NCBI GenBank assembly: GCA_934792465.1
Contig: CAKVOK010000002.1
Coordinates: forward strand, 23,109 to 87,108
Length of the DNA: 64,000 nucleotides
Source of the DNA: an uncultured Clostridia bacterium
GTDB lineage: Bacteria; Bacillota; Clostridia; RUG12999
Direction of reading: 5' to 3'
Shown: piece by piece, positions 1 through 64,000 of the stretch
How positions within the stretch are numbered: position 1 is the first letter of the stretch
How the letters are laid out: every line of letters starts with the position of its first letter
Position numbers and translations under genes: made by a program
Notes under the pieces: model-generated
What the model was told of the DNA's origin: nothing
Database searches by the model: none
What the model saw: only the letters and a program-made list of their open reading frames with translations

Positions 1-2
1 AA

Positions 3-377
3 ATGAAAACGGTGTGTGATATGTTTTCGGCAGTGGGAAGAACGATAGTTGTTCCGGAAGGAAAGATGCATGCGGTAACGGCTGTTTCGGGTTCCGGACC
101 GGCTTATATATACATGATTATGGAGGCTCTCGCAGACGGCGGAGTTTTGTGCGGACTTGCACGCAGTGAGGCATACACTTTGGCGGCACAGACTGTACTC
201 GGCAGTGCCGAAATGCTTCTTTCAACGGGAAAACATCCGGGCGAACTGAAAGATGCGGTATGCTCACCGGGAGGAACGACCATAGAAGCCGTTGCTTCTC
301 TGGAAAAGAGCGGACTGCGCAGCGCATTGATAGAAGCGGTTTTGAAATGTAAAGAAAAGTCGGAAAAACTTGTGTAA
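3..377 (+). CDS. proC: Pyrroline-5-carboxylate reductase, C-terminal part. The 5' end lies outside the window.
   Basis: The translation carries the ProC C-terminal dimerisation-domain motifs GSGPAY, HPGELKD.V.SPGGTTIEA and a C-terminal LEK..LR.A..EA stretch. The ORF runs in from the window edge. Confidence 0.85.
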   Translation: MKTVCDMFSAVGRTIVVPEGKMHAVTAVSGSGPAYIYMIMEALADGGVLCGLARSEAYTLAAQTVLGSAEMLLSTGKHPGELKDAVCSPGGTTIEAVASLEKSGLRSALIEAVLKCKEKSEKLV

Positions 378-437
378 TAAACTTGTCCCCGCATTAATAT
401 AATGTATTGCAAAGCATTATATCGGCAGGGGGGATAG

Positions 438-992
438 TTGTTGAACAGATTTAAAATATCCGTAATATTTGCGGCGCTTTTTGTTGCCGGAGTTTTTATG
501 GGCTCGATTGCGTCGGGTTTTCTTTCCGCCGAAAAGTGTTATGAAATGATAAGCCCTTTTGCGGTGCAGTGCAAAAAGCAGAGAGCGGACGTGTTCATAT
601 CTGCGTTTTTGTATTCCGTAAGACCGCTTATTTTTATGTGGATATTCGGATTTACCGGGATTTCGTTTTATTGCTGCGGTACAGCGCTTTTATACAGGGG
701 CAGCGTTCTCGGACTTGTCGCCGGCGGACTTATTCGCATTTACGGAGCGGCGAATGGCTGTATCCTTATATTATCCGGTATACTTCCGCATAATATAATT
801 TATATACCGCTGCTTATTTATGCGGCATCAGTTATTTTTATATACAGCAGAAACCGAAAATATATAAATTTGAAAAGTTTTTTGTTTTTTGCCTGTATTT
901 TGATTATCGGCAGTTTGATTACCTCGCTTTGCGACAGCGTTATTACTTATGATTTACTGAACAGGGGGATAAAAAGTGTTACTAATGGATGA
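438..992 (+). CDS. spoIIM: Stage II sporulation protein M (SpoIIM family integral membrane protein)
   Basis: It is a ~180-aa polytopic membrane protein. The LPHNIIYIPLLIYAASVIFIY segment matches the SpoIIM LPQNIFLIPAYLVTASISL motif. It sits next to xerD, as in the Bacillus ripX-fur-spoIIM neighbourhood. It has a TTG start with a stop codon immediately upstream. Confidence 0.6.
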   Translation: MLNRFKISVIFAALFVAGVFMGSIASGFLSAEKCYEMISPFAVQCKKQRADVFISAFLYSVRPLIFMWIFGFTGISFYCCGTALLYRGSVLGLVAGGLIRIYGAANGCILILSGILPHNIIYIPLLIYAASVIFIYSRNRKYINLKSFLFFACILIIGSLITSLCDSVITYDLLNRGIKSVTNG

Positions 993-1854
993 ATACGAGG
1001 TTTTTTTGCAGAAAAGTAAAAATCTTTCGCATAATACAATGCTTTCTTATATACGTGATATACATAAATATGCGTCATACCTCGAAAATGCTGAGCTTGA
1101 CTGCGTTATGGCATCGAAAGACGATATAGTCGACTATTTGGCACTGATGCAGAAAAACGGACAGGCAGCCTCGTCGGTACTTCGTATGATAGCCTCGCTT
1201 CGTTCATATTACGGTTTCATTTTGGAAAACGGTGCGGTTTCGGCAGACCCGACAATCGGACTTAAAGCTCCGAAGCTCCCCAAACGTGAATTTGAGATAT
1301 TAACGCCGCGTGAAACGGAAATGTTTTTGAGCCAGCCCGAATGTACCAATTTCAAAGGCTACCGGGACAAAGCGATGCTCGAACTCATTTATGCTACGGG
1401 TATAAAGGTGAGCGAATTGATAGCGCTTTCCATAGACGATTTGAATATTAAGGAAAGCTACATATTATGCGGCTCGGGAACGAAAAAACGCATTATTCCT
1501 TTCGGAGTAATTGCGAAAAATGCGCTCAAACAATATCTTGAAAATGCAAGATTTAAAAAGCAGTTTGACGAAGAAAACAATTATCTTTTTATAAATGTAA
1601 AAGGCGGAACGCTTTCCAGACAGGGATTTTGGAAAATAATTAAGTTCTATAAGGATAAAGCAAAGATAGACAAAGAGATTAATTCCAATACGCTCAGGCA
1701 TTCTTTTGCGGTGCATCTTATGGAAAACGGTGCGGATATTGCTTCCGTGCAGGAAATGCTCGGTCATACGGCGGTGACATCGACGAAAATTTATGCCGAA
1801 ACCGTTAACAGGCGTCTGCATGATGTGTATAAAAAAACGCATCCGCGCGCATAA
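976..1854 (+). CDS. xerD: Tyrosine site-specific recombinase XerD (XerC/XerD family)
   Basis: The N-terminal SAM-like domain ends ...NTMLSYIRDI... The C-terminal catalytic domain has R..LRHSFAVHLMENGADIASVQEMLGHT...T.IY (R-H-R-Y tyrosine recombinase signature). It is 292 aa long. Confidence 0.8.
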   Translation: MLLMDEYEVFLQKSKNLSHNTMLSYIRDIHKYASYLENAELDCVMASKDDIVDYLALMQKNGQAASSVLRMIASLRSYYGFILENGAVSADPTIGLKAPKLPKREFEILTPRETEMFLSQPECTNFKGYRDKAMLELIYATGIKVSELIALSIDDLNIKESYILCGSGTKKRIIPFGVIAKNALKQYLENARFKKQFDEENNYLFINVKGGTLSRQGFWKIIKFYKDKAKIDKEINSNTLRHSFAVHLMENGADIASVQEMLGHTAVTSTKIYAETVNRRLHDVYKKTHPRA

Positions 1855-1979
1855 TGTAATATAAATGTAAGTTTTTTAAATTTTTTTTAAAAAATACTTG
1901 AAATTGCTGTATTTTTATGTTATAATATAATAATGTAAATATATATTAACTTAAGAAAATATTCTCAGGAGGTTTTTTC

Positions 1980-2408
1980 ATGGAAATAGCAAAAATAATC
2001 GTGGGTATAATACATATACTCCTTTCAATTATTCTTATTGCTCTTATTCTTTTACAGTCGGGTAAAGAAGCCGGTTTGTCAGGTGCCGTTGCAGGTGCTG
2101 CGGATTCGTTCTTCGGCAAAAACAAGGGTAGGACAATGGATGCGATTTTCAGCAAATTTACGAAGATTTGTGCAATAGGATTTTTGATTACATCGCTCTT
2201 TTTGGCATACGGTGATTCGGTTATCAAGAATACTCCGGCAGCAGCTCCGCAGTCCACGGCAGCACCTCAGGTGACGGCAGCTCCGGGTGACGATGCACAG
2301 GCAGCAGACGAAACGGCTGCGCCCGAAGGAACAACTGCACCGGAAGAAACTGCAGAAGCAACACAGGCACCGAAAACAGCCGAAACTCCTTCTGCGGATG
2401 CAGAATAA
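1980..2408 (+). CDS. secG: Preprotein translocase subunit SecG with a C-terminal Ala/Pro/Thr/Glu-rich low-complexity tail
   Basis: The N-terminus has LLSIILIALILLQSGKEAGLSGAVAGAADSFFGKNKGRTMDAIFSKFT, the canonical SecG TM1-loop-TM2 signature. A strong RBS, GGAGG, sits upstream. Confidence 0.8.
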   Translation: MEIAKIIVGIIHILLSIILIALILLQSGKEAGLSGAVAGAADSFFGKNKGRTMDAIFSKFTKICAIGFLITSLFLAYGDSVIKNTPAAAPQSTAAPQVTAAPGDDAQAADETAAPEGTTAPEETAEATQAPKTAETPSADAE

Positions 2409-2509
2409 CGGATTTTAAATAAGCGTAAAATCATCGAATGTAATGTTCGGTGATTTTGTGTTTATTACATAATAAATTGTGCCGTGCTGCGGCAGAACGG
2501 AGAAGTCTT

Positions 2510-3130
2510 ATGAATATAAAAACGCTTGTATTGGGTCCCGTATCGACAAATTGCTATATATGCAGCGAAGGCAAATTCGGGTTTGTTGTGGACCCGGCTG
2601 CGAATGCCGAAAAAATATATGAAGAAGCCAAAAATTTGACTGTTAAATATATAATTGTGACTCATGCGCATTTTGACCATATAGAAGCTGCGGCAAAGCT
2701 GAAAGAGCTTACCGGGGCAAAGCTTGTTATAAGCGAAACGGACAGCAAAGCATTGAATGATTCGACGCTGAACCTTGCAGCGGCATTCGGCGCACTTGTT
2801 CCGCACGTTGAGGCTGATATAACCGTTAAAGACGGCGAAACACTTTCGGTTGACGGTTTCTCGATTAGGTTTATTATGACACCGGGACATACGCAGGGGT
2901 CGATGTGTATACTTGTTAATAATCAATATCTTTTTTCGGGAGATACGCTTTTTGCGCTCAGCGTAGGCAGAACGGATTTTCCGGGCGGAAGTTTCAAGGA
3001 TATTGTAAATTCGGTTAGAAAATTGTTTTTGCTTGATGACGGCATAAAGGTTTTTCCGGGACACAACGAAACCACGTCCATAGGCGAAGAAAAGAAATTC
3101 AATCCGTATGTGAATGGAGATAACACATGA
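2510..3130 (+). CDS. MBL-fold metallo-hydrolase (glyoxalase II / hydroxyacylglutathione hydrolase-like)
   Basis: It carries the HAHFDH metal-binding motif (THAHFDHIEAA) and a TPGHTQGS segment. I place the start at ATG 2510, after a GGAGAAG RBS; the upstream in-frame extension of the ORF-track call has no RBS. Confidence 0.8.
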   Translation: MNIKTLVLGPVSTNCYICSEGKFGFVVDPAANAEKIYEEAKNLTVKYIIVTHAHFDHIEAAAKLKELTGAKLVISETDSKALNDSTLNLAAAFGALVPHVEADITVKDGETLSVDGFSIRFIMTPGHTQGSMCILVNNQYLFSGDTLFALSVGRTDFPGGSFKDIVNSVRKLFLLDDGIKVFPGHNETTSIGEEKKFNPYVNGDNT

Positions 3131-4521
3131 ATGTTTATATAAAAGGTCATAAGCATACTACACCGATGCTCGAAATCGTCCATGCCATGACGGGAGAAAA
3201 AGCGTTGCTGACAGACGATATATCGGCGGCGGACGTTATAAGCATTGCGGACGAAAACACTGTGACGACTACGATTGTTGCGGACGGAACACCGCATACG
3301 CTTTCCATGGAGCTGAAAAAAAGCGATTTCAGAAACGAAGCGCAGAGCAATATGGATAATGTGAAAAGGTGCTATTATTTGCTTGCTTCAAAGCTGTATA
3401 ACAAAACTCTGCCGTGGGGACATATGACAGGCATACGCCCGGCCAAAATTGCACTTTCATATGAAAATAAGCATGATTATATGAATGACTTCTGCCTCTC
3501 GGAGGAAAAGGCTTCGCTGGCATTTGAGGTTGCGGAAAACAGCCTTAAAATCGAAAATAATATAAATAAAGACGATATAAGTATATACATAGGTATTCCG
3601 TTTTGCCCCACAAGATGTCTGTACTGCTCTTTTGTATCATTACCTATGGACAAGCAGAAAAAGTATGTAGAGCCTTATGTACGGTCGCTGTGCCGGGAAA
3701 TCGAATATACCGGAAAAATTCTTAAAGACAAGAGAATAAATACGGTGTATATCGGCGGAGGAACGCCGACTTCTCTTTCGGCGGAACAGCTTGATATGAT
3801 TTTAAAATCCGTAAATAATAATTTTGAGATAAAAGAGGAATTTACGGTCGAAGCCGGGCGTCCCGATACGATAACGAAAGAAAAGCTTGATGTGCTGAAA
3901 TCCGCCGGGGTTACGAGAATCAGTATAAATCCGCAGACGATGAACAATGAAATTCTTGAAAAAATAGGCAGAAAGCATACGGAAAAAATGTTTCTGGAAG
4001 CATATGAAACAGCTGTGACGGCAGGGTTTGACAATATAAATACAGATGTTATAGCAGGTCTGCCGGAGGAAACAAGCGATATGTTTTTATCGTCACTCGA
4101 AAAAATAGTGTCGCTGAATCCCGCTTCCGTAACGATTCACGCTATGTGCATAAAGCGCAGCTCGCAGCTGAAAACAAAGATAAACACGCTGAAAACATAT
4201 TCGCCTGAAATAATGGTAAATTCGGGATATAAGCTTCTGAAAGAACACGGCTTGCACCCGTATTATATGTATCGTCAGAAAGATACGCTTTCAAACCTTG
4301 AAAATACGGGATATGCGAAAAAAGGCTTTGAATGTATATACAATATCTTTATGATGGAGGATATAGGTACTGTTATAGGCATAGGCGCAGGGAGCGTTTC
4401 GAAGATTGTGAAAGAAAACAAAATCGAGCGTGTATTCAATTTGAAAGACGCATACGAATATGTTAAAAGCTTTGATAAAATAATACGGAGAAAAGACGAA
4501 ACAGAGGAACTTTTGAAGTGA
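3127..4521 (+). CDS. hemZ: Radical SAM coproporphyrinogen-III oxidase-like protein (HemZ / HemN-like family)
   Basis: It has the CxxxCxYC radical-SAM cluster motif (CPTRCLYCSF) within a ~460-aa HemN-like fold. An N-terminal extension is typical of clostridial HemZ. Confidence 0.7.
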   Translation: MNVYIKGHKHTTPMLEIVHAMTGEKALLTDDISAADVISIADENTVTTTIVADGTPHTLSMELKKSDFRNEAQSNMDNVKRCYYLLASKLYNKTLPWGHMTGIRPAKIALSYENKHDYMNDFCLSEEKASLAFEVAENSLKIENNINKDDISIYIGIPFCPTRCLYCSFVSLPMDKQKKYVEPYVRSLCREIEYTGKILKDKRINTVYIGGGTPTSLSAEQLDMILKSVNNNFEIKEEFTVEAGRPDTITKEKLDVLKSAGVTRISINPQTMNNEILEKIGRKHTEKMFLEAYETAVTAGFDNINTDVIAGLPEETSDMFLSSLEKIVSLNPASVTIHAMCIKRSSQLKTKINTLKTYSPEIMVNSGYKLLKEHGLHPYYMYRQKDTLSNLENTGYAKKGFECIYNIFMMEDIGTVIGIGAGSVSKIVKENKIERVFNLKDAYEYVKSFDKIIRRKDETEELLK

Positions 4522-4558
4522 TTTGTATGCCGCTTATACGGCAGAAAAGGAGACAGAA

Positions 4559-6304
4559 ATGGCATTTGACGGAATCGCCGTAAGATGTGCGGTACATGAA
4601 TTGAATAGACTGCTTTTGGGCGGCAGAATCGATAAGATATATATGCCGGATAAAGACGAAATAATTGTATGCTTTCGTTCTCTCGGGAAGAATCGCAAAT
4701 TGCTTTTAAGCTGCAATCCGTCCTTGCCGAGAGTGCATTTTATCAGTCAAAACCGGGAGAATCCGCTTTCTCCGCCGTCGTTTTGTATGCTGCTGAGAAA
4801 GCAGCTGTCCGGCGGCAAGCTGATTTCCGTGAGTCAACCGGATATGGAGCGTATCATAGAATTCGGGGTTGAGGCTAAAAATGAACTCGGCGATACGGTG
4901 GTACGCTATCTGATTATAGAAATCATGGGTCGTCACAGCAATATTATTTTGACAGATGAAAACATGCGGATAACGGAATGTATACGCCGTGTGGACGCAA
5001 GCGTAAGCCGCGCAAGGCTTGTGCTGCCAGGTATGGAATACGAATATCCGCCGCCGCAAAATAAGCTTTTGCCGGAAAATGTGACATACGAAGAGGTTAA
5101 AAGAATAATATTTGACTGCCCGAATGAAAAAAGATTGGATAAGCATATATTGGAGAATTTTGCGGGTTTTTCACCGATGCTTTCGAGAGAACCGGTGTTC
5201 AGAGCCTGCGGCGACGCTTCGCCGGTATATATGCAAATATCCGCAACACAGGCGGAGCGGACGGCAGAGGAGCTTTTCAGATTTCTTGAAGATTTGAAAG
5301 AACGCCGTTTTTCTCCGTGCATAGTGTATGACGATGGCAAACCGAAAGATTTTTCGGCATTTGAAATAACTATGTATGATAATCGCAAAGAGGTAGAATC
5401 GCTGACAGAAAGTCTCGATGGCTTTTATTATGAACGCGAGTTTCATACGAAGCTTCTGCGCAAGGGCTCCGATATGATTAAGACAGTGGCGAATCTCCTC
5501 GAAAGATACCGAAGAAAAGCGGTTTTGCAGCAGGATTCCATAGCAGAGAGCGAAAAGAAAGATGAGTACAAAGTATGCGGCGATGTTATAACCGCAAATA
5601 TATATAAGATTCATAAAGGGGACAAACGGCTGATTGCGGAGAATTTTTATGACGGAAGCGAGATTGATATTTCTCTTGACGCACAGCTGTCGCCGTCGGA
5701 AAATGCCCAGAGATATTATTCAATGTACAACAAACTGAAAAATACTGCGGAAAAGGCAAAGGTTCAGCTTGAACATTCGCTGAAAGACATTGAATATCTG
5801 GAAAGTATTCAGACGGCGATAGAAAATTCCGAGAACCTTTCGGACCTTTCCGAAATCAAACTGGAGTTGTATGACGAGGGATATATCAGACGGCCGAAAA
5901 GCTCGAAAAAAGAAAAGGAAAAACAAAGTATGCCGATGAGGTTTGTAAGCTCGGACGGATTTGATATATTTGTCGGCAAGAATAACAGGCAGAACGATTA
6001 TCTTACGCTGAAGCTTGCAAAAAAACAGGATATATGGTTTCATACAAAAACGATACCCGGTTCGCATACGGTTATTTCGGCAGGCAACGGCGAAGTTCCG
6101 GAGAGTACGCTGAGAGAAGCGGCAATGCTTGCGGCATACCATTCCAAGGCGAGAAATTCGCAGAATGTACCGGTTGATTATACCGTGATTAAAAATGTTA
6201 AAAAACCGTCCGGGGCAAAGCCGGGAATGGTTATATACGTGGATTATAATACAGTTTATGTTACACCGGACGAAGAAAAAATCCAAATGATGAAAAAGGG
6301 ATAG
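4559..6304 (+). CDS. rqcH: NFACT-family RNA-binding protein (fibronectin-binding protein A / ribosome quality control RqcH homolog)
   Basis: The N-terminal NFACT-N region begins MAFDGIAVRCAVHELN. Size and domain order (NFACT-N, coiled coil, NFACT-R with DIWFHTKTIPGSH) match FbpA/RqcH. ATG 4559 is preceded by an AAAGGAGA RBS. Confidence 0.8.
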   Translation: MAFDGIAVRCAVHELNRLLLGGRIDKIYMPDKDEIIVCFRSLGKNRKLLLSCNPSLPRVHFISQNRENPLSPPSFCMLLRKQLSGGKLISVSQPDMERIIEFGVEAKNELGDTVVRYLIIEIMGRHSNIILTDENMRITECIRRVDASVSRARLVLPGMEYEYPPPQNKLLPENVTYEEVKRIIFDCPNEKRLDKHILENFAGFSPMLSREPVFRACGDASPVYMQISATQAERTAEELFRFLEDLKERRFSPCIVYDDGKPKDFSAFEITMYDNRKEVESLTESLDGFYYEREFHTKLLRKGSDMIKTVANLLERYRRKAVLQQDSIAESEKKDEYKVCGDVITANIYKIHKGDKRLIAENFYDGSEIDISLDAQLSPSENAQRYYSMYNKLKNTAEKAKVQLEHSLKDIEYLESIQTAIENSENLSDLSEIKLELYDEGYIRRPKSSKKEKEKQSMPMRFVSSDGFDIFVGKNNRQNDYLTLKLAKKQDIWFHTKTIPGSHTVISAGNGEVPESTLREAAMLAAYHSKARNSQNVPVDYTVIKNVKKPSGAKPGMVIYVDYNTVYVTPDEEKIQMMKKG

Positions 6305-6341
6305 AAAAGGATAAACGGATATAGAAAGGCTGAAACAAAAC

Positions 6342-7364
6342 ATGAAGGTTGATATTTTCGATTATGAGCTTCCGCAGGAGCTGATTGCGCAGACTCCGGC
6401 GGAAAAAAGGGATTCTTCAAGGCTTCTTATGCTGAATAAGAGTACCGGAGAGATAGAACACGGTCATTTTACGGATATAAAATCAAAATTAAGACCCGGT
6501 GATTGTCTTGTACTGAACAATACAAGGGTTATTCCGGCACGTCTGATAGGTCAGCGCAGCAACGGCGGAGAAGCGGAGCTTCTTCTGCTCAGGCGTATCG
6601 ATACATATTCGTGGGAAACTATGGTGCGCCCGGGTAAGAAGCTGAGAACAGGCAAAGAAATTGTTTTCGGAGACGGCAAGCTGAAAGGAACGATTACGGA
6701 GGAACTGGAAAACGGAAACCGTGTAGTTCGGTTTGAATTTGACGGCATATTTGAAGAAGTTTTGAATGAACTCGGAGAGATGCCGCTGCCGCCGTATATA
6801 ACGGAGAAACTGGCAGATAAAGAACGCTATCAGACAGTGTATTCGAAGTATGAGGGCAGTGCGGCAGCTCCGACGGCAGGGCTGCATTTTACGAATGAGC
6901 TGCTCGGCGAGATAGCGCAGGAAGGTGTGAAAATCGTATATCTCACGCTTCATGTGGGAATAGGTACGTTCAGACCTGTTAAGGCCGATAATGTGGAAGA
7001 ACACAGTATGCACAGCGAGGTATATAATATACCGGAGGAAGCGGCGAAAATAATTAACGAAACGAAACAGGCGGGCGGCAGAATTATTGCCGTAGGAACA
7101 ACCTCCACGAGAACTCTTGAATCGGCGTCGGACGAAAACGGCGTGCTTCATTCGGGAAGCGGCAGCACGAATATTTTTATATATCCCGGATATAAATTTA
7201 AAATGACAGACGCACTTATAACGAATTTTCATCTGCCGAAGTCTACGCTTATAATGCTTGTCAGTGCGCTTGCGGGATATGAAAACACCATGAATGCGTA
7301 TAAAGTTGCGGTGCGTGAGAGATACCGCTTTTTCAGCTTCGGTGATGCGATGTTTATTTATTGA
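6342..7364 (+). CDS. queA: S-adenosylmethionine:tRNA ribosyltransferase-isomerase
   Basis: It matches QueA full length: [43 protein letters not shown]...[13 protein letters not shown], and a ~340-aa length. Confidence 0.9.
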
Positions 7365-7466
7365 GGTTGCATAAAAAAGTTTTTTATTATGTTTTATGGA
7401 AGTGATGGAATTATTGCCTGCAAAAAAATACAGAAATGAATTTTTGAACAGGAAAGGTGAATAAAT

Positions 7467-7757
7467 ATGACGAATTTTAAAGATTTTTTAAATGAACAGC
7501 TTAAAGACGAAAACTTTAAAAAAGAATATGATGCACTGCGTCCGGAAATGGCAATAATTCAGGCTATGATTGATGCAAGAAAAGATTCAGGCATGACTCA
7601 AAAGGAGCTCTCGGAAAAAACGGGTATCAACCAGGCTGATATAAGTAAGCTTGAAAACGGAACGGCAAACCCTTCTTTGAGAACATTACAGCGTTTGGCT
7701 GATGGCATGGGAATGGTATTAAAGCTTGAGTTTGTACGACCGACAACAAGACAATAA
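7467..7757 (+). CDS. XRE-family helix-turn-helix protein, HigA/HicB-type antitoxin-like. It is an orphan with no toxin partner in the window.
   Basis: It is 96 aa with a C-terminal HTH (MTQKELSEKTGINQADISKLENG) typical of type II antitoxins. A strong RBS, AAAGGTGA, sits upstream. Confidence 0.55.
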   Translation: MTNFKDFLNEQLKDENFKKEYDALRPEMAIIQAMIDARKDSGMTQKELSEKTGINQADISKLENGTANPSLRTLQRLADGMGMVLKLEFVRPTTRQ

Positions 7758-7769
7758 ATATGTGAAAAA

Positions 7770-7812
7770 GAGGGTGTTGCAGAATGAAATTGTTTTGCAG
7801 CGCCCTCTTTTG
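7770..7812 (+). terminator. Rho-independent terminator. A 13-bp stem AGAGGGTGTTGCA / TGCAGCGCCCTCT with 2 G-U wobbles, followed by a T-tract.
   Basis: The hairpin plus TTTT is read directly from the sequence, immediately 3' of the 7467-7757 gene. Confidence 0.6.
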
Positions 7813-7863
7813 GGGCTTTAGAAAAATATTGCTTTATGCGGTCTGTGCATTTTTATAATGCCC
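7806..7863. repeat. Short copy of an interspersed MITE-like repeat (shared ends GGGGCTTTAGAAAAATA..TGC and TATGCGGTCTGTGCATTTTTATAATGCC)
   Basis: The element ends are shared with 15908-16176 and, inverted, with 33830-33912. This copy lacks the internal segment. Confidence 0.6.
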
Positions 7864-8086
7864 CTTTTACATATTTATACTTATTTAAACATTATAAATA
7901 AAAATGTGGAAAGCGTTATTAAATTTTTATGCAAGTTATGTCGTTTTTGCGCAAGTTATGACATTGCTATTGCATAAAATAAAAAAATCATGTAAAATTA
8001 TAATATGAAAATCTTTGAAAAATTACCCTGAGGTAAAAGATTTTAAAAATTATAAAAGCCGGCAGGGCGGCAGTAAGGAGATTTAT

Positions 8087-8629
8087 ATGGTAATTGCTTT
8101 GGTGATTGTACTGGTTGTTATTGTTTTGTGGTTTATTTCAACACAGCGTAAGCTGGTTGCAATGGACGAGAATATCAATAACGCAATGAGTCAGATAGGC
8201 GTTCAGCTTTCGTCGAGGTGGGACGCACTGACAGCCCTTTTGGATTTGACAAAGGGATATGCGGAGCATGAATACAAGACGCTTTCGGACACGATAAAAA
8301 TGCGCTCGTCCATAAGTGCCAAAAGTTCTGCCGCAGAAGTAAACGCACAGGAGAACCTGATAACGGAAGCTGTAAGCAGAATAATGGCTGTTGCCGAAAG
8401 CTATCCTGAGCTTAAGGCAAACGAGAATTATATCAAGACTATGGACAGCGTAAACGAATATGAGAAAATGGTTCGCCAGTCGAGACTGATATACAACGAC
8501 AGCGTTACAAAGCTGAACCGTGCGATTCGTATGTTTCCGACATCAATTGCGGCAGGTTTGATGCATATTACAAGCCGCGATTATCTGGAAGCGAACGAAA
8601 AGAAAGCCGATATGCCGAGCATGAAATAA
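8087..8629 (+). CDS. lemA: LemA family protein
   Basis: It has a single N-terminal TM helix followed by LemA motifs (QRKLVAMDENINNAMSQIGVQLSSRWDALTALLD...YPELKANENY...E...R..YNDSV). ATG 8087 is preceded by an AAGGAG RBS. Confidence 0.8.
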   Translation: MVIALVIVLVVIVLWFISTQRKLVAMDENINNAMSQIGVQLSSRWDALTALLDLTKGYAEHEYKTLSDTIKMRSSISAKSSAAEVNAQENLITEAVSRIMAVAESYPELKANENYIKTMDSVNEYEKMVRQSRLIYNDSVTKLNRAIRMFPTSIAAGLMHITSRDYLEANEKKADMPSMK

Positions 8630-8685
8630 AAAACCTTGGCAAAGTTTATTTGTGCCGTGAAAAGACGGCGGAAACGGAGATTCAT

Positions 8686-10335
8686 ATGAAGCTTATTAAA
8701 AAGCTGTTGATTGCGATTCCGGTTGCTGCTGCGTTGTTTTCTTATTCTGTTGCTGCAAAAAACAACGTTTCGGAAATTGCAATTGACGTAACCGTCAGAG
8801 ATGACGGCAGTGCCTATGTTGTTCAGAATTGGACAGGTGAATTCAACGAGGGAACGGAAAATTACATACCGATTAATACAAACGATATCGGAATATCGGA
8901 TTTTAAAGTGTCGGATGCCGGCGGAGAATATACCTTTGAGGACAACTGGGATATTGATGCCGACTTTGATTCAAAGAAGAGAAAGTGCGGAATCAATGAA
9001 ACCGATGATGGAATAGAGCTTTGCTTCGGAATATCGGAATACGGCGAGAACAGATATGCGATAGAATATGTTGTGTCGGATTTTATTAAATCGTATTCGG
9101 ACAGGGACGGAACGAACTTTATGTTTATAAATCCGAATATGTCAACTTTTCCGACGGACGGCAGGATTACGATTGTGCTGGAGAACGGAACGCCGCTGAA
9201 TCAGGATAATGCGGCGATATGGGCGTTTGGATTTGAGGGCGAAATAGAGTTTGCGGACGGAAAAATAAACGCATACACAACAAACCCTCTGGAGGGCGAT
9301 AATTCCATGATTGTCATGTTCGGCATGGACAAAGGGATAATCACGCCCGAAACAACGGTTGACGAGTCCTTTGAGGAAGTAAAAAATATTGCTTTTGAAG
9401 ACAGCGATTACGGGTATGAAGAAGCCGGCTTTTTGGAAGAGCTTATAGGCTATATTGTTTTGGCGGGATTTTTTGCCGCAATTTTTATGCTTGTAGCATA
9501 TTTTATAAAAAGAAAAAAAGAAATCAAAGCGTTTTACAAAGAAGCGGGATATTTTAGAGATGTGCCGAACGGCGGTGATATTGAGATTTCGCATTTTCTT
9601 GCACAGCAGTTTAATATAGCAGGAAACGAAAGCCTTATTATAGGAGCGTTAATGCTTTCCATGATTAATAAAGGATGTATTGAACCGCAGTCGGAAGAAA
9701 ATATCGGAGTGTTCGGAAAATCGAAAAAGTCGGTAAATATGAAGCTGATAAAAGAGCCTGATACAAGCGTTGAGAAAAGGCTGTATAAGGTGCTTAAGGC
9801 GGCTTCGGGCGATGACGGTATTTTGCAGGAAAAAGAGCTTGAAAAATATGCTTATAAACATCCGAAATCGGTGAACGGGCTTATAGATTCCGCCAAAAGC
9901 GACGGCGAAAGTGCTTTTGTTGCCGAGGGCGGATTTGTAAACGGATACGGAAACCGAATTAAAAATCTGACGGAAACGGGTAAAAAAGAGCTTGCCGAGG
10001 TTATCGGACTGAAAAAGTATCTTGAAGAATTTTCTCTGATAGCCGAAAGGGAGATAAACGAAATCTTGATATGGCAGGATTATATGGTGTATGCAACGCT
10101 GTTCGGAATTGCCGATAAGGTTATAAAACAGTTTGAAAAGGTTTATCCCGACAAGATACCCGAATTTGAAAATTATAACAGAAATGTGATTATTGCACAC
10201 AGCTATTATCACAGTATGCACAGGTCGGCGGAGAGAGCCGAACAGCAGGCGAGAACAAGCGGTTCGGGAGGCCGGTCGTCCGTAGGCGGCGGAGGCGGTT
10301 TCTCCGGCGGCGGAAGCGGAGGCGGTTCGAGATGA
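8686..10335 (+). CDS. DUF2207 domain-containing membrane protein (TPM/LemA-partner family) with a C-terminal glycine-rich tail
   Basis: It has a signal peptide, a long extracellular domain, a TM helix at about residue 270, and a C-terminal GSGGRSSVGGGGGFSGGGSGGGSR tail typical of DUF2207. It is conserved immediately downstream of lemA. Confidence 0.7.
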   Translation: MKLIKKLLIAIPVAAALFSYSVAAKNNVSEIAIDVTVRDDGSAYVVQNWTGEFNEGTENYIPINTNDIGISDFKVSDAGGEYTFEDNWDIDADFDSKKRKCGINETDDGIELCFGISEYGENRYAIEYVVSDFIKSYSDRDGTNFMFINPNMSTFPTDGRITIVLENGTPLNQDNAAIWAFGFEGEIEFADGKINAYTTNPLEGDNSMIVMFGMDKGIITPETTVDESFEEVKNIAFEDSDYGYEEAGFLEELIGYIVLAGFFAAIFMLVAYFIKRKKEIKAFYKEAGYFRDVPNGGDIEISHFLAQQFNIAGNESLIIGALMLSMINKGCIEPQSEENIGVFGKSKKSVNMKLIKEPDTSVEKRLYKVLKAASGDDGILQEKELEKYAYKHPKSVNGLIDSAKSDGESAFVAEGGFVNGYGNRIKNLTETGKKELAEVIGLKKYLEEFSLIAEREINEILIWQDYMVYATLFGIADKVIKQFEKVYPDKIPEFENYNRNVIIAHSYYHSMHRSAERAEQQARTSGSGGRSSVGGGGGFSGGGSGGGSR

Positions 10336-10360
10336 ACCGTAAATTTGTTGCGGAAAGCCG

Positions 10361-11443
10361 GTGGTGTGTTTGGATGTCCTTAATTTTGTGACGGTAACGC
10401 TGTATGGCTGCATTATCATGATACTGTTCATGAATGAAACTGAAAACAAATTGCATATTTGCGGATTGTTTGCGATTTGCCTGCTCGGCGGAATTTTAAA
10501 CCTTGTTTTGCGGCAAAAATTCAGCAACGGTATATTGTACATGACTTATCCGCTGACGGTGCATTTGCCGTTGCTGCTGTACTTTATATTTGTAATGAAA
10601 AACTCGGTGTACGGGGCGATATTTGCGCTTACGGCGGCATATATGCTGACCACGCCGAGAAAGTGGCTGTGTATATTGGTAACACATCTGCTCGGCGGCG
10701 GAGCTTTGGCGGAAGCGGCGGCAGAAATAGGCGTATCGGTTGTACTTTTGCTGCTGATTGCGAAATTCATGTCGAAAATCGTAAGAAAAATATTTGCCGG
10801 AGGGCCGAAAGAAGCAAAATATCTTTGCATACTGCCGGCGGCGGTTTATGTGATTACATATGCTACGACGGTATACAGTGATTTTTTAATGAGCCGGCCG
10901 AATATAACAATACCTGTGCTGACAACGGCATTGTCCGTGTTTTTTATAGGCTTTGAGATATACTTTTTCGATTACGCATTTGAAAGGGTAAATATACGCC
11001 ACAGCAAACAGCTTGCGGATTTGCAGCTGCGTTCCGTTGAAAGACTTGCGGAATGTATAGGCGGCGGAGAAACGTATTTTTGTGAGAATAAAACGGTAAA
11101 CGGATTTTTGTCGATGTACAAATCTGCTGCTGCCGCAAAAAATATATTCTTTGTCTGCAACTGCAATTTGCCGGAAAATATCAATACGTTTGATGTACTT
11201 GTCATTATTGCAAGTGTACTTGATGATGCACTGAATACGGCAAAGCAGTATATTCGGTTTGAAGCCGTGCGGAACAAAAACCAGATAAGCATTAAAGCGG
11301 AAACGGACGGAAAAGGAATTTATGACAATGCCATGCTGGCAACGCTGGATTCCTCCGTAAAGAAAAACAACGGTATGATTTATACCGACAAAGAAAATTA
11401 TAAAATACAAATATCAATTAAAAAAGGAGAAGATTTAAAATGA
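10361..11443 (+). CDS. Orphan membrane sensor histidine kinase-like protein (AgrC/LytS-type GHKL ATPase domain, HPK10-like)
   Basis: It has 5-6 predicted TM helices. A candidate H-box lies at NIRHSKQLADLQLR. The C-terminal GHKL-like segment is VLDDALNTAKQYIRF...ISIKAETDGKGIYDNAM...GMIYTDKENYKIQISI. The start is uncertain: GTG 10361 or ATG 10418. No response regulator is adjacent. Confidence 0.45.
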   Translation: MVCLDVLNFVTVTLYGCIIMILFMNETENKLHICGLFAICLLGGILNLVLRQKFSNGILYMTYPLTVHLPLLLYFIFVMKNSVYGAIFALTAAYMLTTPRKWLCILVTHLLGGGALAEAAAEIGVSVVLLLLIAKFMSKIVRKIFAGGPKEAKYLCILPAAVYVITYATTVYSDFLMSRPNITIPVLTTALSVFFIGFEIYFFDYAFERVNIRHSKQLADLQLRSVERLAECIGGGETYFCENKTVNGFLSMYKSAAAAKNIFFVCNCNLPENINTFDVLVIIASVLDDALNTAKQYIRFEAVRNKNQISIKAETDGKGIYDNAMLATLDSSVKKNNGMIYTDKENYKIQISIKKGEDLK

Positions 11444-12264
11444 AATCAATTAAAAGAACAGGTGCGGCATTGCTTGCATTATCAATGTGCATGAGCGGAA
11501 GCGTATTTGCTAAGGGAAAGATTTTTGTGGATATGGAAGAGGTAAAGAGCGATACACCTCCGCAGGTTATTAACGACAGAACAATGGTTCCTGTTCGTGC
11601 AATATCCGAAATGCTCGGCTATGATGTAAAATGGATTGAGGAAAAAGAACAGGTTGAGGTTTATGAAAAAGACCTTGCAACGCCGGTTATTACTATGAAT
11701 ATAGATAATACAAAAGCAACATACCTGGCATATGATGAGGAGAAAAAGGATTATGTAAGCGTAGACGCTGTTTTGGATTCTCCGGCAACACTTATAAACG
11801 ACAGGACTTTTGTACCGCTTCGCTTTATTTCGGAGGCTGTTGGCTACACTGTTGATTATGATGAAGCAAATGAGGACGTTTATATGTATTCCCCGGAATA
11901 TAATGCCGCAGATGAAGCCCTTACCGATGAAGAATTGAAATATGTTTCCGAACAGACAACAGAAGATTGGGTGGCTATGTCGGACGATGAAAAAATCGAA
12001 CTTGTTCAGCTGATTGCGGATTGGTGGAATGAGAACGGTGATACGGTTGAAGATGAGGACGCAGCTATAGTTAAAGCGATTGACGAAAAAATGCAGGGAT
12101 ATAAAAAAGACAACAAAGACGAATATGTTTTTGACGCTGCTTGCGAACTCTACAAAATAGACGCAACAAAATACGTTAAAGAAGATTCGGCAGAACAAAC
12201 AACGGAAGAAACAACAGATGAAGCTGCGGATAAAACTACAGAAGAGACAGAGGCGGAGAAATGA
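11440..12264 (+). CDS. Secreted protein with two copper amine oxidase N-terminal-like (stalk) domains and an acidic C-terminal tail
   Basis: It has a signal peptide (ALLALSMCMSGSVFA). Two repeats match the copper amine oxidase N-terminal domain pattern: INDRTMVPVRAISEMLGYDVKWIE and INDRTFVPLRFISEAVGYTVDYDE. The C-terminus is D/E-rich. Confidence 0.6.
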   Translation: MKSIKRTGAALLALSMCMSGSVFAKGKIFVDMEEVKSDTPPQVINDRTMVPVRAISEMLGYDVKWIEEKEQVEVYEKDLATPVITMNIDNTKATYLAYDEEKKDYVSVDAVLDSPATLINDRTFVPLRFISEAVGYTVDYDEANEDVYMYSPEYNAADEALTDEELKYVSEQTTEDWVAMSDDEKIELVQLIADWWNENGDTVEDEDAAIVKAIDEKMQGYKKDNKDEYVFDAACELYKIDATKYVKEDSAEQTTEETTDEAADKTTEETEAEK

Positions 12265-14618
12265 GAAAATTTTTAGCGTGTATTCTTACGGTTGCTATGT
12301 TGGCGGCTTGCGGCGTGAATACGGTTTTTGCCGCATTTACGATTGAGAAAGACGCTCAGACCGCAATGGAAAAAAATCAGTCCGAAGTGTTGGCAGCAGT
12401 CGAAAATGCAGAAATTACAAACGATTTTACACAAGATGACCTTGAAAGTATCATAGTTCATGCGTGCAAGTATTCCGTTGACAAAAGCTACGGTGCTTCA
12501 CTTGAAGTGGTTAATTTCAGCCTTACGCCGGCAACCGATTCAAAAGCCGGTTCGGTTAAGGCAAATGTAGTTCTCTCGCAGGAGGACGGCGAAGTGGTAT
12601 TTCTTGTGAAAAAAGATATTCCTAAGCTCTCCGGTGCTTCGGACAGCACCGACAAGGTTACCGTAGACGAAGTAAAAGCTACCGTAACCGCTGCGTTGGA
12701 AAAGCTGAAAATATCAAATACCACTGCGAAAGATGATATTCTCGAAGCGGCTGAATATGCTGCTCCGAGCGGTGTTTCGATTTCGGTAGATAAGTTTGAT
12801 TTGACAGTAGCTCAAAGCGGCGGCACGGGAACTCTTGAAGCAACGATAACCGTTAAGCTTGCGGACGGCGAAAGCGGAAGCTTTAAATACAGCAAAACGT
12901 TCTCAAACGGTACGGCGCAGGAGGAATCCAAGCTGAAAAAAGAGATTGCGGCGGCAAAAAGCGCAATCAGTGCCGCTATGTGGGATTTTGAAGTATCAAA
13001 CGATACGACAAAAGAAGAAATTCTGAAAATGGCAAATAACGCACTTCCGAGCGGCAGCACCGTTACGGTGTCACTGAACAGCTCCGATATTTCGATTACG
13101 AAAGCAAGTACAACGATTGAGGGAACGCTTTCCGCAACACTTACGCTCAATTGCGGCGGCATTGAAGAACGCCATTCGGTGGCAAAGACAATCCCGAAAG
13201 TAGTGAATGCAGAATCAACAAAGATTGATGCGGACAGAAGCGCTGTCAGCAAGGCTGTCAGTGCCATAACATATACGAATAAGACGACAAAAGAGGATAT
13301 GTTCGAGGCGGCGCAAAAAGCAGTGAAAAACGGTTCTAAGCTTGCTTGGAAAGGTGAAGTCAAGAAAGTGAAGGCTACTTTTGAGGCGGAGGGATTAATT
13401 ACCGGTGACCTTTCTATAACACTCGGCGGAGAAACGAGAGAACTGGGATTTCGTGAGAGAATTCCGAAGCTCACATCTAAGATGCCGAATAAAACAATTC
13501 CGGTTACTGAAGATGAATGGAAGGTTTTGCGCCTTACAAACAAGGAACGTGCGAAACAGGGGCTGTATTTGCTGACTATGGCGGGTCCGCTTCAGGATGC
13601 GTGCAATATTCGCGAGAAAGAAGCTCTGGAAAGCTTTTCTCATACCAGACCGGACGGAACAAAATTCAGTACGGCAATTTCGCAGTCGTTTAAGCACAAT
13701 ATTGTGGGCGAAAATCTTCATCACTGCACGCCGGGACACGAAAATCCGGAAAGAGCTGTGACGGACTGGATGAACAGCCCCGCACATAGAGAAAATATTC
13801 TCAGAGATAGCTTTGATTATATCGGTATCGGCATAAACGATACGAATGCGGTTCAGATTTTTGCAGGCGTGGAAAATCCGATAGAAACGGTAACTTCAAG
13901 TACAGGTTCTATGAGCTTTGAAGATGAAGAAGCCATGATAAAAGAATATCTTATTTGCCGTACAAGCGGCGGCACGGAAACATATATTCCGCTCGATACG
14001 GACTATATGACAAAGACGGACGGGGGATATACGCTTAAGATACGCAGTACAAACCCCATAGTCGTGACCGTGGGAACTTCGACAACAGAGGTTAAAGAAG
14101 AAAAGGTATCATTCAACGATGTAAAAGATAGTGACTACTTCGCAGTACCTGTTAAATGGGCGGTTGAAAAGGGTATAACCACAGGTACGTCAAATACGAC
14201 GTTCTCACCTGCCGAAACCTGCACACGTGCGCAGATTCTGACATTCCTCTGGAGAGCCGTAGGCTCGCCGAAATCAAGCAAGGCGAATCCGTTCGGAGAT
14301 GTTAAAGCAAGCGATTATTACTATGACGCGGCCGTATGGGCAAGCGAAAAAGGCATGGTATCGGGAAATACGTTTGCGGGCGACACTCCGTGCACACGTT
14401 CGTCAACCGTTGTTTATATGTGGAAAAACGCAGGTTCGCCGAAAATTGAAATTCCGAGCAAATTCAGCGATGTACCGCTTAGCTCCGAATATGCGCCGGC
14501 GGTTGCATGGGCATTGGCAAACAGCGTAACAAGCGGAACATCGGAAACGGAATTTTCACCGGATACGATATGCGACAGAGGTCAGATTGTGACGTTCTTA
14601 AACAGAGCGTTAAGTTAA
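12261..14618 (+). CDS. Cell-surface lipoprotein with repeated N-terminal beta domains, a CAP (SCP/PR-1, YkwD-like) domain and three C-terminal SLH repeats
   Basis: It has a lipobox (LAACG). The CAP domain motifs are W..L.LTN.ER...GL, HTRPDGT and WMNSPAHRENIL. Three SLH-like repeats follow: F-DV....W.A..KGITTGTS.T.FSP...TRAQI... Confidence 0.65.
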   Translation: MRKFLACILTVAMLAACGVNTVFAAFTIEKDAQTAMEKNQSEVLAAVENAEITNDFTQDDLESIIVHACKYSVDKSYGASLEVVNFSLTPATDSKAGSVKANVVLSQEDGEVVFLVKKDIPKLSGASDSTDKVTVDEVKATVTAALEKLKISNTTAKDDILEAAEYAAPSGVSISVDKFDLTVAQSGGTGTLEATITVKLADGESGSFKYSKTFSNGTAQEESKLKKEIAAAKSAISAAMWDFEVSNDTTKEEILKMANNALPSGSTVTVSLNSSDISITKASTTIEGTLSATLTLNCGGIEERHSVAKTIPKVVNAESTKIDADRSAVSKAVSAITYTNKTTKEDMFEAAQKAVKNGSKLAWKGEVKKVKATFEAEGLITGDLSITLGGETRELGFRERIPKLTSKMPNKTIPVTEDEWKVLRLTNKERAKQGLYLLTMAGPLQDACNIREKEALESFSHTRPDGTKFSTAISQSFKHNIVGENLHHCTPGHENPERAVTDWMNSPAHRENILRDSFDYIGIGINDTNAVQIFAGVENPIETVTSSTGSMSFEDEEAMIKEYLICRTSGGTETYIPLDTDYMTKTDGGYTLKIRSTNPIVVTVGTSTTEVKEEKVSFNDVKDSDYFAVPVKWAVEKGITTGTSNTTFSPAETCTRAQILTFLWRAVGSPKSSKANPFGDVKASDYYYDAAVWASEKGMVSGNTFAGDTPCTRSSTVVYMWKNAGSPKIEIPSKFSDVPLSSEYAPAVAWALANSVTSGTSETEFSPDTICDRGQIVTFLNRALS

Positions 14619-14639
14619 AATAAAAAAGGAGAAATTACG

Positions 14640-15869
14640 ATGTGTAAAAAAATATTAAGTGTATTTATTGCAATTTGTACATTGCTGACAATGACGGCAG
14701 GAACTGTTTTTGCCGATGAAACAACGGAGCTTAAAGCTGCAAGAAAGGCTCTTACATCAAGAGAAAAAGAAATAGTGGCATATAACGATATTACGCCGGA
14801 AGAATTTCTGATTAATGCCGCAAAGGTACTTCCGGAGGGCAGCACGGTTGAGCTTTCATTCAAAAACTCGGATGCTGATTTGCGTATTTACAGAGCAACA
14901 ACCGAAAAAGCAGGTTCGATATTCGCAAATATGGTTTTAACTTGCGGAGTTTATAAACAAAGTGAAATGGTAACCGTACCGATTCCGCAGCTTACGGACA
15001 CAGAAGCCGACAGCGACAGAGAAAAGATCGGAAAAGACAAAGAGATAATTGAAAATGCAATAAAATGGGTGTACGTTACAAACGACACGACGGCAGACGA
15101 TATCTTGAACGAATTGAGAAAGTCAATAAAGAACGGTTCGGAGATTGCTTGGGATACGGATTATAAAAAACAGGACGCAACAGAAAAATCTGCCGGCGGC
15201 AGACTTGACGGAACATTGATTCTTACTTTAAATAACAGAAAAGAAACAATTAAAGTGTTAAAAACAGTTCATTTCGAAGCACCTGCAAAAACAGATGATG
15301 AACAGAAGCCCGCAGAAGAACAGAAACCGGCGGAAGAACCAAAGCCTGCCGCAAACATTTCGTTCAAAGATGTAAAGGCAGATGATTATTATGCTGATTC
15401 CGTAAAATGGGCAGTTGAAAAAAACATAACAACGGGTACGTCAAATACAACGTTCTCGCCGGAAGATACATGCACACGTGCACAGATTATAACATTTCTC
15501 TGGAGAGCTGTCGGTTCGCCGAAAGCAAGTGCGGCAAATCCGTTCGGTGATGTTAAAACGAGCGATTATTATTATGACGCAGCCGTATGGGCGAGTGAAA
15601 AAGGAATGGTGTCGGGAAATGTGTTTGCCGGCGATACGCCTTGCACACGTGCGTCAACCGTAACATATCTTTGGAAGAACGCAGGTTCTCAGGGAATAAG
15701 ATATGATGGATGCTTTGACGATGTATCCGAAGATGCTGACTATGCGACAGCGGTAATGTGGGCATTTGAGGAAGGAATCACAAGCGGAACATCGGAAACG
15801 GAATTTTCGCCTGACGCTATATGCAACAGGGGTCAGATTGTGACATTCCTTAACAGAGCAATAGATTAA
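14640..15869 (+). CDS. SLH-domain cell-surface protein. It is a tandem paralog of the 12261-14618 gene and lacks the CAP domain.
   Basis: It has a signal peptide. Its N-terminal domain resembles the repeats of the upstream gene. The C-terminal three SLH repeats are about 85% identical at the nucleotide level to 14120-14610. Confidence 0.65.
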   Translation: MCKKILSVFIAICTLLTMTAGTVFADETTELKAARKALTSREKEIVAYNDITPEEFLINAAKVLPEGSTVELSFKNSDADLRIYRATTEKAGSIFANMVLTCGVYKQSEMVTVPIPQLTDTEADSDREKIGKDKEIIENAIKWVYVTNDTTADDILNELRKSIKNGSEIAWDTDYKKQDATEKSAGGRLDGTLILTLNNRKETIKVLKTVHFEAPAKTDDEQKPAEEQKPAEEPKPAANISFKDVKADDYYADSVKWAVEKNITTGTSNTTFSPEDTCTRAQIITFLWRAVGSPKASAANPFGDVKTSDYYYDAAVWASEKGMVSGNVFAGDTPCTRASTVTYLWKNAGSQGIRYDGCFDDVSEDADYATAVMWAFEEGITSGTSETEFSPDAICNRGQIVTFLNRAID

Positions 15870-15874
15870 TAGAT

Positions 15875-15912
15875 GAGGGTGTAGAAAAACGATTTCGTTT
15901 TGATGCACCCTC
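15875..15912 (+). terminator. Rho-independent terminator (GAGGGTG...AAAACGA-TT-TCGTTTT...CACCCTC) followed by TTTTGGGG
   Basis: The hairpin and T-tract lie immediately 3' of the 14640-15869 gene. The 3' arm is contiguous with the start of the MITE-like repeat. Confidence 0.6.
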
Positions 15913-16176
15913 TTTTGGGGCTTTAGAAAAATAGTGCAGAATGGACAAACTGAGCAAAAGCAAGGCTACGTCCTTGCTTTTGGTACCCGAAGGTGTACAT
16001 AAGTACATCGAGAGGCGAAGGTTGTTCATAGCATAAAGCAATATTTATTTTAGAAATTCGTTCTCGAACGAATTTCAACATCTGTTTTAATTCATTTGGT
16101 GCATTTGGGTGTTCTCTCTTATACTTTGTATCGGTATTTTCTTGCTTTATGCGGTCTGTGCATTTTTATAATGCCT
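15908..16176. repeat. Full-length copy (~270 bp) of the MITE-like interspersed repeat. It contains two perfect 11-bp hairpins: CAAAAGCAAGG-CTACGT-CCTTGCTTTTG and GAAATTCGTTC-TC-GAACGAATTTC.
   Basis: Both ends are shared with 7806-7863 and, in reverse complement, with 33830-33912. The internal palindromes are read directly. No ORF lies inside it. Confidence 0.65.
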
Positions 16177-16217
16177 CGTTTTACACTGTTTTCGGAATAA
16201 CGGTCTTATCCAAAAAG

Positions 16218-16260
16218 GACTACAAGAATTGACTACGCAGAAATATCAATACGCGGCGAT
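16218..16260 (+). promoter_or_regulatory. Conserved upstream cis-element (GACTAC-N7-GACTAC ... CGGCGAT), a candidate activator-binding site. It lies 60 bp upstream of the -35 box.
   Basis: It is near-identical to 26477-26519. Both the internal spacing (36 bp to CGGCGAT) and the distance to the -35 hexamer (60 bp) are identical in the two copies. Confidence 0.5.
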
Positions 16261-16277
16261 TATTCAAGAATGAATTA

Positions 16278-16306
16278 TTGCAAACCAAACGTTCATGAGT
16301 TATAAT
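16278..16306 (+). promoter_or_regulatory. Sigma-A-like promoter TTGCAA-17-TATAAT for the 16375 operon
   Basis: The hexamers and the 17-bp spacer are read directly, ~70 bp upstream of the start codon. Confidence 0.5.
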
Positions 16307-16374
16307 TGAGTTGTCATTAATGCAAGCCAACTCCGCATATGACAAAAAACTAAATTCATGAAAGGAATGGTTTT

Positions 16375-18060
16375 ATGGCAAAGAAAATATTGGCAATGTT
16401 ACTCGGCGCAATGCTTATGTGCAGCGGATTAGCGTCGGCGGAAGAAGTAATCACGGGCGACATCGTAATGGACGAGAGATTCAATTACGGCAGTGCAGCC
16501 GAAATGTACGAGGCTACGGGCGCAAGCCTCTGGGGCGACGGTTCGAGCGTAGACGTGGGCGTGGCAAACGGTGCGCTTATGTTCAAGTCGCTTTCTACGG
16601 GTACGGACGGAATCAAGCTTCCGGTTTCGACGGAAACGGAGAACGAGGGCAAACAAACGATTGAAATGAAAATTAAGCGTTCCGACGCAAATACTTTCTG
16701 GCAGATACAGTTCTTCGGAAAAGAAGCAAACGGAACGGAAAGATATTTCACAATGCTTGACCTCAACAAAAGCGGACTCGTCTGGAAAGACGCAAATATC
16801 GGTTGGGGCGGCGCTCAAACTCTTACGACAATAAAGGGTATGGAGCCGCAGACAACGCTTGGTGTGCTGAATACATATATGAAGATAAAATTGGTTATCG
16901 ATTGGAACACTGATAAGATTAAACTCTTCATCAACGATAACGAACAGGATATTGCACCTTTTGTATTTAACCAGGCGGCAAATGTTGTAAAGGTATCGAG
17001 AATAGACCTTTTGAAACAGTCCGCAAGTGCCGATAATACAGTAACAAGCATAGACAGAATCAGAGTGGTAAACGGCGAAATAAACAATTATACGCCGGAG
17101 TCCGCATACGAGTATAAAGAAGAATTCAGCTATACAAATGTCGAAGATGTATTTGAAAACGGTATCGGAAAAACATCTGCTGTGGATGCCAATATCCCGG
17201 AAAACGATCCGAGTACGCTGTATGTACTTGACGGCAAGGGCAGATTGCAGATAAAGCAAAGTACGGCAAACGGTGAAACCGCACAGACAAACGGTCTGTG
17301 GATACCGGTTTCCGCATCGCAAGCGGACGTAAAATACATTGAGATGAGAATCAAAAGAAGCGGCAAAGCCAAAGCATGGTATAATATGACGGCATACGGA
17401 GTAAATGCGAATGGAGCGAGAAGAGCCGTTACAATGCTTGAACACGTAAACAATAAAAACGGCTTGCAGTGGAAAGGCGAGCCCTGGAGCTGGACAGGCG
17501 GCGGAAACATAAAAACTCTGAAAGACGGCAGAACGGTTGATTCCATTGCACAGTGGACGGTTGTAAAGCTGAAAATCAACTTTGCAAATAAATCGGTAGA
17601 CGGACTCTGGATAGACGGAGAAAAACAGGACACATGCCCGAAATTCTTTACAAGCGATGTAGTAGCGCTTGAGGGAATTACATTCAGCAAACAGGTTTCG
17701 ACATCAAACAACGCATGGGTAGGTATTGATTATATCCGTGTTTGGGACGAGCAGTCTGAAGAAAACAAGCTTGACGTTGAGCTTATGGAGGACAGCGGAA
17801 CATATACGGTAAACGCAGTAATGAACGACCTCGGATATTTCAAATCGAATGTTGTCGTAGCATATTATGACGAGGCCGGCAAGATTATCGGAATAGACAC
17901 AACAAGTCTGGACAAAATGACAACGCTTGACAACGGCATGGTTGTAAAATCAGCTTCATTTACACCAAATCTTGCGAATATTAAAAAAGCAAAGGTAATG
18001 GCAGTTGATTCATTAACAAACTTTGCGCCGATGTGTAATAGTATGGAATTAACAAAATAA
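16375..18060 (+). CDS. Secreted protein with two tandem ConA/LamG-like beta-sandwich domains (KIKRS...FWQ...G..R.F..LD.NKSGL.WK motif) and a C-terminal beta domain
   Basis: It has a signal peptide (MLMCSGLASA). An internal duplication is visible: MKIKRSDANTFWQIQFFGKEANGTERYFTMLDLNKSGLVWK and MRIKRSGKAKAWYNMTAYGVNANGARRAVTMLEHVNNKNGLQWK. The same domain type occurs in the 20749 protein. Confidence 0.5.
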   Translation: MAKKILAMLLGAMLMCSGLASAEEVITGDIVMDERFNYGSAAEMYEATGASLWGDGSSVDVGVANGALMFKSLSTGTDGIKLPVSTETENEGKQTIEMKIKRSDANTFWQIQFFGKEANGTERYFTMLDLNKSGLVWKDANIGWGGAQTLTTIKGMEPQTTLGVLNTYMKIKLVIDWNTDKIKLFINDNEQDIAPFVFNQAANVVKVSRIDLLKQSASADNTVTSIDRIRVVNGEINNYTPESAYEYKEEFSYTNVEDVFENGIGKTSAVDANIPENDPSTLYVLDGKGRLQIKQSTANGETAQTNGLWIPVSASQADVKYIEMRIKRSGKAKAWYNMTAYGVNANGARRAVTMLEHVNNKNGLQWKGEPWSWTGGGNIKTLKDGRTVDSIAQWTVVKLKINFANKSVDGLWIDGEKQDTCPKFFTSDVVALEGITFSKQVSTSNNAWVGIDYIRVWDEQSEENKLDVELMEDSGTYTVNAVMNDLGYFKSNVVVAYYDEAGKIIGIDTTSLDKMTTLDNGMVVKSASFTPNLANIKKAKVMAVDSLTNFAPMCNSMELTK

Positions 18061-18079
18061 GCTATTCAAGGAGAAAAAG

Positions 18080-20722
18080 ATGAAAAAGAACAAACGAGTT
18101 ATTGTCGCATTAACAGCGCTTTTGGTGCTGAACGTCTTTTCGTTCGGCACATATGCGAAAATTACGGATAAAATGACGGCGGATCTGAACGCATACGGTA
18201 TTTTGAAGGACGAACGCTTTGAAGATAAGATTACGAGAGCGGAATTTTCAGCAATGATTGTAAGACTTCTGAAAATCGATACAAGCTCATATCCGATTGA
18301 AAAATCTCCGTTCGTTGACGTGAATGAGGACGATTGGTTTTATAATGAAATTAACATTATGAAAAGCATTAAGATAATCGACGGATATAACAGCACGGAA
18401 TTTCGGCCGTTTGAAGATGTAACATATGAGCAGGCGGTGAAAATTGTCGTATGCGCACTCGGATATAAGGATATTGCCGAGAGTAAAGGCGGTTATCCGG
18501 ACGGGTATATCAGCGTTGCGTCGTCGCTGAATCTGCTGAACGGCGTAGGCAGCGACAGCGGTGTAATGCTCAGAGAAAATGCGGCACGTCTTGTTTATAA
18601 CGCACTTGACGTAAGCCTTATAACGTATGATTATACGGGCGGCATGACGACAGACAGCGACAACACGCTGCGAAAAATCCACGAAACGCTTGCGGACGGC
18701 AGAGAAATCATTGTCAAAAAAGGCGTCATAACGGCAAACTACGAGCTGGGACTCGTGCGCAGTATTCCGAATATAAAAGAAAATCAGGTTGAAATAAACG
18801 GCGAGATTTTCAATGCCGGAGATACGAATGCGGCAGAGCTTGTCGGCATGAAAGTGGAATACCATGCAATAACGGGCGATGATAGCGTGCCGACGCTTTT
18901 AAACGTAAGAGTAACGGACGATAACTCGGTTCTTTCCATCAACGGCAGCGACTTTGACAGAGTAGATGGAAAAACTCTTTATTACACGGAAAACGGAAAA
19001 GACGAAAAGCTTTCGCTTTCCGAAAACAAAATTTATGTAAGAAATTATGATGTCGTTTCGGGATATACCGATAAGGACATAACACTGAAAAACGGCTCTA
19101 TGACGCTTGTGGATAACGACGGAGATGAAAGCTACGATATAATCTTTGTTGAAGAATATGAAAATATAAGAGCGGAAAAATATGAGAACGGCAAAGTGTT
19201 TTTTGCCGAAAACAGAACGTTTGAGGGCAGCACGCTGATTGATATAGACGAGGACAACGATATTAAATATATTCTGCTGGCATCTCAGACGGAAAGCATA
19301 GCCTTGGACAAGGCGGAGGAATATATAAAAGAAAACAGTATATTGAGTATGCTGTTCTCCGCAGATAAAACAGTGCTGAAAATCATTGTTACGAACAAAA
19401 CGGCGGAGGGAAAGATAGAACAGTACAGCGAGGAAGATAATAATATTACGATTGGCGGCGAAACATACGATATGACGGAAAATGTAATATCGGATGCGGC
19501 AATCGGCGATAATGTAACGGCATATCTGGATTTCGGCGGAAAAGTATGCGAGATTAAAAGAACGGAAAACGGCGAAAAGAAATATGCGTATGTTATTGCG
19601 GCAAAAGAGAAAAACGGAATATCGGGCACGATTGAAATAAAGGTGCTTGTTCCGGGAGAGCTTAAAGCGGATATTAAAATAGACGACAGCGATGAGGATA
19701 ATACAACGTCCTTGCCGATACTGAAAGGACATAACAGCGGAATAGAAGTGCTTACGCTCAGGGATAGGGTAAGCTTCGGCGGCAAATCGCTGAAAGGCGA
19801 CAAGCTGATTGAAGCGCTGAATGATAACAGGCTCATAAGATATACTTTGGACAGCAACGGAGAAATTTCAAAAATAGAAATTCCCGAAAGAACGGGTACG
19901 GGCGAACAGCGTACATACAATGCTTATGAGAAAATCTTCGGAAAAACCGGAACGGGAGCATTTGCGATAGATGATAACAGCGTCGGCATATGTCTGCCGA
20001 AAAACGAGATAAATACAGAGGACGATTATTACACCGAGATAGAACTGAACAACGGTGAAAAATACAGCGTTAAAGGATATAATGTCGATGAAAACACGCA
20101 TTGTGCGGAGATTATAGTGCTTACGCTGGAAATGGATTCGAGCATAAAAGAAGCGATTAACGATTCGAGCGACCCGGCAATTGTATGCAAGGTTACAACG
20201 GAGCTGAACGATGAGGAAACGGCGGCGAAAAAAGTCGTGTTCCTGAGCGAGGGAAAAGAAATGACGAAATTCGTAAGCCCCGGTTCGAGTGCGGACAGCG
20301 AGCTTCTGGAAACGGGAACGGTGTTCTATTATGCCGAAAACTTCAAGGGAGATATTGTAGAAGTTAAAACAGTGGAGCATCTTAAAGGCAACAACGGCAT
20401 ATACAGCGAGGGCAGCCCGACTACGGAACAGAAAATACTCGGCGAAATGATAAAGGTAACTCCGAATCAGCTGAGCGACAACGGAAACAGATTCGTATAC
20501 GAGGTATTGCTCAATACGGGTTTGTCGGATTATGAAACGCTTAATATAAATGTAAGAAACACACCGCCGATATTTGTGTATAACGAAAGAACCAACACCG
20601 TAAGATGCGGCACATTGGAGGACATCGTGCCTACATGGAGAGCGTCCGGCAGTGCGGTTTCAAAAATATTTGCGGAGATAAGATATTCAAAGGTGAAAGC
20701 TGTTGTGGTAACGGAGCGGTAA
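18080..20722 (+). CDS. S-layer homology (SLH) domain protein with N-terminal SLH repeats and a large beta-rich extracellular region
   Basis: It has a signal peptide. The SLH repeats near the N-terminus are ITRAEFSAMIVRLL, IIDGYNSTEFRPFEDVTYEQAVKIVVCALGY and GYPDGYISVASSLNLLNG. It is a paralog of the 42611 protein. Confidence 0.65.
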   Translation: MKKNKRVIVALTALLVLNVFSFGTYAKITDKMTADLNAYGILKDERFEDKITRAEFSAMIVRLLKIDTSSYPIEKSPFVDVNEDDWFYNEINIMKSIKIIDGYNSTEFRPFEDVTYEQAVKIVVCALGYKDIAESKGGYPDGYISVASSLNLLNGVGSDSGVMLRENAARLVYNALDVSLITYDYTGGMTTDSDNTLRKIHETLADGREIIVKKGVITANYELGLVRSIPNIKENQVEINGEIFNAGDTNAAELVGMKVEYHAITGDDSVPTLLNVRVTDDNSVLSINGSDFDRVDGKTLYYTENGKDEKLSLSENKIYVRNYDVVSGYTDKDITLKNGSMTLVDNDGDESYDIIFVEEYENIRAEKYENGKVFFAENRTFEGSTLIDIDEDNDIKYILLASQTESIALDKAEEYIKENSILSMLFSADKTVLKIIVTNKTAEGKIEQYSEEDNNITIGGETYDMTENVISDAAIGDNVTAYLDFGGKVCEIKRTENGEKKYAYVIAAKEKNGISGTIEIKVLVPGELKADIKIDDSDEDNTTSLPILKGHNSGIEVLTLRDRVSFGGKSLKGDKLIEALNDNRLIRYTLDSNGEISKIEIPERTGTGEQRTYNAYEKIFGKTGTGAFAIDDNSVGICLPKNEINTEDDYYTEIELNNGEKYSVKGYNVDENTHCAEIIVLTLEMDSSIKEAINDSSDPAIVCKVTTELNDEETAAKKVVFLSEGKEMTKFVSPGSSADSELLETGTVFYYAENFKGDIVEVKTVEHLKGNNGIYSEGSPTTEQKILGEMIKVTPNQLSDNGNRFVYEVLLNTGLSDYETLNINVRNTPPIFVYNERTNTVRCGTLEDIVPTWRASGSAVSKIFAEIRYSKVKAVVVTER

Positions 20723-20748
20723 TACATTGATTGGGGAAAGGAAGAAAA

Positions 20749-23700
20749 ATGATGATAAAAAAATTAGTTTCGGTGTTTTTGATTTCTTGTTTAGCCGTAA
20801 TGCCGTCATTTGCGGAAATTTCCGATGATGTGTATGAAGCGGAAAGCGTGTACGAATCCGAGGACGTTCAACTTTTTGCGGCGGAATCGGCACAGGAACC
20901 TGTCGGCGGATATGTCGTAAATGAAAATTTCGATTATGCAACTCCCGAAGAAATGCTTGACGAAAGCACGGGAATCGGTATGTTTCCGATGATTAACCCG
21001 TATATCGACGATAAATACGGAAGCACGGTAATTACGTTTGAGGACGGAATAATGTCGATGAAGCAGAACAATCCGAACGGAACGTCTTCCGTTACGAACG
21101 GCGTTGTTTTGCCGATACCGAACAAAGAGGGCGACACGACAACGCAGACGGTGGAATTTAAGATAAAAAGAAATTCAAAAACCGCATTTTGGCAGTGTAT
21201 GTTCTACGGATATAATGCCGCAGGCGCAAAGCGTGAGTTCGGTATTCTCGATATGAACAAGAGCGGCCTCGGCTGGAAAGGCACAAACGGCGCATGGGGC
21301 GGCTCGGGAGCGGGCAGCATAACGAAGCTGGACGGAAAAGACAGCAGAAATATAATAAATATTATAAACGAGTGGATTGTTGTAAAAATGGATTTTGATT
21401 TTAAAAACCAGGTTATCACACTCTATATAAACGGTGAAAAGCAATCAAAAGCACCTGTGTTTTATTCGGGTGCGGGCGTTGTTAAGATGTCGAATTTCTG
21501 TATTTTGAAACAAACGGGAAGCACGCACGGAACAATATCCCAGGTTGATTATTTCAGAATGTGGAACAATGAAAGAGAACTTCTGAAACAGGAGCTTGAC
21601 GCAATTTCCGTATCGGAACTTACGGACGAGCATCTTTCGGAGATAACCTCCGACCTGAAACAGCCGCTCATATCGCAGGGTTCTCCTTACGGCGGAAATA
21701 TTACATGGAAATCGAACAAGCCGGAGGTTATTTCAAACGACGGTATTGTTACAAGACAGGAAAATGATGAAAGCGTAATCCTTACGGCAACGGACGAATT
21801 GGGATCGGTTAAGGTGGCGAGAAGCTTTTATTTCAACGTAAAGGGAAATAATTCGGCGGATTTTGACCCGACAGGATATTATCTCGTGTATGAAAACGAT
21901 TTTTCATCGGGAGAAGCGGACACAAGCTGGGCATTGCGTGCAACGGGAAATTCCAAAACAGCTATGGAGGACGGAAAGATTGCGGCAGTTAAAGAATCGC
22001 AATCCAACACGGTAAGCGCAAAGCTTAATATTCTCGGTGCGGAAGATATATACGGCGTATCGGGAAAAGTATATGTATTTGCCGATGTCGGAGCGGAAAA
22101 TATTGCGGATATGGAGATGTCGCTGCTCGACAGCTCGTCCAAAACAATTGCAAAAATATCGTTTGATAAGCTCGGCTGTTTTGCGGCGGCGGGAACGTAT
22201 CTTTCGGGCGGTACGGAGCAGTATTCCGGCTCATATCCATATCCGAACGGAGATTATGTAAAGGTGAGATTTGAGGCAGACCCCGTAGCCGGAAGCTTTA
22301 AGCTTCGGATAAACAATATCCCGGTTACGATAGACGGAGATGATATGCTGCCGAATATAAACCAGACAACGAATATACAGTCCGTGCTTTTCAGAATAAA
22401 TTCGGGAACCGAATATCCGGCAAAAATGACAGTGGACAACGTAAAGGTGTATATTCCCGATGAAAAAAGAATGGAAATGGCGAAAAACAGGGTTGTTTTC
22501 GACGCTATAAGAATGGCAAACAGCAAAGAAAGCCATATAACGGGCGATTTGAATTTGTTCACGGATAAGTATCTCGGTACGGATATATCTTGGGAATCGG
22601 ACAAACCGAATATAATCTCGGCGGACGGCAAGGTAAACCGCCCGACAGACGCAGCGGCGGATGTGACGCTGACGGCAGTAATCAGTATGGGCGAACAAAA
22701 GGAAAACGTGGTATTTAATCTTAAGGTTATGAAAGACGACCCGTATAATTATGCTTTTGAAAGAAAGGTAACGTCAAATCTTTCGGCACAGCAAGGCAGC
22801 AGCATAAATTATATCAACGATGGTGATACGGAAACGAAATACATAACGGTTGCAGCGGGAAAATCAATGAATATCCTTGTCGATATGGACGGAATGTATA
22901 ATATCAACAGACTTATAATTCCGGGCGGACTTGATACGATAACGGGATATAAAATAGAGGTTTCCGAAAACAATTCCGAATATACGGAGGTTGCGTCCGG
23001 CGAGAAGCTTGAAAAAACAACGGCATTTAAACTTGTAAAGGCAAAATATTTAAGACTTACGGTAGAAAAAGAAAGCGGCGTTTCGGTCGAAATTCCCGAA
23101 CTGGAAATAAGAACCGAATTTACGGACGAAGAAGCGGCAGACGCAGACCTTGAAGCGTTTGCGCCGAATCTGCCGAAAAGTACAACGGAAAATATTACTT
23201 TGCCAACAGAGGGACAATACGGCAGCACGATAACCTGGACTTCGAGCAAGCCCGATGTTATTTCGCCGGCAGGTATTGTGAACAGGGGAAGCGAAACGGT
23301 TACGGTTATCCTGACGGCGGAAATCAGAAAAGGCAGCATTGCAAAAACAAAAACGTATCAGGTATCTGTAACGGGAAAACAGACGTCATCGTCCGGCGGC
23401 GGTGGCGGCGGAGGAGGAAAATCTTCCGCAAAGTCAAGTTCATACATACCGGTTATATCCGTTGAAAATCCTCCGGCGGAGGAAGTAATATTCAGCGATT
23501 TGGCAGGTGCGGAATGGGCGAAAGAATATATAATCGCACTTTATAACAAGGGAGCGGTAAACGGATACGGAAACAAAACGTTTGCGCCGTTTAACAATGT
23601 AACCCGCGAGGAATTTGTGAAAATACTTATCATCGCATTTGATATAGCACCGCAGACTGCGGAAATAAGCTTCGGTGACTGCGAAAAAGGAATGTGGTAT

Positions 23701-24027
23701 GCAGACTATATAGAAACAGGCGTTAAAACAGGTATTGTAAACGGAATGAGCGACAGCCGTTTCGGCATCGGCGAATACATAACACGTGAAGATATAATCA
23801 CGCTTACCGCCCGTGCGCTCGAATATAAGGGCATAGCGAATACGGGTGCGGATACTGCGCCTCCGGATATGGCAGATGTCAGCGCATACGCTCAAAATGC
23901 GGTGCGTATGCTTATGGGATATGATATAGTAAACGGAGATACGAATGGAAAAATCAATCCGAAAAGCTTCGCAACAAGAGCCGAAACCGCTAAGATAATC
24001 GGAAAGGCAGCGGCACTTATAAAATAA
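20749..24027 (+). CDS. Large secreted multidomain surface protein. Its domains, in order: ConA/LamG-like, three Ig-like (Big) repeats, F5/8 type C (discoidin) carbohydrate-binding domain, poly-Gly linker, three C-terminal SLH repeats.
   Basis: It has a signal peptide. The KIKRNSKTAFWQ...LDMNKSGLGWKG domain is shared with the 16375 protein. Three ITW.S.KP.VIS..G.V.R repeats follow. The discoidin motif is INDGDTETKY...YNINRLII...YKIEVSENNSEYTEV. The linker is SSSGGGGGGGGKSS. The three SLH repeats are FSDLAGAEWAKEYIIALYNKGAVNGYGNKTFAP...TREEF, ...GMSDSRFG...ITRED and ...GKINPKSFATRAE. I place the start at ATG 20749, after a GGAAAGGAAG RBS. Confidence 0.7.
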   Translation: MMIKKLVSVFLISCLAVMPSFAEISDDVYEAESVYESEDVQLFAAESAQEPVGGYVVNENFDYATPEEMLDESTGIGMFPMINPYIDDKYGSTVITFEDGIMSMKQNNPNGTSSVTNGVVLPIPNKEGDTTTQTVEFKIKRNSKTAFWQCMFYGYNAAGAKREFGILDMNKSGLGWKGTNGAWGGSGAGSITKLDGKDSRNIINIINEWIVVKMDFDFKNQVITLYINGEKQSKAPVFYSGAGVVKMSNFCILKQTGSTHGTISQVDYFRMWNNERELLKQELDAISVSELTDEHLSEITSDLKQPLISQGSPYGGNITWKSNKPEVISNDGIVTRQENDESVILTATDELGSVKVARSFYFNVKGNNSADFDPTGYYLVYENDFSSGEADTSWALRATGNSKTAMEDGKIAAVKESQSNTVSAKLNILGAEDIYGVSGKVYVFADVGAENIADMEMSLLDSSSKTIAKISFDKLGCFAAAGTYLSGGTEQYSGSYPYPNGDYVKVRFEADPVAGSFKLRINNIPVTIDGDDMLPNINQTTNIQSVLFRINSGTEYPAKMTVDNVKVYIPDEKRMEMAKNRVVFDAIRMANSKESHITGDLNLFTDKYLGTDISWESDKPNIISADGKVNRPTDAAADVTLTAVISMGEQKENVVFNLKVMKDDPYNYAFERKVTSNLSAQQGSSINYINDGDTETKYITVAAGKSMNILVDMDGMYNINRLIIPGGLDTITGYKIEVSENNSEYTEVASGEKLEKTTAFKLVKAKYLRLTVEKESGVSVEIPELEIRTEFTDEEAADADLEAFAPNLPKSTTENITLPTEGQYGSTITWTSSKPDVISPAGIVNRGSETVTVILTAEIRKGSIAKTKTYQVSVTGKQTSSSGGGGGGGGKSSAKSSSYIPVISVENPPAEEVIFSDLAGAEWAKEYIIALYNKGAVNGYGNKTFAPFNNVTREEFVKILIIAFDIAPQTAEISFGDCEKGMWYADYIETGVKTGIVNGMSDSRFGIGEYITREDIITLTARALEYKGIANTGADTAPPDMADVSAYAQNAVRMLMGYDIVNGDTNGKINPKSFATRAETAKIIGKAAALIK

Positions 24028-24033
24028 TCTGAA

Positions 24034-24080
24034 AAAACCGTCCGATAAAAGACGAAATTATCGACTTATCGGGCGGTTTG
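24034..24080 (+). terminator. Rho-independent terminator (AAACCGTCCGATAA ... TTATCGGGCGGTTT)
   Basis: The inverted repeat lies directly 3' of the 20749-24027 gene. Confidence 0.5.
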
Positions 24081-24089
24081 AACTTAATA

Positions 24090-24118
24090 TTGATTTTTTG
24101 CGCGAAATATGTTATACT
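24090..24118 (+). promoter_or_regulatory. Sigma-A-like promoter TTGATT-17-TATACT for the AraC-type sensor gene
   Basis: The hexamers are read directly, ~30 bp upstream of ATG 24150. Confidence 0.45.
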
Positions 24119-24149
24119 ATATGTATCATAAATCAAAAGGGAGAAGAAA

Positions 24150-26378
24150 ATGAATATCAAGGATTTTGTCACCAATAAAAAATTATTTTTAAAATACTGT
24201 ACGATGATATTTGTTTCGCTTTTTATAACTATTATATTCAGTTCCGCAGTTATAAACAAAACAAGAAGCTTTGCCGAAGAACAGATAAAGAACAACGGCT
24301 ATCAGTCGCTGAAACAGGTTCAGATTGCGCTCGACAGAGAAATTGTAAATATAAGGAAAACAGCAATGTCGGTGACGAGAAACAAGGAGCTTTCCGCATA
24401 TGTGTATAACTCTGACGATATTAACAGCATATACAGACTTTCCGAATTGGTTGACATGACGAATTTCAGGGATTTGGTAGGCGATTTCGTGCTGTTCGGA
24501 TATATTTATATGAAAGACAGTGACCTGATAATCTGCGAAAAGGGAAAATTCACTCCCAAGGAATTTTATGCATACCTCGGCTGTGAGGACGAAACATACC
24601 AGGAATGGTACAGGAAGATTAACGGAAAATATTACAATACGTATACCGAACCGATAAACATTACGCTTGCGGACGCATACGAGAGCAACAAGGTTGTGCC
24701 GTATTTCCAGTCGTTTCCGCTTAGGTCGTTTGAAAAAGGAAATCTTGTTATTTTTCTTGATTACAATAAGATAAATCAGATTTACGGCAGCAGATATTCG
24801 GACGGGAAAAATGCGCTTTTTGTGTTGGACAAGAACAACAAAGTCGTTTTCTCGTTTGGCGATGAATCGAAATTTGATAAAAGCTACAGTGACTTTGATG
24901 AAAAATATACTTCCGTAGGAAGAGATCTCATGGTGTTCAAAAGGGACTCACAGCTCAGCGACGTTACGTATATTTCCGTGGAAGAAAAAAGCTTTATAAG
25001 GGAACAGTTGAAGGGTGTTACGAGGGCGATATATTTGTATATACTGGTCGTTATTCTGATTTGCATTACGATTCCGGTGATAATAGCGCACAAGTTCACA
25101 TCGCCGGTGGTCGGCATATACAGGATGCTCAAAGGCAACAATATAAAAGAGCCGGACAGTATAGCCGAGGTTGTAAATTCCGTCAAGAAATTTATCGAGG
25201 AAAAGGATTCGGCGGAAATATCGTATAAGAAGCAGAAAGCGCAGTTTGCGGAGCAATCTCTGACAAACGCCGTTATAGGATTGCTGGAGGATTTCGTATG
25301 CGACGACGAGGGCAGAGAGTGTCTTGAAAAATATTTCACAAATAAATATATCAGAGTTATCACGGCGGAATTGGCGGATATTCAGACGAATGAGGATTGT
25401 GCGCTTTTGAGATATGCCGTGAAGAATGTCGGCACGGAGGTGCTTGAAAAAAATTCGGCGGTGTATGCGCTTGATTACGGCTGGAACAAGGTTATTTTTA
25501 TAATAAATTACGATAAAGACAATGCCGAAACGATTATGACGGAGTGCGAATATATCTCGGACGTATTTGCGGACGAATTCGGAGTTACTCTGAATATGGG
25601 AATCGGTAAAATGACGGACGATATTCAGAATATGTCAACGTCTTTTGCATCATCGGGAGAAATGCTCGAAGGACTTAATCTCAGCGGTGAACGCATAGGA
25701 ATATACGAGAACCGCCGCCGCAACGAAAGTATATATTATTTCACGGCGGAGCATGAAAACATGATTTTAAAGGCACTTGTAAATTCGGACAGCGAGAGCG
25801 CTTCGGAGGTAATAAACAAGGCGGTCGAGCTGCATAAGACGTCATCGCCGGATATTATAAAATGCTTGCATTTTCATCTTATAGCGACTGTGCTGAAGCT
25901 TGTAAACGATGAAAAGCTCGGACTTTCCGAAACGGAGCTGGAAAACCTCGGAATCGAACGGCTTTTCACTTGCGAAAAGATAACCGATCTGACGAACGAG
26001 ATAAACAGTGTGTTTGCGAAAATATGCTCTGCGGTGAAAGAACAGGGCAACAGCAAAAAAGATGTGTTTAAAACGCTTGTGATGGGATTTGTGGACGAGC
26101 ATTACGGCGACAACGGAATGAGCCTTGATATGGTAGCTTCGGCGTTCAATGTACACCCGACATATATATCGCATTTCTTCAAGGATACGGTGCGGAAGAA
26201 TTTTACAGAGTATGTAACGGAAAAGAGAATCAGCCGTGCGTGCGAGCTTCTCGAAACGGGAGCGACGCTCAACGATATTGCGATTTCGGTGGGATATGCG
26301 AACAGCACGGTACTTGTGAAGAAATTTAAAAAGGTCATGGGAGTTACGCCCGGAGAATACAGAAAATCAATCAAGTGA
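24150..26378 (+). CDS. Transmembrane one-component regulator. Its domains, in order: N-terminal TM, extracytoplasmic sensor domain, second TM, cytoplasmic linker, C-terminal AraC-family HTH. It is YesN-like but has no receiver domain.
   Basis: The first TM helix is IFVSLFITIIFSSAV. The second TM helix, at about residue 290, is AIYLYILVVILICITIPVIIA. The C-terminal AraC HTH_18 signature is VASAFNVHPTYISHFFKD....F..Y....R...A..LL..T...LNDIAISVGYANSTVLVKKFKKVMGVTPGEYR. No HisKA or receiver motif is present. Confidence 0.75.
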   Translation: MNIKDFVTNKKLFLKYCTMIFVSLFITIIFSSAVINKTRSFAEEQIKNNGYQSLKQVQIALDREIVNIRKTAMSVTRNKELSAYVYNSDDINSIYRLSELVDMTNFRDLVGDFVLFGYIYMKDSDLIICEKGKFTPKEFYAYLGCEDETYQEWYRKINGKYYNTYTEPINITLADAYESNKVVPYFQSFPLRSFEKGNLVIFLDYNKINQIYGSRYSDGKNALFVLDKNNKVVFSFGDESKFDKSYSDFDEKYTSVGRDLMVFKRDSQLSDVTYISVEEKSFIREQLKGVTRAIYLYILVVILICITIPVIIAHKFTSPVVGIYRMLKGNNIKEPDSIAEVVNSVKKFIEEKDSAEISYKKQKAQFAEQSLTNAVIGLLEDFVCDDEGRECLEKYFTNKYIRVITAELADIQTNEDCALLRYAVKNVGTEVLEKNSAVYALDYGWNKVIFIINYDKDNAETIMTECEYISDVFADEFGVTLNMGIGKMTDDIQNMSTSFASSGEMLEGLNLSGERIGIYENRRRNESIYYFTAEHENMILKALVNSDSESASEVINKAVELHKTSSPDIIKCLHFHLIATVLKLVNDEKLGLSETELENLGIERLFTCEKITDLTNEINSVFAKICSAVKEQGNSKKDVFKTLVMGFVDEHYGDNGMSLDMVASAFNVHPTYISHFFKDTVRKNFTEYVTEKRISRACELLETGATLNDIAISVGYANSTVLVKKFKKVMGVTPGEYRKSIK

Positions 26379-26420
26379 CTTTATAAAAATGCACAGGACG
26401 CATAAAACAAAAAAGTTTTT

Positions 26421-26464
26421 AAAGAAGTTGCAGTAAAATGAAATCATTTTGCCGCAACTTCTTT
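26421..26464 (+). terminator. Long imperfect hairpin of the AAAATGAAA family (AAAGAAGTTGC..TAAAATGA-AA-TCATTTTG..GCAACTTCTTT), a candidate terminator or attenuator
   Basis: It is read directly. Related hairpins lie at 33934-33968 and 38670-38707. Confidence 0.45.
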
Positions 26465-26476
26465 GCATATAAAACA

Positions 26477-26519
26477 GACTACAAAAATTGACTATGAAAA
26501 AACAGCAATATACGGCGAT
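26477..26519 (+). promoter_or_regulatory. Second copy of the conserved upstream cis-element (GACTAC-N7-GACTAT ... CGGCGAT), 60 bp upstream of the -35 box
   Basis: It is near-identical to 16218-16260 with the same spacing to the promoter. It lies immediately downstream of the AraC-type sensor regulator gene. Confidence 0.5.
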
Positions 26520-26536
26520 AAAGCAAAAGCGGATTA

Positions 26537-26565
26537 TTGATTTTTTGCCGAAAAAAAGGTATAAT
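26537..26565 (+). promoter_or_regulatory. Sigma-A-like promoter TTGATT-17-TATAAT for the 26617 operon
   Basis: The consensus hexamers and the 17-bp spacing are read directly. Confidence 0.55.
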
Positions 26566-26616
26566 GTAGATATGTGCAGCAAGGCACGTATGAAAAAGAT
26601 TTCGGAGGACGATGGA

Positions 26617-29600
26617 ATGAAGAAAATATCAGCAATATTTTTGACAGTATGCATTTTGTGTACGAGCGTATACGCAGCGGAAAACGGCGGTACGGAACAG
26701 ATGTCGGCGGACGGAGGTTACAGTTACAATTTTGTTGACCCCGACTGGATGAGCGACGAGGATTTTTTCGGAGTATATGACAAGGAACAGGGGATTTTTA
26801 CAAATCCGGGCAAATTAAATTACGACGGATTTTCGGGACTTGCCGCTGTCAAAGAGCTTGTTGAAGCGGGAGATTACGAGGGTGCTAAGGAAGAATACAA
26901 GGCATATTACGTAAAAAAGAAAGAAAATCTTAATCTGTTTATAAATTCGACGTCCAAGACGGACGTCATAGTCAGCAGAATGTATGAAAACCAGGTGATG
27001 TACAATCCGCTCTCCGCAACGCTTGTCGATACGGTTAAATTCACAAATGCGGAAACAACAGCCTCAATGGACGTGACAAGCGATGTCAAAAGCATAATGG
27101 GAGCGAGCGACAAAAGGTCGATTTTTCAGCTGGTGGCATTGAAAAAAGACGGCAGCAGCGCAGAGATATATTCGAGAAGCGCAGCGGCGGGCAAACGCCC
27201 CGTAATTGAAGTTACGATAAACGGTATTTTGAACAGAATCGAACCGTACGGCGATACATATATCTGCGGCGGAGAAAACGAAAACATGAACTACGGCAAC
27301 GAAGAAATGCTGAGAGTGGAGGAAAGCGTAACATCAATTCAGCCGGAGGGCGCATGGGAAACCGGCATAAACGATGCCGGAAACGATATAAATACAAACG
27401 GCGTAACCGACAGATTCGACGATGCGGAAACGAAAAGAACATATTTGATGTTTGATTTCAGCTCGCTTAGTTCTGCGGATATAACAAGTGCAGTGCTGAA
27501 GCTGACGGGAAAGAACGCAGGCGGTACGGGCGAAATGGAAATTCTGTGTTTCAGAAATGCCGATACCGCAATTGAGGAAGATACCGTTACATGGTGCAAA
27601 AAAGGAAGCTTCGCAAATGAACATTATGTGTTCAATTCCTATGGATTCAAAGACCCTGACGGAATAGAAACCATATTTTATGCCAAGCCTTACGGAATGA
27701 TAAACAGATATTACGGCGATGTCGGACGTTTCGAAGGGTCGCAGCTGTCGCCTGTCAAGATGTTCAGCGAAACCGGCAACGAGTATTACGGATACGTTGC
27801 CTGCAAGATGTTCGGCGATTATGTTAAGATGAGGGGCGGAAAATACGATGACAGCTATACATCGCTCTGTGCGGCGTGCCGATTGCTGTATATGCCGAAT
27901 CTTATAATGAAGATAATAACAAGCAAGCATATGTCCGCAGAACTTTTCACGGCACTTATGAAAAATCTGTGGCTCAATGCGAACTATATGCAATATACTT
28001 TCAGACCCGGAACAAACTGGGGTTCGTTCCAGATGTCCGGACTCTTCACAACGGGTGCGTATTTCAACGAATTTTCGGATTATTATAACTGGGTTGAAAA
28101 GCCGGACAGTCCGAACGGAGATACGGAAGCGGTATCGCTGAAATATATTCAGAGTGCGGCATACAGAATGTATTTGCTGTCGCAGAATACGATAATAGAC
28201 GAGGATTACAGCTCTACGGAAAAATCCGTGGGATACTGCGCAACGAATATGAATATGTTTTTGAATCCGCTGACCGTTACGGATGTTACGGGGGTTACGT
28301 TCCCGTATAATGACGAAACGATGAAACGTGTCGTAGGCTGCCTTACATATTTCAGGGACTTGCTCGGGCCGGGAGGATATGACATTCAGTGGGGAAACTC
28401 CGGTTCGCATAACGTGAATATGAAATATGTAATAGATAATTTCCTGAAATATTATAATGTTCCGTCGCTGAAATGGTATACGACAAACGGCAAGGAGGGC
28501 ACGGCACCGGAATATACTTCGGTTTTGTATCCGGGTGCGAAAGTTGCGATAATGAAAAGCGGCTGGGACGACAATGCGGCATATCTTCATACGTCTTATG
28601 ATGTGGCAGGCGTTCATGCGCATGATGATGACTTGTCACCGATAATATTCGCAAAAGGAAAATATCTGCTTTCCGACCAAAGCTACAGCGGTTATGCGCT
28701 CGACGCTACGGCGCAGAACTGGCTCATAAGTGCGGAAGCGCATAACGTAATAAAAATAAACGAGAAATTTCCGAACAACACATCGGAGCTGAACGACTGG
28801 GTTACGAACGACGGGTTCGATTTGTTTGCGGCGACAAAAACGAATAATGAGGTCAGCTTCAAAAGAAATATCTTTTTTGTTCGTCCGAATTACTGGATTG
28901 TGACGGATTATCTCGTGCCGAACGATAAGGAAACGGAGAACACATACAGACAGATGTGGCATATGCCGCCGGACGCAAAGCTTGATATAATCGATGAAAC
29001 TTCAAATAAGGCGAAAAGCGCTTATGACTATGTGAATTTGAGTATAATTCCGGTAGGAGGAGATAAGCTCGAAGCGGATATACGAGAAGGCTATTACGGT
29101 ACGGGCAGTACGACGGATATGTCTATGGAAAACTACGTCAATTACATTAAAAATGAAAAAGGTACGGTTACGTACAATACCATACTCCGCCCGGAAATAC
29201 CGGATGAAAAGCTGAACGTAAATACAACGGAAATAGAAATGCCCGATGTAACGGAAAACGGAGCGTCCGCATTCAGCATGGATATAAGCTCAAACGGAAA
29301 AACGAGCGAGGCAACATATTATATTTTAAATGATGAATTGCAAAAGGGCAAGCGAGATGTCGGCAGCTATAATTTCGACGGAAAGGTTTTCTATGCCGAA
29401 AAATCAAGCGGCGGCGAATTTAAGAATATAAACCTTTATAAGGGTAAGGAGCTTAAAGAAAAAGGGAAAACCGTTATAAAGACGGGAGCACCCTCGGAGA
29501 TTAACGATTTGTCGGTAAGCTATGACGGCAGCGTAATGAATATAAGAAGCTCGGAATCGAAAGAAGATATAGGGCTTGATACGATAACGCTGCTTGCGGG

Positions 29601-30393
29601 GGATAAGACGGAAAAGGTGAAATTCAACGATGAGGAAATCAGCTTTTCCAGAACAAAAAATTACATATATTTCGGAGCAAAACCGATTGTTGACGATGAA
29701 GAATACACAAAACCGGATAATAACACCGGAGGCGGTTCGGGAAGCTCGCACGGCGGCAGCTCCGGCGGCAAGACCTCGTCTTCCGGTCCGACCGGCGGCA
29801 GCAGCGGCAGCAGCGGCACTGTAACGCCGATAAAACCGGCAATATCGGAAGCAATGAAAAAAGAGCTTGAAAATCATTGGGCGAAAGACGAAATTATACC
29901 GCTTATAAACAATAAAATCGTCGGCGGAGACGAAAACGGCAGGCTGAATCTTGACGATACGATAACAAGAGCGGAATTTACCGCAATGCTTGTGCGTGCG
30001 TTTAAGCTTGAGGGGCAAAGCGATAAGACGTATAAAGACGTCAGCGGCGGCGATTGGTTCGCACCGTATGTCGGAGCGGCTTCCGCAGAAAATATTATAA
30101 ACGGATATGACGACGGAACGTTCGGACCGGATAAACCCGTTACACGGGAAGAAATGGCGAAAATTACGGTGAGCATATTTAAGAAATATAAGGAAATTCC
30201 GGAAGCGGACACGCAGAAATATGCGGACGACGCCGATATTTCGGACTGGGCAAACAAGTATGTGTATGAAGCCTGCCGGGCGGAAATAATGAACGGCACG
30301 GAAAGCGGCAGCTTCAATCCGAAGAAAGAAGCACTGCGCTGTGAAGCCATGGCGACGGTTTCAAGACTTCTTAACAAGACAAAAGGAGAATAA
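26617..30393 (+). CDS. SLH-anchored polysaccharide lyase of the heparinase II/III-like superfamily. Its domains, in order: N-terminal beta domains (one DNRLRE-like), (alpha/alpha)-toroid region, Hepar_II_III beta-sandwich, Gly/Ser linker, three SLH repeats.
   Basis: It has a signal peptide (FLTVCILCTSVYA). The heparinase II/III signature is GVHAHDDDLSPIIFAKGKYLLSDQSYSGY (H-x-H-x-D-x-L-S), followed by FFVRPNYWIVTDYL...YRQMWHMP. The YLMFDFSSLSSADITSAVLKL segment resembles the DNRLRE/CBM-like pattern. The linker is GGGSGSSHGGSSGGKTSSSGPTGGSSGSSG. The C-terminal SLH repeats carry ITRAEFTAMLVRAF, INGYDDGTFGPDKPVTREEMAKI and MNGTESGSFNPKKEALRCEAMATVSRLL. I place the start at ATG 26617, after a GGAGGA RBS. 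Confidence 0.7.
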   Translation: MKKISAIFLTVCILCTSVYAAENGGTEQMSADGGYSYNFVDPDWMSDEDFFGVYDKEQGIFTNPGKLNYDGFSGLAAVKELVEAGDYEGAKEEYKAYYVKKKENLNLFINSTSKTDVIVSRMYENQVMYNPLSATLVDTVKFTNAETTASMDVTSDVKSIMGASDKRSIFQLVALKKDGSSAEIYSRSAAAGKRPVIEVTINGILNRIEPYGDTYICGGENENMNYGNEEMLRVEESVTSIQPEGAWETGINDAGNDINTNGVTDRFDDAETKRTYLMFDFSSLSSADITSAVLKLTGKNAGGTGEMEILCFRNADTAIEEDTVTWCKKGSFANEHYVFNSYGFKDPDGIETIFYAKPYGMINRYYGDVGRFEGSQLSPVKMFSETGNEYYGYVACKMFGDYVKMRGGKYDDSYTSLCAACRLLYMPNLIMKIITSKHMSAELFTALMKNLWLNANYMQYTFRPGTNWGSFQMSGLFTTGAYFNEFSDYYNWVEKPDSPNGDTEAVSLKYIQSAAYRMYLLSQNTIIDEDYSSTEKSVGYCATNMNMFLNPLTVTDVTGVTFPYNDETMKRVVGCLTYFRDLLGPGGYDIQWGNSGSHNVNMKYVIDNFLKYYNVPSLKWYTTNGKEGTAPEYTSVLYPGAKVAIMKSGWDDNAAYLHTSYDVAGVHAHDDDLSPIIFAKGKYLLSDQSYSGYALDATAQNWLISAEAHNVIKINEKFPNNTSELNDWVTNDGFDLFAATKTNNEVSFKRNIFFVRPNYWIVTDYLVPNDKETENTYRQMWHMPPDAKLDIIDETSNKAKSAYDYVNLSIIPVGGDKLEADIREGYYGTGSTTDMSMENYVNYIKNEKGTVTYNTILRPEIPDEKLNVNTTEIEMPDVTENGASAFSMDISSNGKTSEATYYILNDELQKGKRDVGSYNFDGKVFYAEKSSGGEFKNINLYKGKELKEKGKTVIKTGAPSEINDLSVSYDGSVMNIRSSESKEDIGLDTITLLAGDKTEKVKFNDEEISFSRTKNYIYFGAKPIVDDEEYTKPDNNTGGGSGSSHGGSSGGKTSSSGPTGGSSGSSGTVTPIKPAISEAMKKELENHWAKDEIIPLINNKIVGGDENGRLNLDDTITRAEFTAMLVRAFKLEGQSDKTYKDVSGGDWFAPYVGAASAENIINGYDDGTFGPDKPVTREEMAKITVSIFKKYKEIPEADTQKYADDADISDWANKYVYEACRAEIMNGTESGSFNPKKEALRCEAMATVSRLLNKTKGE

Positions 30394-30394
30394 A

Positions 30395-31321
30395 ATGGTA
30401 GACAGCACAATTAAAGATACCCATGGCTTTATATGGGAAATAAAACAAAACAAATTTTTGTATCTTATGCTATTGCCGGGAATATTGTTTTACATTATAT
30501 TTCATTATGTACCGATGTACGGCGCAATAATCGCATTCAAGGATTATTCGCCGATACTCGGAATAATGCACAGTGAATGGGTAGGTTTCAAGCATTTTGA
30601 AAGCTTTTTCAAGAGCGCATATTTTGTCAGGGTGCTGAAAAATACCCTTGGGCTGAGCATTTACGGACTTCTGGCAGGGTTTCCCGTGCCGATAATACTT
30701 GCGCTGCTGCTGAACGAGATAGGCTGTTCGTGGTTCAAAAAAACGGTGCAGACCGTAACGTATATACCGCATTTTATTTCGATTGTCGTATTTTCGGGTA
30801 TGATAGTCAATTTTACAATGCAAAACGGACTTATAAATGTGCTGCTTTCATATTTCGGATTTGAAAGAACAAATTTGCTCTTAAAACCCGAACTGTTCAA
30901 GTCGATATACGTATGGAGCGATATATGGCAGCAGGCAGGCTGGAACTCCATTATTTATATAGCGGCGCTCAGCTCCATAGACCAGGAGCTCTACGAAGCG
31001 GCGACGCTGGACGGCGCAAACAGATTTCAGCAGACGCTGCACGTTACGCTGCCGGGAATATCGTCCACGATAACGGTGCTTCTGATTTTGCAGATAGGCG
31101 GAATAATGAACATAGGCTTTGAAAAGGTTATCCTCCTTTATAATTCCATGAACATGGAAACTGCGGATATTATTTCGAGTTACGTTTACAGAAAAGGTAT
31201 TATAAACAACAATTTCAGCTTTTCCACCGCCATAGGACTTTTTAATTCGGCAGTGAATCTGATACTTCTGATAACCGCAAACTTCATAAGTAAACGGGTA
31301 AGCGAAAATTCGCTTTGGTAG
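30395..31321 (+). CDS. lplB: Carbohydrate ABC transporter permease, LplB/YtcP type (polysaccharide ABC transporter permease)
   Basis: The LplB-type N-terminal region is LYLMLLPGILFYIIFHYVPMYGAIIAFKDYSP. It has 6 TM helices and an EAATLDGA-type permease loop. ATG 30395 is preceded by an AAAGGAGA RBS. Confidence 0.8.
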   Translation: MVDSTIKDTHGFIWEIKQNKFLYLMLLPGILFYIIFHYVPMYGAIIAFKDYSPILGIMHSEWVGFKHFESFFKSAYFVRVLKNTLGLSIYGLLAGFPVPIILALLLNEIGCSWFKKTVQTVTYIPHFISIVVFSGMIVNFTMQNGLINVLLSYFGFERTNLLLKPELFKSIYVWSDIWQQAGWNSIIYIAALSSIDQELYEAATLDGANRFQQTLHVTLPGISSTITVLLILQIGGIMNIGFEKVILLYNSMNMETADIISSYVYRKGIINNNFSFSTAIGLFNSAVNLILLITANFISKRVSENSLW

Positions 31322-31341
31322 AAAGGAGTTTTATCATAATA

Positions 31342-32223
31342 ATGAGGAAATCAAAAGGGAAAATAATATTCGATATATTTAATTACGTATTGATGATAAT
31401 GCTTGTGATTATAACAATATATCCGTTTTTATACGTAATATTCGCATCGTTTTCAGACCCTGCGGAGCTTATCAAGCTAAACGGAATACTTCTGAGGCCG
31501 GCAGGATTCTCTCTCGAAGGGTATAAAGCCGTGATAAGCAACAAGGAAATATTCACGGGATATATGAACACGATATTTTACGTTGTTGTCGGAACGTCGT
31601 GCAGTGTGTTTTTTACGATACTTACCGCATATCCGCTGTCCAAAAAGAATTTGAAATACGGCAGATATGTTATGCTGATGATAATTTTTACGATGTTCTT
31701 TTCGGGCGGAATGATTCCGAGTTATCTGACGGTGAAAAACCTCGGATTGCTAAATACCCGAGGAGCAATCATTATTCCGGGACTTATTCTTACGTATAAT
31801 CTGATTATAATGAGAACATCGTTTTCGGCAATACCAAGTGCCGTTGAAGAATCGGCAAAGATAGACGGAGCAAATGATTTCACGATATTGTTTCGGATAG
31901 TAGTGCCACTTTCGTGGTCTGTAATAGCCGTTATGGTGCTTTACTACGGTGTTGGGCAGTGGAACGCATGGTTCAACGCAAGTATTTATCTGAAAGACAG
32001 AAAGCTGTTTCCGTTGCAGCTGTTTTTGAGAGAAATACTTATAAATTCGTCAACGGACAAAATGGTGCAGAGCGCAGGCAGCGGTTCGGGAGCGAAAGCG
32101 TCGCTTGAAGAGGTTTTGAAAAATGCGCTCGTGGTAGTATCCACAGTGCCGATAATGATAGTATATCCGTTTTTGCAGAAGCATTTTGTAAAGGGTGTTA
32201 TGATAGGAGCGGTAAAAGGATAA
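31342..32223 (+). CDS. lplC: Carbohydrate ABC transporter permease, LplC type
   Basis: The MalG-like permease has an ESAKIDGANDFTILFRIVVP (EAA loop) segment. It ends ...KGVMIGAVKG. I place the start at ATG 31342. Confidence 0.8.
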   Translation: MRKSKGKIIFDIFNYVLMIMLVIITIYPFLYVIFASFSDPAELIKLNGILLRPAGFSLEGYKAVISNKEIFTGYMNTIFYVVVGTSCSVFFTILTAYPLSKKNLKYGRYVMLMIIFTMFFSGGMIPSYLTVKNLGLLNTRGAIIIPGLILTYNLIIMRTSFSAIPSAVEESAKIDGANDFTILFRIVVPLSWSVIAVMVLYYGVGQWNAWFNASIYLKDRKLFPLQLFLREILINSSTDKMVQSAGSGSGAKASLEEVLKNALVVVSTVPIMIVYPFLQKHFVKGVMIGAVKG

Positions 32224-32251
32224 AAATATATTAAAAAAAGGAGAGGTTAAA

Positions 32252-33817
32252 ATGAAAAAAATTACGTTCATGCTTGCAATCTGCATGATTGCGTCAACAT
32301 TCGCCGGTTGCGGAAACAAAAAAGCGGAGGAAAAAGGAAAGGATAAACTTACATGGTGGACGACGAACTATGCCGTTAAGTATGTCGAAAATTACGGCAA
32401 TGTGGAGGCATACAAGAAGATACAGGAAAAAACAGGCATTGATATTGAGTTTGTCCATGCGAACGTAAATCAGATGAGCGAGCAGTTCAATATTATGGTT
32501 TCTTCCGGAGATATGGCGGATATTATAGATTATAACTATACATATTATCCCGGCGGAGTGGCAAAGGCAATCAAGGATAAGATTATCATAACCATAGACG
32601 ATTATGTAAAAGAGGGAAAGACGCCGAATTTGTCGAAAATATTTAAAGAAAATCCGGAGATTGAAAAGGGTTCGAGAAATTTCGACGGTACTTTGGCACT
32701 CTTTCCGTCGCTGAAACAGGATATATCCATCAATGCATATTTCGGACCTATGATAAGAGAAGATTGGCTGAAAAAACTCGGACTTGAAATACCGACAGGC
32801 ATAGAGGAATGGCACACGGTTCTTACGGCATTCAAAAACAACGACCCGAACGGAAACGGTGAGGCGGACGAAATACCTCTTGTTGCCGATAAAAATGCGC
32901 AGTTCAGCACGCTTGCCGCAGCATACGGAGTTACAAACAACTTCTGTCTGAAAAACGGCGAAAAAGTTGTATACGGTCCTATGGAACCGGAATTTAAAGA
33001 ATTTCTTGCGGAAATGAACAAATGGTATAACGAGGGACTCATAGATAAAGAATTTGCGGCGCTTACACAGGTAAATGTCGATTCAAGAATTACGTCCGAT
33101 GTCGGCGGCGCATTTGTCGGATATTCGGGAAGTCAGATGGGCAATTATATCGCAGCGAAGAAAGGCGAGGACGTGAATTTCAAGCTCAGTGCAGCGCCTT
33201 GGCCGTCCGCAAACGGTGGAAAAGGCTACAGCGGTCTTGACGAAATGGCACGCCTTGTAAGCAACGGACAGGGAGCAGGCATTTCGTCAACGAACAAAAA
33301 CGTTGAAAAAACAATAAAGCTGCTTGACTACTGCTACAGCGACGAAGCGACGGAGCTGCAAAACTGGGGTATCGAGGGAAAGACCTATACAAAAGAAAAC
33401 GGCAAGAACAAGTTTACGGACGATATAGTGAATAATCCGGACGGAAAAGACCCTATGGAAGCAATTTCAAAATATGCGCTTCCGATATACGGCAGCGGCG
33501 GCAAGATAATGGATTCGGCAGCGTATAATGCAATAGGCAGAGCGTATGACGAGCAGAAAGCCGCAGCCGATACCTGGAGCAAAGCAGACCTTTCGCTGCT
33601 TCTGCCGACGCTTGTGTTCACTATGGACGAAACGGAAGTAATAGCGGATGTAATGGGCGACATAACAAGCTATTACAATGAAATGCTCGTTAAGATAATC
33701 ACAGGCGTTGAACCCGTAAGTATGCATGATGAATTTGTTAAGAAAATCAAGGATATGAATATTGAAAAGGCTATAAAGGCATACAGAACGGCATACGACA
33801 GGTATAAGAAAAACTAA
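32252..33817 (+). CDS. lplA: Extracellular solute-binding lipoprotein of the LplA/YtcQ family (ABC sugar importer substrate-binding component)
   Basis: It has a lipobox (TFAGCGNK). Its ~520-aa size and sequence are typical of large family-1 SBPs paired with LplBC. Confidence 0.8.
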   Translation: MKKITFMLAICMIASTFAGCGNKKAEEKGKDKLTWWTTNYAVKYVENYGNVEAYKKIQEKTGIDIEFVHANVNQMSEQFNIMVSSGDMADIIDYNYTYYPGGVAKAIKDKIIITIDDYVKEGKTPNLSKIFKENPEIEKGSRNFDGTLALFPSLKQDISINAYFGPMIREDWLKKLGLEIPTGIEEWHTVLTAFKNNDPNGNGEADEIPLVADKNAQFSTLAAAYGVTNNFCLKNGEKVVYGPMEPEFKEFLAEMNKWYNEGLIDKEFAALTQVNVDSRITSDVGGAFVGYSGSQMGNYIAAKKGEDVNFKLSAAPWPSANGGKGYSGLDEMARLVSNGQGAGISSTNKNVEKTIKLLDYCYSDEATELQNWGIEGKTYTKENGKNKFTDDIVNNPDGKDPMEAISKYALPIYGSGGKIMDSAAYNAIGRAYDEQKAAADTWSKADLSLLLPTLVFTMDETEVIADVMGDITSYYNEMLVKIITGVEPVSMHDEFVKKIKDMNIEKAIKAYRTAYDRYKKN

Positions 33818-33829
33818 AACTTGGGACTT

Positions 33830-33912
33830 TACAAAAATGTGCAGACCGCAGGAAGTAAGACTTTGCCTTGCTTTTGCTCAGTTTGTCCATTCTGCACTAT
33901 TTTTCTAAAATC
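33830..33912. repeat. Inverted, internally deleted copy of the MITE-like repeat
   Basis: It is the reverse complement of TTAGAAAAATAGTGCAGAATGGACAAACTGAGCAAAAGCAAGGC ... TGCGGTCTGCACATTTTTGT and matches both ends of 15908-16176. Confidence 0.6.
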
Positions 33913-33933
33913 CCACCCACCAAAAAAATACAG

Positions 33934-33968
33934 AGTTGCAGCAAAATGAAAACCGTTTTGCTGCAACT
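33934..33968 (+). other. Perfect 13-bp stem hairpin AGTTGCAGCAAAA-TGAAAACCG-TTTTGCTGCAACT followed by TTTTATAAAAG (terminator-like, AAAATGAAA family)
   Basis: It is read directly. It lies between the solute-binding-protein gene and the GH88/105 gene. Confidence 0.5.
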
Positions 33969-33990
33969 TTTATAAAAGAAAGGTAAAATC

Positions 33991-35091
33991 ATGAATAATA
34001 TCAAAGATGCAATGGAATATTCAATCCGAAAAGTAAGTGAGGGTATCGAAACATTCGGGAATCTGTATCCGCAGTCGGCAAGTGTGAACAATGTATACGG
34101 AACTATGGAAAATATCGACTGGACAAACGGATTTTGGTGCGGAATGCTTTGGATGGCTTATAAATATACGAATGATGAAAAGTATAAAAAGGCGGCACTG
34201 GATCACGTGGCGGATTTTTATAACAGGATTGAAAATAAGATAAACACAGGCCACCATGACATGGGGTTTTTATATATGCCGTCATGCGTTGAAGCGTATA
34301 AGCTAACGGGCGATGAAACCGCAAAAAAGGCGGCACTCGCCGCTGCGGACAATATGTGCGGCAGATTTTGCGAAAAAGGCGGATTTATACAGGCGTGGGG
34401 CGAACTCGGTACGAAAGAGAATTACAGACTTATTATAGACTGTCTGTTAAATCTTCCGCTGCTGTTTTGGGCGGCGGAGGAAACAGGGGAAAAAGCTTAT
34501 AAAGAAATTGCCGAACGCCATCTGAATACTACGTTAAACGTGATTTTCAGAGATGATTATTCAACGTATCATACATATTATTTCGACCCCGAAACAGGCA
34601 AATCGCTGTACGGCGCAACGCATCAGGGATATTCGGACAGCTCGATATGGGCGAGAGGGCAGGCATGGGGAGTGTATGGACTTGCCCTTGCTTATAAATA
34701 TACGAAAAATCCGAAATTAATTGATATGTTCGTCAATGTTACGGAACTTTTTTTGTCGCATTTGCCGAGCGATAATATACCGGCATGGGACCTCATATTT
34801 ACGGATACGAAAACGCAGAAAGATACGTCCGCAGCAGCAATCGTAATATGCGGAATCCTTGAAATGAAAGGATTGTGCGAAATCCCCGAAAAGTTCGTTG
34901 AAAAAGCAGCGGAAATGCTTCGGGCGCTGTGCGAAACCTGCCTGACGGAGAATATTAAGGAATCAAACGGAATACTTATGCATGGCGTGTATTCGATGCC
35001 GCATAACGGCGGTGTGGACGAATGTACGATATGGGGAGATTATTACTTCATGGAAGCGCTTATGCGTATGCTTAATCCCGAACTGCTTTGA
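33991..35091 (+). CDS. Unsaturated glucuronyl / rhamnogalacturonyl hydrolase (GH88/GH105 family, (alpha/alpha)6 barrel)
   Basis: The family motifs are HHDMGFLYMPSCVEAY, RLIIDCLLNLPLLFWAA, WARGQAWGVYGLALAYKYT and a ~366-aa length. Confidence 0.8.
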   Translation: MNNIKDAMEYSIRKVSEGIETFGNLYPQSASVNNVYGTMENIDWTNGFWCGMLWMAYKYTNDEKYKKAALDHVADFYNRIENKINTGHHDMGFLYMPSCVEAYKLTGDETAKKAALAAADNMCGRFCEKGGFIQAWGELGTKENYRLIIDCLLNLPLLFWAAEETGEKAYKEIAERHLNTTLNVIFRDDYSTYHTYYFDPETGKSLYGATHQGYSDSSIWARGQAWGVYGLALAYKYTKNPKLIDMFVNVTELFLSHLPSDNIPAWDLIFTDTKTQKDTSAAAIVICGILEMKGLCEIPEKFVEKAAEMLRALCETCLTENIKESNGILMHGVYSMPHNGGVDECTIWGDYYFMEALMRMLNPELL

Positions 35092-35210
35092 TTGGAGAAA
35101 AGTTTGAATAAAATTGCCCATAGCACCGCTCACTGCAAAGCGGCACTCTGAATAATTTTCTTTCAAACTTGGTTTTGTGCCTTGAACCACGGAAAGGAAT
35201 GGTTATAAAT

Positions 35211-37463
35211 ATGGAAACTGTATTGAAATATAAAAATCCGTCGGAGGATTGGCTTGAGGGACTTCCGATAGGCAACGGCAGGCTTGCCGCAATGATTACG
35301 GGAGGTGAAAAGCATGACGATATTTGGCTTAATCATGAATGGCTGTGGAGAGGGAAAAACAGAAGCAGAGATAATATAAAATCTGCGGATATGCTGAAAG
35401 AGGTTCGGCGATTTCTCACAAACGGCGATTTTTACCGTGCGACCGCTCTTGCGAATGTGTGTTTCGGCGGCTTGGGCGGAATATCCGGTATGGAAAACAG
35501 CATAGATTCGTATCAGCCGGCAGGGAAACTGCGTTTTGATATGGAAAATCCGTGCGGATATATCGGACGGCGGCTTGATATAAAGCACGGTGTTGCGAGC
35601 GTTGAACGGGGAAATGTTACTTCTTATTTCATAGCACATCCGGGTATAAATATGATTGTCTGCCGTTGGGAGGGCGATATTTGCGGTACGCTGGAATATA
35701 CACGTACAGCCGATGAAAATGCGGAAGAAAAATGTGTTGCGTCGGGTAATGAAATTATTTATAAATGCAGGTTTAAAGACGGTATTTCGTTTCAATGCAA
35801 TATTAAGCTCGAAACGGACGGACAAGCAATGGCGGAAAGCGGCAAAATCACAGTGTGCGAGGCAAATTGGCTGACTGTGTTTATTAACATTGCAACAGAG
35901 GTAAAAGGGATTGACTGCGAGCTTGAAAAATATCCGACACCGTATAATATGACTTGGGAAGAAATAATACAGACGCATAAATCAAGGTTTGCGGAGGTCA
36001 TGGAACGGTTTTGTCTTGAACTCGATTTGCCCGAAAATGATTTGTATACCGATGAGCGTATCGAAAGGCTCAAAAAAGGCGAAAAGGACGATTTGTTACC
36101 GCTGCTGTATTTTAACTACGGCAGGTATCTTCTGGTTTCTTCGTCAATCTGCGGCGAGCTGCCGGCAAATTTGCAGGGAAAATGGAACGATAATATAAAT
36201 CCGCCGTGGGGCAGCGACTATCATTTGGATATTAATTTGCAGATGAATTATTGGGCGGCGGAAGCCGTTAATATGTCGGAATGTACCGAGGCGCTGTTCA
36301 AATATATCGAGAGAATGATTCCTCATGCGAGGAAAGCGGCGGCGGATTTGTACGGCTGCCGGGGCATATATCTGCCTTTGCGTGCGGACGCATGGGATAA
36401 ATCCACGCCGGAGTCATACGGCTGGGCGGCATGGATTGGTGCGGCGGCGTGGATTGCCCGGCATTTTTGGCAGCATTACATATATACGGGTGATATAATA
36501 TTTTTGAAAGAACGTGCATATCCTTTTTTCAGGGAAACAGCAAGATTTTATGAAGATTATCTCGTTGAGGACAAAGACGGCGTAATGCAGATTATGCCGA
36601 GTCAGTCACCGGAAAACAGGTTTGAGGGAACGGGAATGTTTCCCGTAAGCATAGGAATATCATCTGCTATGGACGTTCAGCTTGCATACGATTTGTTCGG
36701 ATATGCCGTAAAATCCGCCGAGATTTTGGAAACCGATAAGGAAGATGTTGAAGCATGGAGAAAAATGAGAGATAATCTGCCGAAGTTTGAGATAGGCAGT
36801 GACGGCAGGCTGCTCGAATGGGACAGGGAGTATGCGGAGGTTGAACCGGGGCATAGGCATTTGTCGCATTTGTACGGACTTTATCCCTCGGATTTGTTCA
36901 ATCCGTCGGAAAGACCGGTGCAGTATACTGCGGCGGAAAAGTCGCTGGAATATCGGCTTGCGCAGGGCGGCGCACATACCGGCTGGAGCCGTGCGTGGAC
37001 GGCATGCCTTTATGCACGGCTCGGAAAAGGCGAAAAGGTGTGGGAACATCTTAATGCGAGCATAAAGGAATTTGCAACGGTTACGCTGCTTGATTTGCAT
37101 CCGCCGAGAATTTTTCAGATAGACGGCAATCTCGGAGCGGCGGCAGCTGTGACGGAAGCGATTGTGCAGTATTTCGGCGGAACGCTGCATTTGCTGCGTG
37201 CGCTGCCGAAAGCGTGGGAAAGCGGAAGCGTAAGCGGAATGAAAATTCCCGGCGGTGCTGCATTGAATATGAAGTGGAAAGACGGCGTGCCGACAGAAAT
37301 TGAAATTGTCGGCACACGGCAAAGCATAAAAATTGCATTGCCGGCAGGTAATGCAGTGAAACATATTTATGATACGAAAAATATGCGCAGTGTTGAATTT
37401 GCATCCGAAAACGGAGAGATATGTTTTCAGATTAAAGGCGATAGTACAATTGTAATTGAATAA
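35211..37463 (+). CDS. Glycoside hydrolase family 95 (alpha-L-fucosidase-like)
   Basis: The N-terminus is W.EGLPIGNGRLAAMITGG...IWLNHEWLWRG. The central (alpha/alpha)6 motif is LQGKWNDNINPPWGSDYHLDINLQMNYWAAEAVNMSEC. Its ~750-aa length is typical of GH95. Confidence 0.8.
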   Translation: METVLKYKNPSEDWLEGLPIGNGRLAAMITGGEKHDDIWLNHEWLWRGKNRSRDNIKSADMLKEVRRFLTNGDFYRATALANVCFGGLGGISGMENSIDSYQPAGKLRFDMENPCGYIGRRLDIKHGVASVERGNVTSYFIAHPGINMIVCRWEGDICGTLEYTRTADENAEEKCVASGNEIIYKCRFKDGISFQCNIKLETDGQAMAESGKITVCEANWLTVFINIATEVKGIDCELEKYPTPYNMTWEEIIQTHKSRFAEVMERFCLELDLPENDLYTDERIERLKKGEKDDLLPLLYFNYGRYLLVSSSICGELPANLQGKWNDNINPPWGSDYHLDINLQMNYWAAEAVNMSECTEALFKYIERMIPHARKAAADLYGCRGIYLPLRADAWDKSTPESYGWAAWIGAAAWIARHFWQHYIYTGDIIFLKERAYPFFRETARFYEDYLVEDKDGVMQIMPSQSPENRFEGTGMFPVSIGISSAMDVQLAYDLFGYAVKSAEILETDKEDVEAWRKMRDNLPKFEIGSDGRLLEWDREYAEVEPGHRHLSHLYGLYPSDLFNPSERPVQYTAAEKSLEYRLAQGGAHTGWSRAWTACLYARLGKGEKVWEHLNASIKEFATVTLLDLHPPRIFQIDGNLGAAAAVTEAIVQYFGGTLHLLRALPKAWESGSVSGMKIPGGAALNMKWKDGVPTEIEIVGTRQSIKIALPAGNAVKHIYDTKNMRSVEFASENGEICFQIKGDSTIVIE

Positions 37464-37483
37464 TGGGCATTTTTACTCAGCCA

Positions 37484-37525
37484 CTCTGGGTTTTGGAAAA
37501 ATAGTGCGGAACGGGAAAAATGCGT
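37484..37525. repeat. Partial copy (5' end only) of the MITE-like repeat (CTCTGGGTTTTGGAAAAATAGTGCGGAACGGGAAAA)
   Basis: It resembles CCCTCTTTTGGGGCTTTAGAAAAATAGTGCAGAATGGACAAA of the 15908 copy. Confidence 0.4.
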
Positions 37526-37595
37526 TTCACCTCTTGACAAATTCCGATATGTATTGTATCATATAATTATAAATATTCCGGATGGGTTGGATATG

Positions 37596-37928
37596 ATTAT
37601 GGATTACAAAATACGGGTCGCGCGGAAAGAGGATGCGGAAAAGCTTTTGAAAATATATGCTCCGTATGTTGAGAACACGGCTATAACGTTTGAATATACA
37701 GTTCCGACGAAAGATGAATTTGAAAAACGTATTGAAAATACGCTGAAAAAATATCCGTATATTGCAGCGGAACGCAATGATGAGATTTTAGGCTATGCAT
37801 ACGCCGGCGAGCTTTATCACCGTGAAGCGTATATGCATTCTGCGGAAACGAGTATTTATGTGGCACGTGACGGCAGGACGGTGCCGTATGCGGTGAAGAA
37901 ATTTGCGGAATATCTCAGCTTTATCTGA
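37596..37928 (+). pseudogene. GNAT-family N-acetyltransferase remnant, apparently 3'-truncated. It lacks the acetyl-CoA binding R/Q-x-x-G-x-G/A segment.
   Basis: The N-terminal GNAT beta1-alpha1-alpha2 region is KIRVARKEDAEKLLKIYAPYVENTAITFEY. The ORF stops right after SIYVARDG, where the conserved RGxGxG motif should follow. No continuation exists in other frames. A TTGACA-17-TATCAT promoter lies upstream. Confidence 0.4.
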
Positions 37929-37936
37929 ATTTGCTA

Positions 37937-37965
37937 TTGCTTTTTCGGAAAATATGTGGTATACT
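37937..37965 (+). promoter_or_regulatory. Sigma-A-like promoter TTGCTT-17-TGgTATACT (extended -10) for the SGNH hydrolase gene
   Basis: It is read directly. Confidence 0.45.
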
Positions 37966-38007
37966 GTAGTCGATGAAAAATTTAATAAAAAAAGGGGATA
38001 AATACCA

Positions 38008-38643
38008 ATGATGAAAATTCTTTTTCAGGGTGATTCGATAACGGATTGCGGAAGAAACACAAGTAACGGAAGCATGATTTCCATAGGTCAGGGATACGCT
38101 ATGCTCGTATGCGCTGCACTCGGATATAAATATCCGCAGGAATATGAATTTGAAAACAGAGGAATCAGCGGGAACAGAGTTGTGGACGTGTATTCGAGAA
38201 TCAAGGCGGACGGCTGGAATCTTGAACCCGACGTGTTCAGCATACTCATAGGCGTAAATGATGTATGGCACGAAATAGGCGGCGGCAACGGCGTAGACGC
38301 CGCACGCTACGAGAAAGTGTATCGAATGATGATAGAAGATACGCTTGAAAGACTTCCCGATACGAAATTTATGATACTTGAGCCGTTTGTGCTTAAAGCA
38401 GCGGCAACGGAAGAGAAATGGGACGAATTTAAGAGCGAGGTTGCTCTGCGTGCCGCAGCTGCGAAGAGAGTGGCAGAGGACTATAACCTTGTCTTTGTTC
38501 CGCTTCAGGAAAAATTTGATGCGGCGGCAGAGAAAACAAATGATGCGTCCTATTGGCTTGCGGACGGAGTTCACCCGACACCGGCAGGTCACGGACTGAT
38601 AGCCGAAGCTTGGCTTGAAGCGTTTGAAAAGAATATAAAATAA
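38008..38643 (+). CDS. SGNH/GDSL-family hydrolase (carbohydrate esterase-like, candidate glycan deacetylase)
   Basis: Block I is GDSITDCG and block V is DGVHPTPAGH, within a ~210-aa protein. Confidence 0.8.
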   Translation: MMKILFQGDSITDCGRNTSNGSMISIGQGYAMLVCAALGYKYPQEYEFENRGISGNRVVDVYSRIKADGWNLEPDVFSILIGVNDVWHEIGGGNGVDAARYEKVYRMMIEDTLERLPDTKFMILEPFVLKAAATEEKWDEFKSEVALRAAAAKRVAEDYNLVFVPLQEKFDAAAEKTNDASYWLADGVHPTPAGHGLIAEAWLEAFEKNIK

Positions 38644-38669
38644 ATCTGGACTTTATAAAAGTTCCGCAG

Positions 38670-38707
38670 GGAGTTGCGGCAAAATGAAATCATTTTGCGG
38701 CAACTCC
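38670..38707 (+). terminator. 18-bp near-perfect hairpin GGAGTTGCGGCAAAATGA-AA-TCATTTTGCGGCAACTCC followed by a T-rich tract
   Basis: It is read directly. It is a member of the AAAATGAAA hairpin family. The flank GGACTTTATAAAAGTTCCGCAGG resembles the MITE 3' end in inverted orientation. Confidence 0.55.
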
Positions 38708-38794
38708 TTTGTGTTTGCATACACGTACATAATAAAAAAGCCCATTTTAAAGACTTTTTTATTATGTGCGTGTATGCTGAATAAATATTGTATG

Positions 38795-38824
38795 TTTACA
38801 TACGGTGCGGCAGTATGATATAAT
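38795..38824 (+). promoter_or_regulatory. Sigma-A-like promoter TTTACA-18-TGaTATAAT for the 38883 operon
   Basis: It is read directly. Confidence 0.45.
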
Positions 38825-38882
38825 TTTTACATAACATATCGGCGATTTTCAAAATAATAAAACATGAAAGGAAATGGGTATT

Positions 38883-40934
38883 ATGAAAAAAATCACAGAA
38901 ATGAAAAATTTGAAAAAGACTGCCGCCGCACTTACGGCAGCGGTGCTGATGACATCGGCGGCTTCGGCACAGGTTGTCTATGAACAGGATTTCGGAGGCA
39001 CGCAATATGATTTGTTCGGTTCGAATTTCAATTACACATCATTGGGGAATGCAAATTATGATGCAAATTATATAAAATTTTTGTTTCCCGGCGAAACGGT
39101 TGAAAACGAGGACGGAACGACAACACTTAATCCCAAAGACTACGGAACACCGCAATTTGGAATTAATCCGGATACAATAGGACTCAACAATTATGATGCG
39201 GTAAGCTTTTTCTCGATTGAAAACGGGAAAGGTGTAATAACAAAAATAGGAAACCGAGGCACCTACAACCGTTACGGCTTTAAAAGAAGCCTTGCGGAGG
39301 AAACGGCGGCGTTCAACAAAGCCGAATATGAAAAAGAAAACGGTGCAGCACCGGAAGACCAGACCTTTGACAGCGTAATAAAATCGGGTGTGTGGAATTT
39401 TGATTTTACATTGCAGTCGATGCAGAGCGGAAGAAAGTTTTTTATATTGAGAAACGGCGATACGGAAAAGTTTGCCGTAAATCTCGAAAAATGGGGAAGA
39501 AACGTAGGTATTGCAGATACAATAGACAAAGCGTCGGTAAATAAAATCGGTGAAGATAATATTGATAACAACGGCGCAAATTACGGTCATGCCGTGGCAT
39601 GGGACACGGGTGCGGAGGACTTTCTGAGATTGCAGATTGATTTCGACAAGCAGACACTCCAAATTTACAGAAACACAAGAACACCCGAAAATCCGAACTG
39701 GAAGCTTGTAACGAGGATACCGATAAAAGATGAAAGCGGAAGCATTACGGGATATGACGATGAAAGCGGAATATCGCTTGAAAAATTCGGCGTTGATTTG
39801 AGCGAAGGTATAGACAGTTTCGGTTATGAAGAAATGTTCCACGGAAATCCGTGCAGAATGATAATAGATGATATAAAAATTTCAAGAGTTTCGGACGGTG
39901 CGGAGCTGTATTCCTGCAGCTTTGACGATGCGGAAAAGGACAGCTGGTGGGATTACGGTTTTAAAAGCACATCAAAATACACTACGGCTTGGATGGAGGA
40001 CGGCAGATTAAACTATCGTTCGGCAACAAATGACTTAGGAAATACGATAATAGACAGAGAAATAGGCGAGAATGCAGACAGCGGAGTTTGGACGGTAACG
40101 GTGAAGTACTGGGCAGAGGGCTTGGAAATAGGCGGATCAAGCGTTCCGGCATCTATTTCCGGAGGAGTAAGAAGCTTTATAAACTTCCTGAATGATGAGC
40201 ATAATACCTACAGCATGGTAAACGGTTATGTAAATGATGTTGCGCTCGGAATAAGCTGCGGCAATTTCAATTACCCGCATATGTGGCAGGTTACATGCCT
40301 TAACGGAGAAACAAAAAGCGATTTGCTGAATGCGAATTGTAAAAGACCTGACGGAAAGTCGCTGACGATAGAACCGGAAAAAGGTGCGGAGTATAAGTTT
40401 GTATTTGATTTTAATGCGCACAAAATGTATGTATATGCCAAATTCGTATACAACAATCGCAATTTCAGCGTTGTAAATCCCGAGGGATACGATTTGCCGG
40501 AGGGATTCAGCTTCAATAAAATAAGATTGTTTGATACAAGTGCGAATAAAAAAGCGTGGGCGGCATGGGATCACCTTAAAATAGAAAAATTTGACGGCAC
40601 GGAAAATGTAAAAATTACAACGGACAGCGATTTTGTAGGCAGCGGCGATGTTGTAGGTATCGGTGTTGAATCGTTCAGAGCACCGAGCGAGGAATCGAAG
40701 ATCACATACATAGACAGCAGCAGAATCAGTATTGTTTCGGCGATATATTCGGGAAATAAGCTTGTAAACGTTAAGGTTTCGGAAAATGTTCAGCACAGCG
40801 CATTTGAAGAATTTAAAACGGATTTAAGCTTTGACAACAGCGGAGATTATACTGTTAAGGTATTTGCGATGGATTCCGAAAGCTTCAAACCGCTTGCGGA
40901 CGTTAAGGAGCTTACATGGGTTAATATGGACTGA
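38883..40934 (+). CDS. Secreted hypothetical protein (~680 aa) with the N-terminal Y-E-x-D-F motif and ConA/LamG-like beta-sandwich features. It has no SLH domain.
   Basis: It has a signal peptide (AAVLMTSAASAQ), then VVYEQDFGG. The rest is a beta-rich sequence with no recognisable catalytic motif. It is the first gene of the second module. Confidence 0.5.
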   Translation: MKKITEMKNLKKTAAALTAAVLMTSAASAQVVYEQDFGGTQYDLFGSNFNYTSLGNANYDANYIKFLFPGETVENEDGTTTLNPKDYGTPQFGINPDTIGLNNYDAVSFFSIENGKGVITKIGNRGTYNRYGFKRSLAEETAAFNKAEYEKENGAAPEDQTFDSVIKSGVWNFDFTLQSMQSGRKFFILRNGDTEKFAVNLEKWGRNVGIADTIDKASVNKIGEDNIDNNGANYGHAVAWDTGAEDFLRLQIDFDKQTLQIYRNTRTPENPNWKLVTRIPIKDESGSITGYDDESGISLEKFGVDLSEGIDSFGYEEMFHGNPCRMIIDDIKISRVSDGAELYSCSFDDAEKDSWWDYGFKSTSKYTTAWMEDGRLNYRSATNDLGNTIIDREIGENADSGVWTVTVKYWAEGLEIGGSSVPASISGGVRSFINFLNDEHNTYSMVNGYVNDVALGISCGNFNYPHMWQVTCLNGETKSDLLNANCKRPDGKSLTIEPEKGAEYKFVFDFNAHKMYVYAKFVYNNRNFSVVNPEGYDLPEGFSFNKIRLFDTSANKKAWAAWDHLKIEKFDGTENVKITTDSDFVGSGDVVGIGVESFRAPSEESKITYIDSSRISIVSAIYSGNKLVNVKVSENVQHSAFEEFKTDLSFDNSGDYTVKVFAMDSESFKPLADVKELTWVNMD

Positions 40935-40953
40935 ACGGCAAGGAGAACAAAAC

Positions 40954-42597
40954 ATGATAAAAAAGATTACAGTCGATTTTATGCTGATTTTATCGTTAAT
41001 GACACAATGCGTATTTGCGGGGACGGAGGTTAAAACCTCCTCCCTTGCAAGCGGTTTTGACGAAATAACGATTACGGTCGAAAATGATAATACGCAGGGA
41101 TTTATAAGCGTATATGTCTATGCGGAAAACAAAACCAAGCTTGTATTTATGGGTCAGCAGAGAGCGGAAAGTAAAAATATATTCAGCTTCGGCATTAAAC
41201 CCGAAAGTGAAAGATTTGAAAAATATACGGTGCGGATAAATCGCAGCGGCGAATCGGAGGAAATTGATTTTAAATATTATACGTACAGGCAGCAGGAGGA
41301 TGCAATTGCAAGGCTGCTGTCGGGGAATGAAATAACGGCGGAGCTTGCTGAAATTCTGTCGCTTGATATAAGCGAAGAAAGTCTGTACGGCAGATTGGAG
41401 AATAAATCGTCGGTATTGAGCGAAATGAAGAAAAATTCGGATGTAACCCCGGAAAATATCGGCGAAGTATTTACTCAGTCTGCGGTCAATGCTGCTTTTA
41501 GAAGCAGAAATCCGTCTACACTCAAAATGCTGGCAGAACAGTATAAGGATATAACAAAGCTGGAAGAAAATTATAAAACCGAGCTTGAATGGTATAATGA
41601 TACGGAAGATAAAGCGGAATTTTGGAACAGGATTTCCGCCGTAGAGTATGCCGATGCGGACGAATACGGCAAAGCCTTTGCCGCACAGGCGTTTTTGTAC
41701 AAAGAAGCCGACGTGCCGTATTCGGGACTTGAAGCCTTTATACGCTCCTGCAACGGGAAATATATGCAGAACGGAAAAACATTGAATGTTGATTTTAGCG
41801 TGCTGAATCTGAAAAACCGGACGGATATTGACAAGACAATGTACAAAATCGCAGATACGCTGTATGAGAGCATAGAAGCACTGGAAACGGCAATAAAAAA
41901 AGCTGCGGAGGAGGTAAAAGCGGAGAGCGGCAGCGGAGCCGGCAGCTCCGGCGGCGGTTCATCGTCCGGCGGCAGTGTAAAAAGCGGCAGCGGAAACAGC
42001 GGTTCGGGTACGTCAAGTACATATATCAAGCCGACAACGCAAAATACGGGAAGCATAGCTTTCGGTGACATAGCAAATGTGCCGTGGGCGAAAGAAGCAA
42101 TACTCGGTCTTGCGGAAAGAGGTGTTGTAAACGGTATGGGTGCAGGAATATTCGAACCCGAAATGCTTGTTACAAGAGAGCAGTTCGCCAAAATGGCTGT
42201 GCTTGCGTTCGGATTTAAAACGGACGTCGGCGGCGCAAGCTTTGCGGACGCAGACAGCAGCGCATGGTATATGCCATATATTTCGGCATGCAATGCGAAC
42301 GGAATTATGATAGGCACCGGCGAAAGATTCGGAATCGGAGAAGCGGTATCGAGGCAGGATATTGCGGTTGTACTGTACAGAATACTGAAAATCAAGGGAA
42401 TAAGCGGCTCAGCTGAGAAAAATAATTTCAGCGATGCGGCGAAGATTGCGGATTATGCCGAGGAAGCGGTGAACTTCCTTTATAATAAAGGCATTATGAA
42501 TGGCACGGGAGATAATAAAGTATCGCCGGGCAAATTTGCCGACAGAGCGGAAACGGCAAAGCTGATATACGATACTCTTAAATTCATGGGCGAGTAA
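40954..42597 (+). CDS. Secreted protein with an N-terminal beta domain, an alpha-helical region, a Gly/Ser linker and three C-terminal SLH repeats
   Basis: It has a signal peptide. The linker is SGSGAGSSGGGSSSGGSVKSGSGNSGSGTSS. The SLH repeats are FGDIANVPWAKEAILGLAERGVVNGMGAGIFEPEMLVTREQFAKM, ...GERFGIGEAVSRQDIAVVLYRIL and ...NKVSPGKFADRAETAKLIYDTL. Confidence 0.65.
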   Translation: MIKKITVDFMLILSLMTQCVFAGTEVKTSSLASGFDEITITVENDNTQGFISVYVYAENKTKLVFMGQQRAESKNIFSFGIKPESERFEKYTVRINRSGESEEIDFKYYTYRQQEDAIARLLSGNEITAELAEILSLDISEESLYGRLENKSSVLSEMKKNSDVTPENIGEVFTQSAVNAAFRSRNPSTLKMLAEQYKDITKLEENYKTELEWYNDTEDKAEFWNRISAVEYADADEYGKAFAAQAFLYKEADVPYSGLEAFIRSCNGKYMQNGKTLNVDFSVLNLKNRTDIDKTMYKIADTLYESIEALETAIKKAAEEVKAESGSGAGSSGGGSSSGGSVKSGSGNSGSGTSSTYIKPTTQNTGSIAFGDIANVPWAKEAILGLAERGVVNGMGAGIFEPEMLVTREQFAKMAVLAFGFKTDVGGASFADADSSAWYMPYISACNANGIMIGTGERFGIGEAVSRQDIAVVLYRILKIKGISGSAEKNNFSDAAKIADYAEEAVNFLYNKGIMNGTGDNKVSPGKFADRAETAKLIYDTLKFMGE

Positions 42598-42610
42598 AGG
42601 GGGAAACGTC

Positions 42611-45394
42611 ATGAAAAAAATTATAGCGTTTGTCTTGACGGCGATATTTGCAATGTCGTGCATATCTGCGTCGGCAGATGAAATAAAAAACAGTGAAAAA
42701 TTCAAAAGATATTGCACAATTCTGAAATCGGCAGGCATAGAAACGGGATTTTCGAACGAAAACAATGTAATATCAAGAGAAAAACTGGCGGAACTTGCAC
42801 TAAAACTTACCAAAACAGAGAGCGAAAAATGCACATCGGCAAAATACATTGATGTTCCTCTGAAACATTATGCGGCGGATTTGGTGTATACGGTTACGCA
42901 GAACGGATATATGGCAGGCTTTGACGATAATACATTCAGATTGAATCAACCTGCCTCGGCATATGAATTTGCGAGAGTGCTGCTGTATATGCTCGATTAC
43001 GGTACAATGGCAAAAAAATTGGCATGGACGGAAGCGGATTTTAACAAACGGATTGCCGGAACAAATCTGCTTAACGGAACAAATTCATCGGTGCTTACCG
43101 AGGGCAATGCTGCCGTTATGCTTTATAATATGCTGAAAGAGCCTGTGCTTATCGTTGAAAGCATAACGAATAAGGGAGCGGAATACAAAACCTCCGCAGA
43201 CAAAACATATATAACGGAAAAATGCAGCCTGCTCAAATGCAGCGGAGAAATTCGTGCCGACGGAGAGGCAGCGGCGGTGGGCATCGAGCCGACAGGCAAG
43301 GGAAAAGTGAATATCGGCGGAGAAATATATTATTATGACGGCGATTTAAAAAACAATATCGGATATACGGCGGAGTTTTATGCAACCGATATAAAGTCGG
43401 AGGATATTCAGACGATAATATATCTTGAAATAAAAGAACCGTCGGCAGAGATTACGATTGACGCCGAGGATATACAAAGCTTTTCCAAAGGAACTTTGAA
43501 ATATGAGTACGGCGGCAGAACAAAGACGGAGTATATAAACAGAAACAAAGCGAGTATATTTGTGAACGGCGCAAATGCCGAAAACGTTACGGATACCTTG
43601 TTTACACCGCAGTCCGGTAATTTAAGGCTTGCGGATTTTGACGGTGACGGAACGTTCGATTCGGTTTTTGTAACGTCTGTTGTGTATATCAAGGTTGCAC
43701 AGGTAAATACAACGGATTATACGATTGTCGATTCCGATATGAAATACGAGATTGTAAGCGATGAGGACGCATTAGATTCGGACGGAGGAATAGAAGGCAT
43801 TGCAAACGGAAGCATTATAGCACTTGCGCCGAGCGATTTTGAGTACAAATACATAAACGGACAAAAAATTCCTATGCCGAAGGCGAAAGCAAAACATCTC
43901 AAAGCACAAAAAATCGAAACAGCCGAATCCGGAACGGTAAAATCATACAACGAAGATATGATGACAATATCCGACGGAGAAAACGAAGTAAGTTTTGAAT
44001 ATTCAAAATGGTTCAAGCTTCTGGTTAATGCCGGAGTGTATAAGCTGCCGGATACGGACAGTAATATTACGGTTTATGCGGATAACGGAAAAATTGTTTA
44101 TGCGGACGTTAATTCAATATACGGCGGAGCAAACAAAAAATATACATACGGCTATCTTGTAAAAATGTCGATGAACAACGGCACGCTCGAAAATCCGCAG
44201 TTTAAAATTTATACGGAAGAGGGCATTATGGAAAAGCTCGAAGCTTCCGATAATTTAAAAATAGACGGAGCGAGAGCTTCGACGGCGGACAAAATTAAGA
44301 ATACAAAGCTTTGCCGAAACGGCGAAACGGTAAAACAGCTTGTATGCTTTGATTTAACGGAGGACGGAAAGTTGAAAACGCTTTATACCGCACGCGATTT
44401 TGCTTCAAAGCAAATAACGGACGAAGGCGGAAACACCGTTGACAATCCGGATTACGACCCGAACTACCGCGGATATAACGAAAATTGCTTTTCGTATGAC
44501 TACGGCTGTGCGGAATCGGAAAAAATCACATACAGACACGGATTCAGACATCTTTATACGTTGGACGAACAGGCAACAAAGGTGTTTGTTGTACCGTCGG
44601 ACAGCGAGGACGAAAAATATTTCCAATTAAGGACACCGAGCTATTTTATAAATACCTCGCAATACAGCGTGAAGCTTTATGACGTGCAGAAAAACTTTGT
44701 TCCGTCGGCTGTTGTATGTATGGTAAAGGCGAGTGCCGGCACGGTGGAAATACCGCTGGAGCTGTATCCCGGAAATCCGTGTGCCATAGTTATGAAAACA
44801 TCGCAGGCAATAGACGATGAGGGAGAGATAAGACCGCAGATAACGGTCATGGAAAACGGTTATCCGTTTAAGGTGGGCGCACCGTCCGGAGTTAGACGTG
44901 AATTGTTTGCGTCCGATGATGAAATGACATCGTATAACGGAACACGATACAGCGGAGGAATATATCCGTCCGTTAAATTCAAGGATTTGGTTCCGGGCGA
45001 CGTTATAATGTTCAAAACGAACGATAGGGGCGAAATCAGCGGATACAGAGTTCTCACGAGATACAATGATTTGTACGACGAAAACGGAAATTTTATATGC
45101 CGTGAAATAAATACCAATGACCCTACGGCATCAATGTATATAACCTGCGGAAAGGTTGTCGATATTTTTGACGATTACAGCTTTACGTTCAATATCGACC
45201 CGAACGAAAACGTATCGGGACTGCGGTATTGCTATCAGGGGATAAATTCGACCAACTTTGCTGTGAACCTATACGACCCGACAAAATCGTCGAAAGTCAT
45301 AAGCTGCACCTCTAAGGAAATACGGATAGGGGATTATATCGTTACGAGAAGCGAGAGCGGTAAGGCACTTGAAGTATTTATTTTCAGAAAATAA
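42611..45394 (+). CDS. SLH-domain protein (N-terminal SLH repeats plus a large beta-rich region), paralog of the 18080-20722 protein
   Basis: It has a signal peptide and an SLH-like segment ...GYMAGFDDNTFRLNQPASAYEFARVLLYML. Its overall architecture and several blocks align with 18080-20722. Confidence 0.6.
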   Translation: MKKIIAFVLTAIFAMSCISASADEIKNSEKFKRYCTILKSAGIETGFSNENNVISREKLAELALKLTKTESEKCTSAKYIDVPLKHYAADLVYTVTQNGYMAGFDDNTFRLNQPASAYEFARVLLYMLDYGTMAKKLAWTEADFNKRIAGTNLLNGTNSSVLTEGNAAVMLYNMLKEPVLIVESITNKGAEYKTSADKTYITEKCSLLKCSGEIRADGEAAAVGIEPTGKGKVNIGGEIYYYDGDLKNNIGYTAEFYATDIKSEDIQTIIYLEIKEPSAEITIDAEDIQSFSKGTLKYEYGGRTKTEYINRNKASIFVNGANAENVTDTLFTPQSGNLRLADFDGDGTFDSVFVTSVVYIKVAQVNTTDYTIVDSDMKYEIVSDEDALDSDGGIEGIANGSIIALAPSDFEYKYINGQKIPMPKAKAKHLKAQKIETAESGTVKSYNEDMMTISDGENEVSFEYSKWFKLLVNAGVYKLPDTDSNITVYADNGKIVYADVNSIYGGANKKYTYGYLVKMSMNNGTLENPQFKIYTEEGIMEKLEASDNLKIDGARASTADKIKNTKLCRNGETVKQLVCFDLTEDGKLKTLYTARDFASKQITDEGGNTVDNPDYDPNYRGYNENCFSYDYGCAESEKITYRHGFRHLYTLDEQATKVFVVPSDSEDEKYFQLRTPSYFINTSQYSVKLYDVQKNFVPSAVVCMVKASAGTVEIPLELYPGNPCAIVMKTSQAIDDEGEIRPQITVMENGYPFKVGAPSGVRRELFASDDEMTSYNGTRYSGGIYPSVKFKDLVPGDVIMFKTNDRGEISGYRVLTRYNDLYDENGNFICREINTNDPTASMYITCGKVVDIFDDYSFTFNIDPNENVSGLRYCYQGINSTNFAVNLYDPTKSSKVISCTSKEIRIGDYIVTRSESGKALEVFIFRK

Positions 45395-45416
45395 TCGGAG
45401 TCAGGGAGGAAAAAAG

Positions 45417-46370
45417 GTGAAACGCACAGAATATATAAGTAGGTGCAAAAAAGGAGCTGCCGCAGTCTTGAAGGACGAGATGAAAAATTACTGGCAGCTG
45501 TATGTGTTACTTATTTTGCCCATAGCTTATTTTATAATTTTTAAATATTTACCCATGTACGGTGCGCAGATTGCATTCAGGGACTATAGTCCCGTGAAAG
45601 GCATAACCGGCAGCCCTTGGGTAGGACTTAAACATTTCAAAGCCTTCTTTTTGAGTCCGCAATGCAAAATGCTTATTGTAAATACCGTAGCGCTGAGCTT
45701 GTATTCGATAATTGCGGGATTTATTTTCCCGATTATACTTGCGATATGCTTTAATTACATAGGAAATGCAGGGTTGAAAAAGCTTGTGCAGACGGCAACA
45801 TTTATACCTAATTTTATTTCTACGGTTGTAATGGTCGGAATTTTGTTTCAGCTGTTCAATCCGAGAATAGGTGTAATAACAAATCTTATTGAAGCAATAG
45901 CGCATACAAAAATTGACATACTCGGCAATCCGAAAATGTTCAGGCATCTTTATGTCTGGTCGGGAGTGTGGCAGACGGCAGGCTGGAACTCCGTTATATA
46001 CATTGCCGCACTCACGGGTGTCGATGACCAGCTTCATGAGGCCGCAATCGTAGACGGCGCAAGCAAAATCAAGAGAATAATACATATTGATATACCGGCG
46101 ATTATGCCTACGGCGATTATAATGTTCATACTTAATCTCGGCGGAGTAATGACCGTTGGGTTCGAGAAAACGCTGCTCATGCAAAATTCGCTGAATATAG
46201 GATATTCGGAGGTTATAGACACATATGTCTACAAGATAGGTATAGCGGCGCAGGGAGCAAGCTTTTCCTATCCCTCGGCGATAGGTATTGTTCAGGCGAT
46301 AATAAACTTTATACTTGTATTTACGGTAAACAAAATTTCGGCAAGGGTTTCGGAAACCTCGTTGTGGTAA
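45417..46370 (+). CDS. lplB: Carbohydrate ABC transporter permease, LplB/YtcP type (second copy)
   Basis: The LILPIAYFIIFKYLPMYGAQIAFRDYSP N-terminus is paralogous to 30395-31321. It has a GTG start after an AGGGAGG RBS, or alternatively ATG 45479. Confidence 0.75.
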   Translation: MKRTEYISRCKKGAAAVLKDEMKNYWQLYVLLILPIAYFIIFKYLPMYGAQIAFRDYSPVKGITGSPWVGLKHFKAFFLSPQCKMLIVNTVALSLYSIIAGFIFPIILAICFNYIGNAGLKKLVQTATFIPNFISTVVMVGILFQLFNPRIGVITNLIEAIAHTKIDILGNPKMFRHLYVWSGVWQTAGWNSVIYIAALTGVDDQLHEAAIVDGASKIKRIIHIDIPAIMPTAIIMFILNLGGVMTVGFEKTLLMQNSLNIGYSEVIDTYVYKIGIAAQGASFSYPSAIGIVQAIINFILVFTVNKISARVSETSLW

Positions 46371-46383
46371 GGGCGGTGAAAGA

Positions 46384-47292
46384 ATGGCAAAAAAGGAAAA
46401 ATCAATATCTGAACGCAATATGTTCAAAGGTGATGTTACGTTCGACATAATAAATCATATAATAGTATTTATCGTTCTTATTATAGTTGCGTATCCGATA
46501 ATTTATGTTGTAAGCGCATCCTTCAGCTCGCCGACGGCGATTATGGCGGGGAAGATAAGGCTTTTGCCGGTTGAGCCGGGGCTTGAGGGATATAAAGTTT
46601 TGCTGAAATATTCAAAGGTGCTTACGGGATTTTACAATTCCGTGATATATACGGTGTTCGGTACGCTGATAAGCATGTTTCTGACGGTATGCGGGGCGTA
46701 TCCGCTGTCACGTCCGGATTTTAAGGTGAGAGGGAAAATACTGCTGATGTTCGCATTTACAATGTGGTTTACGGGCGGCATAATCCCGACGTATATGATA
46801 GTGCAGAAAATAGGCATACTCGATACACGTCTGGCGATTCTGCTCCCCACGGCGATAAGCTTTTACAATCTCACGATTGTAAGGACGTATTTTGTGAACA
46901 GCATACCAAAGGAGCTGAATGAAGCGGCGAGAATAGACGGCTGCGATGATTTCAGATATCTGATAAAAATTGCACTGCCGCTTTCCGTACCTGTGCTGGC
47001 AGTCGTCGGAATGTATTATGCGGTGGGACAATGGAACTCATATTTCAACGCATTTTTATATTTGCAGTCGCAGAAGCTTTTTCCGCTGCAGATAGTATTA
47101 AGGGATATACTTATACTTAATTCGGCAAACGACGCAATCGGCGATTTACAAATTGCAAGCCAAAGAGAATATATGTCGGAGCTTTTGAAATATTCTCTTA
47201 TCGTTGTTTCGTCATTGCCGGTAATAATGATTTATCTTGTAGTCCAGAAGCATTTGATAAAAGGAATTATGATAGGAGCAATAAAAGGCTAA
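46384..47292 (+). CDS. lplC: Carbohydrate ABC transporter permease, LplC type (second copy)
   Basis: It is a paralog of 31342-32223, with the same EAA loop (EAARIDGCDDFRYLIKIALP) and C-terminus KGIMIGAIKG. Confidence 0.8.
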   Translation: MAKKEKSISERNMFKGDVTFDIINHIIVFIVLIIVAYPIIYVVSASFSSPTAIMAGKIRLLPVEPGLEGYKVLLKYSKVLTGFYNSVIYTVFGTLISMFLTVCGAYPLSRPDFKVRGKILLMFAFTMWFTGGIIPTYMIVQKIGILDTRLAILLPTAISFYNLTIVRTYFVNSIPKELNEAARIDGCDDFRYLIKIALPLSVPVLAVVGMYYAVGQWNSYFNAFLYLQSQKLFPLQIVLRDILILNSANDAIGDLQIASQREYMSELLKYSLIVVSSLPVIMIYLVVQKHLIKGIMIGAIKG

Positions 47293-47307
47293 AAGGAGGC
47301 AGGCAAT

Positions 47308-48936
47308 ATGAAAAAATCAATGAAAATCGTTGCGGCGGTATTGACGGCAACACTTATATTCACAGGCTGTTCAAACGGCAAAAAGAAAAAAGAGAACGTA
47401 AACGTAAAGCTTACGGAAACGGGAAGCTATCCCATAGTCGAAGAGCCGGTTACATTATCCGTGCTGACGCCGGCATCGACATATGTAGAAGATTATTCGA
47501 CAAATGAATTTACAAAATATTATGAGAAAAAAACAAATGTAAAAATAGATTGGCAGATAATATCCGGCGAGCTTGCGCAGAAGCTTAATGTTATAATCGC
47601 AAGCGGAAATTATCCCGATGTATTTTTAAACTGTACAATAAAGAAGCCGGCACAGGCACAGTACGGACGCGATGGAATTATACTCCCGCTTAACGATTTG
47701 ATAGAAAAGCATACGGTTAATATTAAAAAGGTACTCGGCGAGAATGAATATATCAAAAAGCAGTATACCGCACCGGACGGCAATATATACGGTCTCGGAG
47801 CTTTCTCCTCCGCATATCATGCGCGTACATCTACGAAGATGTGGGTGTATGAGCCGTGGCTCAAACAATCAGGTATAGATATGCCGGAAACAACTGAGGA
47901 TTTCAAAAACTTTCTTATTAAAGTGCGTGACGGAGATTTCAACGGCAATGGCAAAAAGGACGAAATACCGATTCTCGGACTCGGCACGAGAGATACGATA
48001 AAATTCATTATGAATGCGTTTACGTATATGGACGATTATGAAGATTTTGAGTTCTTTGTTGAAAACGGCAAGGTTGTGTATTCTCCGACAACAGACGGCT
48101 TCAAAGAGGGGCTTAAATATGTCAGAGATTTGTATAAAGAGGGACTTATAGCGAAAGACAGCTTTGTTATAGACCGCCAGCAGAGAACGGCGATAGTGGA
48201 AAACCGGGAATATCCGCTTGTTGCGTGCTGCCCGGCACTTTGGTACGGTCAGTTTACGGTAAACAACGGAGGCACCGGCAGATTTGCGGAATTTACGGCT
48301 GTGCCGCCGCTGACGGGTCCGTCCGGCAGAAAAGCCGCCGCTTTGCGTCAGCCGCTTATAGACGGTCAGAAATTCAGTATTTCAGCATCATGCGAATATC
48401 CCGAGGTTGCTATCCGCTGGATTGACAGATTCTTCTGCGAAGAGGGATTTCTCGATGCGGAAAAAGGTCAGGAGGGCGTAGGCTGGAGAAAGGCTAAGGA
48501 CGGCGAAAAGAATATTTTCGGTCAGCCGGCGAAATATGCCGACCTTACGGGAGAATTCGGTGAAACTCAGAATAAGCATTGGGTGCAGCTTGTTCCGGAA
48601 TACAGAAGTGAAGAAGGCGAATTTTTCTTTGCATCGGACGATACGAGCGGAAAGAGCCTTGAAGCAAGACTTTATAAGGAATCACAGAAATATGAGCCTT
48701 ATGTGGAGGATAAGACGTTGCCGGATATGTTCTACGGCGAGGACGTTATAAACGAATATTCCACCCTGAAAACGAATATTTATAACGAAACATATAAGAT
48801 GGTTGCGGATATGATACTCGGCGATAAGGAAATAGATTCGCAGTGGGATAATTATATAAGCACGCTTGAAAAACAGGGATTGAAAAGATATACGGAAATT
48901 CAGCAGAAAACATATGATAATTATATAAAGAATTAA
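47308..48936 (+). CDS. lplA: Extracellular solute-binding lipoprotein, LplA/YtcQ family (second copy)
   Basis: It has a lipobox (IFTGCSNG) and a ~540-aa size. It immediately follows the lplB/lplC pair. Confidence 0.8.
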   Translation: MKKSMKIVAAVLTATLIFTGCSNGKKKKENVNVKLTETGSYPIVEEPVTLSVLTPASTYVEDYSTNEFTKYYEKKTNVKIDWQIISGELAQKLNVIIASGNYPDVFLNCTIKKPAQAQYGRDGIILPLNDLIEKHTVNIKKVLGENEYIKKQYTAPDGNIYGLGAFSSAYHARTSTKMWVYEPWLKQSGIDMPETTEDFKNFLIKVRDGDFNGNGKKDEIPILGLGTRDTIKFIMNAFTYMDDYEDFEFFVENGKVVYSPTTDGFKEGLKYVRDLYKEGLIAKDSFVIDRQQRTAIVENREYPLVACCPALWYGQFTVNNGGTGRFAEFTAVPPLTGPSGRKAAALRQPLIDGQKFSISASCEYPEVAIRWIDRFFCEEGFLDAEKGQEGVGWRKAKDGEKNIFGQPAKYADLTGEFGETQNKHWVQLVPEYRSEEGEFFFASDDTSGKSLEARLYKESQKYEPYVEDKTLPDMFYGEDVINEYSTLKTNIYNETYKMVADMILGDKEIDSQWDNYISTLEKQGLKRYTEIQQKTYDNYIKN

Positions 48937-48956
48937 TATCAAAAGGAGAGAATGTC

Positions 48957-51170
48957 TTGAATAAACGAAAGGTATTTTTTGCTACATTTTTACTTTCATA
49001 TATTGTGCTTGCGATTGTGATAGCCGTGATTTATACGGGAGTATACGGCAGCTATGCGAAAACCTTAAAAACAAAAAGCGAACAATACAATGTATTGCAG
49101 TTAAAGAAGAACGTTTCGTTTATAGACAAGACACTGCAAAAGATAAATCTAAGCATGGAAGCGGTAAAAAGCTCGGACGCATTTGCGGAAATATGCAATG
49201 CCGACAGCGATGTTGACATTATAAATCTGATTAATATTCAAAACAGCCTGAAAAGCACAGAGGCGGACGAATATCTGTTTAAGGTGCAATATATAAGCCT
49301 GGCGGATAAAAATTTCATTGCGGCGCGCAGCAATTCCACGCTCGGCAAGGAAGAATATTTTTCGAAAATTGTACGTTTTAAAAATTTATCCGATGAAAAG
49401 ATAATGAAAACCGTCAGTTCGGGGAAGAAAAGCCGATATGTATTCCCTGCGGAAACGGTAACGCTGTCCGGCATAAAAACAAAAGCAATATCGGTTGTAA
49501 CGGTTTTCGAAAAAGACGGAAGAAAAATAGGATATATGAACAGCATAATAGCTGTAAAATCCGTGCGTGATGCCGTTATTGATGGATTTGAAAACGGATT
49601 TGCCGCTGTTTATGACGAAAATAAAAATTTGCTGTATGCGGACAAGGATTGTAAAACGGATTTTTACAAATACGACAAAATGCTTTTGAACGGCAAAAAT
49701 GTTGTTATTGCTTCAAGAAGCGATTATAACCGCTGGACATATGTGGTATCGGAAAATCAAAAATATGTTTTCGGAGCACTCAGCAGAGTAAAGCTGCTTA
49801 TATTTGCCGCAACACTGATTGCCATTATATTTGCGCTTGTTTTCGGCAAGCTTTTCATGCGAAAAAACGTAATGCCGATAGGCGAAATACTCGACCTTGT
49901 GGAGCATGACGGGGAAACCGAAGCGAAAAGCAGCATTTACGATAATATATATTCATATGTATTTTTACTGAAAAACGATTTGGAATTGCTGAAAAAATAT
50001 TTTGAGAAAAATGTGAATTTCTTGCAGGGAGGTATTGTAAGAAAGCTTTTGGACGGTGATTTCAAATCTGAAGAGGAGTTGTTTGAGCAATGCCGATATA
50101 CCGGTCTTGATTTTGAAAATCGGCTGTTTTGGATTACGGTGGTAAAATCCGGACCGGAATGGCTCGGACATGAGATTAAAATAAAAAATCAGGAGCTTGT
50201 GGAGGCATTATGCTACGCTGTTCTGGAAAAAAACGGGAAATATTATAAGGACACGGATTTTTATATCTGTCGTGCGGGAGAAAACATAACGGCGATTTTG
50301 TTCAGCAGAGTTTCGGGAGATATTTCAAAGGCGCAGAGGCACAGAGGCGGAATTGAACGTATTCTGAAAAAACAGCTGGACAATAAAATCGGCAAAGAGT
50401 TTTACCTCGGAACGGGAGAAACCGTGGAAGATGCACTTTTGATAAGCCGCAGCTACGGCGAAGTTTTGTCGGCTATTGAAAGGGAAAGGGCAATAAGTAA
50501 CGAAAAAAGCATGTCTATATCCGCAAATTATTGGTATCCTCTTGAAGTGGAGAACCGTATTGCCAATATGACCGTAAATGGCGAAATTGATGGGATTAAA
50601 AAGGTAATTTCGGAAATTGAAGAGAAAAATTTCAAGGAACAAAATCTGACGGATGCAGATTTGCTTGCATTGTATTATGAAATCAAGGCGACGCTTGTAA
50701 AGCTGCTGAAAATGAATTCGGTAGAGGTGTCGGAGGAGGTTATATCGGCACCGGACGAGAAAAAGCCGGAAGCGGCAGTCAGATACATTTTAAACGTCAT
50801 AGAAGAAATATGTAAGGAAAGCGGTAAAAAGAACAAAAACCGCGACGAAGAAAATTATGAAAGAATCAAACATTTCATATATAAAAATTATTGGAATCCG
50901 GATATGTCGCTGACGCTCATAAGCGATAAATTCGGGTTGAACGAAACGTATATCTCGGCTTTATTCAAAAAATACAACGGAAATTATTTGTCTTATCTCG
51001 AAAGCGTAAGGCTTGAATGTGCCTGCAAAATGATGCTGAGCGAAAAAATTAATATAAACGAGGTTGCGGAAATAGTGGGCTACAACAGCGACCAGTCTTT
51101 CAGACGTGCATTCAAGAGGTATTACGGTATATCGCCGACGAGCTATAAGGAGCTTTATAAGAATAAATGA
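48957..51170 (+). CDS. Transmembrane one-component AraC-family regulator with an extracytoplasmic sensor domain (second copy, paralog of 24150-26378)
   Basis: It has an N-terminal TM helix (FLLSYIVLAIVIAVIY) and a second TM helix at about residue 275 (LLIFAATLIAIIFALVFG). The C-terminal AraC HTH is LISDKFGLNETYISALFKK...VAEIVGYNSDQSFRRAFKRYYGISPTSYK. It has a TTG start after an AAAGGAGAG RBS. Confidence 0.7.
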   Translation: MNKRKVFFATFLLSYIVLAIVIAVIYTGVYGSYAKTLKTKSEQYNVLQLKKNVSFIDKTLQKINLSMEAVKSSDAFAEICNADSDVDIINLINIQNSLKSTEADEYLFKVQYISLADKNFIAARSNSTLGKEEYFSKIVRFKNLSDEKIMKTVSSGKKSRYVFPAETVTLSGIKTKAISVVTVFEKDGRKIGYMNSIIAVKSVRDAVIDGFENGFAAVYDENKNLLYADKDCKTDFYKYDKMLLNGKNVVIASRSDYNRWTYVVSENQKYVFGALSRVKLLIFAATLIAIIFALVFGKLFMRKNVMPIGEILDLVEHDGETEAKSSIYDNIYSYVFLLKNDLELLKKYFEKNVNFLQGGIVRKLLDGDFKSEEELFEQCRYTGLDFENRLFWITVVKSGPEWLGHEIKIKNQELVEALCYAVLEKNGKYYKDTDFYICRAGENITAILFSRVSGDISKAQRHRGGIERILKKQLDNKIGKEFYLGTGETVEDALLISRSYGEVLSAIERERAISNEKSMSISANYWYPLEVENRIANMTVNGEIDGIKKVISEIEEKNFKEQNLTDADLLALYYEIKATLVKLLKMNSVEVSEEVISAPDEKKPEAAVRYILNVIEEICKESGKKNKNRDEENYERIKHFIYKNYWNPDMSLTLISDKFGLNETYISALFKKYNGNYLSYLESVRLECACKMMLSEKININEVAEIVGYNSDQSFRRAFKRYYGISPTSYKELYKNK

Positions 51171-51199
51171 CAGAGATACATTAATCGGGAGGAAAGTAT

Positions 51200-54100
51200 A
51201 TGAGTTTCAAAAAAATATGTGCGTTTATGCTGTGCGTATTCATGCTGATTCCGTCGCTTTGTTCGGCGGAGGAAACGCTGTGGACGGAGAAGAATATTTC
51301 CGTGGACGAAACACAGCTGAATTGGGTCGGCGAAAGAAAATTTGATGATGTAAAGCCGATAACGAGAGGAGAAACGGCGGCACTCACGGCAAAGGCTCTC
51401 GGCATGGTTTATGCCGGTGATGACAGAAAATATAAAGACGTAAGCCAGGTATACGGTAACAGAATAAGTGCGGTAACGGCACTCAATATAATGCAGGGCA
51501 GCAGCGACGGATATTTTTATCCGGATTCGTATATTACGAGAGAAGAGCTTGCGGCTGTTGCCGTAAGGGCATATAATGCAGTATCACAGACACCTGTGTC
51601 GGCAGAGATTAAAGAGGATGCATACAACGATTTTGATATGATAAGCGACTGGGCGGCGGAATATGTGTTCGCAGCCGTTCAGCTGAAAGCGATTTCGGCA
51701 AAAAATAAGCTGATACGTCCGAAAGATTACGCAACAAGAGCGGAATGTATAGAGGCTGTGGCAAAGGCGGCAGGCTTAAAAATGTTCGAGTATACCAAAA
51801 CGGAAGCAAAGCAGCAGGATAAGACCGAAGCCGTTCAGAAGCCGCAGCAGGATTCGGGAAAGCTTATAACGGAGGTTAGCGAAGTCGGCGACAGTATTTT
51901 AAATGGCAGAGATATGGGAACCGTTGCCGAACTTGACGCTTCAAAAGATGTCAGCAAGGAATATGAGGTGTATCAAAAAGCGGTTGTAAGGAATCAGATG
52001 GGTACGAGCGGAATCTATATGAAAGCAAGATTTTCGGCAGGGAGTGCGGTAAAGCTTTATGCGGCAAGAACAACCGAGATACCGGAAATCGAAACCTCCG
52101 CACCGTATGCTCCGTCGTCATATCTTCGGGTATGCGACCCGGACGGCACTCTTGTGGGATTTTACGATTTTACGGATATTGAAGGCAAAAAGGCAATAGA
52201 AGTAGTGCCCTCGGTTAAAAAAGAGGGAATATGGACATTTACGTTTACGGGATGCCGTACAAACGATACGGTGGAATTCGGATTCGGCGGTGCTTCGTCA
52301 TGGGGAATAGGCGGCATGTCGGCATTTGTTCCGACAGAAACCACTCCGAACGAGATGTATGTATACTGCCAGCCACAGGCAATGGAAATACAGGTCGTTA
52401 CGGGTGCGAACGCAACGGTTGCGTTCAGCGATGAAACCGGCAAAAAAATAAGTCCCGAAGAGTTTAATTCATCGTGGTACAAGAAAAAATACACAGCAAA
52501 GCCGGCAATCGGCGACAGCGTGTATAAGCTGGAAATCGGCAAAGGCAGAGATGCGATAGCCATAGATATGGCACCGTCGCTGATGTGTCCCACTGCGGAA
52601 ATGGCTAAGGATTTGAAAGGCGGCTGGGTAGAAAGCCACGGCAAGCTTATGCAGGGACCGTTGCAGGCACGAATCAGAGATTTGGCGGTTAATATTGTTG
52701 ACAATTGCAATCTCGATGTCGATATAGGCGAAATTCCGCCGCTGCCGGCAAAGGAAGATATTAAGAATATCATGGCGGAAGCACAGATGTTCGGCAAATA
52801 TGCACCTATAGGCGGATTGAATTATGCTTTTAATATGCAGATTTTAGATACTGATGATATTTTCCTCGGATATATGGCAACGGAAAATGTGAAAAACGGC
52901 ACTGAAAAATTTGCCGATTATCAGGCAGGCGAATTTATGCAGGTAAATTTAAATCCTCTTGACGGAATGAGCGCCGCATTGAGAATACCGGCACAGCTTA
53001 ATTATTTTTACGGCAACGAAGCGCTTATGCGCCGCTGTGAGCTGTATCTTTTGAGTGGACTCTACAGCTTAAGCGAGGATATGTATGCCAGAGAGAACAG
53101 GCTTGATTCCGGTTCGACGGGCACAACGCACGCAGGCTTTTTCTTTAAATATACAACGCACGCATACCAGCTGCTGAAACCGCTTCTCCCGAAAGAAGAT
53201 CTTGAGATTATAGAGGAAGCAATAATAGCATATGCGGACGCACAGCCGAACTACAGGGGATATGTTACAAATCAAATGCTTCATGCTAACGAAGGGCTTT
53301 TGTGTACATATATTTCAACCGGCATCGAGCGTTATCATGAGGCTTGGAAACGTCAGATAAGAACCGTGATAAATCCTGTTAAAGGCTGGGACGGCTTCGG
53401 ATTTAATCACGAGGGCGGATATTATATTGAACAGCTGGGCTGCGATGGAAACTACAGCTGGCTGAATCAGTATTTCTTTGCGAATATGTACCGCGAATAC
53501 AGCTTGCTTGATACGGCAGATGAGGAAATATACACGGCAATGAGAAATATAATACACGAAAATATGGTATTTGAAAGCTATGCATGGCTTACGAATCCTT
53601 TGAACTGTGAGCAGGATTTCCCGATGTCCGATTCTTTTACAAGCCGTACAAAATCGTGGCACGGTTATATTAACGGATTCCCCGGAAAAGAACGTGTTAT
53701 GGATATAGAACCGCTGGCGAAACGCAGACAGCTTTTGCAGTATCATGACGATACGGGACCGTCATTCCCGTCAAGCGTATTTCCGCATTTGCTGAATAAT
53801 GAGGATTGGGCATATCAGCATATAAAGGAGCATTACACGGAATACGACAAGAAATTTGAACAGCACACAGGCGGCTGGACGAACGACTTGTACGGATTGT
53901 TTGAGGACGCATATTACGGCGAGAATAAAGACATGGAACCGGCGCAGCTCCCGTGCGAGGGCGAGGACGGAATCAAAGAATATCAGGGATTTATAGCATA
54001 TAAAAACAAGGGAATCTACGGCTATACGTTTTATAATTTCAGGCAGGAATGGAATCTCCCGGCTATATCGTGGATGGGCGGAGGACCGAACATAATCTGG

Positions 54101-54616
54101 AGCGAAAAAACGGGCGGCAGCCTTATGGGACAGAAGCCAACGGATTATGCAAATCCGAAAAACGTGGATTCACCGGACAAAATAAAACATTCCTGCGTAT
54201 ACTTTACGGACGCTTCGGGAACGTTCATAGCAAGCGGAAAGGAAAAAGCTTCGCTGAAATGGATTGAGGAAAACAAAATCTGGGAAATATCCGGAACTAT
54301 GCCGGAAACGAATCAGACGGTTACGTGGAGATATGAGCTTACGGACAGCGGAATCAGAATCGCAGTATCGTTATCATCTCCGAAAGGCATAACAGCATGG
54401 GTTAATCTGCCGTTGTTTGAAAATAATAAGGGAACTGCTTTGAGGGTTGAAAAATACAGCGAGGGCAGCCTGGACATAGGCAGAGGAAGCAATATTATGA
54501 CATACAAATGGGATTCCGATAAATCCAAGCTTGAGGAAGCCGGTGATTTGGTGAGAAATTTAAGAATACAGATCCCGAAAAGCGGAAAAGTCACAATAGA
54601 TATTTCGTGCAGATAG
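51200..54616 (+). CDS. Large SLH-anchored secreted protein (1138 aa). Its domains, in order: N-terminal SLH repeats, beta-sandwich region, predicted (alpha/alpha)-toroid region, C-terminal beta-sandwich. It belongs to no recognisable CAZy family and is a candidate novel glycan-active enzyme.
   Basis: It has a signal peptide. The SLH repeats are ITRGETAALTAKALG, YITREELAAVAVRAY and YATRAECIEAVAKAAG. The conserved block IDMAPSLMCPTAEMAKDLKGGW and a helical region with repeated aromatic-rich helices are shared with the 58537 protein. Confidence 0.55.
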   Translation: MSFKKICAFMLCVFMLIPSLCSAEETLWTEKNISVDETQLNWVGERKFDDVKPITRGETAALTAKALGMVYAGDDRKYKDVSQVYGNRISAVTALNIMQGSSDGYFYPDSYITREELAAVAVRAYNAVSQTPVSAEIKEDAYNDFDMISDWAAEYVFAAVQLKAISAKNKLIRPKDYATRAECIEAVAKAAGLKMFEYTKTEAKQQDKTEAVQKPQQDSGKLITEVSEVGDSILNGRDMGTVAELDASKDVSKEYEVYQKAVVRNQMGTSGIYMKARFSAGSAVKLYAARTTEIPEIETSAPYAPSSYLRVCDPDGTLVGFYDFTDIEGKKAIEVVPSVKKEGIWTFTFTGCRTNDTVEFGFGGASSWGIGGMSAFVPTETTPNEMYVYCQPQAMEIQVVTGANATVAFSDETGKKISPEEFNSSWYKKKYTAKPAIGDSVYKLEIGKGRDAIAIDMAPSLMCPTAEMAKDLKGGWVESHGKLMQGPLQARIRDLAVNIVDNCNLDVDIGEIPPLPAKEDIKNIMAEAQMFGKYAPIGGLNYAFNMQILDTDDIFLGYMATENVKNGTEKFADYQAGEFMQVNLNPLDGMSAALRIPAQLNYFYGNEALMRRCELYLLSGLYSLSEDMYARENRLDSGSTGTTHAGFFFKYTTHAYQLLKPLLPKEDLEIIEEAIIAYADAQPNYRGYVTNQMLHANEGLLCTYISTGIERYHEAWKRQIRTVINPVKGWDGFGFNHEGGYYIEQLGCDGNYSWLNQYFFANMYREYSLLDTADEEIYTAMRNIIHENMVFESYAWLTNPLNCEQDFPMSDSFTSRTKSWHGYINGFPGKERVMDIEPLAKRRQLLQYHDDTGPSFPSSVFPHLLNNEDWAYQHIKEHYTEYDKKFEQHTGGWTNDLYGLFEDAYYGENKDMEPAQLPCEGEDGIKEYQGFIAYKNKGIYGYTFYNFRQEWNLPAISWMGGGPNIIWSEKTGGSLMGQKPTDYANPKNVDSPDKIKHSCVYFTDASGTFIASGKEKASLKWIEENKIWEISGTMPETNQTVTWRYELTDSGIRIAVSLSSPKGITAWVNLPLFENNKGTALRVEKYSEGSLDIGRGSNIMTYKWDSDKSKLEEAGDLVRNLRIQIPKSGKVTIDISCR

Positions 54617-54627
54617 GAGAATTCAAA

Positions 54628-55902
54628 ATGAAAAGAATTTGTTTGTTGTTATGTACGGTAATTTTCTTCGCCATGCCCTGCATGGCGGAGAAAAACGGCA
54701 GAAACTATATTTTTGAAACGGATTTCGGAGGATATACCGAGGGTGACGACGCAATAAAATACTTGGCGTCAACGGGGCTTACGTCAACGTTTTCAGCAGA
54801 AATGGGCGACAGGATTGAGATATGCGACGGTGCTTTGTATGTTGATATATCCGAGAGAAGCAGCGGATTTCCGAGTATGAAAATACCGAAATCCTATACA
54901 CAGGATAAAGACGTGCTTGTATTGGAATTTGATTTGAAGCTTGCCGGGAAATTGAGCGCAATGACGTTTCCGCAGTTTGGTACGATTGCCCAGACGTGGA
55001 TGGGCGTAAGCTCTAACGATACGGCACTTGACGCACGCTTTACGGATGCGTCCGTGACAAGCGGAAACAAATGGAGAAGTGCCGGAGTAATATTCAAATG
55101 GGGAGAAAATGCGCCGTGGTATCATTTTAAATATACAGTTGATGTCGGTGCGTCAAAAATGGCGGTAAACGTGAGCGGCGAACCGAGCTTCAACGACAAT
55201 AACATACCGATATTTTCGGGTTCGGGCATACCCGTAATATCTTTTGATATACGGGGCGGAGCATATATGATAGATAATATAGAGCTTTATACTATGGGCA
55301 AAATGCAGATTAAAAGCTCCGGTATTCAAAACGGCGATGTAAATGTTCCGTGCGAAAAATCCGTAGATATAGAGTTTACACAGGATGTGGACGAAAGCAC
55401 GTTAAACGAAATCACGATATCGGGACTTGAAACCGGAGATTATACCGTAGAAAAGATAAACGGTAATATGGTGCGCATTAAGTTTAAAAAGCCTCTGGAA
55501 TATGCCACCGAATATACAGTGAATGCAGAGAAAATTAAAGCGGTAAACGGACTTGCGGCGGACGGAGCGGTAATAAGCTTTACAACGGAAGCCGCACCGG
55601 AGGTATATATAAAAGACGTTTCCGCAGTTTATGACGGAAATATGCAAACGGTGACGGTAAAGGTTGCGAATACGTCTGCCGAAAGTAAAAGCATGACTCT
55701 GTTTATGGCGGTATACGACGAATATAACAGCTTAACGCAAATGAACTGTATCAGCTGCACTGCGGAAGCGGAAAGCGAGAAAACCGCTGTGCTTGCGCAG
55801 AAGAATGCGAACGGCACGGTGAAACTGTATCTGTGGAACAGTGCAGAGCTTATGCAGCCGTATTGCATGGAATACATGCCGGATTTTACGGAGGGTAACT
55901 GA
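54628..55902 (+). CDS. Secreted ConA/LamG-like domain protein with a C-terminal Ig-like domain (Y-E-x-D-F family member)
   Basis: It has a signal peptide (FFAMPCMA), then NYIFETDFGG. The LamG-like core ends YMIDNIELY. It is followed by Ig-like beta domains. Confidence 0.5.
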   Translation: MKRICLLLCTVIFFAMPCMAEKNGRNYIFETDFGGYTEGDDAIKYLASTGLTSTFSAEMGDRIEICDGALYVDISERSSGFPSMKIPKSYTQDKDVLVLEFDLKLAGKLSAMTFPQFGTIAQTWMGVSSNDTALDARFTDASVTSGNKWRSAGVIFKWGENAPWYHFKYTVDVGASKMAVNVSGEPSFNDNNIPIFSGSGIPVISFDIRGGAYMIDNIELYTMGKMQIKSSGIQNGDVNVPCEKSVDIEFTQDVDESTLNEITISGLETGDYTVEKINGNMVRIKFKKPLEYATEYTVNAEKIKAVNGLAADGAVISFTTEAAPEVYIKDVSAVYDGNMQTVTVKVANTSAESKSMTLFMAVYDEYNSLTQMNCISCTAEAESEKTAVLAQKNANGTVKLYLWNSAELMQPYCMEYMPDFTEGN

Positions 55903-55903
55903 T

Positions 55904-57262
55904 ATGAAAAAAATATTTATTTTAGTAATGCTTGCCGTATCGGTGTTTGGTACATCGTATGCCGCCGGCATTGAAACGATATATGAGGAAGATTTTGAAA
56001 CCACGGGCAAATTAACGGCTGTGCAATACATGGACGAAAATGCGAATATAGAACAGCCGAAAGTAACGAATAGCGGACTGAAAAGTATAGATTTCGTGAA
56101 GGAGGGCGGCTCGAATGCACTTAAATTCACGGGATATACTTCATCGGAGTTGTCGGGAAACGGCACAAAAACAGTAAACTTTGTTTTTGACAAACCGTAT
56201 ACGCTTGCGGATTATCCGAATACCAAGCTTGTTGTTTCGTTCTCGGAATATATAACGCTTGCCGATGCGAATGCATATGAGCATACATATATTCAAGGCG
56301 GCGGGAAAAATGTTATTCAGATGTTCTGGTCGGCAAAGAATGGCGAAGCACCCTTATACAGATGCAATAACAAGGGCAATATAGGCAAAAAAGCGGACTT
56401 GAACCGAAAAATAGAATCAATATATGTTTTTGATATGGAAAACAAAATGTTCGATTTTATTTTCGACGGCAGCGAGTTTAATTCAAATTCTATGATGTCC
56501 GATACGGTTACGCAAATAGACATGTTGGGATTCAAAATAGAAAAAGGACATATATTTTCAGTCGATAATATAAAGGTTTATGCCATATCTGCCGGTGTTC
56601 CGCTCGAAATAACCGAGCCGAGTCTGAACGGCGATGAAAACGTGAACGTGGAAAGCGGATTTACGGCGAAAATTTCTTCGTACATTAAAAATGAAGATAA
56701 AATAAGTGTGACGGCAGGCGGCACAACACTTGATAAAAGCAAATATTCGATAAATCAGAAATATGTTGCCGAGGACGGCGGATATGTTCTGCTTACGCTG
56801 AAATTTAACGAAAAGCTTGATTATCTTACAAAATATGAAATAATATTTGATTCCGAGCTTAAAGACATAACGGGGACGGCGTTGGGTGAAACAAAAATAT
56901 TTGCGTTTACGACCGAAAAAGAAGCGAGAGTATATATGAACGGAGTTGAATGTTTTTCGGGATTTTCGGGCACCGGAGAACGGCTTATATCCGTTGCCGA
57001 GGCAAACGGGAAATATGTAACGTTTCGTATATCGGCGGCAAATGACTTTACATCGGAAAAAACAGGCGCATTTGTTGTAGAATGTTGTGATGCCGACGGA
57101 AATCCGCTCACAAAAGCTGTTCTGGAGGGGAAATTTATTGCCGGAGAAAACAGTTTTACATACGGCACATATATCGGAAACGATATATGCAGCGTGAAAG
57201 CGTATGTTATTGATTCTGTGATCGGCGGGAAAATGATGTCCGATACGGCGGTGTTTGAATAA
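55904..57262 (+). CDS. Secreted ConA/LamG-like domain protein with a C-terminal Ig-like domain (Y-E-x-D-F family member)
   Basis: It has a signal peptide (VFGTSYAAG), then IETIYEEDFETTG. The core ends IFSVDNIKVY. It is a paralog of 57327-58532. Confidence 0.5.
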   Translation: MKKIFILVMLAVSVFGTSYAAGIETIYEEDFETTGKLTAVQYMDENANIEQPKVTNSGLKSIDFVKEGGSNALKFTGYTSSELSGNGTKTVNFVFDKPYTLADYPNTKLVVSFSEYITLADANAYEHTYIQGGGKNVIQMFWSAKNGEAPLYRCNNKGNIGKKADLNRKIESIYVFDMENKMFDFIFDGSEFNSNSMMSDTVTQIDMLGFKIEKGHIFSVDNIKVYAISAGVPLEITEPSLNGDENVNVESGFTAKISSYIKNEDKISVTAGGTTLDKSKYSINQKYVAEDGGYVLLTLKFNEKLDYLTKYEIIFDSELKDITGTALGETKIFAFTTEKEARVYMNGVECFSGFSGTGERLISVAEANGKYVTFRISAANDFTSEKTGAFVVECCDADGNPLTKAVLEGKFIAGENSFTYGTYIGNDICSVKAYVIDSVIGGKMMSDTAVFE

Positions 57263-57326
57263 AATAGATAATTGCATTATAATATTTTACAATTAACCGA
57301 TTTGAATAAACCGAAAGGAGAAAATA

Positions 57327-58532
57327 ATGAAGAAGTTTTTTGCTGCGGTTTCGGCGGCAATATGGCTCACGGTCGGCGTTTCGGCAAACGATAACTGCCT
57401 GATGTATCATGATTTTGAGGGGATTACCGACAATGCCGAAACGTATATTTCGGATACGGAAAGTATTATAACATCAAGTACGAACAGCGGATTGAAAAAT
57501 TATGATTTTATATTTGAAAACGGAAGTACAAGACTTTGCTTTACCGCTTACAAATCCGGAGAATTAACGGGCAATGCATCGAGAAAATTTGCATTTGTGT
57601 TCCCTGAATACAGTCCTGAAAAATATCCCGGCACAAAGCTTGTGCTTGGATATGATGAAACGGTATATGAAAGAAGGGACGGAAACAATATTCATATGAA
57701 TGTGTCCGACGGCACCGGAAAACAGATGACGCAGCTTTTTGCATTCCCGGAGGGAGATTCCGATAAGCTGCGTATGCTTATGAAAGATACGGTATACGTG
57801 CGTCACGGAGAAAATACCGAATACAGGCTGACAGCAGATATAGGTACGCAAAAATTTGTGTTCGGCGTTGGAGAGAATTTCAGCAAGGAGTATGATTTTC
57901 AAAGCAATATATCGGAGATTTCAATGATTTCATGGTTACCGACAAAGAATGAAAAATATTCCCTGGATAATATATATGCATGGGTTGTGCCGAATACGTT
58001 TTCGGTATCGGAATATACAAAAAAAATAAGAGTTTCCGATAAAAAAATATCTGTGTATTTATCAGCTCCGGCGGACAAAACCGTATTGGACAAAATAAGT
58101 GTTAATAATGAGAAAAGCGGATTTTTTGTAACACAGAATTTTAAGAAAGCACAGCTGGATATAGTTCTTAAAAATGTTTCTTACGGCGAAAAGTATAAAA
58201 TAAGCTTTGAGGACGGATTTAAAGACATTGCCGGGAATAAGATGACTGCGGAATTTGAAGCGGTAGCCGAAAGCTTTCCCGAATTTAATATTGATTCATC
58301 ATATGAGCATATCGGAAACGATATAAAATATCGGGCATATGCCGAAAATCCATCCGAAAGCAGTGCAAAAGCATATATTATTGCCGGACTCTATGACGAA
58401 AACGGCATACTTACTCAATGTGCATTTTTTGAAGGTATGTTTAAACCTATGCAAAAGCAGGGATTTGAGGGTGTGTTCAAGGATTGTGCAAATTCAAATG
58501 TAAGGATATATGCGGCAGCAAAAGAGGGGTGA
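57327..58532 (+). CDS. Secreted ConA/LamG-like domain protein with a C-terminal Ig-like domain (Y-E-x-D-F family member)
   Basis: It has a signal peptide (WLTVGVSAND), then CLMYHDFEG. Aligned blocks are TNSGLKNYDF / TNSGLKSIDF and PGTKLVLGYDETVY / PNTKLVVSFSEYI. The core ends YSLDNIYAW. Confidence 0.5.
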   Translation: MKKFFAAVSAAIWLTVGVSANDNCLMYHDFEGITDNAETYISDTESIITSSTNSGLKNYDFIFENGSTRLCFTAYKSGELTGNASRKFAFVFPEYSPEKYPGTKLVLGYDETVYERRDGNNIHMNVSDGTGKQMTQLFAFPEGDSDKLRMLMKDTVYVRHGENTEYRLTADIGTQKFVFGVGENFSKEYDFQSNISEISMISWLPTKNEKYSLDNIYAWVVPNTFSVSEYTKKIRVSDKKISVYLSAPADKTVLDKISVNNEKSGFFVTQNFKKAQLDIVLKNVSYGEKYKISFEDGFKDIAGNKMTAEFEAVAESFPEFNIDSSYEHIGNDIKYRAYAENPSESSAKAYIIAGLYDENGILTQCAFFEGMFKPMQKQGFEGVFKDCANSNVRIYAAAKEG

Positions 58533-58536
58533 GCAT

Positions 58537-61500
58537 ATGAAGAAAATAATTGTATTTATTATAATGCTCGCCGTTATTACAATGCAGGCTGCCGCATATG
58601 TCACGGAACCGCTTACTGTGTATGACGGCAAGCTCGGCATGTACGAAACGAAGGTATATACGGACGAAGCGGTAACGCTTAAAGCATATTCGGGCGGCGA
58701 GGAAGCGGAAAGCGTGTCGAAGCTGACATCGGGCGGCGGATATATAGGTATCCGTACAAAAAAAGATATGGAATACAAGCTGTTTCGCAACGGAACGGAA
58801 ATAATTCCGCAAAGCTTTGATTATACGGCAGATTTTACGGTGACGGGAACCTCGGCAAATAGCGGATATTCGCCGCAGGAAAAGCTGTATTTTGAATTTT
58901 CCGAACCGATACTTCAAAGCAGTATCGGCTCAATAAAGGTGTATGCGAACGGCAAAGAGGAAAACGTCACCGTTTCGGCTGCGGAAAATAGGATAGAAAT
59001 ATCGAGGGCAAAAGGTTTGTTTGCTTATAATACGGATTTTAAGGTTGATTTGAGCGAACTTTGCGATTTGCTTGAAAGAAAGCTTGAAATCAGCGTATAC
59101 GAATTTAAAAGCTGCGATGTATCGGAAAATTTTTCGGTGTATCAGGAAGCAAAGGTATTTTCGCAGGCAGGTATAGGCGGATTCGCCATGCTTGCGGAAT
59201 TAAGCGGAGATACGGTTTTTCATTTTTCGAGAAAGACGCAGATTCCGAAAAGCGAAGCACTTCCGTTTGTTCCGTCATGCTATGCGAAAATATACGACCC
59301 GAACGGACGGCTCGCATACATATATGATTTTACATATTCGGAAACAGGTACGGAAATTCGGGAAGTATCGCTTCCGTATATGGAGGGAATATGGCAGATT
59401 CAGTTCATAAGCGGACGGGAAAAGGATATTCTCGGCATAGGCATATCGAATGCCGAAAGCTGGGGCGTAAGAGGAGAAACGATTCTCGGCATTACAGAAA
59501 CAACGCTGAAAAGCAGTTATGTTTATGTTGCGGAAAAAGCGGACAGCATGATAGTATCTTCAACGGCAGGCAGCAGCTTTAAAATATACGCTGAGGACGG
59601 AACGCCGAAAGGTACTTCGGGCACTGTTTCGGGAAAAACATTCGCAAGAACAAATTGTGAAATAAGCAATATTTCGGCAGATGAAGTGTATCGCATAGAA
59701 TTGGACGAATATTTCCGTGACGGAATCATAGTGGACAGAATACCGTCGCTTATGTGTCCCACAGCGGAAATGGCAAGGACGCTTAAAGGCGGCTGGGAAG
59801 ATGCCGACGGCATAATCGTGCAGGGGGCAGTGCAGAAAAATATGCGGAAAGAAGCGTTACGGCTGCTCAGAGAGAAAAATTTGAACGTATCAGCACCGCA
59901 AAAACCGCAGCAGCTGCCGAATATCGAAAACCCTGTTGCGGAAAGCCTTATGTTCGGCTCATACGGTCTTGTATCTCCTGTCGGCGACCAAATAAAACGC
60001 CAGGTAACAGATCCGTCAAGCCCGTATCTCGGCAGATTTTTGACAACGGCGGAATATAATTCGGGTAATATGGTTTCGTGGGAAACGGGAAACTATAATG
60101 CATGGGGTTCAACGGCATTCGGCGCACTTGCCGCAACAAATGCGGAGCTTAATTATTTCTACGAAAACGAAGCGCTGATAAACAGAAGTGCATTGTCGAT
60201 TCTCGGCAGTCTTGCGGCGCTTTCGGAGGATTTTATCATACGTGAGGGAAACGATGCGGCGAATTATCCGACAACGCACGGGAATTTTTATTTCAGCTGG
60301 ATTTCCAAATGCTATGCATATATAAGGGATTATCTCGATGAGCAGACAAAAAATACCATAGATTTGGGTATTTCCGCACTTTGCGACAAACAGGGAAATT
60401 ACAGAGGAATGAGAGTGAATAATCAATGGATGTTCACTGTGACGGCTGTTGAAGCGGTATCGAGGTCGGTGGGCGAAAACCGTCATTTGGATTTCGCCAA
60501 GCGGCATATAAGAGGGCTTGCGAACGGCTCGCATCTCGGCTGGCAGGGTCAAAGCTCGGCAGGCTATTATATTGAAAACAACGGGTGCGACGGCTCGTAT
60601 CACAATCTTAACCGACAACTCATATATACAATGTACAAGGAGCATAAGGCTTCGGAAAACGCAGACGGAGAAATTCTTGCTATGCTTAGTGAATCGATAA
60701 AAAAGAATGTTGAATTTGCCTCTCTGTTTTGGGTAACACAGCCGGAATATACGGATGCATACGGCCCGAACTGCTTTACGACCAGAACAGACGCAGCGGC
60801 AGAATGTATAGACCATATGGCATATCCGGCTATAGCCGATGAATTTCCGCTTGCAAAACGCAGATTTGAGGTTCAGAATATGCCGAAAAAAGGATTCGGC
60901 GGAGCAGGAACATTTCCGTATTATGTCAACAATGACGAATGGGCAATGCGCCTTATAAACCGATATTGGACTTCATACGAAAATGGGACGAGAGGATATT
61001 CCTCAAACGGAAGTCCGCAATGGTATGAAGTATTGAAAAATCGTGATAATTGCACAGCGGAACCGCTTCCGTGCGAATATGAAAGCGGAATTTGGGAAGA
61101 ACCGGGTATTATTGCAGTAAAGCATAAGGGTATATATTTCAATGTCTTTTATGCGTTCCCGGAAAGCATTTCCATGCCGGAAAAGTCGTATATGGGCGGA
61201 GGAATCACAATGCTTTGGAGCGAGCCTACGGGAACGGTTGTTGCTTCCGAAAAGCATAAAAACTATCCGAATGTGAGAAATGCCGATGATATAAGGGCGA
61301 CTTGCGTATACGGCGAAAACGAAAACGGCGGATTTATATTCAACGGGAAAGGCAAGGCAGAGCTTGAGTGGCTTGAAAACGGAAAAAGCTTTGAAATTTC
61401 GGAAAGTATACCGAACAGCTCAGCAAGCGTTGCATGGACATATACTCTGCTTGAAGATTGCGTTGAAATGAAAGTTAAAGCAAGCGGTATTACAAACGGA

Positions 61501-61956
61501 GCGGTGAATATTCCGATAAAAAAGACAGAGGAAAAAGCCGTTGTGACAAGTGATGAAAATGCTGTGTATTATACATACGGAAATGAGGAGGTCGCATTTT
61601 CGAGCGAGAATGAATGCAGCGTAATAGCGGACGGCAATATATCAAAACTGCGTGTGAAGCTTGACGGGAATAACGAGGCGAAAATTATGATTTCCGCACA
61701 GCTTACGGGAGGATTACAGATAGCAGAGGAAAACGGCGGAGATGTAACACTGCTGAACGGAAACGCAGGGACAAAAAATGCAGATGTTTATTATGTGGAA
61801 TATGACAAAAAGGGACGAATTACATCAGCAGAAAAACGAACAGTGTCTGTAAAGGCGCATGAATACAAAAAGATTTATATTACAGATGGAAAGCGTATAT
61901 TTATATGGGACGGAAATATGAGTCCCGTGCAGCGGAAAGGAATGGTACGGCAATGA
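58537..61956 (+). CDS. Large secreted protein (~1140 aa), paralog of 51200-54616, with N-terminal Ig-like domains instead of SLH repeats. It is a candidate novel glycan-active enzyme.
   Basis: It has a signal peptide (MLAVITMQAAA). Blocks shared with 51200 are IPSLMCPTAEMARTLKGGW, NYFYENEAL, GCDGSYHNLN, and the Y.NFR/FYAFPE and WSE.TGG regions near the C-terminus. I place the start at ATG 58537. Confidence 0.55.
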   Translation: MKKIIVFIIMLAVITMQAAAYVTEPLTVYDGKLGMYETKVYTDEAVTLKAYSGGEEAESVSKLTSGGGYIGIRTKKDMEYKLFRNGTEIIPQSFDYTADFTVTGTSANSGYSPQEKLYFEFSEPILQSSIGSIKVYANGKEENVTVSAAENRIEISRAKGLFAYNTDFKVDLSELCDLLERKLEISVYEFKSCDVSENFSVYQEAKVFSQAGIGGFAMLAELSGDTVFHFSRKTQIPKSEALPFVPSCYAKIYDPNGRLAYIYDFTYSETGTEIREVSLPYMEGIWQIQFISGREKDILGIGISNAESWGVRGETILGITETTLKSSYVYVAEKADSMIVSSTAGSSFKIYAEDGTPKGTSGTVSGKTFARTNCEISNISADEVYRIELDEYFRDGIIVDRIPSLMCPTAEMARTLKGGWEDADGIIVQGAVQKNMRKEALRLLREKNLNVSAPQKPQQLPNIENPVAESLMFGSYGLVSPVGDQIKRQVTDPSSPYLGRFLTTAEYNSGNMVSWETGNYNAWGSTAFGALAATNAELNYFYENEALINRSALSILGSLAALSEDFIIREGNDAANYPTTHGNFYFSWISKCYAYIRDYLDEQTKNTIDLGISALCDKQGNYRGMRVNNQWMFTVTAVEAVSRSVGENRHLDFAKRHIRGLANGSHLGWQGQSSAGYYIENNGCDGSYHNLNRQLIYTMYKEHKASENADGEILAMLSESIKKNVEFASLFWVTQPEYTDAYGPNCFTTRTDAAAECIDHMAYPAIADEFPLAKRRFEVQNMPKKGFGGAGTFPYYVNNDEWAMRLINRYWTSYENGTRGYSSNGSPQWYEVLKNRDNCTAEPLPCEYESGIWEEPGIIAVKHKGIYFNVFYAFPESISMPEKSYMGGGITMLWSEPTGTVVASEKHKNYPNVRNADDIRATCVYGENENGGFIFNGKGKAELEWLENGKSFEISESIPNSSASVAWTYTLLEDCVEMKVKASGITNGAVNIPIKKTEEKAVVTSDENAVYYTYGNEEVAFSSENECSVIADGNISKLRVKLDGNNEAKIMISAQLTGGLQIAEENGGDVTLLNGNAGTKNADVYYVEYDKKGRITSAEKRTVSVKAHEYKKIYITDGKRIFIWDGNMSPVQRKGMVRQ

Positions 61957-64000
61957 GCAAGGCGGAATGGATGAGCGGAAAATACGGTGTTATGGTTCAT
62001 TATCTTTCGCATATACTTTCGGCAGACGGTACAAAAAAGCTGTCGCCGAACGAAATGGCGGAGAATTTTAATGTAAAAGAATTTGTGAAAAGTATAAAGA
62101 GAATGGGCGCAAGCTGGGTTATATTCCCGATAGGACAAAACACGGGATTTTATTGGTCGGAAAATCCGTATATAGAGAAGCTTGCGCCGGGACATTGCGC
62201 AAATCGTGACCTTATTTCGGATATTGCGGAGGAACTTAATGTGCAGGGCATACGGTTTATCGCATATCTGCCGACAGAAACGGATGCGCAAAGCGAGGAA
62301 ATGAGAAAGGCGTTCGGCTGGGATTTGTCGGCGGACAAAAAAGAATTTATGAAAAGATATATTCCGATTGTAAGATATTATGCGGAAAAATTCGGCGATA
62401 AACTCAGCGGCTGGTGGTTTGACGGCAATTACAAATCGTCTGAAAAATCGTTTTTAAGAACGCATGACTGGGATAACGGCAGATTTGACAGGGAAGAATG
62501 GTTTGCTGCCGTTAAGGCGGGAAACCCCGAAGCTGCGGTTGCTATGTGTACAGGTGCAAATCATATGGGATATGTTTTTGAGGAAGAGGAGTATTTGCCC
62601 GGAGAAACGAATGATTTGACGCATTTCCCATGGGAATATGACAGCCGGGAAAAACAGTGGCACGTACTTACGTGGCTGGATTGCTTCTGGATGTACGGCG
62701 AGGGCAAAATGCCTCCTTTGAGATATTCAAACAAGACATTGTATGAATATGTCAGAAGATGCACCGACAAAAAAGGTGCGGTCACGCTGAATATAGGAAT
62801 ATATGAGGACGGCACACTTGCAGAGGAGGCCGTTCACCAGGTCGAGGGACTGCGTACTGCGCTTGCCGTTGAAAATCCTATAGAGTTGACAAATATATAC
62901 GGAGAATTGATTAAAAAATTTGAAATCCATGCGGATAGTATGAAAGACGAAATGCCGTATGAGCCGGCGGCATGCGAGGACGGAATGTATGCCGAAAAAG
63001 GTTCGGAACTTAGCAGTATGTGGAACTGGACAACATCGTTTGTAACGGGTCTTGCGCCTATGTATTATCAGGTTGAAAAGTCGGAAAAATATTTGAAATG
63101 GGCAAATGCTTTTGAAAAATATTATCATGCGAAGATGTTTGATACGCCGCTTGAAAGTATGCACGATATAGGTTTTTTATACAGTCCGTACAGCGTGGCA
63201 ATGCATAAGCTTACGGGTGATATGTCGCACAGAAACGACGCACTTCGTGCAGCAGATGAGCTTGCAAAACGTTTCGATATAAACGGACGGTATATTGACG
63301 CATGGGGACGTATGAATGACGACGGCAGAACAGGCAGAGCGATTATAGATTGCATGATGAATATAGCACTGCTGATGTGGGCATTTAAAGAAACGGGTCA
63401 TACGTATTACCGTGACGTCGCAAAGGCACATGCAGATACTACGAAAAAATATTTTATACGTGACGATTTTTCGGTTGCACATTCGTTTGATTTCGACAGA
63501 AAAACAGGCAAGGTTTTGAGAGAAAACAACGGCTGCGGATATGCAAACGGCAGCTGGTGGGCGAGAGGAACGGCATGGGCGATTTACGGCTTCGCTCTTA
63601 TCGGCAGATACGAAGAGGAATACGCTCGGCTTTCGGAGAAAATAGCCAAGGCTTATATAGGCCGGCTCGAAAAGGATAAATATGTGCCTGTCTGGGACTT
63701 CAGACTGCCGAAAGATATGCCGGCAAAGAAGTGCGGCACAGAACCTGCCGATTGGGACGAAACAGACGCAAGGAATAAAATATATAATGTAGATACGTCC
63801 GCTGCGGCAATATCGGCGTGCGGAATGCTTACGCTGTATGAACTCGGCGGCAGCACGGATATGCTTTCTTTCGCAGTGAAAACGCTGGAAGCGCTTAGTG
63901 CGGAATATGTGAACAGAAACGTGAATGTTCCCGGCATTCTGAAATATCAGAACGGGCAGAAATCATATACAACCTACGGCGATTATTTCTATACGGAGCT
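61953..64000 (+). CDS. Two-domain glycoside-hydrolase fusion. The N-terminal half is an uncharacterised GH-like module; the C-terminal half is a GH88/GH105-like unsaturated uronyl hydrolase domain. The 3' end lies outside the window.
   Basis: My in-frame translation finds no stop codon to the window end. The N-terminal half includes GASWVIFPIGQNTGFYWSENPY...GWWFDGNYKS. The C-terminal half includes HDIGFLYSPYSVAMHKL, RAIIDCMMNIALLMWAF and WWARGTAWAIYGFALIGRY, which match GH88/105 motifs. The start overlaps the stop of the upstream gene (ATGA). Confidence 0.55.
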   Translation, partial: MSKAEWMSGKYGVMVHYLSHILSADGTKKLSPNEMAENFNVKEFVKSIKRMGASWVIFPIGQNTGFYWSENPYIEKLAPGHCANRDLISDIAEELNVQGIRFIAYLPTETDAQSEEMRKAFGWDLSADKKEFMKRYIPIVRYYAEKFGDKLSGWWFDGNYKSSEKSFLRTHDWDNGRFDREEWFAAVKAGNPEAAVAMCTGANHMGYVFEEEEYLPGETNDLTHFPWEYDSREKQWHVLTWLDCFWMYGEGKMPPLRYSNKTLYEYVRRCTDKKGAVTLNIGIYEDGTLAEEAVHQVEGLRTALAVENPIELTNIYGELIKKFEIHADSMKDEMPYEPAACEDGMYAEKGSELSSMWNWTTSFVTGLAPMYYQVEKSEKYLKWANAFEKYYHAKMFDTPLESMHDIGFLYSPYSVAMHKLTGDMSHRNDALRAADELAKRFDINGRYIDAWGRMNDDGRTGRAIIDCMMNIALLMWAFKETGHTYYRDVAKAHADTTKKYFIRDDFSVAHSFDFDRKTGKVLRENNGCGYANGSWWARGTAWAIYGFALIGRYEEEYARLSEKIAKAYIGRLEKDKYVPVWDFRLPKDMPAKKCGTEPADWDETDARNKIYNVDTSAAAISACGMLTLYELGGSTDMLSFAVKTLEALSAEYVNRNVNVPGILKYQNGQKSYTTYGDYFYTE

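Follow-up and report, generated by a model that had tools for sequence, protein, structure and literature searches.

Two predicted membrane-bound AraC-type regulators beside sugar importers in a gut-type Clostridia glycan-degradation region

We analyzed a 64-kb stretch of DNA from an uncultured Clostridia bacterium (here, the window), a gut-type Clostridia glycan-degradation region that encodes two regulators, RegA and RegB (Table 1). Both open reading frames (ORFs) lie where the original prediction placed them, at the same lengths, and their starts are those of independent gene calls on metagenome contigs. Each regulator adjoins two BPD_transp_1 permeases and a lipoprotein solute-binding protein, and Pfam identifies five SLH proteins near them (at 18080, 20731, 26488, 40831, and 51200), bearing out the association with importer and SLH genes described at the outset. 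In module A, the lyase matches heparinase III (4mmh, E 3e-14), the importer carries BPD_transp_1 and DUF3502 domains with a lipobox in the binding protein (coordinates from independent gene calls), and the GDSL esterase has acetyl xylan esterase-like matches in the PDB. Among the leading genes of module B, Pfam detects SLH alone and no relatives were found in the PDB; the best promoter-like site ahead of the module spans 38795-38824. The module B binding protein resembles FusA, AlgQ1/2, and Smon0123, and regB directly follows its gene after a 20-nt gap. The modules had been read as a modular duplication, and they are indeed paralogous, with 44-45% identity between permeases and 23% between binding proteins; no DNA-level similarity was found between them beyond three short patches. 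These identities indicate ancient paralogy between modules A and B, as opposed to a recent duplication.

Table 1. Features of the regulator loci, in window coordinates.
Feature	Position	Strand	Description and basis
Candidate RegA operator, copy 1	16218..16283	+	Abuts/overlaps the -35 ahead of the surface-protein operon (16375-24027)
Surface-protein operon	16375-24027		Candidate RegA block at its promoter
regA	24150..26378	+	742-aa membrane one-component AraC-type regulator; ATG start; ORF and translation
RegA TM1	24198..24254	+	Residues 17-35; Kyte-Doolittle peak 2.39
RegA extracytoplasmic dCache-like domain	24255..25028	+	Residues 36-293; Pfam, Foldseek, family profile
RegA TM2	25029..25085	+	Residues 294-312; Kyte-Doolittle peak 3.03
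RegA HAMP-like helix-loop-helix and long signalling helix	25086..25334	+	Residues 313-395; AF2, YesM-type kinase alignment
RegA degenerate GGDEF-like domain	25335..25709	+	Residues 396-520; AF2 fold, family Pfam GGDEF_2
RegA helical domain ahead of HTH	25710..26069	+	Residues 521-640; AF2 helices at 533-651
RegA AraC-type double HTH	26070..26375	+	Residues 641-742; Pfam HTH_18/HTH_AraC
Candidate RegA operator, copy 2	26477..26542	+	Directly 3' of regA, upstream of lyase/transporter operon
SLH-anchored polysaccharide lyase	26590..30393	+	Heparinase II/III-like, with CBM96; Pfam; independent gene-call start
Module A importer	30395..33817	+	CUT1-type permeases 30395-31321 and 31342-32223; lipoprotein binding protein 32252-33817
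Module A cytoplasmic and accessory enzymes	34012..38643	+	GH88, GH95, GDSL esterase; Pfam
Module B leading genes	38874..45394	+	686-aa unknown, SLH protein 40954-42597, 927-aa unknown
Module B importer	45417..48936	+	Two permeases and binding protein; Pfam; independent gene calls
regB	48957..51170	+	737-aa regA paralogue, matching architecture; TTG start
SLH protein downstream of regB	51200..54616	+	Pfam SLH, two copies

Taking peaks above 1.6 in a 19-residue Kyte-Doolittle window as the criterion, we found exactly two transmembrane (TM)-like segments per protein. Those of RegB span residues 7-25 and 278-296, and the two segments enclose 258 residues in RegA and 252 in RegB, in agreement with the proposed order of a TM helix, an outside domain of about 260 aa, and a second TM helix. 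The four lysines at the RegA N terminus fit an N-in topology. The stretch from TM2 to the helix-turn-helix (HTH) measures about 330 aa, rather than the 250 aa or so first assigned to the cytoplasmic region. RegA and RegB share 24% identity, confined to the C-terminal half.

The outside domain of RegA matches Pfam dCache_1 weakly (E 1.6e-5 to 6.8e-5, under the gathering score), and a Pfam dCache_1 scan of the RegB outside domain (residues 26-277) gave no match. Foldseek aligns RegA (AF2 model, mean pLDDT 83) with dozens of dCache ligand-binding domains, including those of Mlp24, Tlp3, PctD, and PscC, with a target TM-score of up to 0.61. In a profile search against the PDB, the family profile matches the dCache domain of PscC (E 2.5e-7), and the outside-domain part of a family HMM built without RegB matches RegB (E 2.3e-13). 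This combination of profile and fold evidence assigns the outside domain a predicted dCache fold, and a suspected dCache domain is thereby backed beyond the weak Pfam match.

Around and beyond TM2, AF2 models RegA as a helix (281-327), a loop of low confidence just past it (328-336), and a second helix (337-381); P319 is kept in 95% of the family. Residues 313-395 align with the linker between TM2 and the kinase of YesM-type kinases, HAMP region included. The Pfam HAMP model, also suggested at the outset, has no match in RegA, RegB, or any of 62 relatives. Residues 396-520 of RegA form a confidently modeled beta-alpha-beta-beta-alpha-beta fold, for which Foldseek matches to DosP, Rv2242, and cyclase folds are low-TM, whole-chain, and only suggestive. 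Pfam GGDEF_2 leaves RegA itself unmatched and matches RegB weakly (E 0.044; GGDEF-like region about 371-508), and a GG[DE]EF motif was sought in RegA and is absent. Conserved family positions in the helical region of RegA are Y529, E536, T580, and C626. The anticipated C-terminal AraC HTH is present in both proteins, with HTH_18 matching residues 663-739 of RegA (E 8e-19) and 656-731 of RegB (E 8e-16); the nearest solved folds to the RegA HTH are the C-terminal domains of AraT and YesN (30-32% identity, rmsd about 1 Å).

The Pfam models HisKA, His_kinase, HATPase_c, and Response_reg match neither RegA nor RegB, and none matches the plus-strand ORFs of at least 200 aa in the window or the partial ORF at its 3' end. 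Beyond these, the scan took in one ORF below that length (124 aa) and a single minus-strand ORF, and of the partial ORFs it covered only the one at the 3' end; the remaining minus-strand ORFs overlap plus-strand genes. Across the scanned ORFs, the original prediction that no histidine kinase or receiver lies in or near the regulators holds, and a kinase or receiver domain is likewise absent from all 62 family members censused. RegA and RegB lack both the His_kinase/HATPase_c core and a receiver, which leaves no phosphotransfer step possible.

For comparison with YesM/YesN-type pairs, a family profile was built without RegA or RegB. When matched to kinase/regulator pairs from Agathobacter and Metabacillus, it divides between the two partners. 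Positions 15-377 correspond to kinase residues 14-375, covering sensor and linker (E 2e-13), and positions 349-771 correspond to residues 114-531 of the cognate regulator, downstream of the receiver (E 3e-54); a profile of the middle part only also matches the response regulator (E 2e-19). By these alignments, the N-terminal half shares homology with the sensors of YesM-type kinases, and the C-terminal half with what follows the receiver in long YesN-type response regulators. Since the two halves of the profile fall on the kinase sensor and the regulator, respectively, the description of sensing and DNA binding as fused is literally what homology shows. The evidence supports reading RegA and RegB as membrane sensors made of a single polypeptide, with AraC output and no phosphorelay.

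RegA and RegB are members of a large Bacillota family whose domain order is TM, dCache, TM, HAMP-like linker, degenerate GGDEF-like domain, helical domain, and AraC double HTH. A single-sequence search without the AraC domain found 715 clusters (50% identity) that share the non-HTH part, and nearly all matches run to 740-790 aa and share the two-helix pattern. Of 143 full-length matches, 121 show exactly two TM peaks, located near residues 13 and 302 (family median TM2 start, about residue 302). A domain census of 62 members recorded HTH_18 in all 62, GGDEF_2 in 50, and dCache_1 in 47. Family HMMs built without the respective query match RegA end to end (E 1.4e-165) and RegB over its full length (E 3.3e-86) and middle part (E 1.2e-25). 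At seven of the eight loci examined (the window counted twice), a family member lies beside two permeases and a binding protein, the recurring partner being a CUT1 (LplABC-like) importer. Six of these loci, in longer gene clusters, also carry glycan-degrading enzymes, and at the eighth locus a divergent relative adjoins a TctABC transporter, not a sugar importer. The fused architecture is genuine, yet it comes from a large, already catalogued, little-studied family and is ordinary, not new. Its implied rarity was overstated, given the 715 clusters, the RefSeq name "AraC family transcriptional regulator" that members carry, and their recurrence beside similar transporter and glycosidase sets.

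A block of about 65 bp abutting the -35 is a candidate RegA operator. In copy 1, the sequence GACTACAAGAATTGACTACG...CAATACGCGGCGAT...ATTATTGCAA precedes a TATAAT at 16301-16306, and copy 2 aligns to it ungapped, with identical spacing to -35 and -10. The 20-nt core occurs twice in the window versus 0.01 times expected by chance, and copy 2 is nearly invariant in an orthologous locus of 89% identity, where the adjacent terminator hairpin has diverged. The intergenic regions holding the block also share other dispersed repeats, and its conservation could reflect a duplicated promoter cassette instead of an operator. No comparable promoter block was found for RegB. Within the window, the conserved block is confined to the two promoters flanking regA; independent regulation of modules A and B is plausible.

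The reading we consider probable is that RegA and RegB work as one-component activators of transcription at the membrane, sensing surface-released glycan products through dCache and staying tethered. The outside domain would detect product freed from polysaccharide by SLH-anchored enzymes at the cell surface; for module A, the ligand may be an unsaturated uronate-containing oligosaccharide from the heparinase III-like lyase. The signal would travel from TM2 through the HAMP-like helix-loop-helix to the long signalling helix and so shift a dimer formed by the GGDEF-like and helical domains. This would bring the paired AraC HTH units onto tandem sites directly next to the -35, where they would recruit RNA polymerase, with the regulator remaining in the membrane throughout. 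Likely RegA targets are the promoters flanking its gene (16218-16306 and 26477-26565), and RegB is probably an autoregulator acting on the long operon that begins near 38795. By analogy with Bacillus subtilis YesS, a cytoplasmic signal such as HPr~P may feed in through the GGDEF-like domain as well.

It is unlikely, if worth weighing, that the outside domain instead reads a ligand-loaded binding protein or the transport state of the importer, which would couple induction to uptake. At seven of the eight loci, a binding-protein gene is at most a few genes away from the regulator, and regB follows its own by only 20 nt. Outside-domain residues D62, P190, S267, and Y274 are conserved across paralogues in different glycan loci, as would fit contact with a shared protein partner or a role in the structure. 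However, solved dCache domains typically take up small ligands themselves, and few parts of the family diverge as much as the outside domain (21% mean identity; 12% between RegA and RegB), which fits ligand-specific pockets; the binding proteins have diverged too. Less likely still is mainly cytoplasmic control, with the TM segments and outside domain as an anchor or scaffold and the GGDEF-like domain set by HPr~P, a nucleotide, or an imported sugar. YesS, a 761-aa AraC-type positive autoregulator within an ABC-transporter/glycan-degradation operon, binds HPr through its central region, residues 406-510 (PMC2788870). That region occupies the same position as the GGDEF-like domain of RegA, and GGDEF_2 is found in soluble PucR/CdaR-type regulators, with a weak Foldseek match to Rv2242. 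The likeness to YesS is positional, however; a dCache fold of ~255 aa kept across hundreds of clusters would be needless for a mere anchor, and homology to the YesM-type kinase sensor implies a sensing role. Regulated proteolysis, in which cleavage at or near TM2 would free a soluble GGDEF-like/AraC fragment active away from the membrane, seems very improbable: it would address the general problem of how a tethered activator reaches its promoter, and the low-confidence loop could accommodate it, but a Pfam scan found no protease gene in module A or B, the linker is homologous to a kinase HAMP/signalling-helix relay that works by conformational change and not cleavage, and ToxR and CadC are established to act while tethered.

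Read as tethered glycan-sensing activators, RegA and RegB can be set against several known systems. RefSeq/IMG entries of ~750-790 aa named "AraC family transcriptional regulator" or "helix-turn-helix domain-containing protein," from Paenibacillus, Cohnella, Bacillus, and Clostridia, share dCache_1, GGDEF_2, and HTH_18 and neighbor a binding protein, two permeases, and glycosidases; in P. cellulositrophicus, GH88, a fucosidase, a binding protein, two permeases, and the regulator occur together. These relatives are just 20-38% identical to RegA and RegB, and a ligand or mechanism has been described for none. YesM/YesN pairs, a dCache-HAMP-His_kinase kinase and a REC-GGDEF_2-AraC regulator, are homologous to and collinear with RegA and RegB in both halves but differ in having the kinase core and receiver. 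YesS (RhgR), the activator of the B. subtilis rhamnogalacturonan (yes) operon, is probably a studied member of the family and, going by its UniProt annotation, presumably carries two TM segments. It is likewise of AraC/XylS type with two C-terminal HTH motifs, its gene shares an operon with those for an ABC sugar importer and for glycan-degrading enzymes, and its central regulatory domain sits where RegA and RegB have the GGDEF-like domain. The yes locus differs in also encoding YesM/YesN, whereas no two-component system was found in the scanned ORFs of the window, and in targeting rhamnogalacturonan, as opposed to the lyase/GH88/GH95 set found here.

By architecture, RegA and RegB also resemble the membrane-bound AraC regulators of Saccharophagus degradans, encoded beside polysaccharide-degrading enzymes and proposed in 2008 as extracellular polysaccharide sensors (PMC2386152); that host is Gram negative, however, and most of these regulators have 6-7 TM segments. 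Bacteroides hybrid two-component systems are similarly single-polypeptide glycan sensors of polysaccharide utilisation loci and pair an extracytoplasmic sensor with AraC output (PMC3404733). The family profile matches the AraC domain of one such hybrid (12aw), but by Pfam content the hybrids keep a kinase and receiver and use a beta-propeller/Y_Y_Y sensor, not dCache. Like RegA and RegB, ToxR/CadC-type proteins are membrane-tethered transcription activators without a phosphorelay. Their DNA-binding domain, a winged helix of OmpR type, is N-terminal, their sensor is periplasmic and C-terminal, and they have a single TM segment; they thus differ from RegA and RegB in their opposite polarity and DNA-binding fold.

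The regulators RegA and RegB are encoded by regA and regB with clean translations, and independent gene calls on metagenome contigs place both genes at the same boundaries (see table). In a Kyte-Doolittle scan, each protein showed exactly two strongly hydrophobic segments, at residues 17-35 and 294-312 of RegA and 7-25 and 278-296 of RegB. These segments enclose 258 and 252 residues, respectively, in good agreement with the original prediction of an outside domain of about 260 residues between two transmembrane helices. The cytoplasmic region ahead of the DNA-binding domain, put at about 250 residues in the same prediction, instead spans about 330. The predicted AraC domain is present as a complete double helix-turn-helix at the C terminus of both proteins, with Pfam HTH_18 and HTH_AraC above the gathering threshold, and NCBIfam yielded nothing beyond AraC-domain matches.

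Coordinates of genes, repeats, and promoter features in the window
Feature	Position	Strand	Description
regA	24150-26378	+	742 aa, clean translation
regB	48957-51170	+	737 aa, TTG start, clean translation
Module A importer	30395-33817		Importer genes downstream of regA
Module B importer	45417-48936		Importer genes ahead of regB
Module B head protein 1	38874-40934		686 aa
Module B head protein 2	42611-45394		927 aa
Short ORF	37554-37928		124 aa, between GH95 and GDSL esterase genes
Adjacent surface proteins	12261-14618, 14640-15869		C-terminal parts SLH-bearing
Similar SLH-bearing parts	14102-14618, 15353-15869		77-79% DNA identity
SLH protein	51200-54616		Downstream of regB
Surface protein	58510-61956		1148 aa, downstream of regB
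Similar patches	52573-53028, 59742-60179		76-88% DNA identity
Dispersed intergenic repeats	7757-7868, 15862-15972, 16138-16181, 26373-26465, 33823-33975, 37488-37522, 38657-38711		Hairpin and adjacent motif
Inverted repeat	15916-15972, 33859-33915		57 nt, 93% complementary, perfect 40-nt core
Palindrome	38717-38777		Near perfect, 24-nt arms, 13-nt spacer
Module B promoter	38795-38824		Best promoter of the operon containing regB

Domain profiles place a dCache fold between the transmembrane helices of both proteins. RegA residues 43-255 match Pfam dCache_1 weakly (E of 1.6e-5 to 6.8e-5, below the gathering score), and a Foldseek search with the RegA model supports the same assignment; RegB has no Pfam dCache match, yet it matches the outside-domain profile of the family at E of 2.3e-13. 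The family comprises proteins with a shared architecture, and its HMM was built from 60 relatives, with RegA and RegB left out. Both proteins match this HMM collinearly from end to end, RegA over positions 5-769 (E of 1.4e-165) and RegB over positions 7-770 (E of 3.3e-86), and a separate profile of the middle region matches them at E of 1.6e-53 and 1.2e-25, respectively. Because the end-to-end match is joined by separate outside and middle matches, RegB is a genuine family member even without a direct Pfam dCache match. Pfam GGDEF_2 matches the middle region of RegB weakly (E of 0.044) and has no match in RegA. The middle domain is not a catalytic diguanylate cyclase, because the GG[DE]EF motif is absent from both proteins; it occurs in only 1 of 62 relatives.

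The segment following the second transmembrane helix (TM2) carries a conserved proline, P319 in RegA, and aligns with residues 293-341 of a Metabacillus kinase, which Pfam calls HAMP. The Pfam HAMP model itself matches neither RegA nor RegB at E up to 1, nor any of the 62 relatives at E up to 0.01, and because it never matches we describe the linker as HAMP-like rather than as a settled HAMP domain.

An AlphaFold model of RegA, computed with 53 homologs as input (mean pLDDT of 83), begins with a long helix that runs from the first transmembrane segment into the outside domain, followed by two alpha/beta modules. The TM2 helix extends to residue 327, after which a short loop of low confidence leads into a helix of 45 residues, so that the post-TM2 segment is predicted as helix, loop, helix. 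Residues 400-512 form a confident beta-alpha-beta-beta-alpha-beta domain, a fold compatible with a GGDEF-like domain, and a helical domain and the AraC helix-turn-helix pair complete the chain. Foldseek searches of the PDB with the outside part matched dozens of dCache ligand-binding domains, including those of Mlp24, Tlp3, PctD, TlpA, PscC, CqsR, and sensor-kinase ectodomains, and the DNA-binding part matched the C-terminal domains of AraT and YesN. Matches to the middle part were weak, low-TM, whole-chain alignments to GGDEF/cyclase-type proteins such as DosP and to the PucR-type regulator Rv2242. A family-profile search of the PDB matched the dCache domain of PscC and found no solved structure covering the sensor or middle domains of the family itself.

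We assessed the extent of the family by running phmmer with RegA residues 1-650, and thus without the AraC domain, against 1.84 billion cluster representatives. The search recovered 715 clusters at E of 1e-3 or below and 278 at E of 1e-10 or below, nearly all of 740-790 residues and aligned across the whole query. Exactly two hydrophobic peaks are present in 121 of 143 full-length matches, at median positions 13 and 302. A Pfam census detected HTH_18 in all 62 members, GGDEF_2 in 50, and dCache_1 in 47, and HAMP, kinase, or receiver domains in none (0/62). RefSeq and UniRef name the members “AraC family transcriptional regulator” or “helix-turn-helix domain-containing protein,” and the named proteins are found in numerous Paenibacillus species and in Cohnella, Bacillus, and Clostridia metagenome-assembled genomes. 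One member is mislabeled “response regulator YesN” by an IMG annotation, a label that genome annotation should not apply to these proteins. RegA and RegB are ordinary members of a large, catalogued, and experimentally neglected family. Our literature search found no study of the dCache/GGDEF_2/AraC architecture itself. Two variants lack the AraC helix-turn-helix but retain the dCache and GGDEF_2 domains: P0254 (674 aa) and P0255 (955 aa), of which one is truncated and the other carries a different C-terminal extension of about 300 residues; because of these variants, the sensor and relay module may also be coupled to outputs other than AraC.

Neighborhoods of family members resemble those in the window. 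A Clostridia contig places the regulator with GH43, two permeases, a DUF3502 binding protein, and a pectinesterase, and a Cohnella locus combines it with a binding protein, two permeases, and GH2. A Paenibacillus cellulositrophicus plasmid encodes GH88, a fucosidase, a binding protein, two permeases, and the regulator, approximating the gene content of module A (the genes around regA), and a Bacillus plasmid locus is similar to it. One divergent relative adjoins a TctABC transporter rather than a sugar-importer set.

The original prediction held that neither protein contains a histidine kinase or receiver, and Pfam scans of the window ORFs and of the 62 relatives agree. Kinase and receiver domains, including HisKA, His_kinase, HATPase_c, and Response_reg, were absent from RegA, RegB, all plus-strand ORFs of at least 200 aa in the 64-kb window, and the partial ORF at the 3′ end. 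The scan also took in one 124-aa ORF and a single minus-strand ORF; it excluded other ORFs below 200 aa, partial ORFs within positions 1-1000, and the remaining minus-strand ORFs, which overlap plus-strand genes. We accordingly reject a hidden kinase or receiver among the scanned neighbors.

The relation to two-component systems emerges from the profile alignments. When a Paenibacillus member was searched against plasmids by tblastn, it also matched “response regulators,” over the C-terminal 400 or so residues only. Family-profile positions 349-771 align with residues 114-531 of an Agathobacter rectalis regulator (REC, GGDEF_2, HTH_18) at E of 3e-54, and the middle-only profile, which lacks the helix-turn-helix, still matches this regulator at E of 2e-19. 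Positions 15-377 are collinear with residues 14-375 of the adjacent A. rectalis kinase (dCache_1, His_kinase, HATPase_c) at E of 2e-13. A Metabacillus kinase/regulator pair aligns likewise, as does a 531-aa metagenomic regulator. Across the two pairs, the N-terminal half of the kinase matches at E of 2e-13 and 4e-8 and the C-terminal part of the regulator at E of 3e-54 and 2e-40, and response regulators align only from about residue 114 onward, past the receiver. From these split alignments we therefore conclude that in this family, as judged from sequence, a YesM-type sensor and linker leads directly into a YesN-type output, and neither kinase core nor receiver is present. The proposed fusion of sensing and DNA binding is supported at the level of homology, so that the original observation is confirmed and its interpretation supported. 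Tentatively, and with slightly less than even confidence, we suggest that the family could be an undescribed signaling class, in which a HAMP-like relay from a YesM-type kinase passes the signal to a degenerate GGDEF-like domain and on to AraC, with the protein retained in the membrane and no phosphotransfer. Such a class would have descended from a YesM/YesN pair that lost its kinase core and receiver. In that case, the candidate operator at two promoters would make RegA a tractable model of phosphorelay-free glycan signaling across the membrane in Bacillota.

Both regulator genes lie in an all-plus-strand block of glycan-utilization genes with about 43% GC. The source is an uncultured Clostridia bacterium, whose QueA has its best match, at 73% identity, in a Clostridia metagenome-assembled genome. 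Their neighbors are as predicted: each module encodes two permeases and a lipoprotein binding protein, and SLH-bearing proteins are encoded at 18080, 20731, 26488, 40831, and 51200. Module A additionally encodes a heparinase III-like lyase, GH88, GH95, and a GDSL esterase. The claim of a modular duplication needs correcting: module A and module B (the genes ahead of regB) are old paralogs, with identities of 44-45% for the permeases, 23% for the binding proteins, and 24% for the regulators (C-terminal half only); a recent tandem or segmental duplication is rejected because the modules share no meaningful DNA similarity. Neither importer module contains an ABC ATPase gene, a pattern that would fit CUT1 systems relying on a shared MsmX/MsmK-type ATPase from another locus.

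For the two large proteins that lead module B, searches of Pfam, NCBIfam, and the PDB gave no relatives, and both may be undescribed glycan-active enzymes. The match of the short ORF in module A to the GNAT Acetyltransf_4 model is confined to the first 90 of its 155 positions, and the ORF is probably a truncated gene remnant. Among the surface proteins, the SLH-bearing C-terminal parts of two adjacent proteins reflect a local duplication that is more recent than the regulator modules, and patches of high DNA identity suggest that the SLH protein and the 1148-aa protein downstream of regB are paralogous.

A gap-free block of about 65 bp is common to the intergenic regions upstream of the surface-protein operon at 16375 and of the lyase/transporter operon. 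It reads GACTACAAnAATTGACTAyG ... CAATAnnCGGCGAT ... ATTATTG and ends in a -35 hexamer, and its spacing to a TATAAT -10 element is identical in both copies. The 20-nt core of the block occurs only at these two sites in the window, against 0.01 expected by chance. On a contig with an 89%-identical RegA ortholog, the block downstream of the gene is nearly unchanged and the adjoining terminator hairpin has diverged. The block abuts and overlaps the -35 and contains an internal GACTA repeat, as would suit an activator site of the AraC type, making it a candidate RegA operator. Predicted sites of AraC-family sugar regulators in Caldicellulosiruptor also take the form of tandem repeats located upstream of promoters (PMC8579813). 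The shared block could alternatively be part of a duplicated promoter cassette, an explanation that we retain because the same intergenic regions share other dispersed repeats. The promoter of regA itself is similar to the core promoter and has no copy of the block (repeat D17). We found no equivalent promoter motif for RegB, whose gene starts 20 nt past the binding-protein gene within a long operon.

The dispersed intergenic repeats consist of a terminator-like hairpin, AGTTGCrGCAAAATGAAAtCATTTTGCyGCAACT, and an adjacent motif, GGGCTTTAGAAAAATAGTGC..., found in both orientations. These elements look REP- or MITE-like and have no Rfam match; indeed, no Rfam or tRNA match was found anywhere in the window. 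A 57-nt inverted repeat brackets the whole RegA module (surface-protein operon, regA, lyase, and importer; about 17.9 kb). It may delimit a cassette that is mobile or invertible, or simply consist of two copies of the dispersed repeat. A palindrome between the terminator following the GDSL esterase gene and the module B promoter could serve as an operator or form an RNA structure.

With the architecture and homologies established, we infer a ligand, dimerization, a DNA site, and a tethered mode of action in the following best-supported model. A glycan breakdown product would be bound outside the cell by the dCache domain. The signal would then travel along TM2 and the HAMP-like relay and reposition the dimer of GGDEF-like and helical domains, and the still membrane-tethered protein would activate adjacent promoters. 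Sensing could instead proceed via the adjacent binding protein, and control could be mostly cytoplasmic through the GGDEF-like domain, by analogy with Bacillus subtilis YesS, in which HPr and His~P-HPr bind to the central region (residues 406-510), a property so far on record for YesS alone (PMC2788870); each of these could coexist with dCache-led signaling. Proteolytic release is the remaining rival.

Glycan-degrading Bacillota hold many such regulators. The RegA/RegB pair adds no new principle; its useful yields are the explicit decomposition into YesM sensor and YesN output, which provides a concrete, testable model for the family, and the candidate RegA operator, a conserved promoter block that offers a starting point for footprinting.

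Among known systems, YesS is the probable one studied relative, as its length, operon setting, and regulatory-domain position fit the family. Its UniProt entry is O31522, where two transmembrane helices are presumably predicted. Our protein searches returned no protein named YesS, a genome scan with RegA alone gave no match, PDB searches with homologs of the neighboring genes found no yes-operon protein, and no literature on YesS membrane topology was found. YesS is a 761-aa AraC/XylS-type positive autoregulator encoded next to yesMN, inside an operon of an ABC importer and rhamnogalacturonan-degrading enzymes, and its study made no reference to membrane topology (PMC2788870). Whereas the yes locus pairs rhamnogalacturonan utilization with YesM/YesN, the window loci encode a heparinase III-like lyase, GH88, GH95, and unknown enzymes, with no two-component system next to the regulators among the scanned ORFs. 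The nearest report to the architecture is the 2008 Saccharophagus degradans genome paper, which describes membrane-bound AraC-type one-component regulators beside polysaccharide-degrading genes and proposes that they sense extracellular polysaccharide (PMC2386152). Bacteroides hybrid two-component systems combine sensor, kinase, receiver, and AraC in one chain; RegA and RegB lack the kinase and receiver and have only the AraC domain in common with them. Regulators of the ToxR/CadC type have a single transmembrane helix, an N-terminal winged-helix DNA-binding domain, and a C-terminal periplasmic sensor, in contrast to the two helices, intervening sensor, and C-terminal AraC helix-turn-helix of RegA and RegB. 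Compared with YesM/YesN two-component systems, the two proteins are missing the kinase core and REC domain, but their sensor and output modules are homologous.

Follow-up and report, generated by a model that had tools for sequence, protein, structure and literature searches.

The described enzymes closest to the two large proteins of this study, A and B, are the toroid plus beta-sandwich polysaccharide lyases, i.e. the PL35 GAGases/chondroitinase (9O3Q, 8KHV) and families PL39, PL15, PL17, PL12, PL21, PL40 and PL8. In the known families the Asn and Tyr of the catalytic set are 53-59 residues apart, as illustrated by N183/Y242 in PL8 (1RWA, where H233 lies nine residues ahead of the Tyr), N192/Y246 in PL35, N240/Y294 in PL12, N201/Y258 in PL17 and N186/Y239 in PL39 (PMC12088678, Table 4). 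A catalytic His is used in all of PL8, PL12, PL15, PL21, PL35 and PL39 (PMC12088678). Some lyases of this fold class are proposed to act without a catalytic His: in PL17 the acid would be Tyr258 and the base Tyr450, and in PL5 one Tyr would act together with Asn and Arg (PMC4765187). At the level of the whole locus, the closest comparison is the xylan system of Paenibacillus sp. JDR-2 (PMC4765114), in which a large secreted enzyme is anchored through SLH repeats and is accompanied by LplB/LplC-type permeases, a lipoprotein solute-binding protein, an AraC-type membrane sensor and exo-acting enzymes without signal peptides.

We analyzed a window of 64,000 nucleotides from an uncultured gut Clostridia bacterium (contig CAKVOK010000002.1), in which two modules lie next to each other with one GH88 enzyme in each. 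The stretch from 38.8 kb to the window edge is a Gram-positive glycan-utilization module of the surface type (Table 1). Its 13 co-directional genes, on the plus strand from 38874 onwards, are separated by small gaps or overlap, and they supply surface protein(s), an ABC importer with a solute-binding protein, a regulator and intracellular glycosidases. ORF layout and domain content thereby bear out the initial annotation, which had described a string organized like a Gram-positive polysaccharide utilization locus. The upstream module (PL12-like/GH88/GH95) has the same layout, and there a recognizable SLH-anchored PL12-like lyase (26488-30393) fills the equivalent role. Both this upstream module and JDR-2-type systems share with the present one all the components listed above, the SLH-anchored enzyme being here a candidate enzyme. 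Unlike in those systems, the candidate surface enzymes have no family assignment, and two paralogous cores and three ConA-like/Ig proteins occur in a fixed order. The order SBP-AraC-A-Ig-Ig-Ig-B-GH29-GH88 is kept in L001, L002 and L016 at 50-70% identity, with GH29 and GH88 as two separate genes in L016. More distant family members, too, adjoin sensor kinases and sugar ABC transporters. Immediately beyond the window edge follow GH43-like, GH29 and GH78-like enzymes.

Table 1. Features of the module, from the putative promoter to the window edge. Residue numbers of protein B count from the ORF start at 58510, and its length is 1139-1148 aa depending on the start.
Feature	Coordinates	Strand	Characteristics
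Promoter-like site	38795..38824	+	TTTACA-18 nt-TATAAT, TG upstream; 50 nt ahead of the first gene of the module; consensus match only
Secreted 686-aa protein	38874..40934	+	No assigned family; signal peptide; motif VVYEQDFGG
Secreted SLH protein, 588 aa	40954..42597	+	Cell-wall anchor; three C-terminal SLH repeats, Pfam SLH E 1.5e-31; likely start ATG at 40954, within ORF 40831-42597
Secreted 927-aa protein	42611..45394	+	Divergent N-terminal SLH region; other ~750 aa without assignment
ABC permease, LplB-type	45369..46370	+	Pfam BPD_transp_1; true start probably downstream of 45369
ABC permease, LplC-type	46384..47292	+	Pfam BPD_transp_1
Lipoprotein solute-binding protein	47308..48936	+	Pfam SBP_bac_8; N-terminal lipobox-like TGCS
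Membrane-bound AraC-type regulator	48957..51170	+	N-terminal transmembrane segment; C-terminal HTH_18
Protein A, 1138 aa	51200..54616	+	Signal peptide; SLH repeats ~40-190; predicted lyase-fold core ~248-1075; candidate catalytic residues N691, Q692, E744, D749, Y752, R816, Y940
Ig1, 424 aa	54628..55902	+	Secreted; ConA-like jelly-roll, Big_5 Ig and C-terminal beta-sandwich
Ig2, 452 aa	55904..57262	+	Paralog of Ig1 and Ig3; Big_5 E 1.7e-7; BLAST to Ig3 E 6e-19
Ig3, 401 aa	57327..58532	+	Paralog; Big_5; BLAST
Protein B, 1139 aa from ATG at 58537	58537..61956	+	Signal peptide; no database match above threshold
Protein B, Ig-like domains	residues 30-200	+	
Protein B, conserved beta domain	residues 200-410, nt 59107-59739	+	
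Protein B, helical toroid	residues 419-845, nt 59764-61044	+	
Protein B, beta-sandwich	residues 860-1140, nt 61087-61929	+	
Protein B, candidate catalytic residues			N638/Q639 (60421-60426), E689 (60574), D694 (60589), Y697 (60598-60600), R759 (60784), Y876 (61135)
GH29-like (~5-300) and GH88 (~316-682) fusion	61953..64000	+	Cytoplasmic, without signal peptide; window edge removes ~13 codons ahead of the stop; full length in L017

All large proteins but the final fusion carry signal peptides. As had been noted for the large secreted proteins, none of the eight secreted non-transporter proteins has a GH, PL or CE signature, a statement that refers to Pfam, NCBIfam and PDB sequences only. Proteins A and B are paralogs (34% identity across 835 residues, E 5e-133). 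The SLH repeats are the sole Pfam match of A (E 2.8e-16), and the core shared by A and B gave no match in Pfam (models to 2025; 13 members at E up to 10, and 10 distant members), in NCBIfam release 20 (2026) or in PDB sequences (2026), the latter searched by phmmer and by profile hmmsearch. Nor did the sequences place A and B in an existing lyase family, be it Hepar_II_III_N/C, Lyase_8 or others in Pfam, or that of a solved lyase. When profiles of 13 and of 97 family sequences (the latter alignment derived from hmmsearch) were compared by hhalign with the PL12-like lyase in the window, either the SLH repeats alone aligned or nothing did, with a probability of 0.2% for homology to that lyase. 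The family is small, with 231 clusters in 1.84 billion representative proteins, and comes from uncultured Clostridia only, i.e. Oscillospiraceae and Monoglobales-type MAGs from humans and herbivores. A scan of metagenome contigs returned one locus, already in the set. Every database member is called 'hypothetical protein' or has no name, and a non-exhaustive search of the literature gave nothing relevant on PL43-46, on any recently described lyase family or on SLH enzymes of Monoglobus. Judged by sequence comparison, A and B thus found, or belong to, a family that is not represented in Pfam, NCBIfam or PDB.

The predicted structures of the A/B family show a two-domain architecture in which an (alpha/alpha)n toroid precedes an antiparallel beta-sandwich, the same order as in the toroid lyases, and have an N-terminal beta domain, a feature also of PL15 and chondroitinase ABC. 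An independent Foldseek search gave PL17 (4ok2, E 3.6e-11) and also PL8 (7eip, 2wda), PL39 and PL15; the best whole-protein structural matches were all lyases, and GH families appeared with single-domain matches of <200 residues only. Like the toroid lyases, A and B are extracellular, have conserved Arg residues and are encoded beside a GH88. They differ in lacking detectable sequence or profile similarity to these enzymes and in having a larger core (~870 aa).

Eleven polar residues of the toroid and sandwich (N638, Q639, E689, D694, Y697, R559, R759, Y876, Q442, Q498 and N548) are kept in 88-96 of the 97 members, all of them in both A and B, and are near-invariant down to ~25% identity, which is typical of an active site. 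In the model of B, N638 and Y697 each begin a helix, two helices apart, and their separation of 59 residues equals that of Asn183 and Tyr242 in PL8. The N638-Q639...Y697 arrangement resembles the lyase catalytic set, an equivalence by spacing and helix position only; the loop ahead of Y697 has low pLDDT. The most conserved motif, G685..E689..D694..Y697, falls in this loop (pLDDT <50 at 674-696). The Asn is followed by Gln, as compared to His in alginate lyases and Asn in PL35, and the invariant E689 and D694, 8 and 3 residues ahead of Y697, set A and B apart from the toroid lyases. Across the 97 members no His is conserved at >=55% at any position, neither in the beta-sandwich, where PL12, PL15, PL17, PL35 and PL39 have the catalytic His, nor nine residues before the Tyr as in PL8, a place that is taken by E689. 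The only invariant polar residue of the beta-sandwich is Y876.

The module ends in a fusion whose GH88 half is absent from the Pfam hmmscan list and matches the unsaturated glucuronyl hydrolase (UGL) 1vd5 by PDB phmmer (E 7e-44). Both Asp residues aligned at 1vd5 positions 88 and 149 are kept (mhDigf and aiiDcm); these correspond to the catalytic residues D88 and D149 of the Bacillus UGL. The GH88 assignment made earlier is thus upheld, and like the enzyme of Bacillus sp. GL1 the fusion is cytoplasmic with both catalytic Asp present. The difference is that this GH88 is joined to a divergent GH29-like domain. That domain matches Pfam Alpha_L_fucos (GH29; E 4e-10, 40 bits against a cutoff of 25.2) and PDB 9pnj (E 7e-11), so the GH88/105 half is not, as had been thought, the only classifiable catalytic domain of the module.

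Since a lyase fold is predicted, the operon ends in a GH88 that trims lyase products and no sequence family matches, A and B are probably lyases of an undescribed family. The predicted fold, with no sequence link to a known lyase family, supports the earlier idea that one or both paralogs are an undescribed lyase or hydrolase, and neither HMM nor fold searches placed A or B in a non-enzymatic family that would contradict it. The further proposal is that the product is fed to the GH88. The intact catalytic Asp residues and the A-Ig-Ig-Ig-B-GH29-GH88 order kept at 50-70% identity speak for it, but a GH88 within 10 kb is confined to the close orthologue group, with none at the distant-member loci L003-L015. 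This also bears on an alternative that we regard as unlikely, namely that A and B are other enzymes on a lyase-like scaffold, either glycoside hydrolases acting through E689/D694 or of the epimerase type, and that the GH88 substrate comes from another enzyme such as the PL12-like lyase. Distant family members have GH27, FAD oxidoreductases and sugar ABC systems beside them and no GH88 nearby; with no conserved His, the invariant acidic pair would be compatible with a hydrolase or a metal site too; and the modules being adjacent, the GH88 of the fusion could serve the PL12-like one instead. However, acidic residues close to the catalytic Tyr occur in true lyases (Glu242 in PL35, Glu205 in PL21; PMC12088678), the spacing of the invariant Asn and Tyr agrees with the lyase set, and the best whole-protein structural matches are to lyases rather than to hydrolases. 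In addition, a transporter, a regulator and a GH88 all belong to this module, and this speaks for a source of unsaturated products within it.

The jelly-roll fold is found in Ig1-3, and their closest described counterparts are ConA-like lectin/CBM domains, such as the lectin domain/CBM40 of Vibrio cholerae sialidase, NanS-p and the accessory domains of BT_1020. Big_5 is their sole match in Pfam, NCBIfam and PDB sequences. Unlike the beta-jelly-roll lyases PL36, PL14 and PL20, they have no family-wide catalytic set: over 20 sequences of the Ig family only F33, L97, D172 and D216 of the jelly roll are conserved, and the Tyr/His/Gln/Arg or Lys/Tyr set of PL7/13/14/18/20/36 is not kept. With only structural Asp and Phe conserved, binding is more likely than catalysis for Ig1-3, and Ig1 is probably a glycan-binding accessory protein. 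Ig-type genes accompany A/B-like genes in distant genomes as well, and in L003 the ConA-like part of Ig2 is joined to the N-terminal side of a B-like core, in the manner of carbohydrate-binding modules. The lack of a conserved catalytic set and the fusion in L003 weigh against a second, distinctly unlikely alternative, in which A and B are non-catalytic binding or scaffold proteins on a lyase fold and the depolymerase is a ConA-like/Ig paralog of the beta-jelly-roll lyase type, the 927-aa or the 686-aa protein. The absence of the catalytic His from both A and B would fit such a role, but the 11 near-invariant polar residues do not, and a paralog of the 927-aa protein lies in the upstream module, where a lyase is present already. 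A role of A and B as pure adhesins was rejected, given the lyase fold and the invariant polar cluster. That the family is an already recognized CAZy family, for instance a recent PL family with no Pfam model or solved structure, and its novelty an annotation gap only, is very unlikely: new PL families are often created, but this one has no Pfam, NCBIfam or PDB sequence match, is tiny and restricted to uncultured Clostridia MAGs, and contains only unnamed or hypothetical members.

With some reserve, we lean towards explaining the whole as a surface module in which A and B are the depolymerases of a new toroid plus beta-sandwich lyase family. In the mechanism that we infer, as regards lyase chemistry, residue roles, complex formation and substrate alike, protein A would be anchored to the cell wall via its SLH repeats, and the secreted protein B and three ConA-like/Ig proteins would act with it, all four probably as substrate-binding partners or in a complex. 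A and/or B would cut a glucuronate-containing heteroglycan through beta-elimination, with the invariant Tyr (Y697 in B) as proton-transfer residue and the carboxylate neutralized by N638/Q639 and the Arg residues R559 and R759. Possibly, Y876 of the beta-sandwich is a second acid/base that replaces the His of PL12/15/35/39. The solute-binding protein would capture the unsaturated oligosaccharides, the two permeases would take them up and the GH29-like/GH88 fusion would trim them in the cytoplasm, after which the GH43-like, GH29 and GH78-like enzymes past the window may continue; the membrane AraC protein would sense the glycan. A bolder version, which we put forward as speculation with little probability, is a His-free lyase family (Tyr/Tyr or Tyr/Glu on a toroid) in a surface machine of anchored A, three Ig adaptors and free B, a Gram-positive counterpart of the Bacteroidetes utilisome, directed at a glucuronate/deoxyhexose glycan that no enzyme is yet known to degrade.

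Should A and B prove to be lyases, a new CAZy family would be established, ~230 sequence clusters from uncultured gut Clostridia that are now 'hypothetical' would gain a function, and the mechanisms of toroid lyases would be extended by one without a His. The glycan-degrading capacity of these Clostridia would otherwise be underestimated by HMM-based CAZyme counts, and fold-level searches can recover catalytic candidates in loci that appear 'enzyme-free' by sequence. With its fixed gene order, the A-Ig-Ig-Ig-B cassette allows the idea of a depolymerase assembled from several proteins on a Gram-positive surface to be tested.

A reading of the region as a mobile or defence island was rejected, since the surrounding genes are of the housekeeping and CAZyme types and no tRNA or Rfam element is present. 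The promoter-like site begins exactly where the feature of the initial annotation starts, and such sites are no more numerous in the region than expected from shuffling. The 686-aa protein, earlier called LamG-like, had no match in Pfam, NCBIfam or PDB, and hhalign gave no significant signal for LamG-likeness or against the Ig family or upstream LamG proteins, so that label was not confirmed. PDB searches with the 686-aa and 927-aa proteins returned nothing except SLH. For the latter, Pfam SLH is below threshold (E 0.15) and the orthologue profile matches solved SLH domains in the PDB (E 2.6e-5), which makes it the second SLH protein of the string, as first proposed. It is also similar to the upstream SLH protein at 18080-20722 (BLAST E 3e-11), and by tblastn its orthologues sit ahead of Ig-like and A/B-like genes in L001, L007 and L009.

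Thirteen tightly spaced or overlapping ORFs on the + strand run from 38874 to the edge of the window, and ORF calls together with Pfam/NCBIfam assignments confirmed, with small corrections, the gene content given in the initial annotation. The 'second SLH protein' proposed there was borne out, since an orthologue profile of the 927-aa protein matched solved SLH domains (E 2.6e-5), while a LamG label for the 686-aa protein was not confirmed. The GH88 half of the final ORF had been described as the sole classifiable catalytic domain, which did not hold, as the GH29-like half is also classifiable (Alpha_L_fucos, Pfam). All large proteins of the module except this GH29-like/GH88 fusion carry signal peptides.

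Features of the window, of the predicted protein models and of related loci (module assignments from Pfam/NCBIfam)
Feature	Position	Strand	Assignment or remark
Promoter-like site	38795-38824		TTTACA-18-TATAAT with TG; begins at the start coordinate named in the initial annotation
686-aa protein		+	no family
SLH protein	40954-42597	+	three SLH repeats
927-aa protein		+	no family
Two permeases		+	BPD_transp_1
Lipoprotein (SBP)		+	SBP_bac_8
AraC regulator	48957-51170	+	single 737-aa ORF; HTH_18, membrane segment at N-terminus
Protein A	51200-54616	+	1138 aa; SLH repeats the sole match
Ig1, Ig2, Ig3		+	paralogs of 424, 452 and 401 aa; Big_5
Protein B	58537-61956	+	no match above threshold
Final ORF (fusion)	61953-64000	+	Alpha_L_fucos (GH29) at N-terminus; runs off window
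B model	30-200		Ig-like beta domains
B model	200-410		conserved beta domain
B model	419-845		helical domain
B model	860-1140		beta-sandwich
Ig1 model	25-224		ConA-like jelly roll
Ig1 model			Big_5 Ig domain, then C-terminal beta-sandwich
Split AraC sensor	L017:421-2634		pieces of 524 and 200 aa
Extra Big_5 gene	L001:21327-22586		419 aa
ConA/B-like ORF	L003:9047-13186		1379 aa
FAD oxidoreductase gene	L004:12447-13697		
FAD oxidoreductase gene	L012:7920-9404		
FAD oxidoreductase genes	L015:6519-7763 and 8492-9892		
Tandem A/B-family genes	L015:10001-16729		1101 and 1102 aa; same as L013
Adjacent upstream ORFs	12261-14618 and 14640-15869	+	785 and 409 aa
561-aa protein	16375-18060		two repeats
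1098-aa SLH protein	20731-24027		contains Laminin_G_3 region
SpoIIM, then XerC/D-type tyrosine recombinase	438-1854		

The paralogs A and B align at 34% identity over 835 residues (E 5e-133), and their reported lack of a recognisable GH, PL or CE signature was upheld by Pfam, NCBIfam and PDB sequences. Word-indexed searches of 5.8 billion proteins returned six close relatives of A plus one at 28% identity, and eight relatives of B; all are unnamed or 'hypothetical protein' in databases, and a core-domain Pfam family was found in none. Exhaustive HMMER searching of 1.84 billion cluster representatives with a 13-sequence profile gave 231 family members at a cutoff of E 1e-3, of which 119 also pass E 1e-30; they share a core of ~870 residues (profile positions 230-1095). 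No Pfam family was found in ten distant members, no lyase or hydrolase family in the 13 aligned members when scanned at E up to 10, and no PDB sequence match with single sequences or with the family profile. Across GTDB, at one genome per species, the family is present in 13 loci, all from uncultured Clostridia, Oscillospiraceae or Monoglobales MAGs of animal and human guts; a JGI metagenome scan returned nothing beyond loci already found.

The AF2 model of B, made from a 13-sequence alignment (pLDDT 79.6, pTM 0.71), matched structures of PL35 (9o3q, score 16.8; 8khv, 15.6), PL39 (6jph, 15.9), PL15 (3a0o, 15.9; 6ljl, 14.6), PL40 (9vtk, 15.3), PL12 (4fnv, 15.0), DS-epimerase (6hzn, 13.8), PL21 (3e7j, 13.7), PL17 (9irq, 13.6), PL8 (2wco, 11.9) and PL33 (8r6z, 11.7). 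Independent Foldseek searches agreed, with PL17 (4ok2, E 3.6e-11) followed by PL17, PL8 chondroitinase ABC, PL39, PL15 and PL8. Both sets of matches place the predicted fold of B with the heparinase II/III, alginate and chondroitin lyases, a relationship that sequence methods do not see. Alignment by hhalign of a 97-sequence A/B profile with the window's own PL12-like lyase gave a probability of 0.2%.

When 97 full-length members were aligned under HMM guidance, eleven polar residues proved near-invariant (Q442, Q498, N548, R559, N638, Q639, E689, D694, Y697, R759 and Y876; B numbering, counted from an ORF start at 58510) and no His was conserved. A and B each carry all eleven, and in the beta-sandwich no polar residue other than Y876 is invariant. 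N638 and Y697, 59 residues apart, each open a helix in the B model (638-654 and 697-714); a single further helix separates the two. The corresponding Asn-to-Tyr distance is 59 in PL8 (1RWA; N183/H233/Y242, the His nine residues before the Tyr), 57 in PL17 (N201/Y258), 54 in PL35 (N192/Y246/H401), PL12 (N240/Y294/H424) and PL15 (N336-H337/Y390/H555), and 53 in PL39 (N186-H187/Y239/H405) (PMC12088678 Table 4). In its candidate active site the A/B family thus has an Asn-x pair, a Tyr at class-typical spacing and conserved Arg residues, but it differs from PL8, PL12, PL15, PL35 and PL39 in having no conserved His anywhere. The position of the PL8 His appears to be taken by E689. Acidic residues close to the Tyr are known from bona fide lyases as well (Glu242 of PL35, Glu205 of PL21; PMC12088678). 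For lyases of this class, mechanisms that need no catalytic His have been proposed: in PL17 Alg17c Tyr258 would act as acid and Tyr450 of the beta-sheet domain as base, and in PL5 a lone Tyr is aided by Asn and Arg (PMC4765187). These putative equivalences were drawn from spacing and helix position, not from superposition, and the G685-E689-D694-Y697 motif falls in a low-confidence loop of the model.

The C-terminal half of the fusion matched GH88 (PDB phmmer, 1vd5, E 7e-44) and has Asp at the two positions where it is catalytic in the unsaturated glucuronyl hydrolase of Bacillus. On L017, a longer ENA scaffold of the same sequence, the fusion ends ~13 codons beyond the window edge. Pfam hmmscan at E up to 0.01 listed Alpha_L_fucos alone and missed the GH88 half; the separate, 63%-identical gene of L016 (JGI 3300027796) carries PF07470, and the miss appears to be an artefact of filtering or thresholds, of a kind that could lead automated annotation astray. 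The order SBP-AraC-A-Ig-Ig-Ig-B-GH29-like-GH88 is kept in three other loci: L001 (GCA_054297345.1), with an extra fourth Ig-like gene, L002 (Oscillospiraceae MAG), with GH29 and GH88 fused as in the window, and L016, where the two are separate genes followed by GH127. Past the fusion, L017 encodes a GH43-like protein, a clear GH29 (E 7e-47) and a GH78-like six-hairpin protein, and then housekeeping genes. Judging by the cytoplasmic enzymes, the glycan may contain glucuronate, fucose or related deoxyhexoses, rhamnose and pentose. L017 encodes a B protein identical to that of the window and has its AraC sensor called in two pieces, either from a frameshift or assembly difference or because the regulator has been inactivated at the level of the strain.

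Distant family members (25-40% identity) are neighboured by sensor kinases, sugar ABC transporters, FAD oxidoreductases or GH27, and some by non-CAZyme genes. No GH88 was found within 10 kb of them, so the GH88 link supports lyase chemistry for the window's orthologue group only. FAD-dependent oxidoreductase genes (PF12831 or FAD-depend_C) adjoin distant members in three unrelated MAG loci, which hints at a different, possibly oxidative, pathway for this subfamily. The tandem pair of L015 lies between FAD-protein genes and housekeeping genes and has no transporter or CAZyme neighbours; the paired arrangement thus recurs even outside a utilisation locus.

The jelly roll of Ig1 (AF2 model, pLDDT 82.5) has enzymes among its matches, namely PL36 (14.2), PL14 (13.8), GH131, PL20 (12.6), GH16, PL13, PL7 and PL28, and the fold alone therefore cannot choose between binding and catalysis. 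Within the jelly roll, a 20-sequence alignment of the Ig family shows only F33, L97, D172 and D216 to be conserved, which seem to belong to structural motifs of the first strand ('DFE') and the last ('DNI'); such sparse conservation argues for binding over catalysis. Ig-like genes lie upstream of A/B-like genes in five further loci (L004, L005, L007, L008 and L009), and orthologues of the 927-aa protein upstream of the cassette in L001, L007 and L009. In L003 (MAG Clostridia RGIG8497, water deer cecum) an Ig2/3-like ConA domain, 33% identical to residues 21-253 of Ig2, is N-terminal to a B-like lyase-fold core. This co-occurrence and fusion indicate that the A/B core acts together with the Ig-like and 927-aa proteins. 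The L003 ORF joins two proteins encoded separately in the window. The extra gene of L001 lies between the B-like and GH29-like genes, showing that the number of Ig/ConA accessory genes varies between genomes.

The initial annotation proposed that A and/or B belong to an undescribed lyase or hydrolase family feeding the GH88-like domain. The best supported reading, to which we give slightly better than even chances as a whole, is that SLH-anchored A together with B would depolymerise glycan at the cell surface as members of an undescribed family that has the toroid lyase fold, assisted by the ConA-like/Ig binding proteins; the ABC system would import the unsaturated products, and GH88 and the other cytoplasmic glycosidases would trim them. 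It is unlikely that A and B are a hydrolase or another enzyme on the same scaffold; glycoside hydrolases and mutarotase-like proteins gave single-domain matches only (<200 residues) to the B model. It is rather improbable that both are non-catalytic, with the true enzyme among the other uncharacterised proteins of the module; the jelly roll of Ig1 does resemble enzymes, and the eleven polar residues are kept in both A and B. Very doubtful is a family already recognised by CAZy, which would overlap the lyase reading in function. The fold and the system logic are already known; the sequence family has no assignment, and its candidate catalytic set departs from those of known families.

The upstream module matches its earlier description (heparinase-like lyase, GH88, GH95 and GDSL/SGNH esterase), and its CBM96, heparinase II/III-like and SLH protein is related to PL12 heparinase III (E 2.5e-14). 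The recombinase gene near the window start is followed by housekeeping genes (radical SAM, NFACT, QueA, LemA, DUF2207), and no tRNA or Rfam elements were found anywhere in the 64 kb. The two adjacent upstream ORFs, which precede the glycan modules, share an SLH-like C-terminus of 169 residues (76% identity) and a repeated internal segment; they seem to have arisen when a surface protein was partly duplicated not long ago. Each repeat of the 561-aa upstream-module protein aligns with the Laminin_G_3 region of the 1098-aa SLH protein at ~33-35% identity, and both modules open with a secreted protein without a catalytic family.
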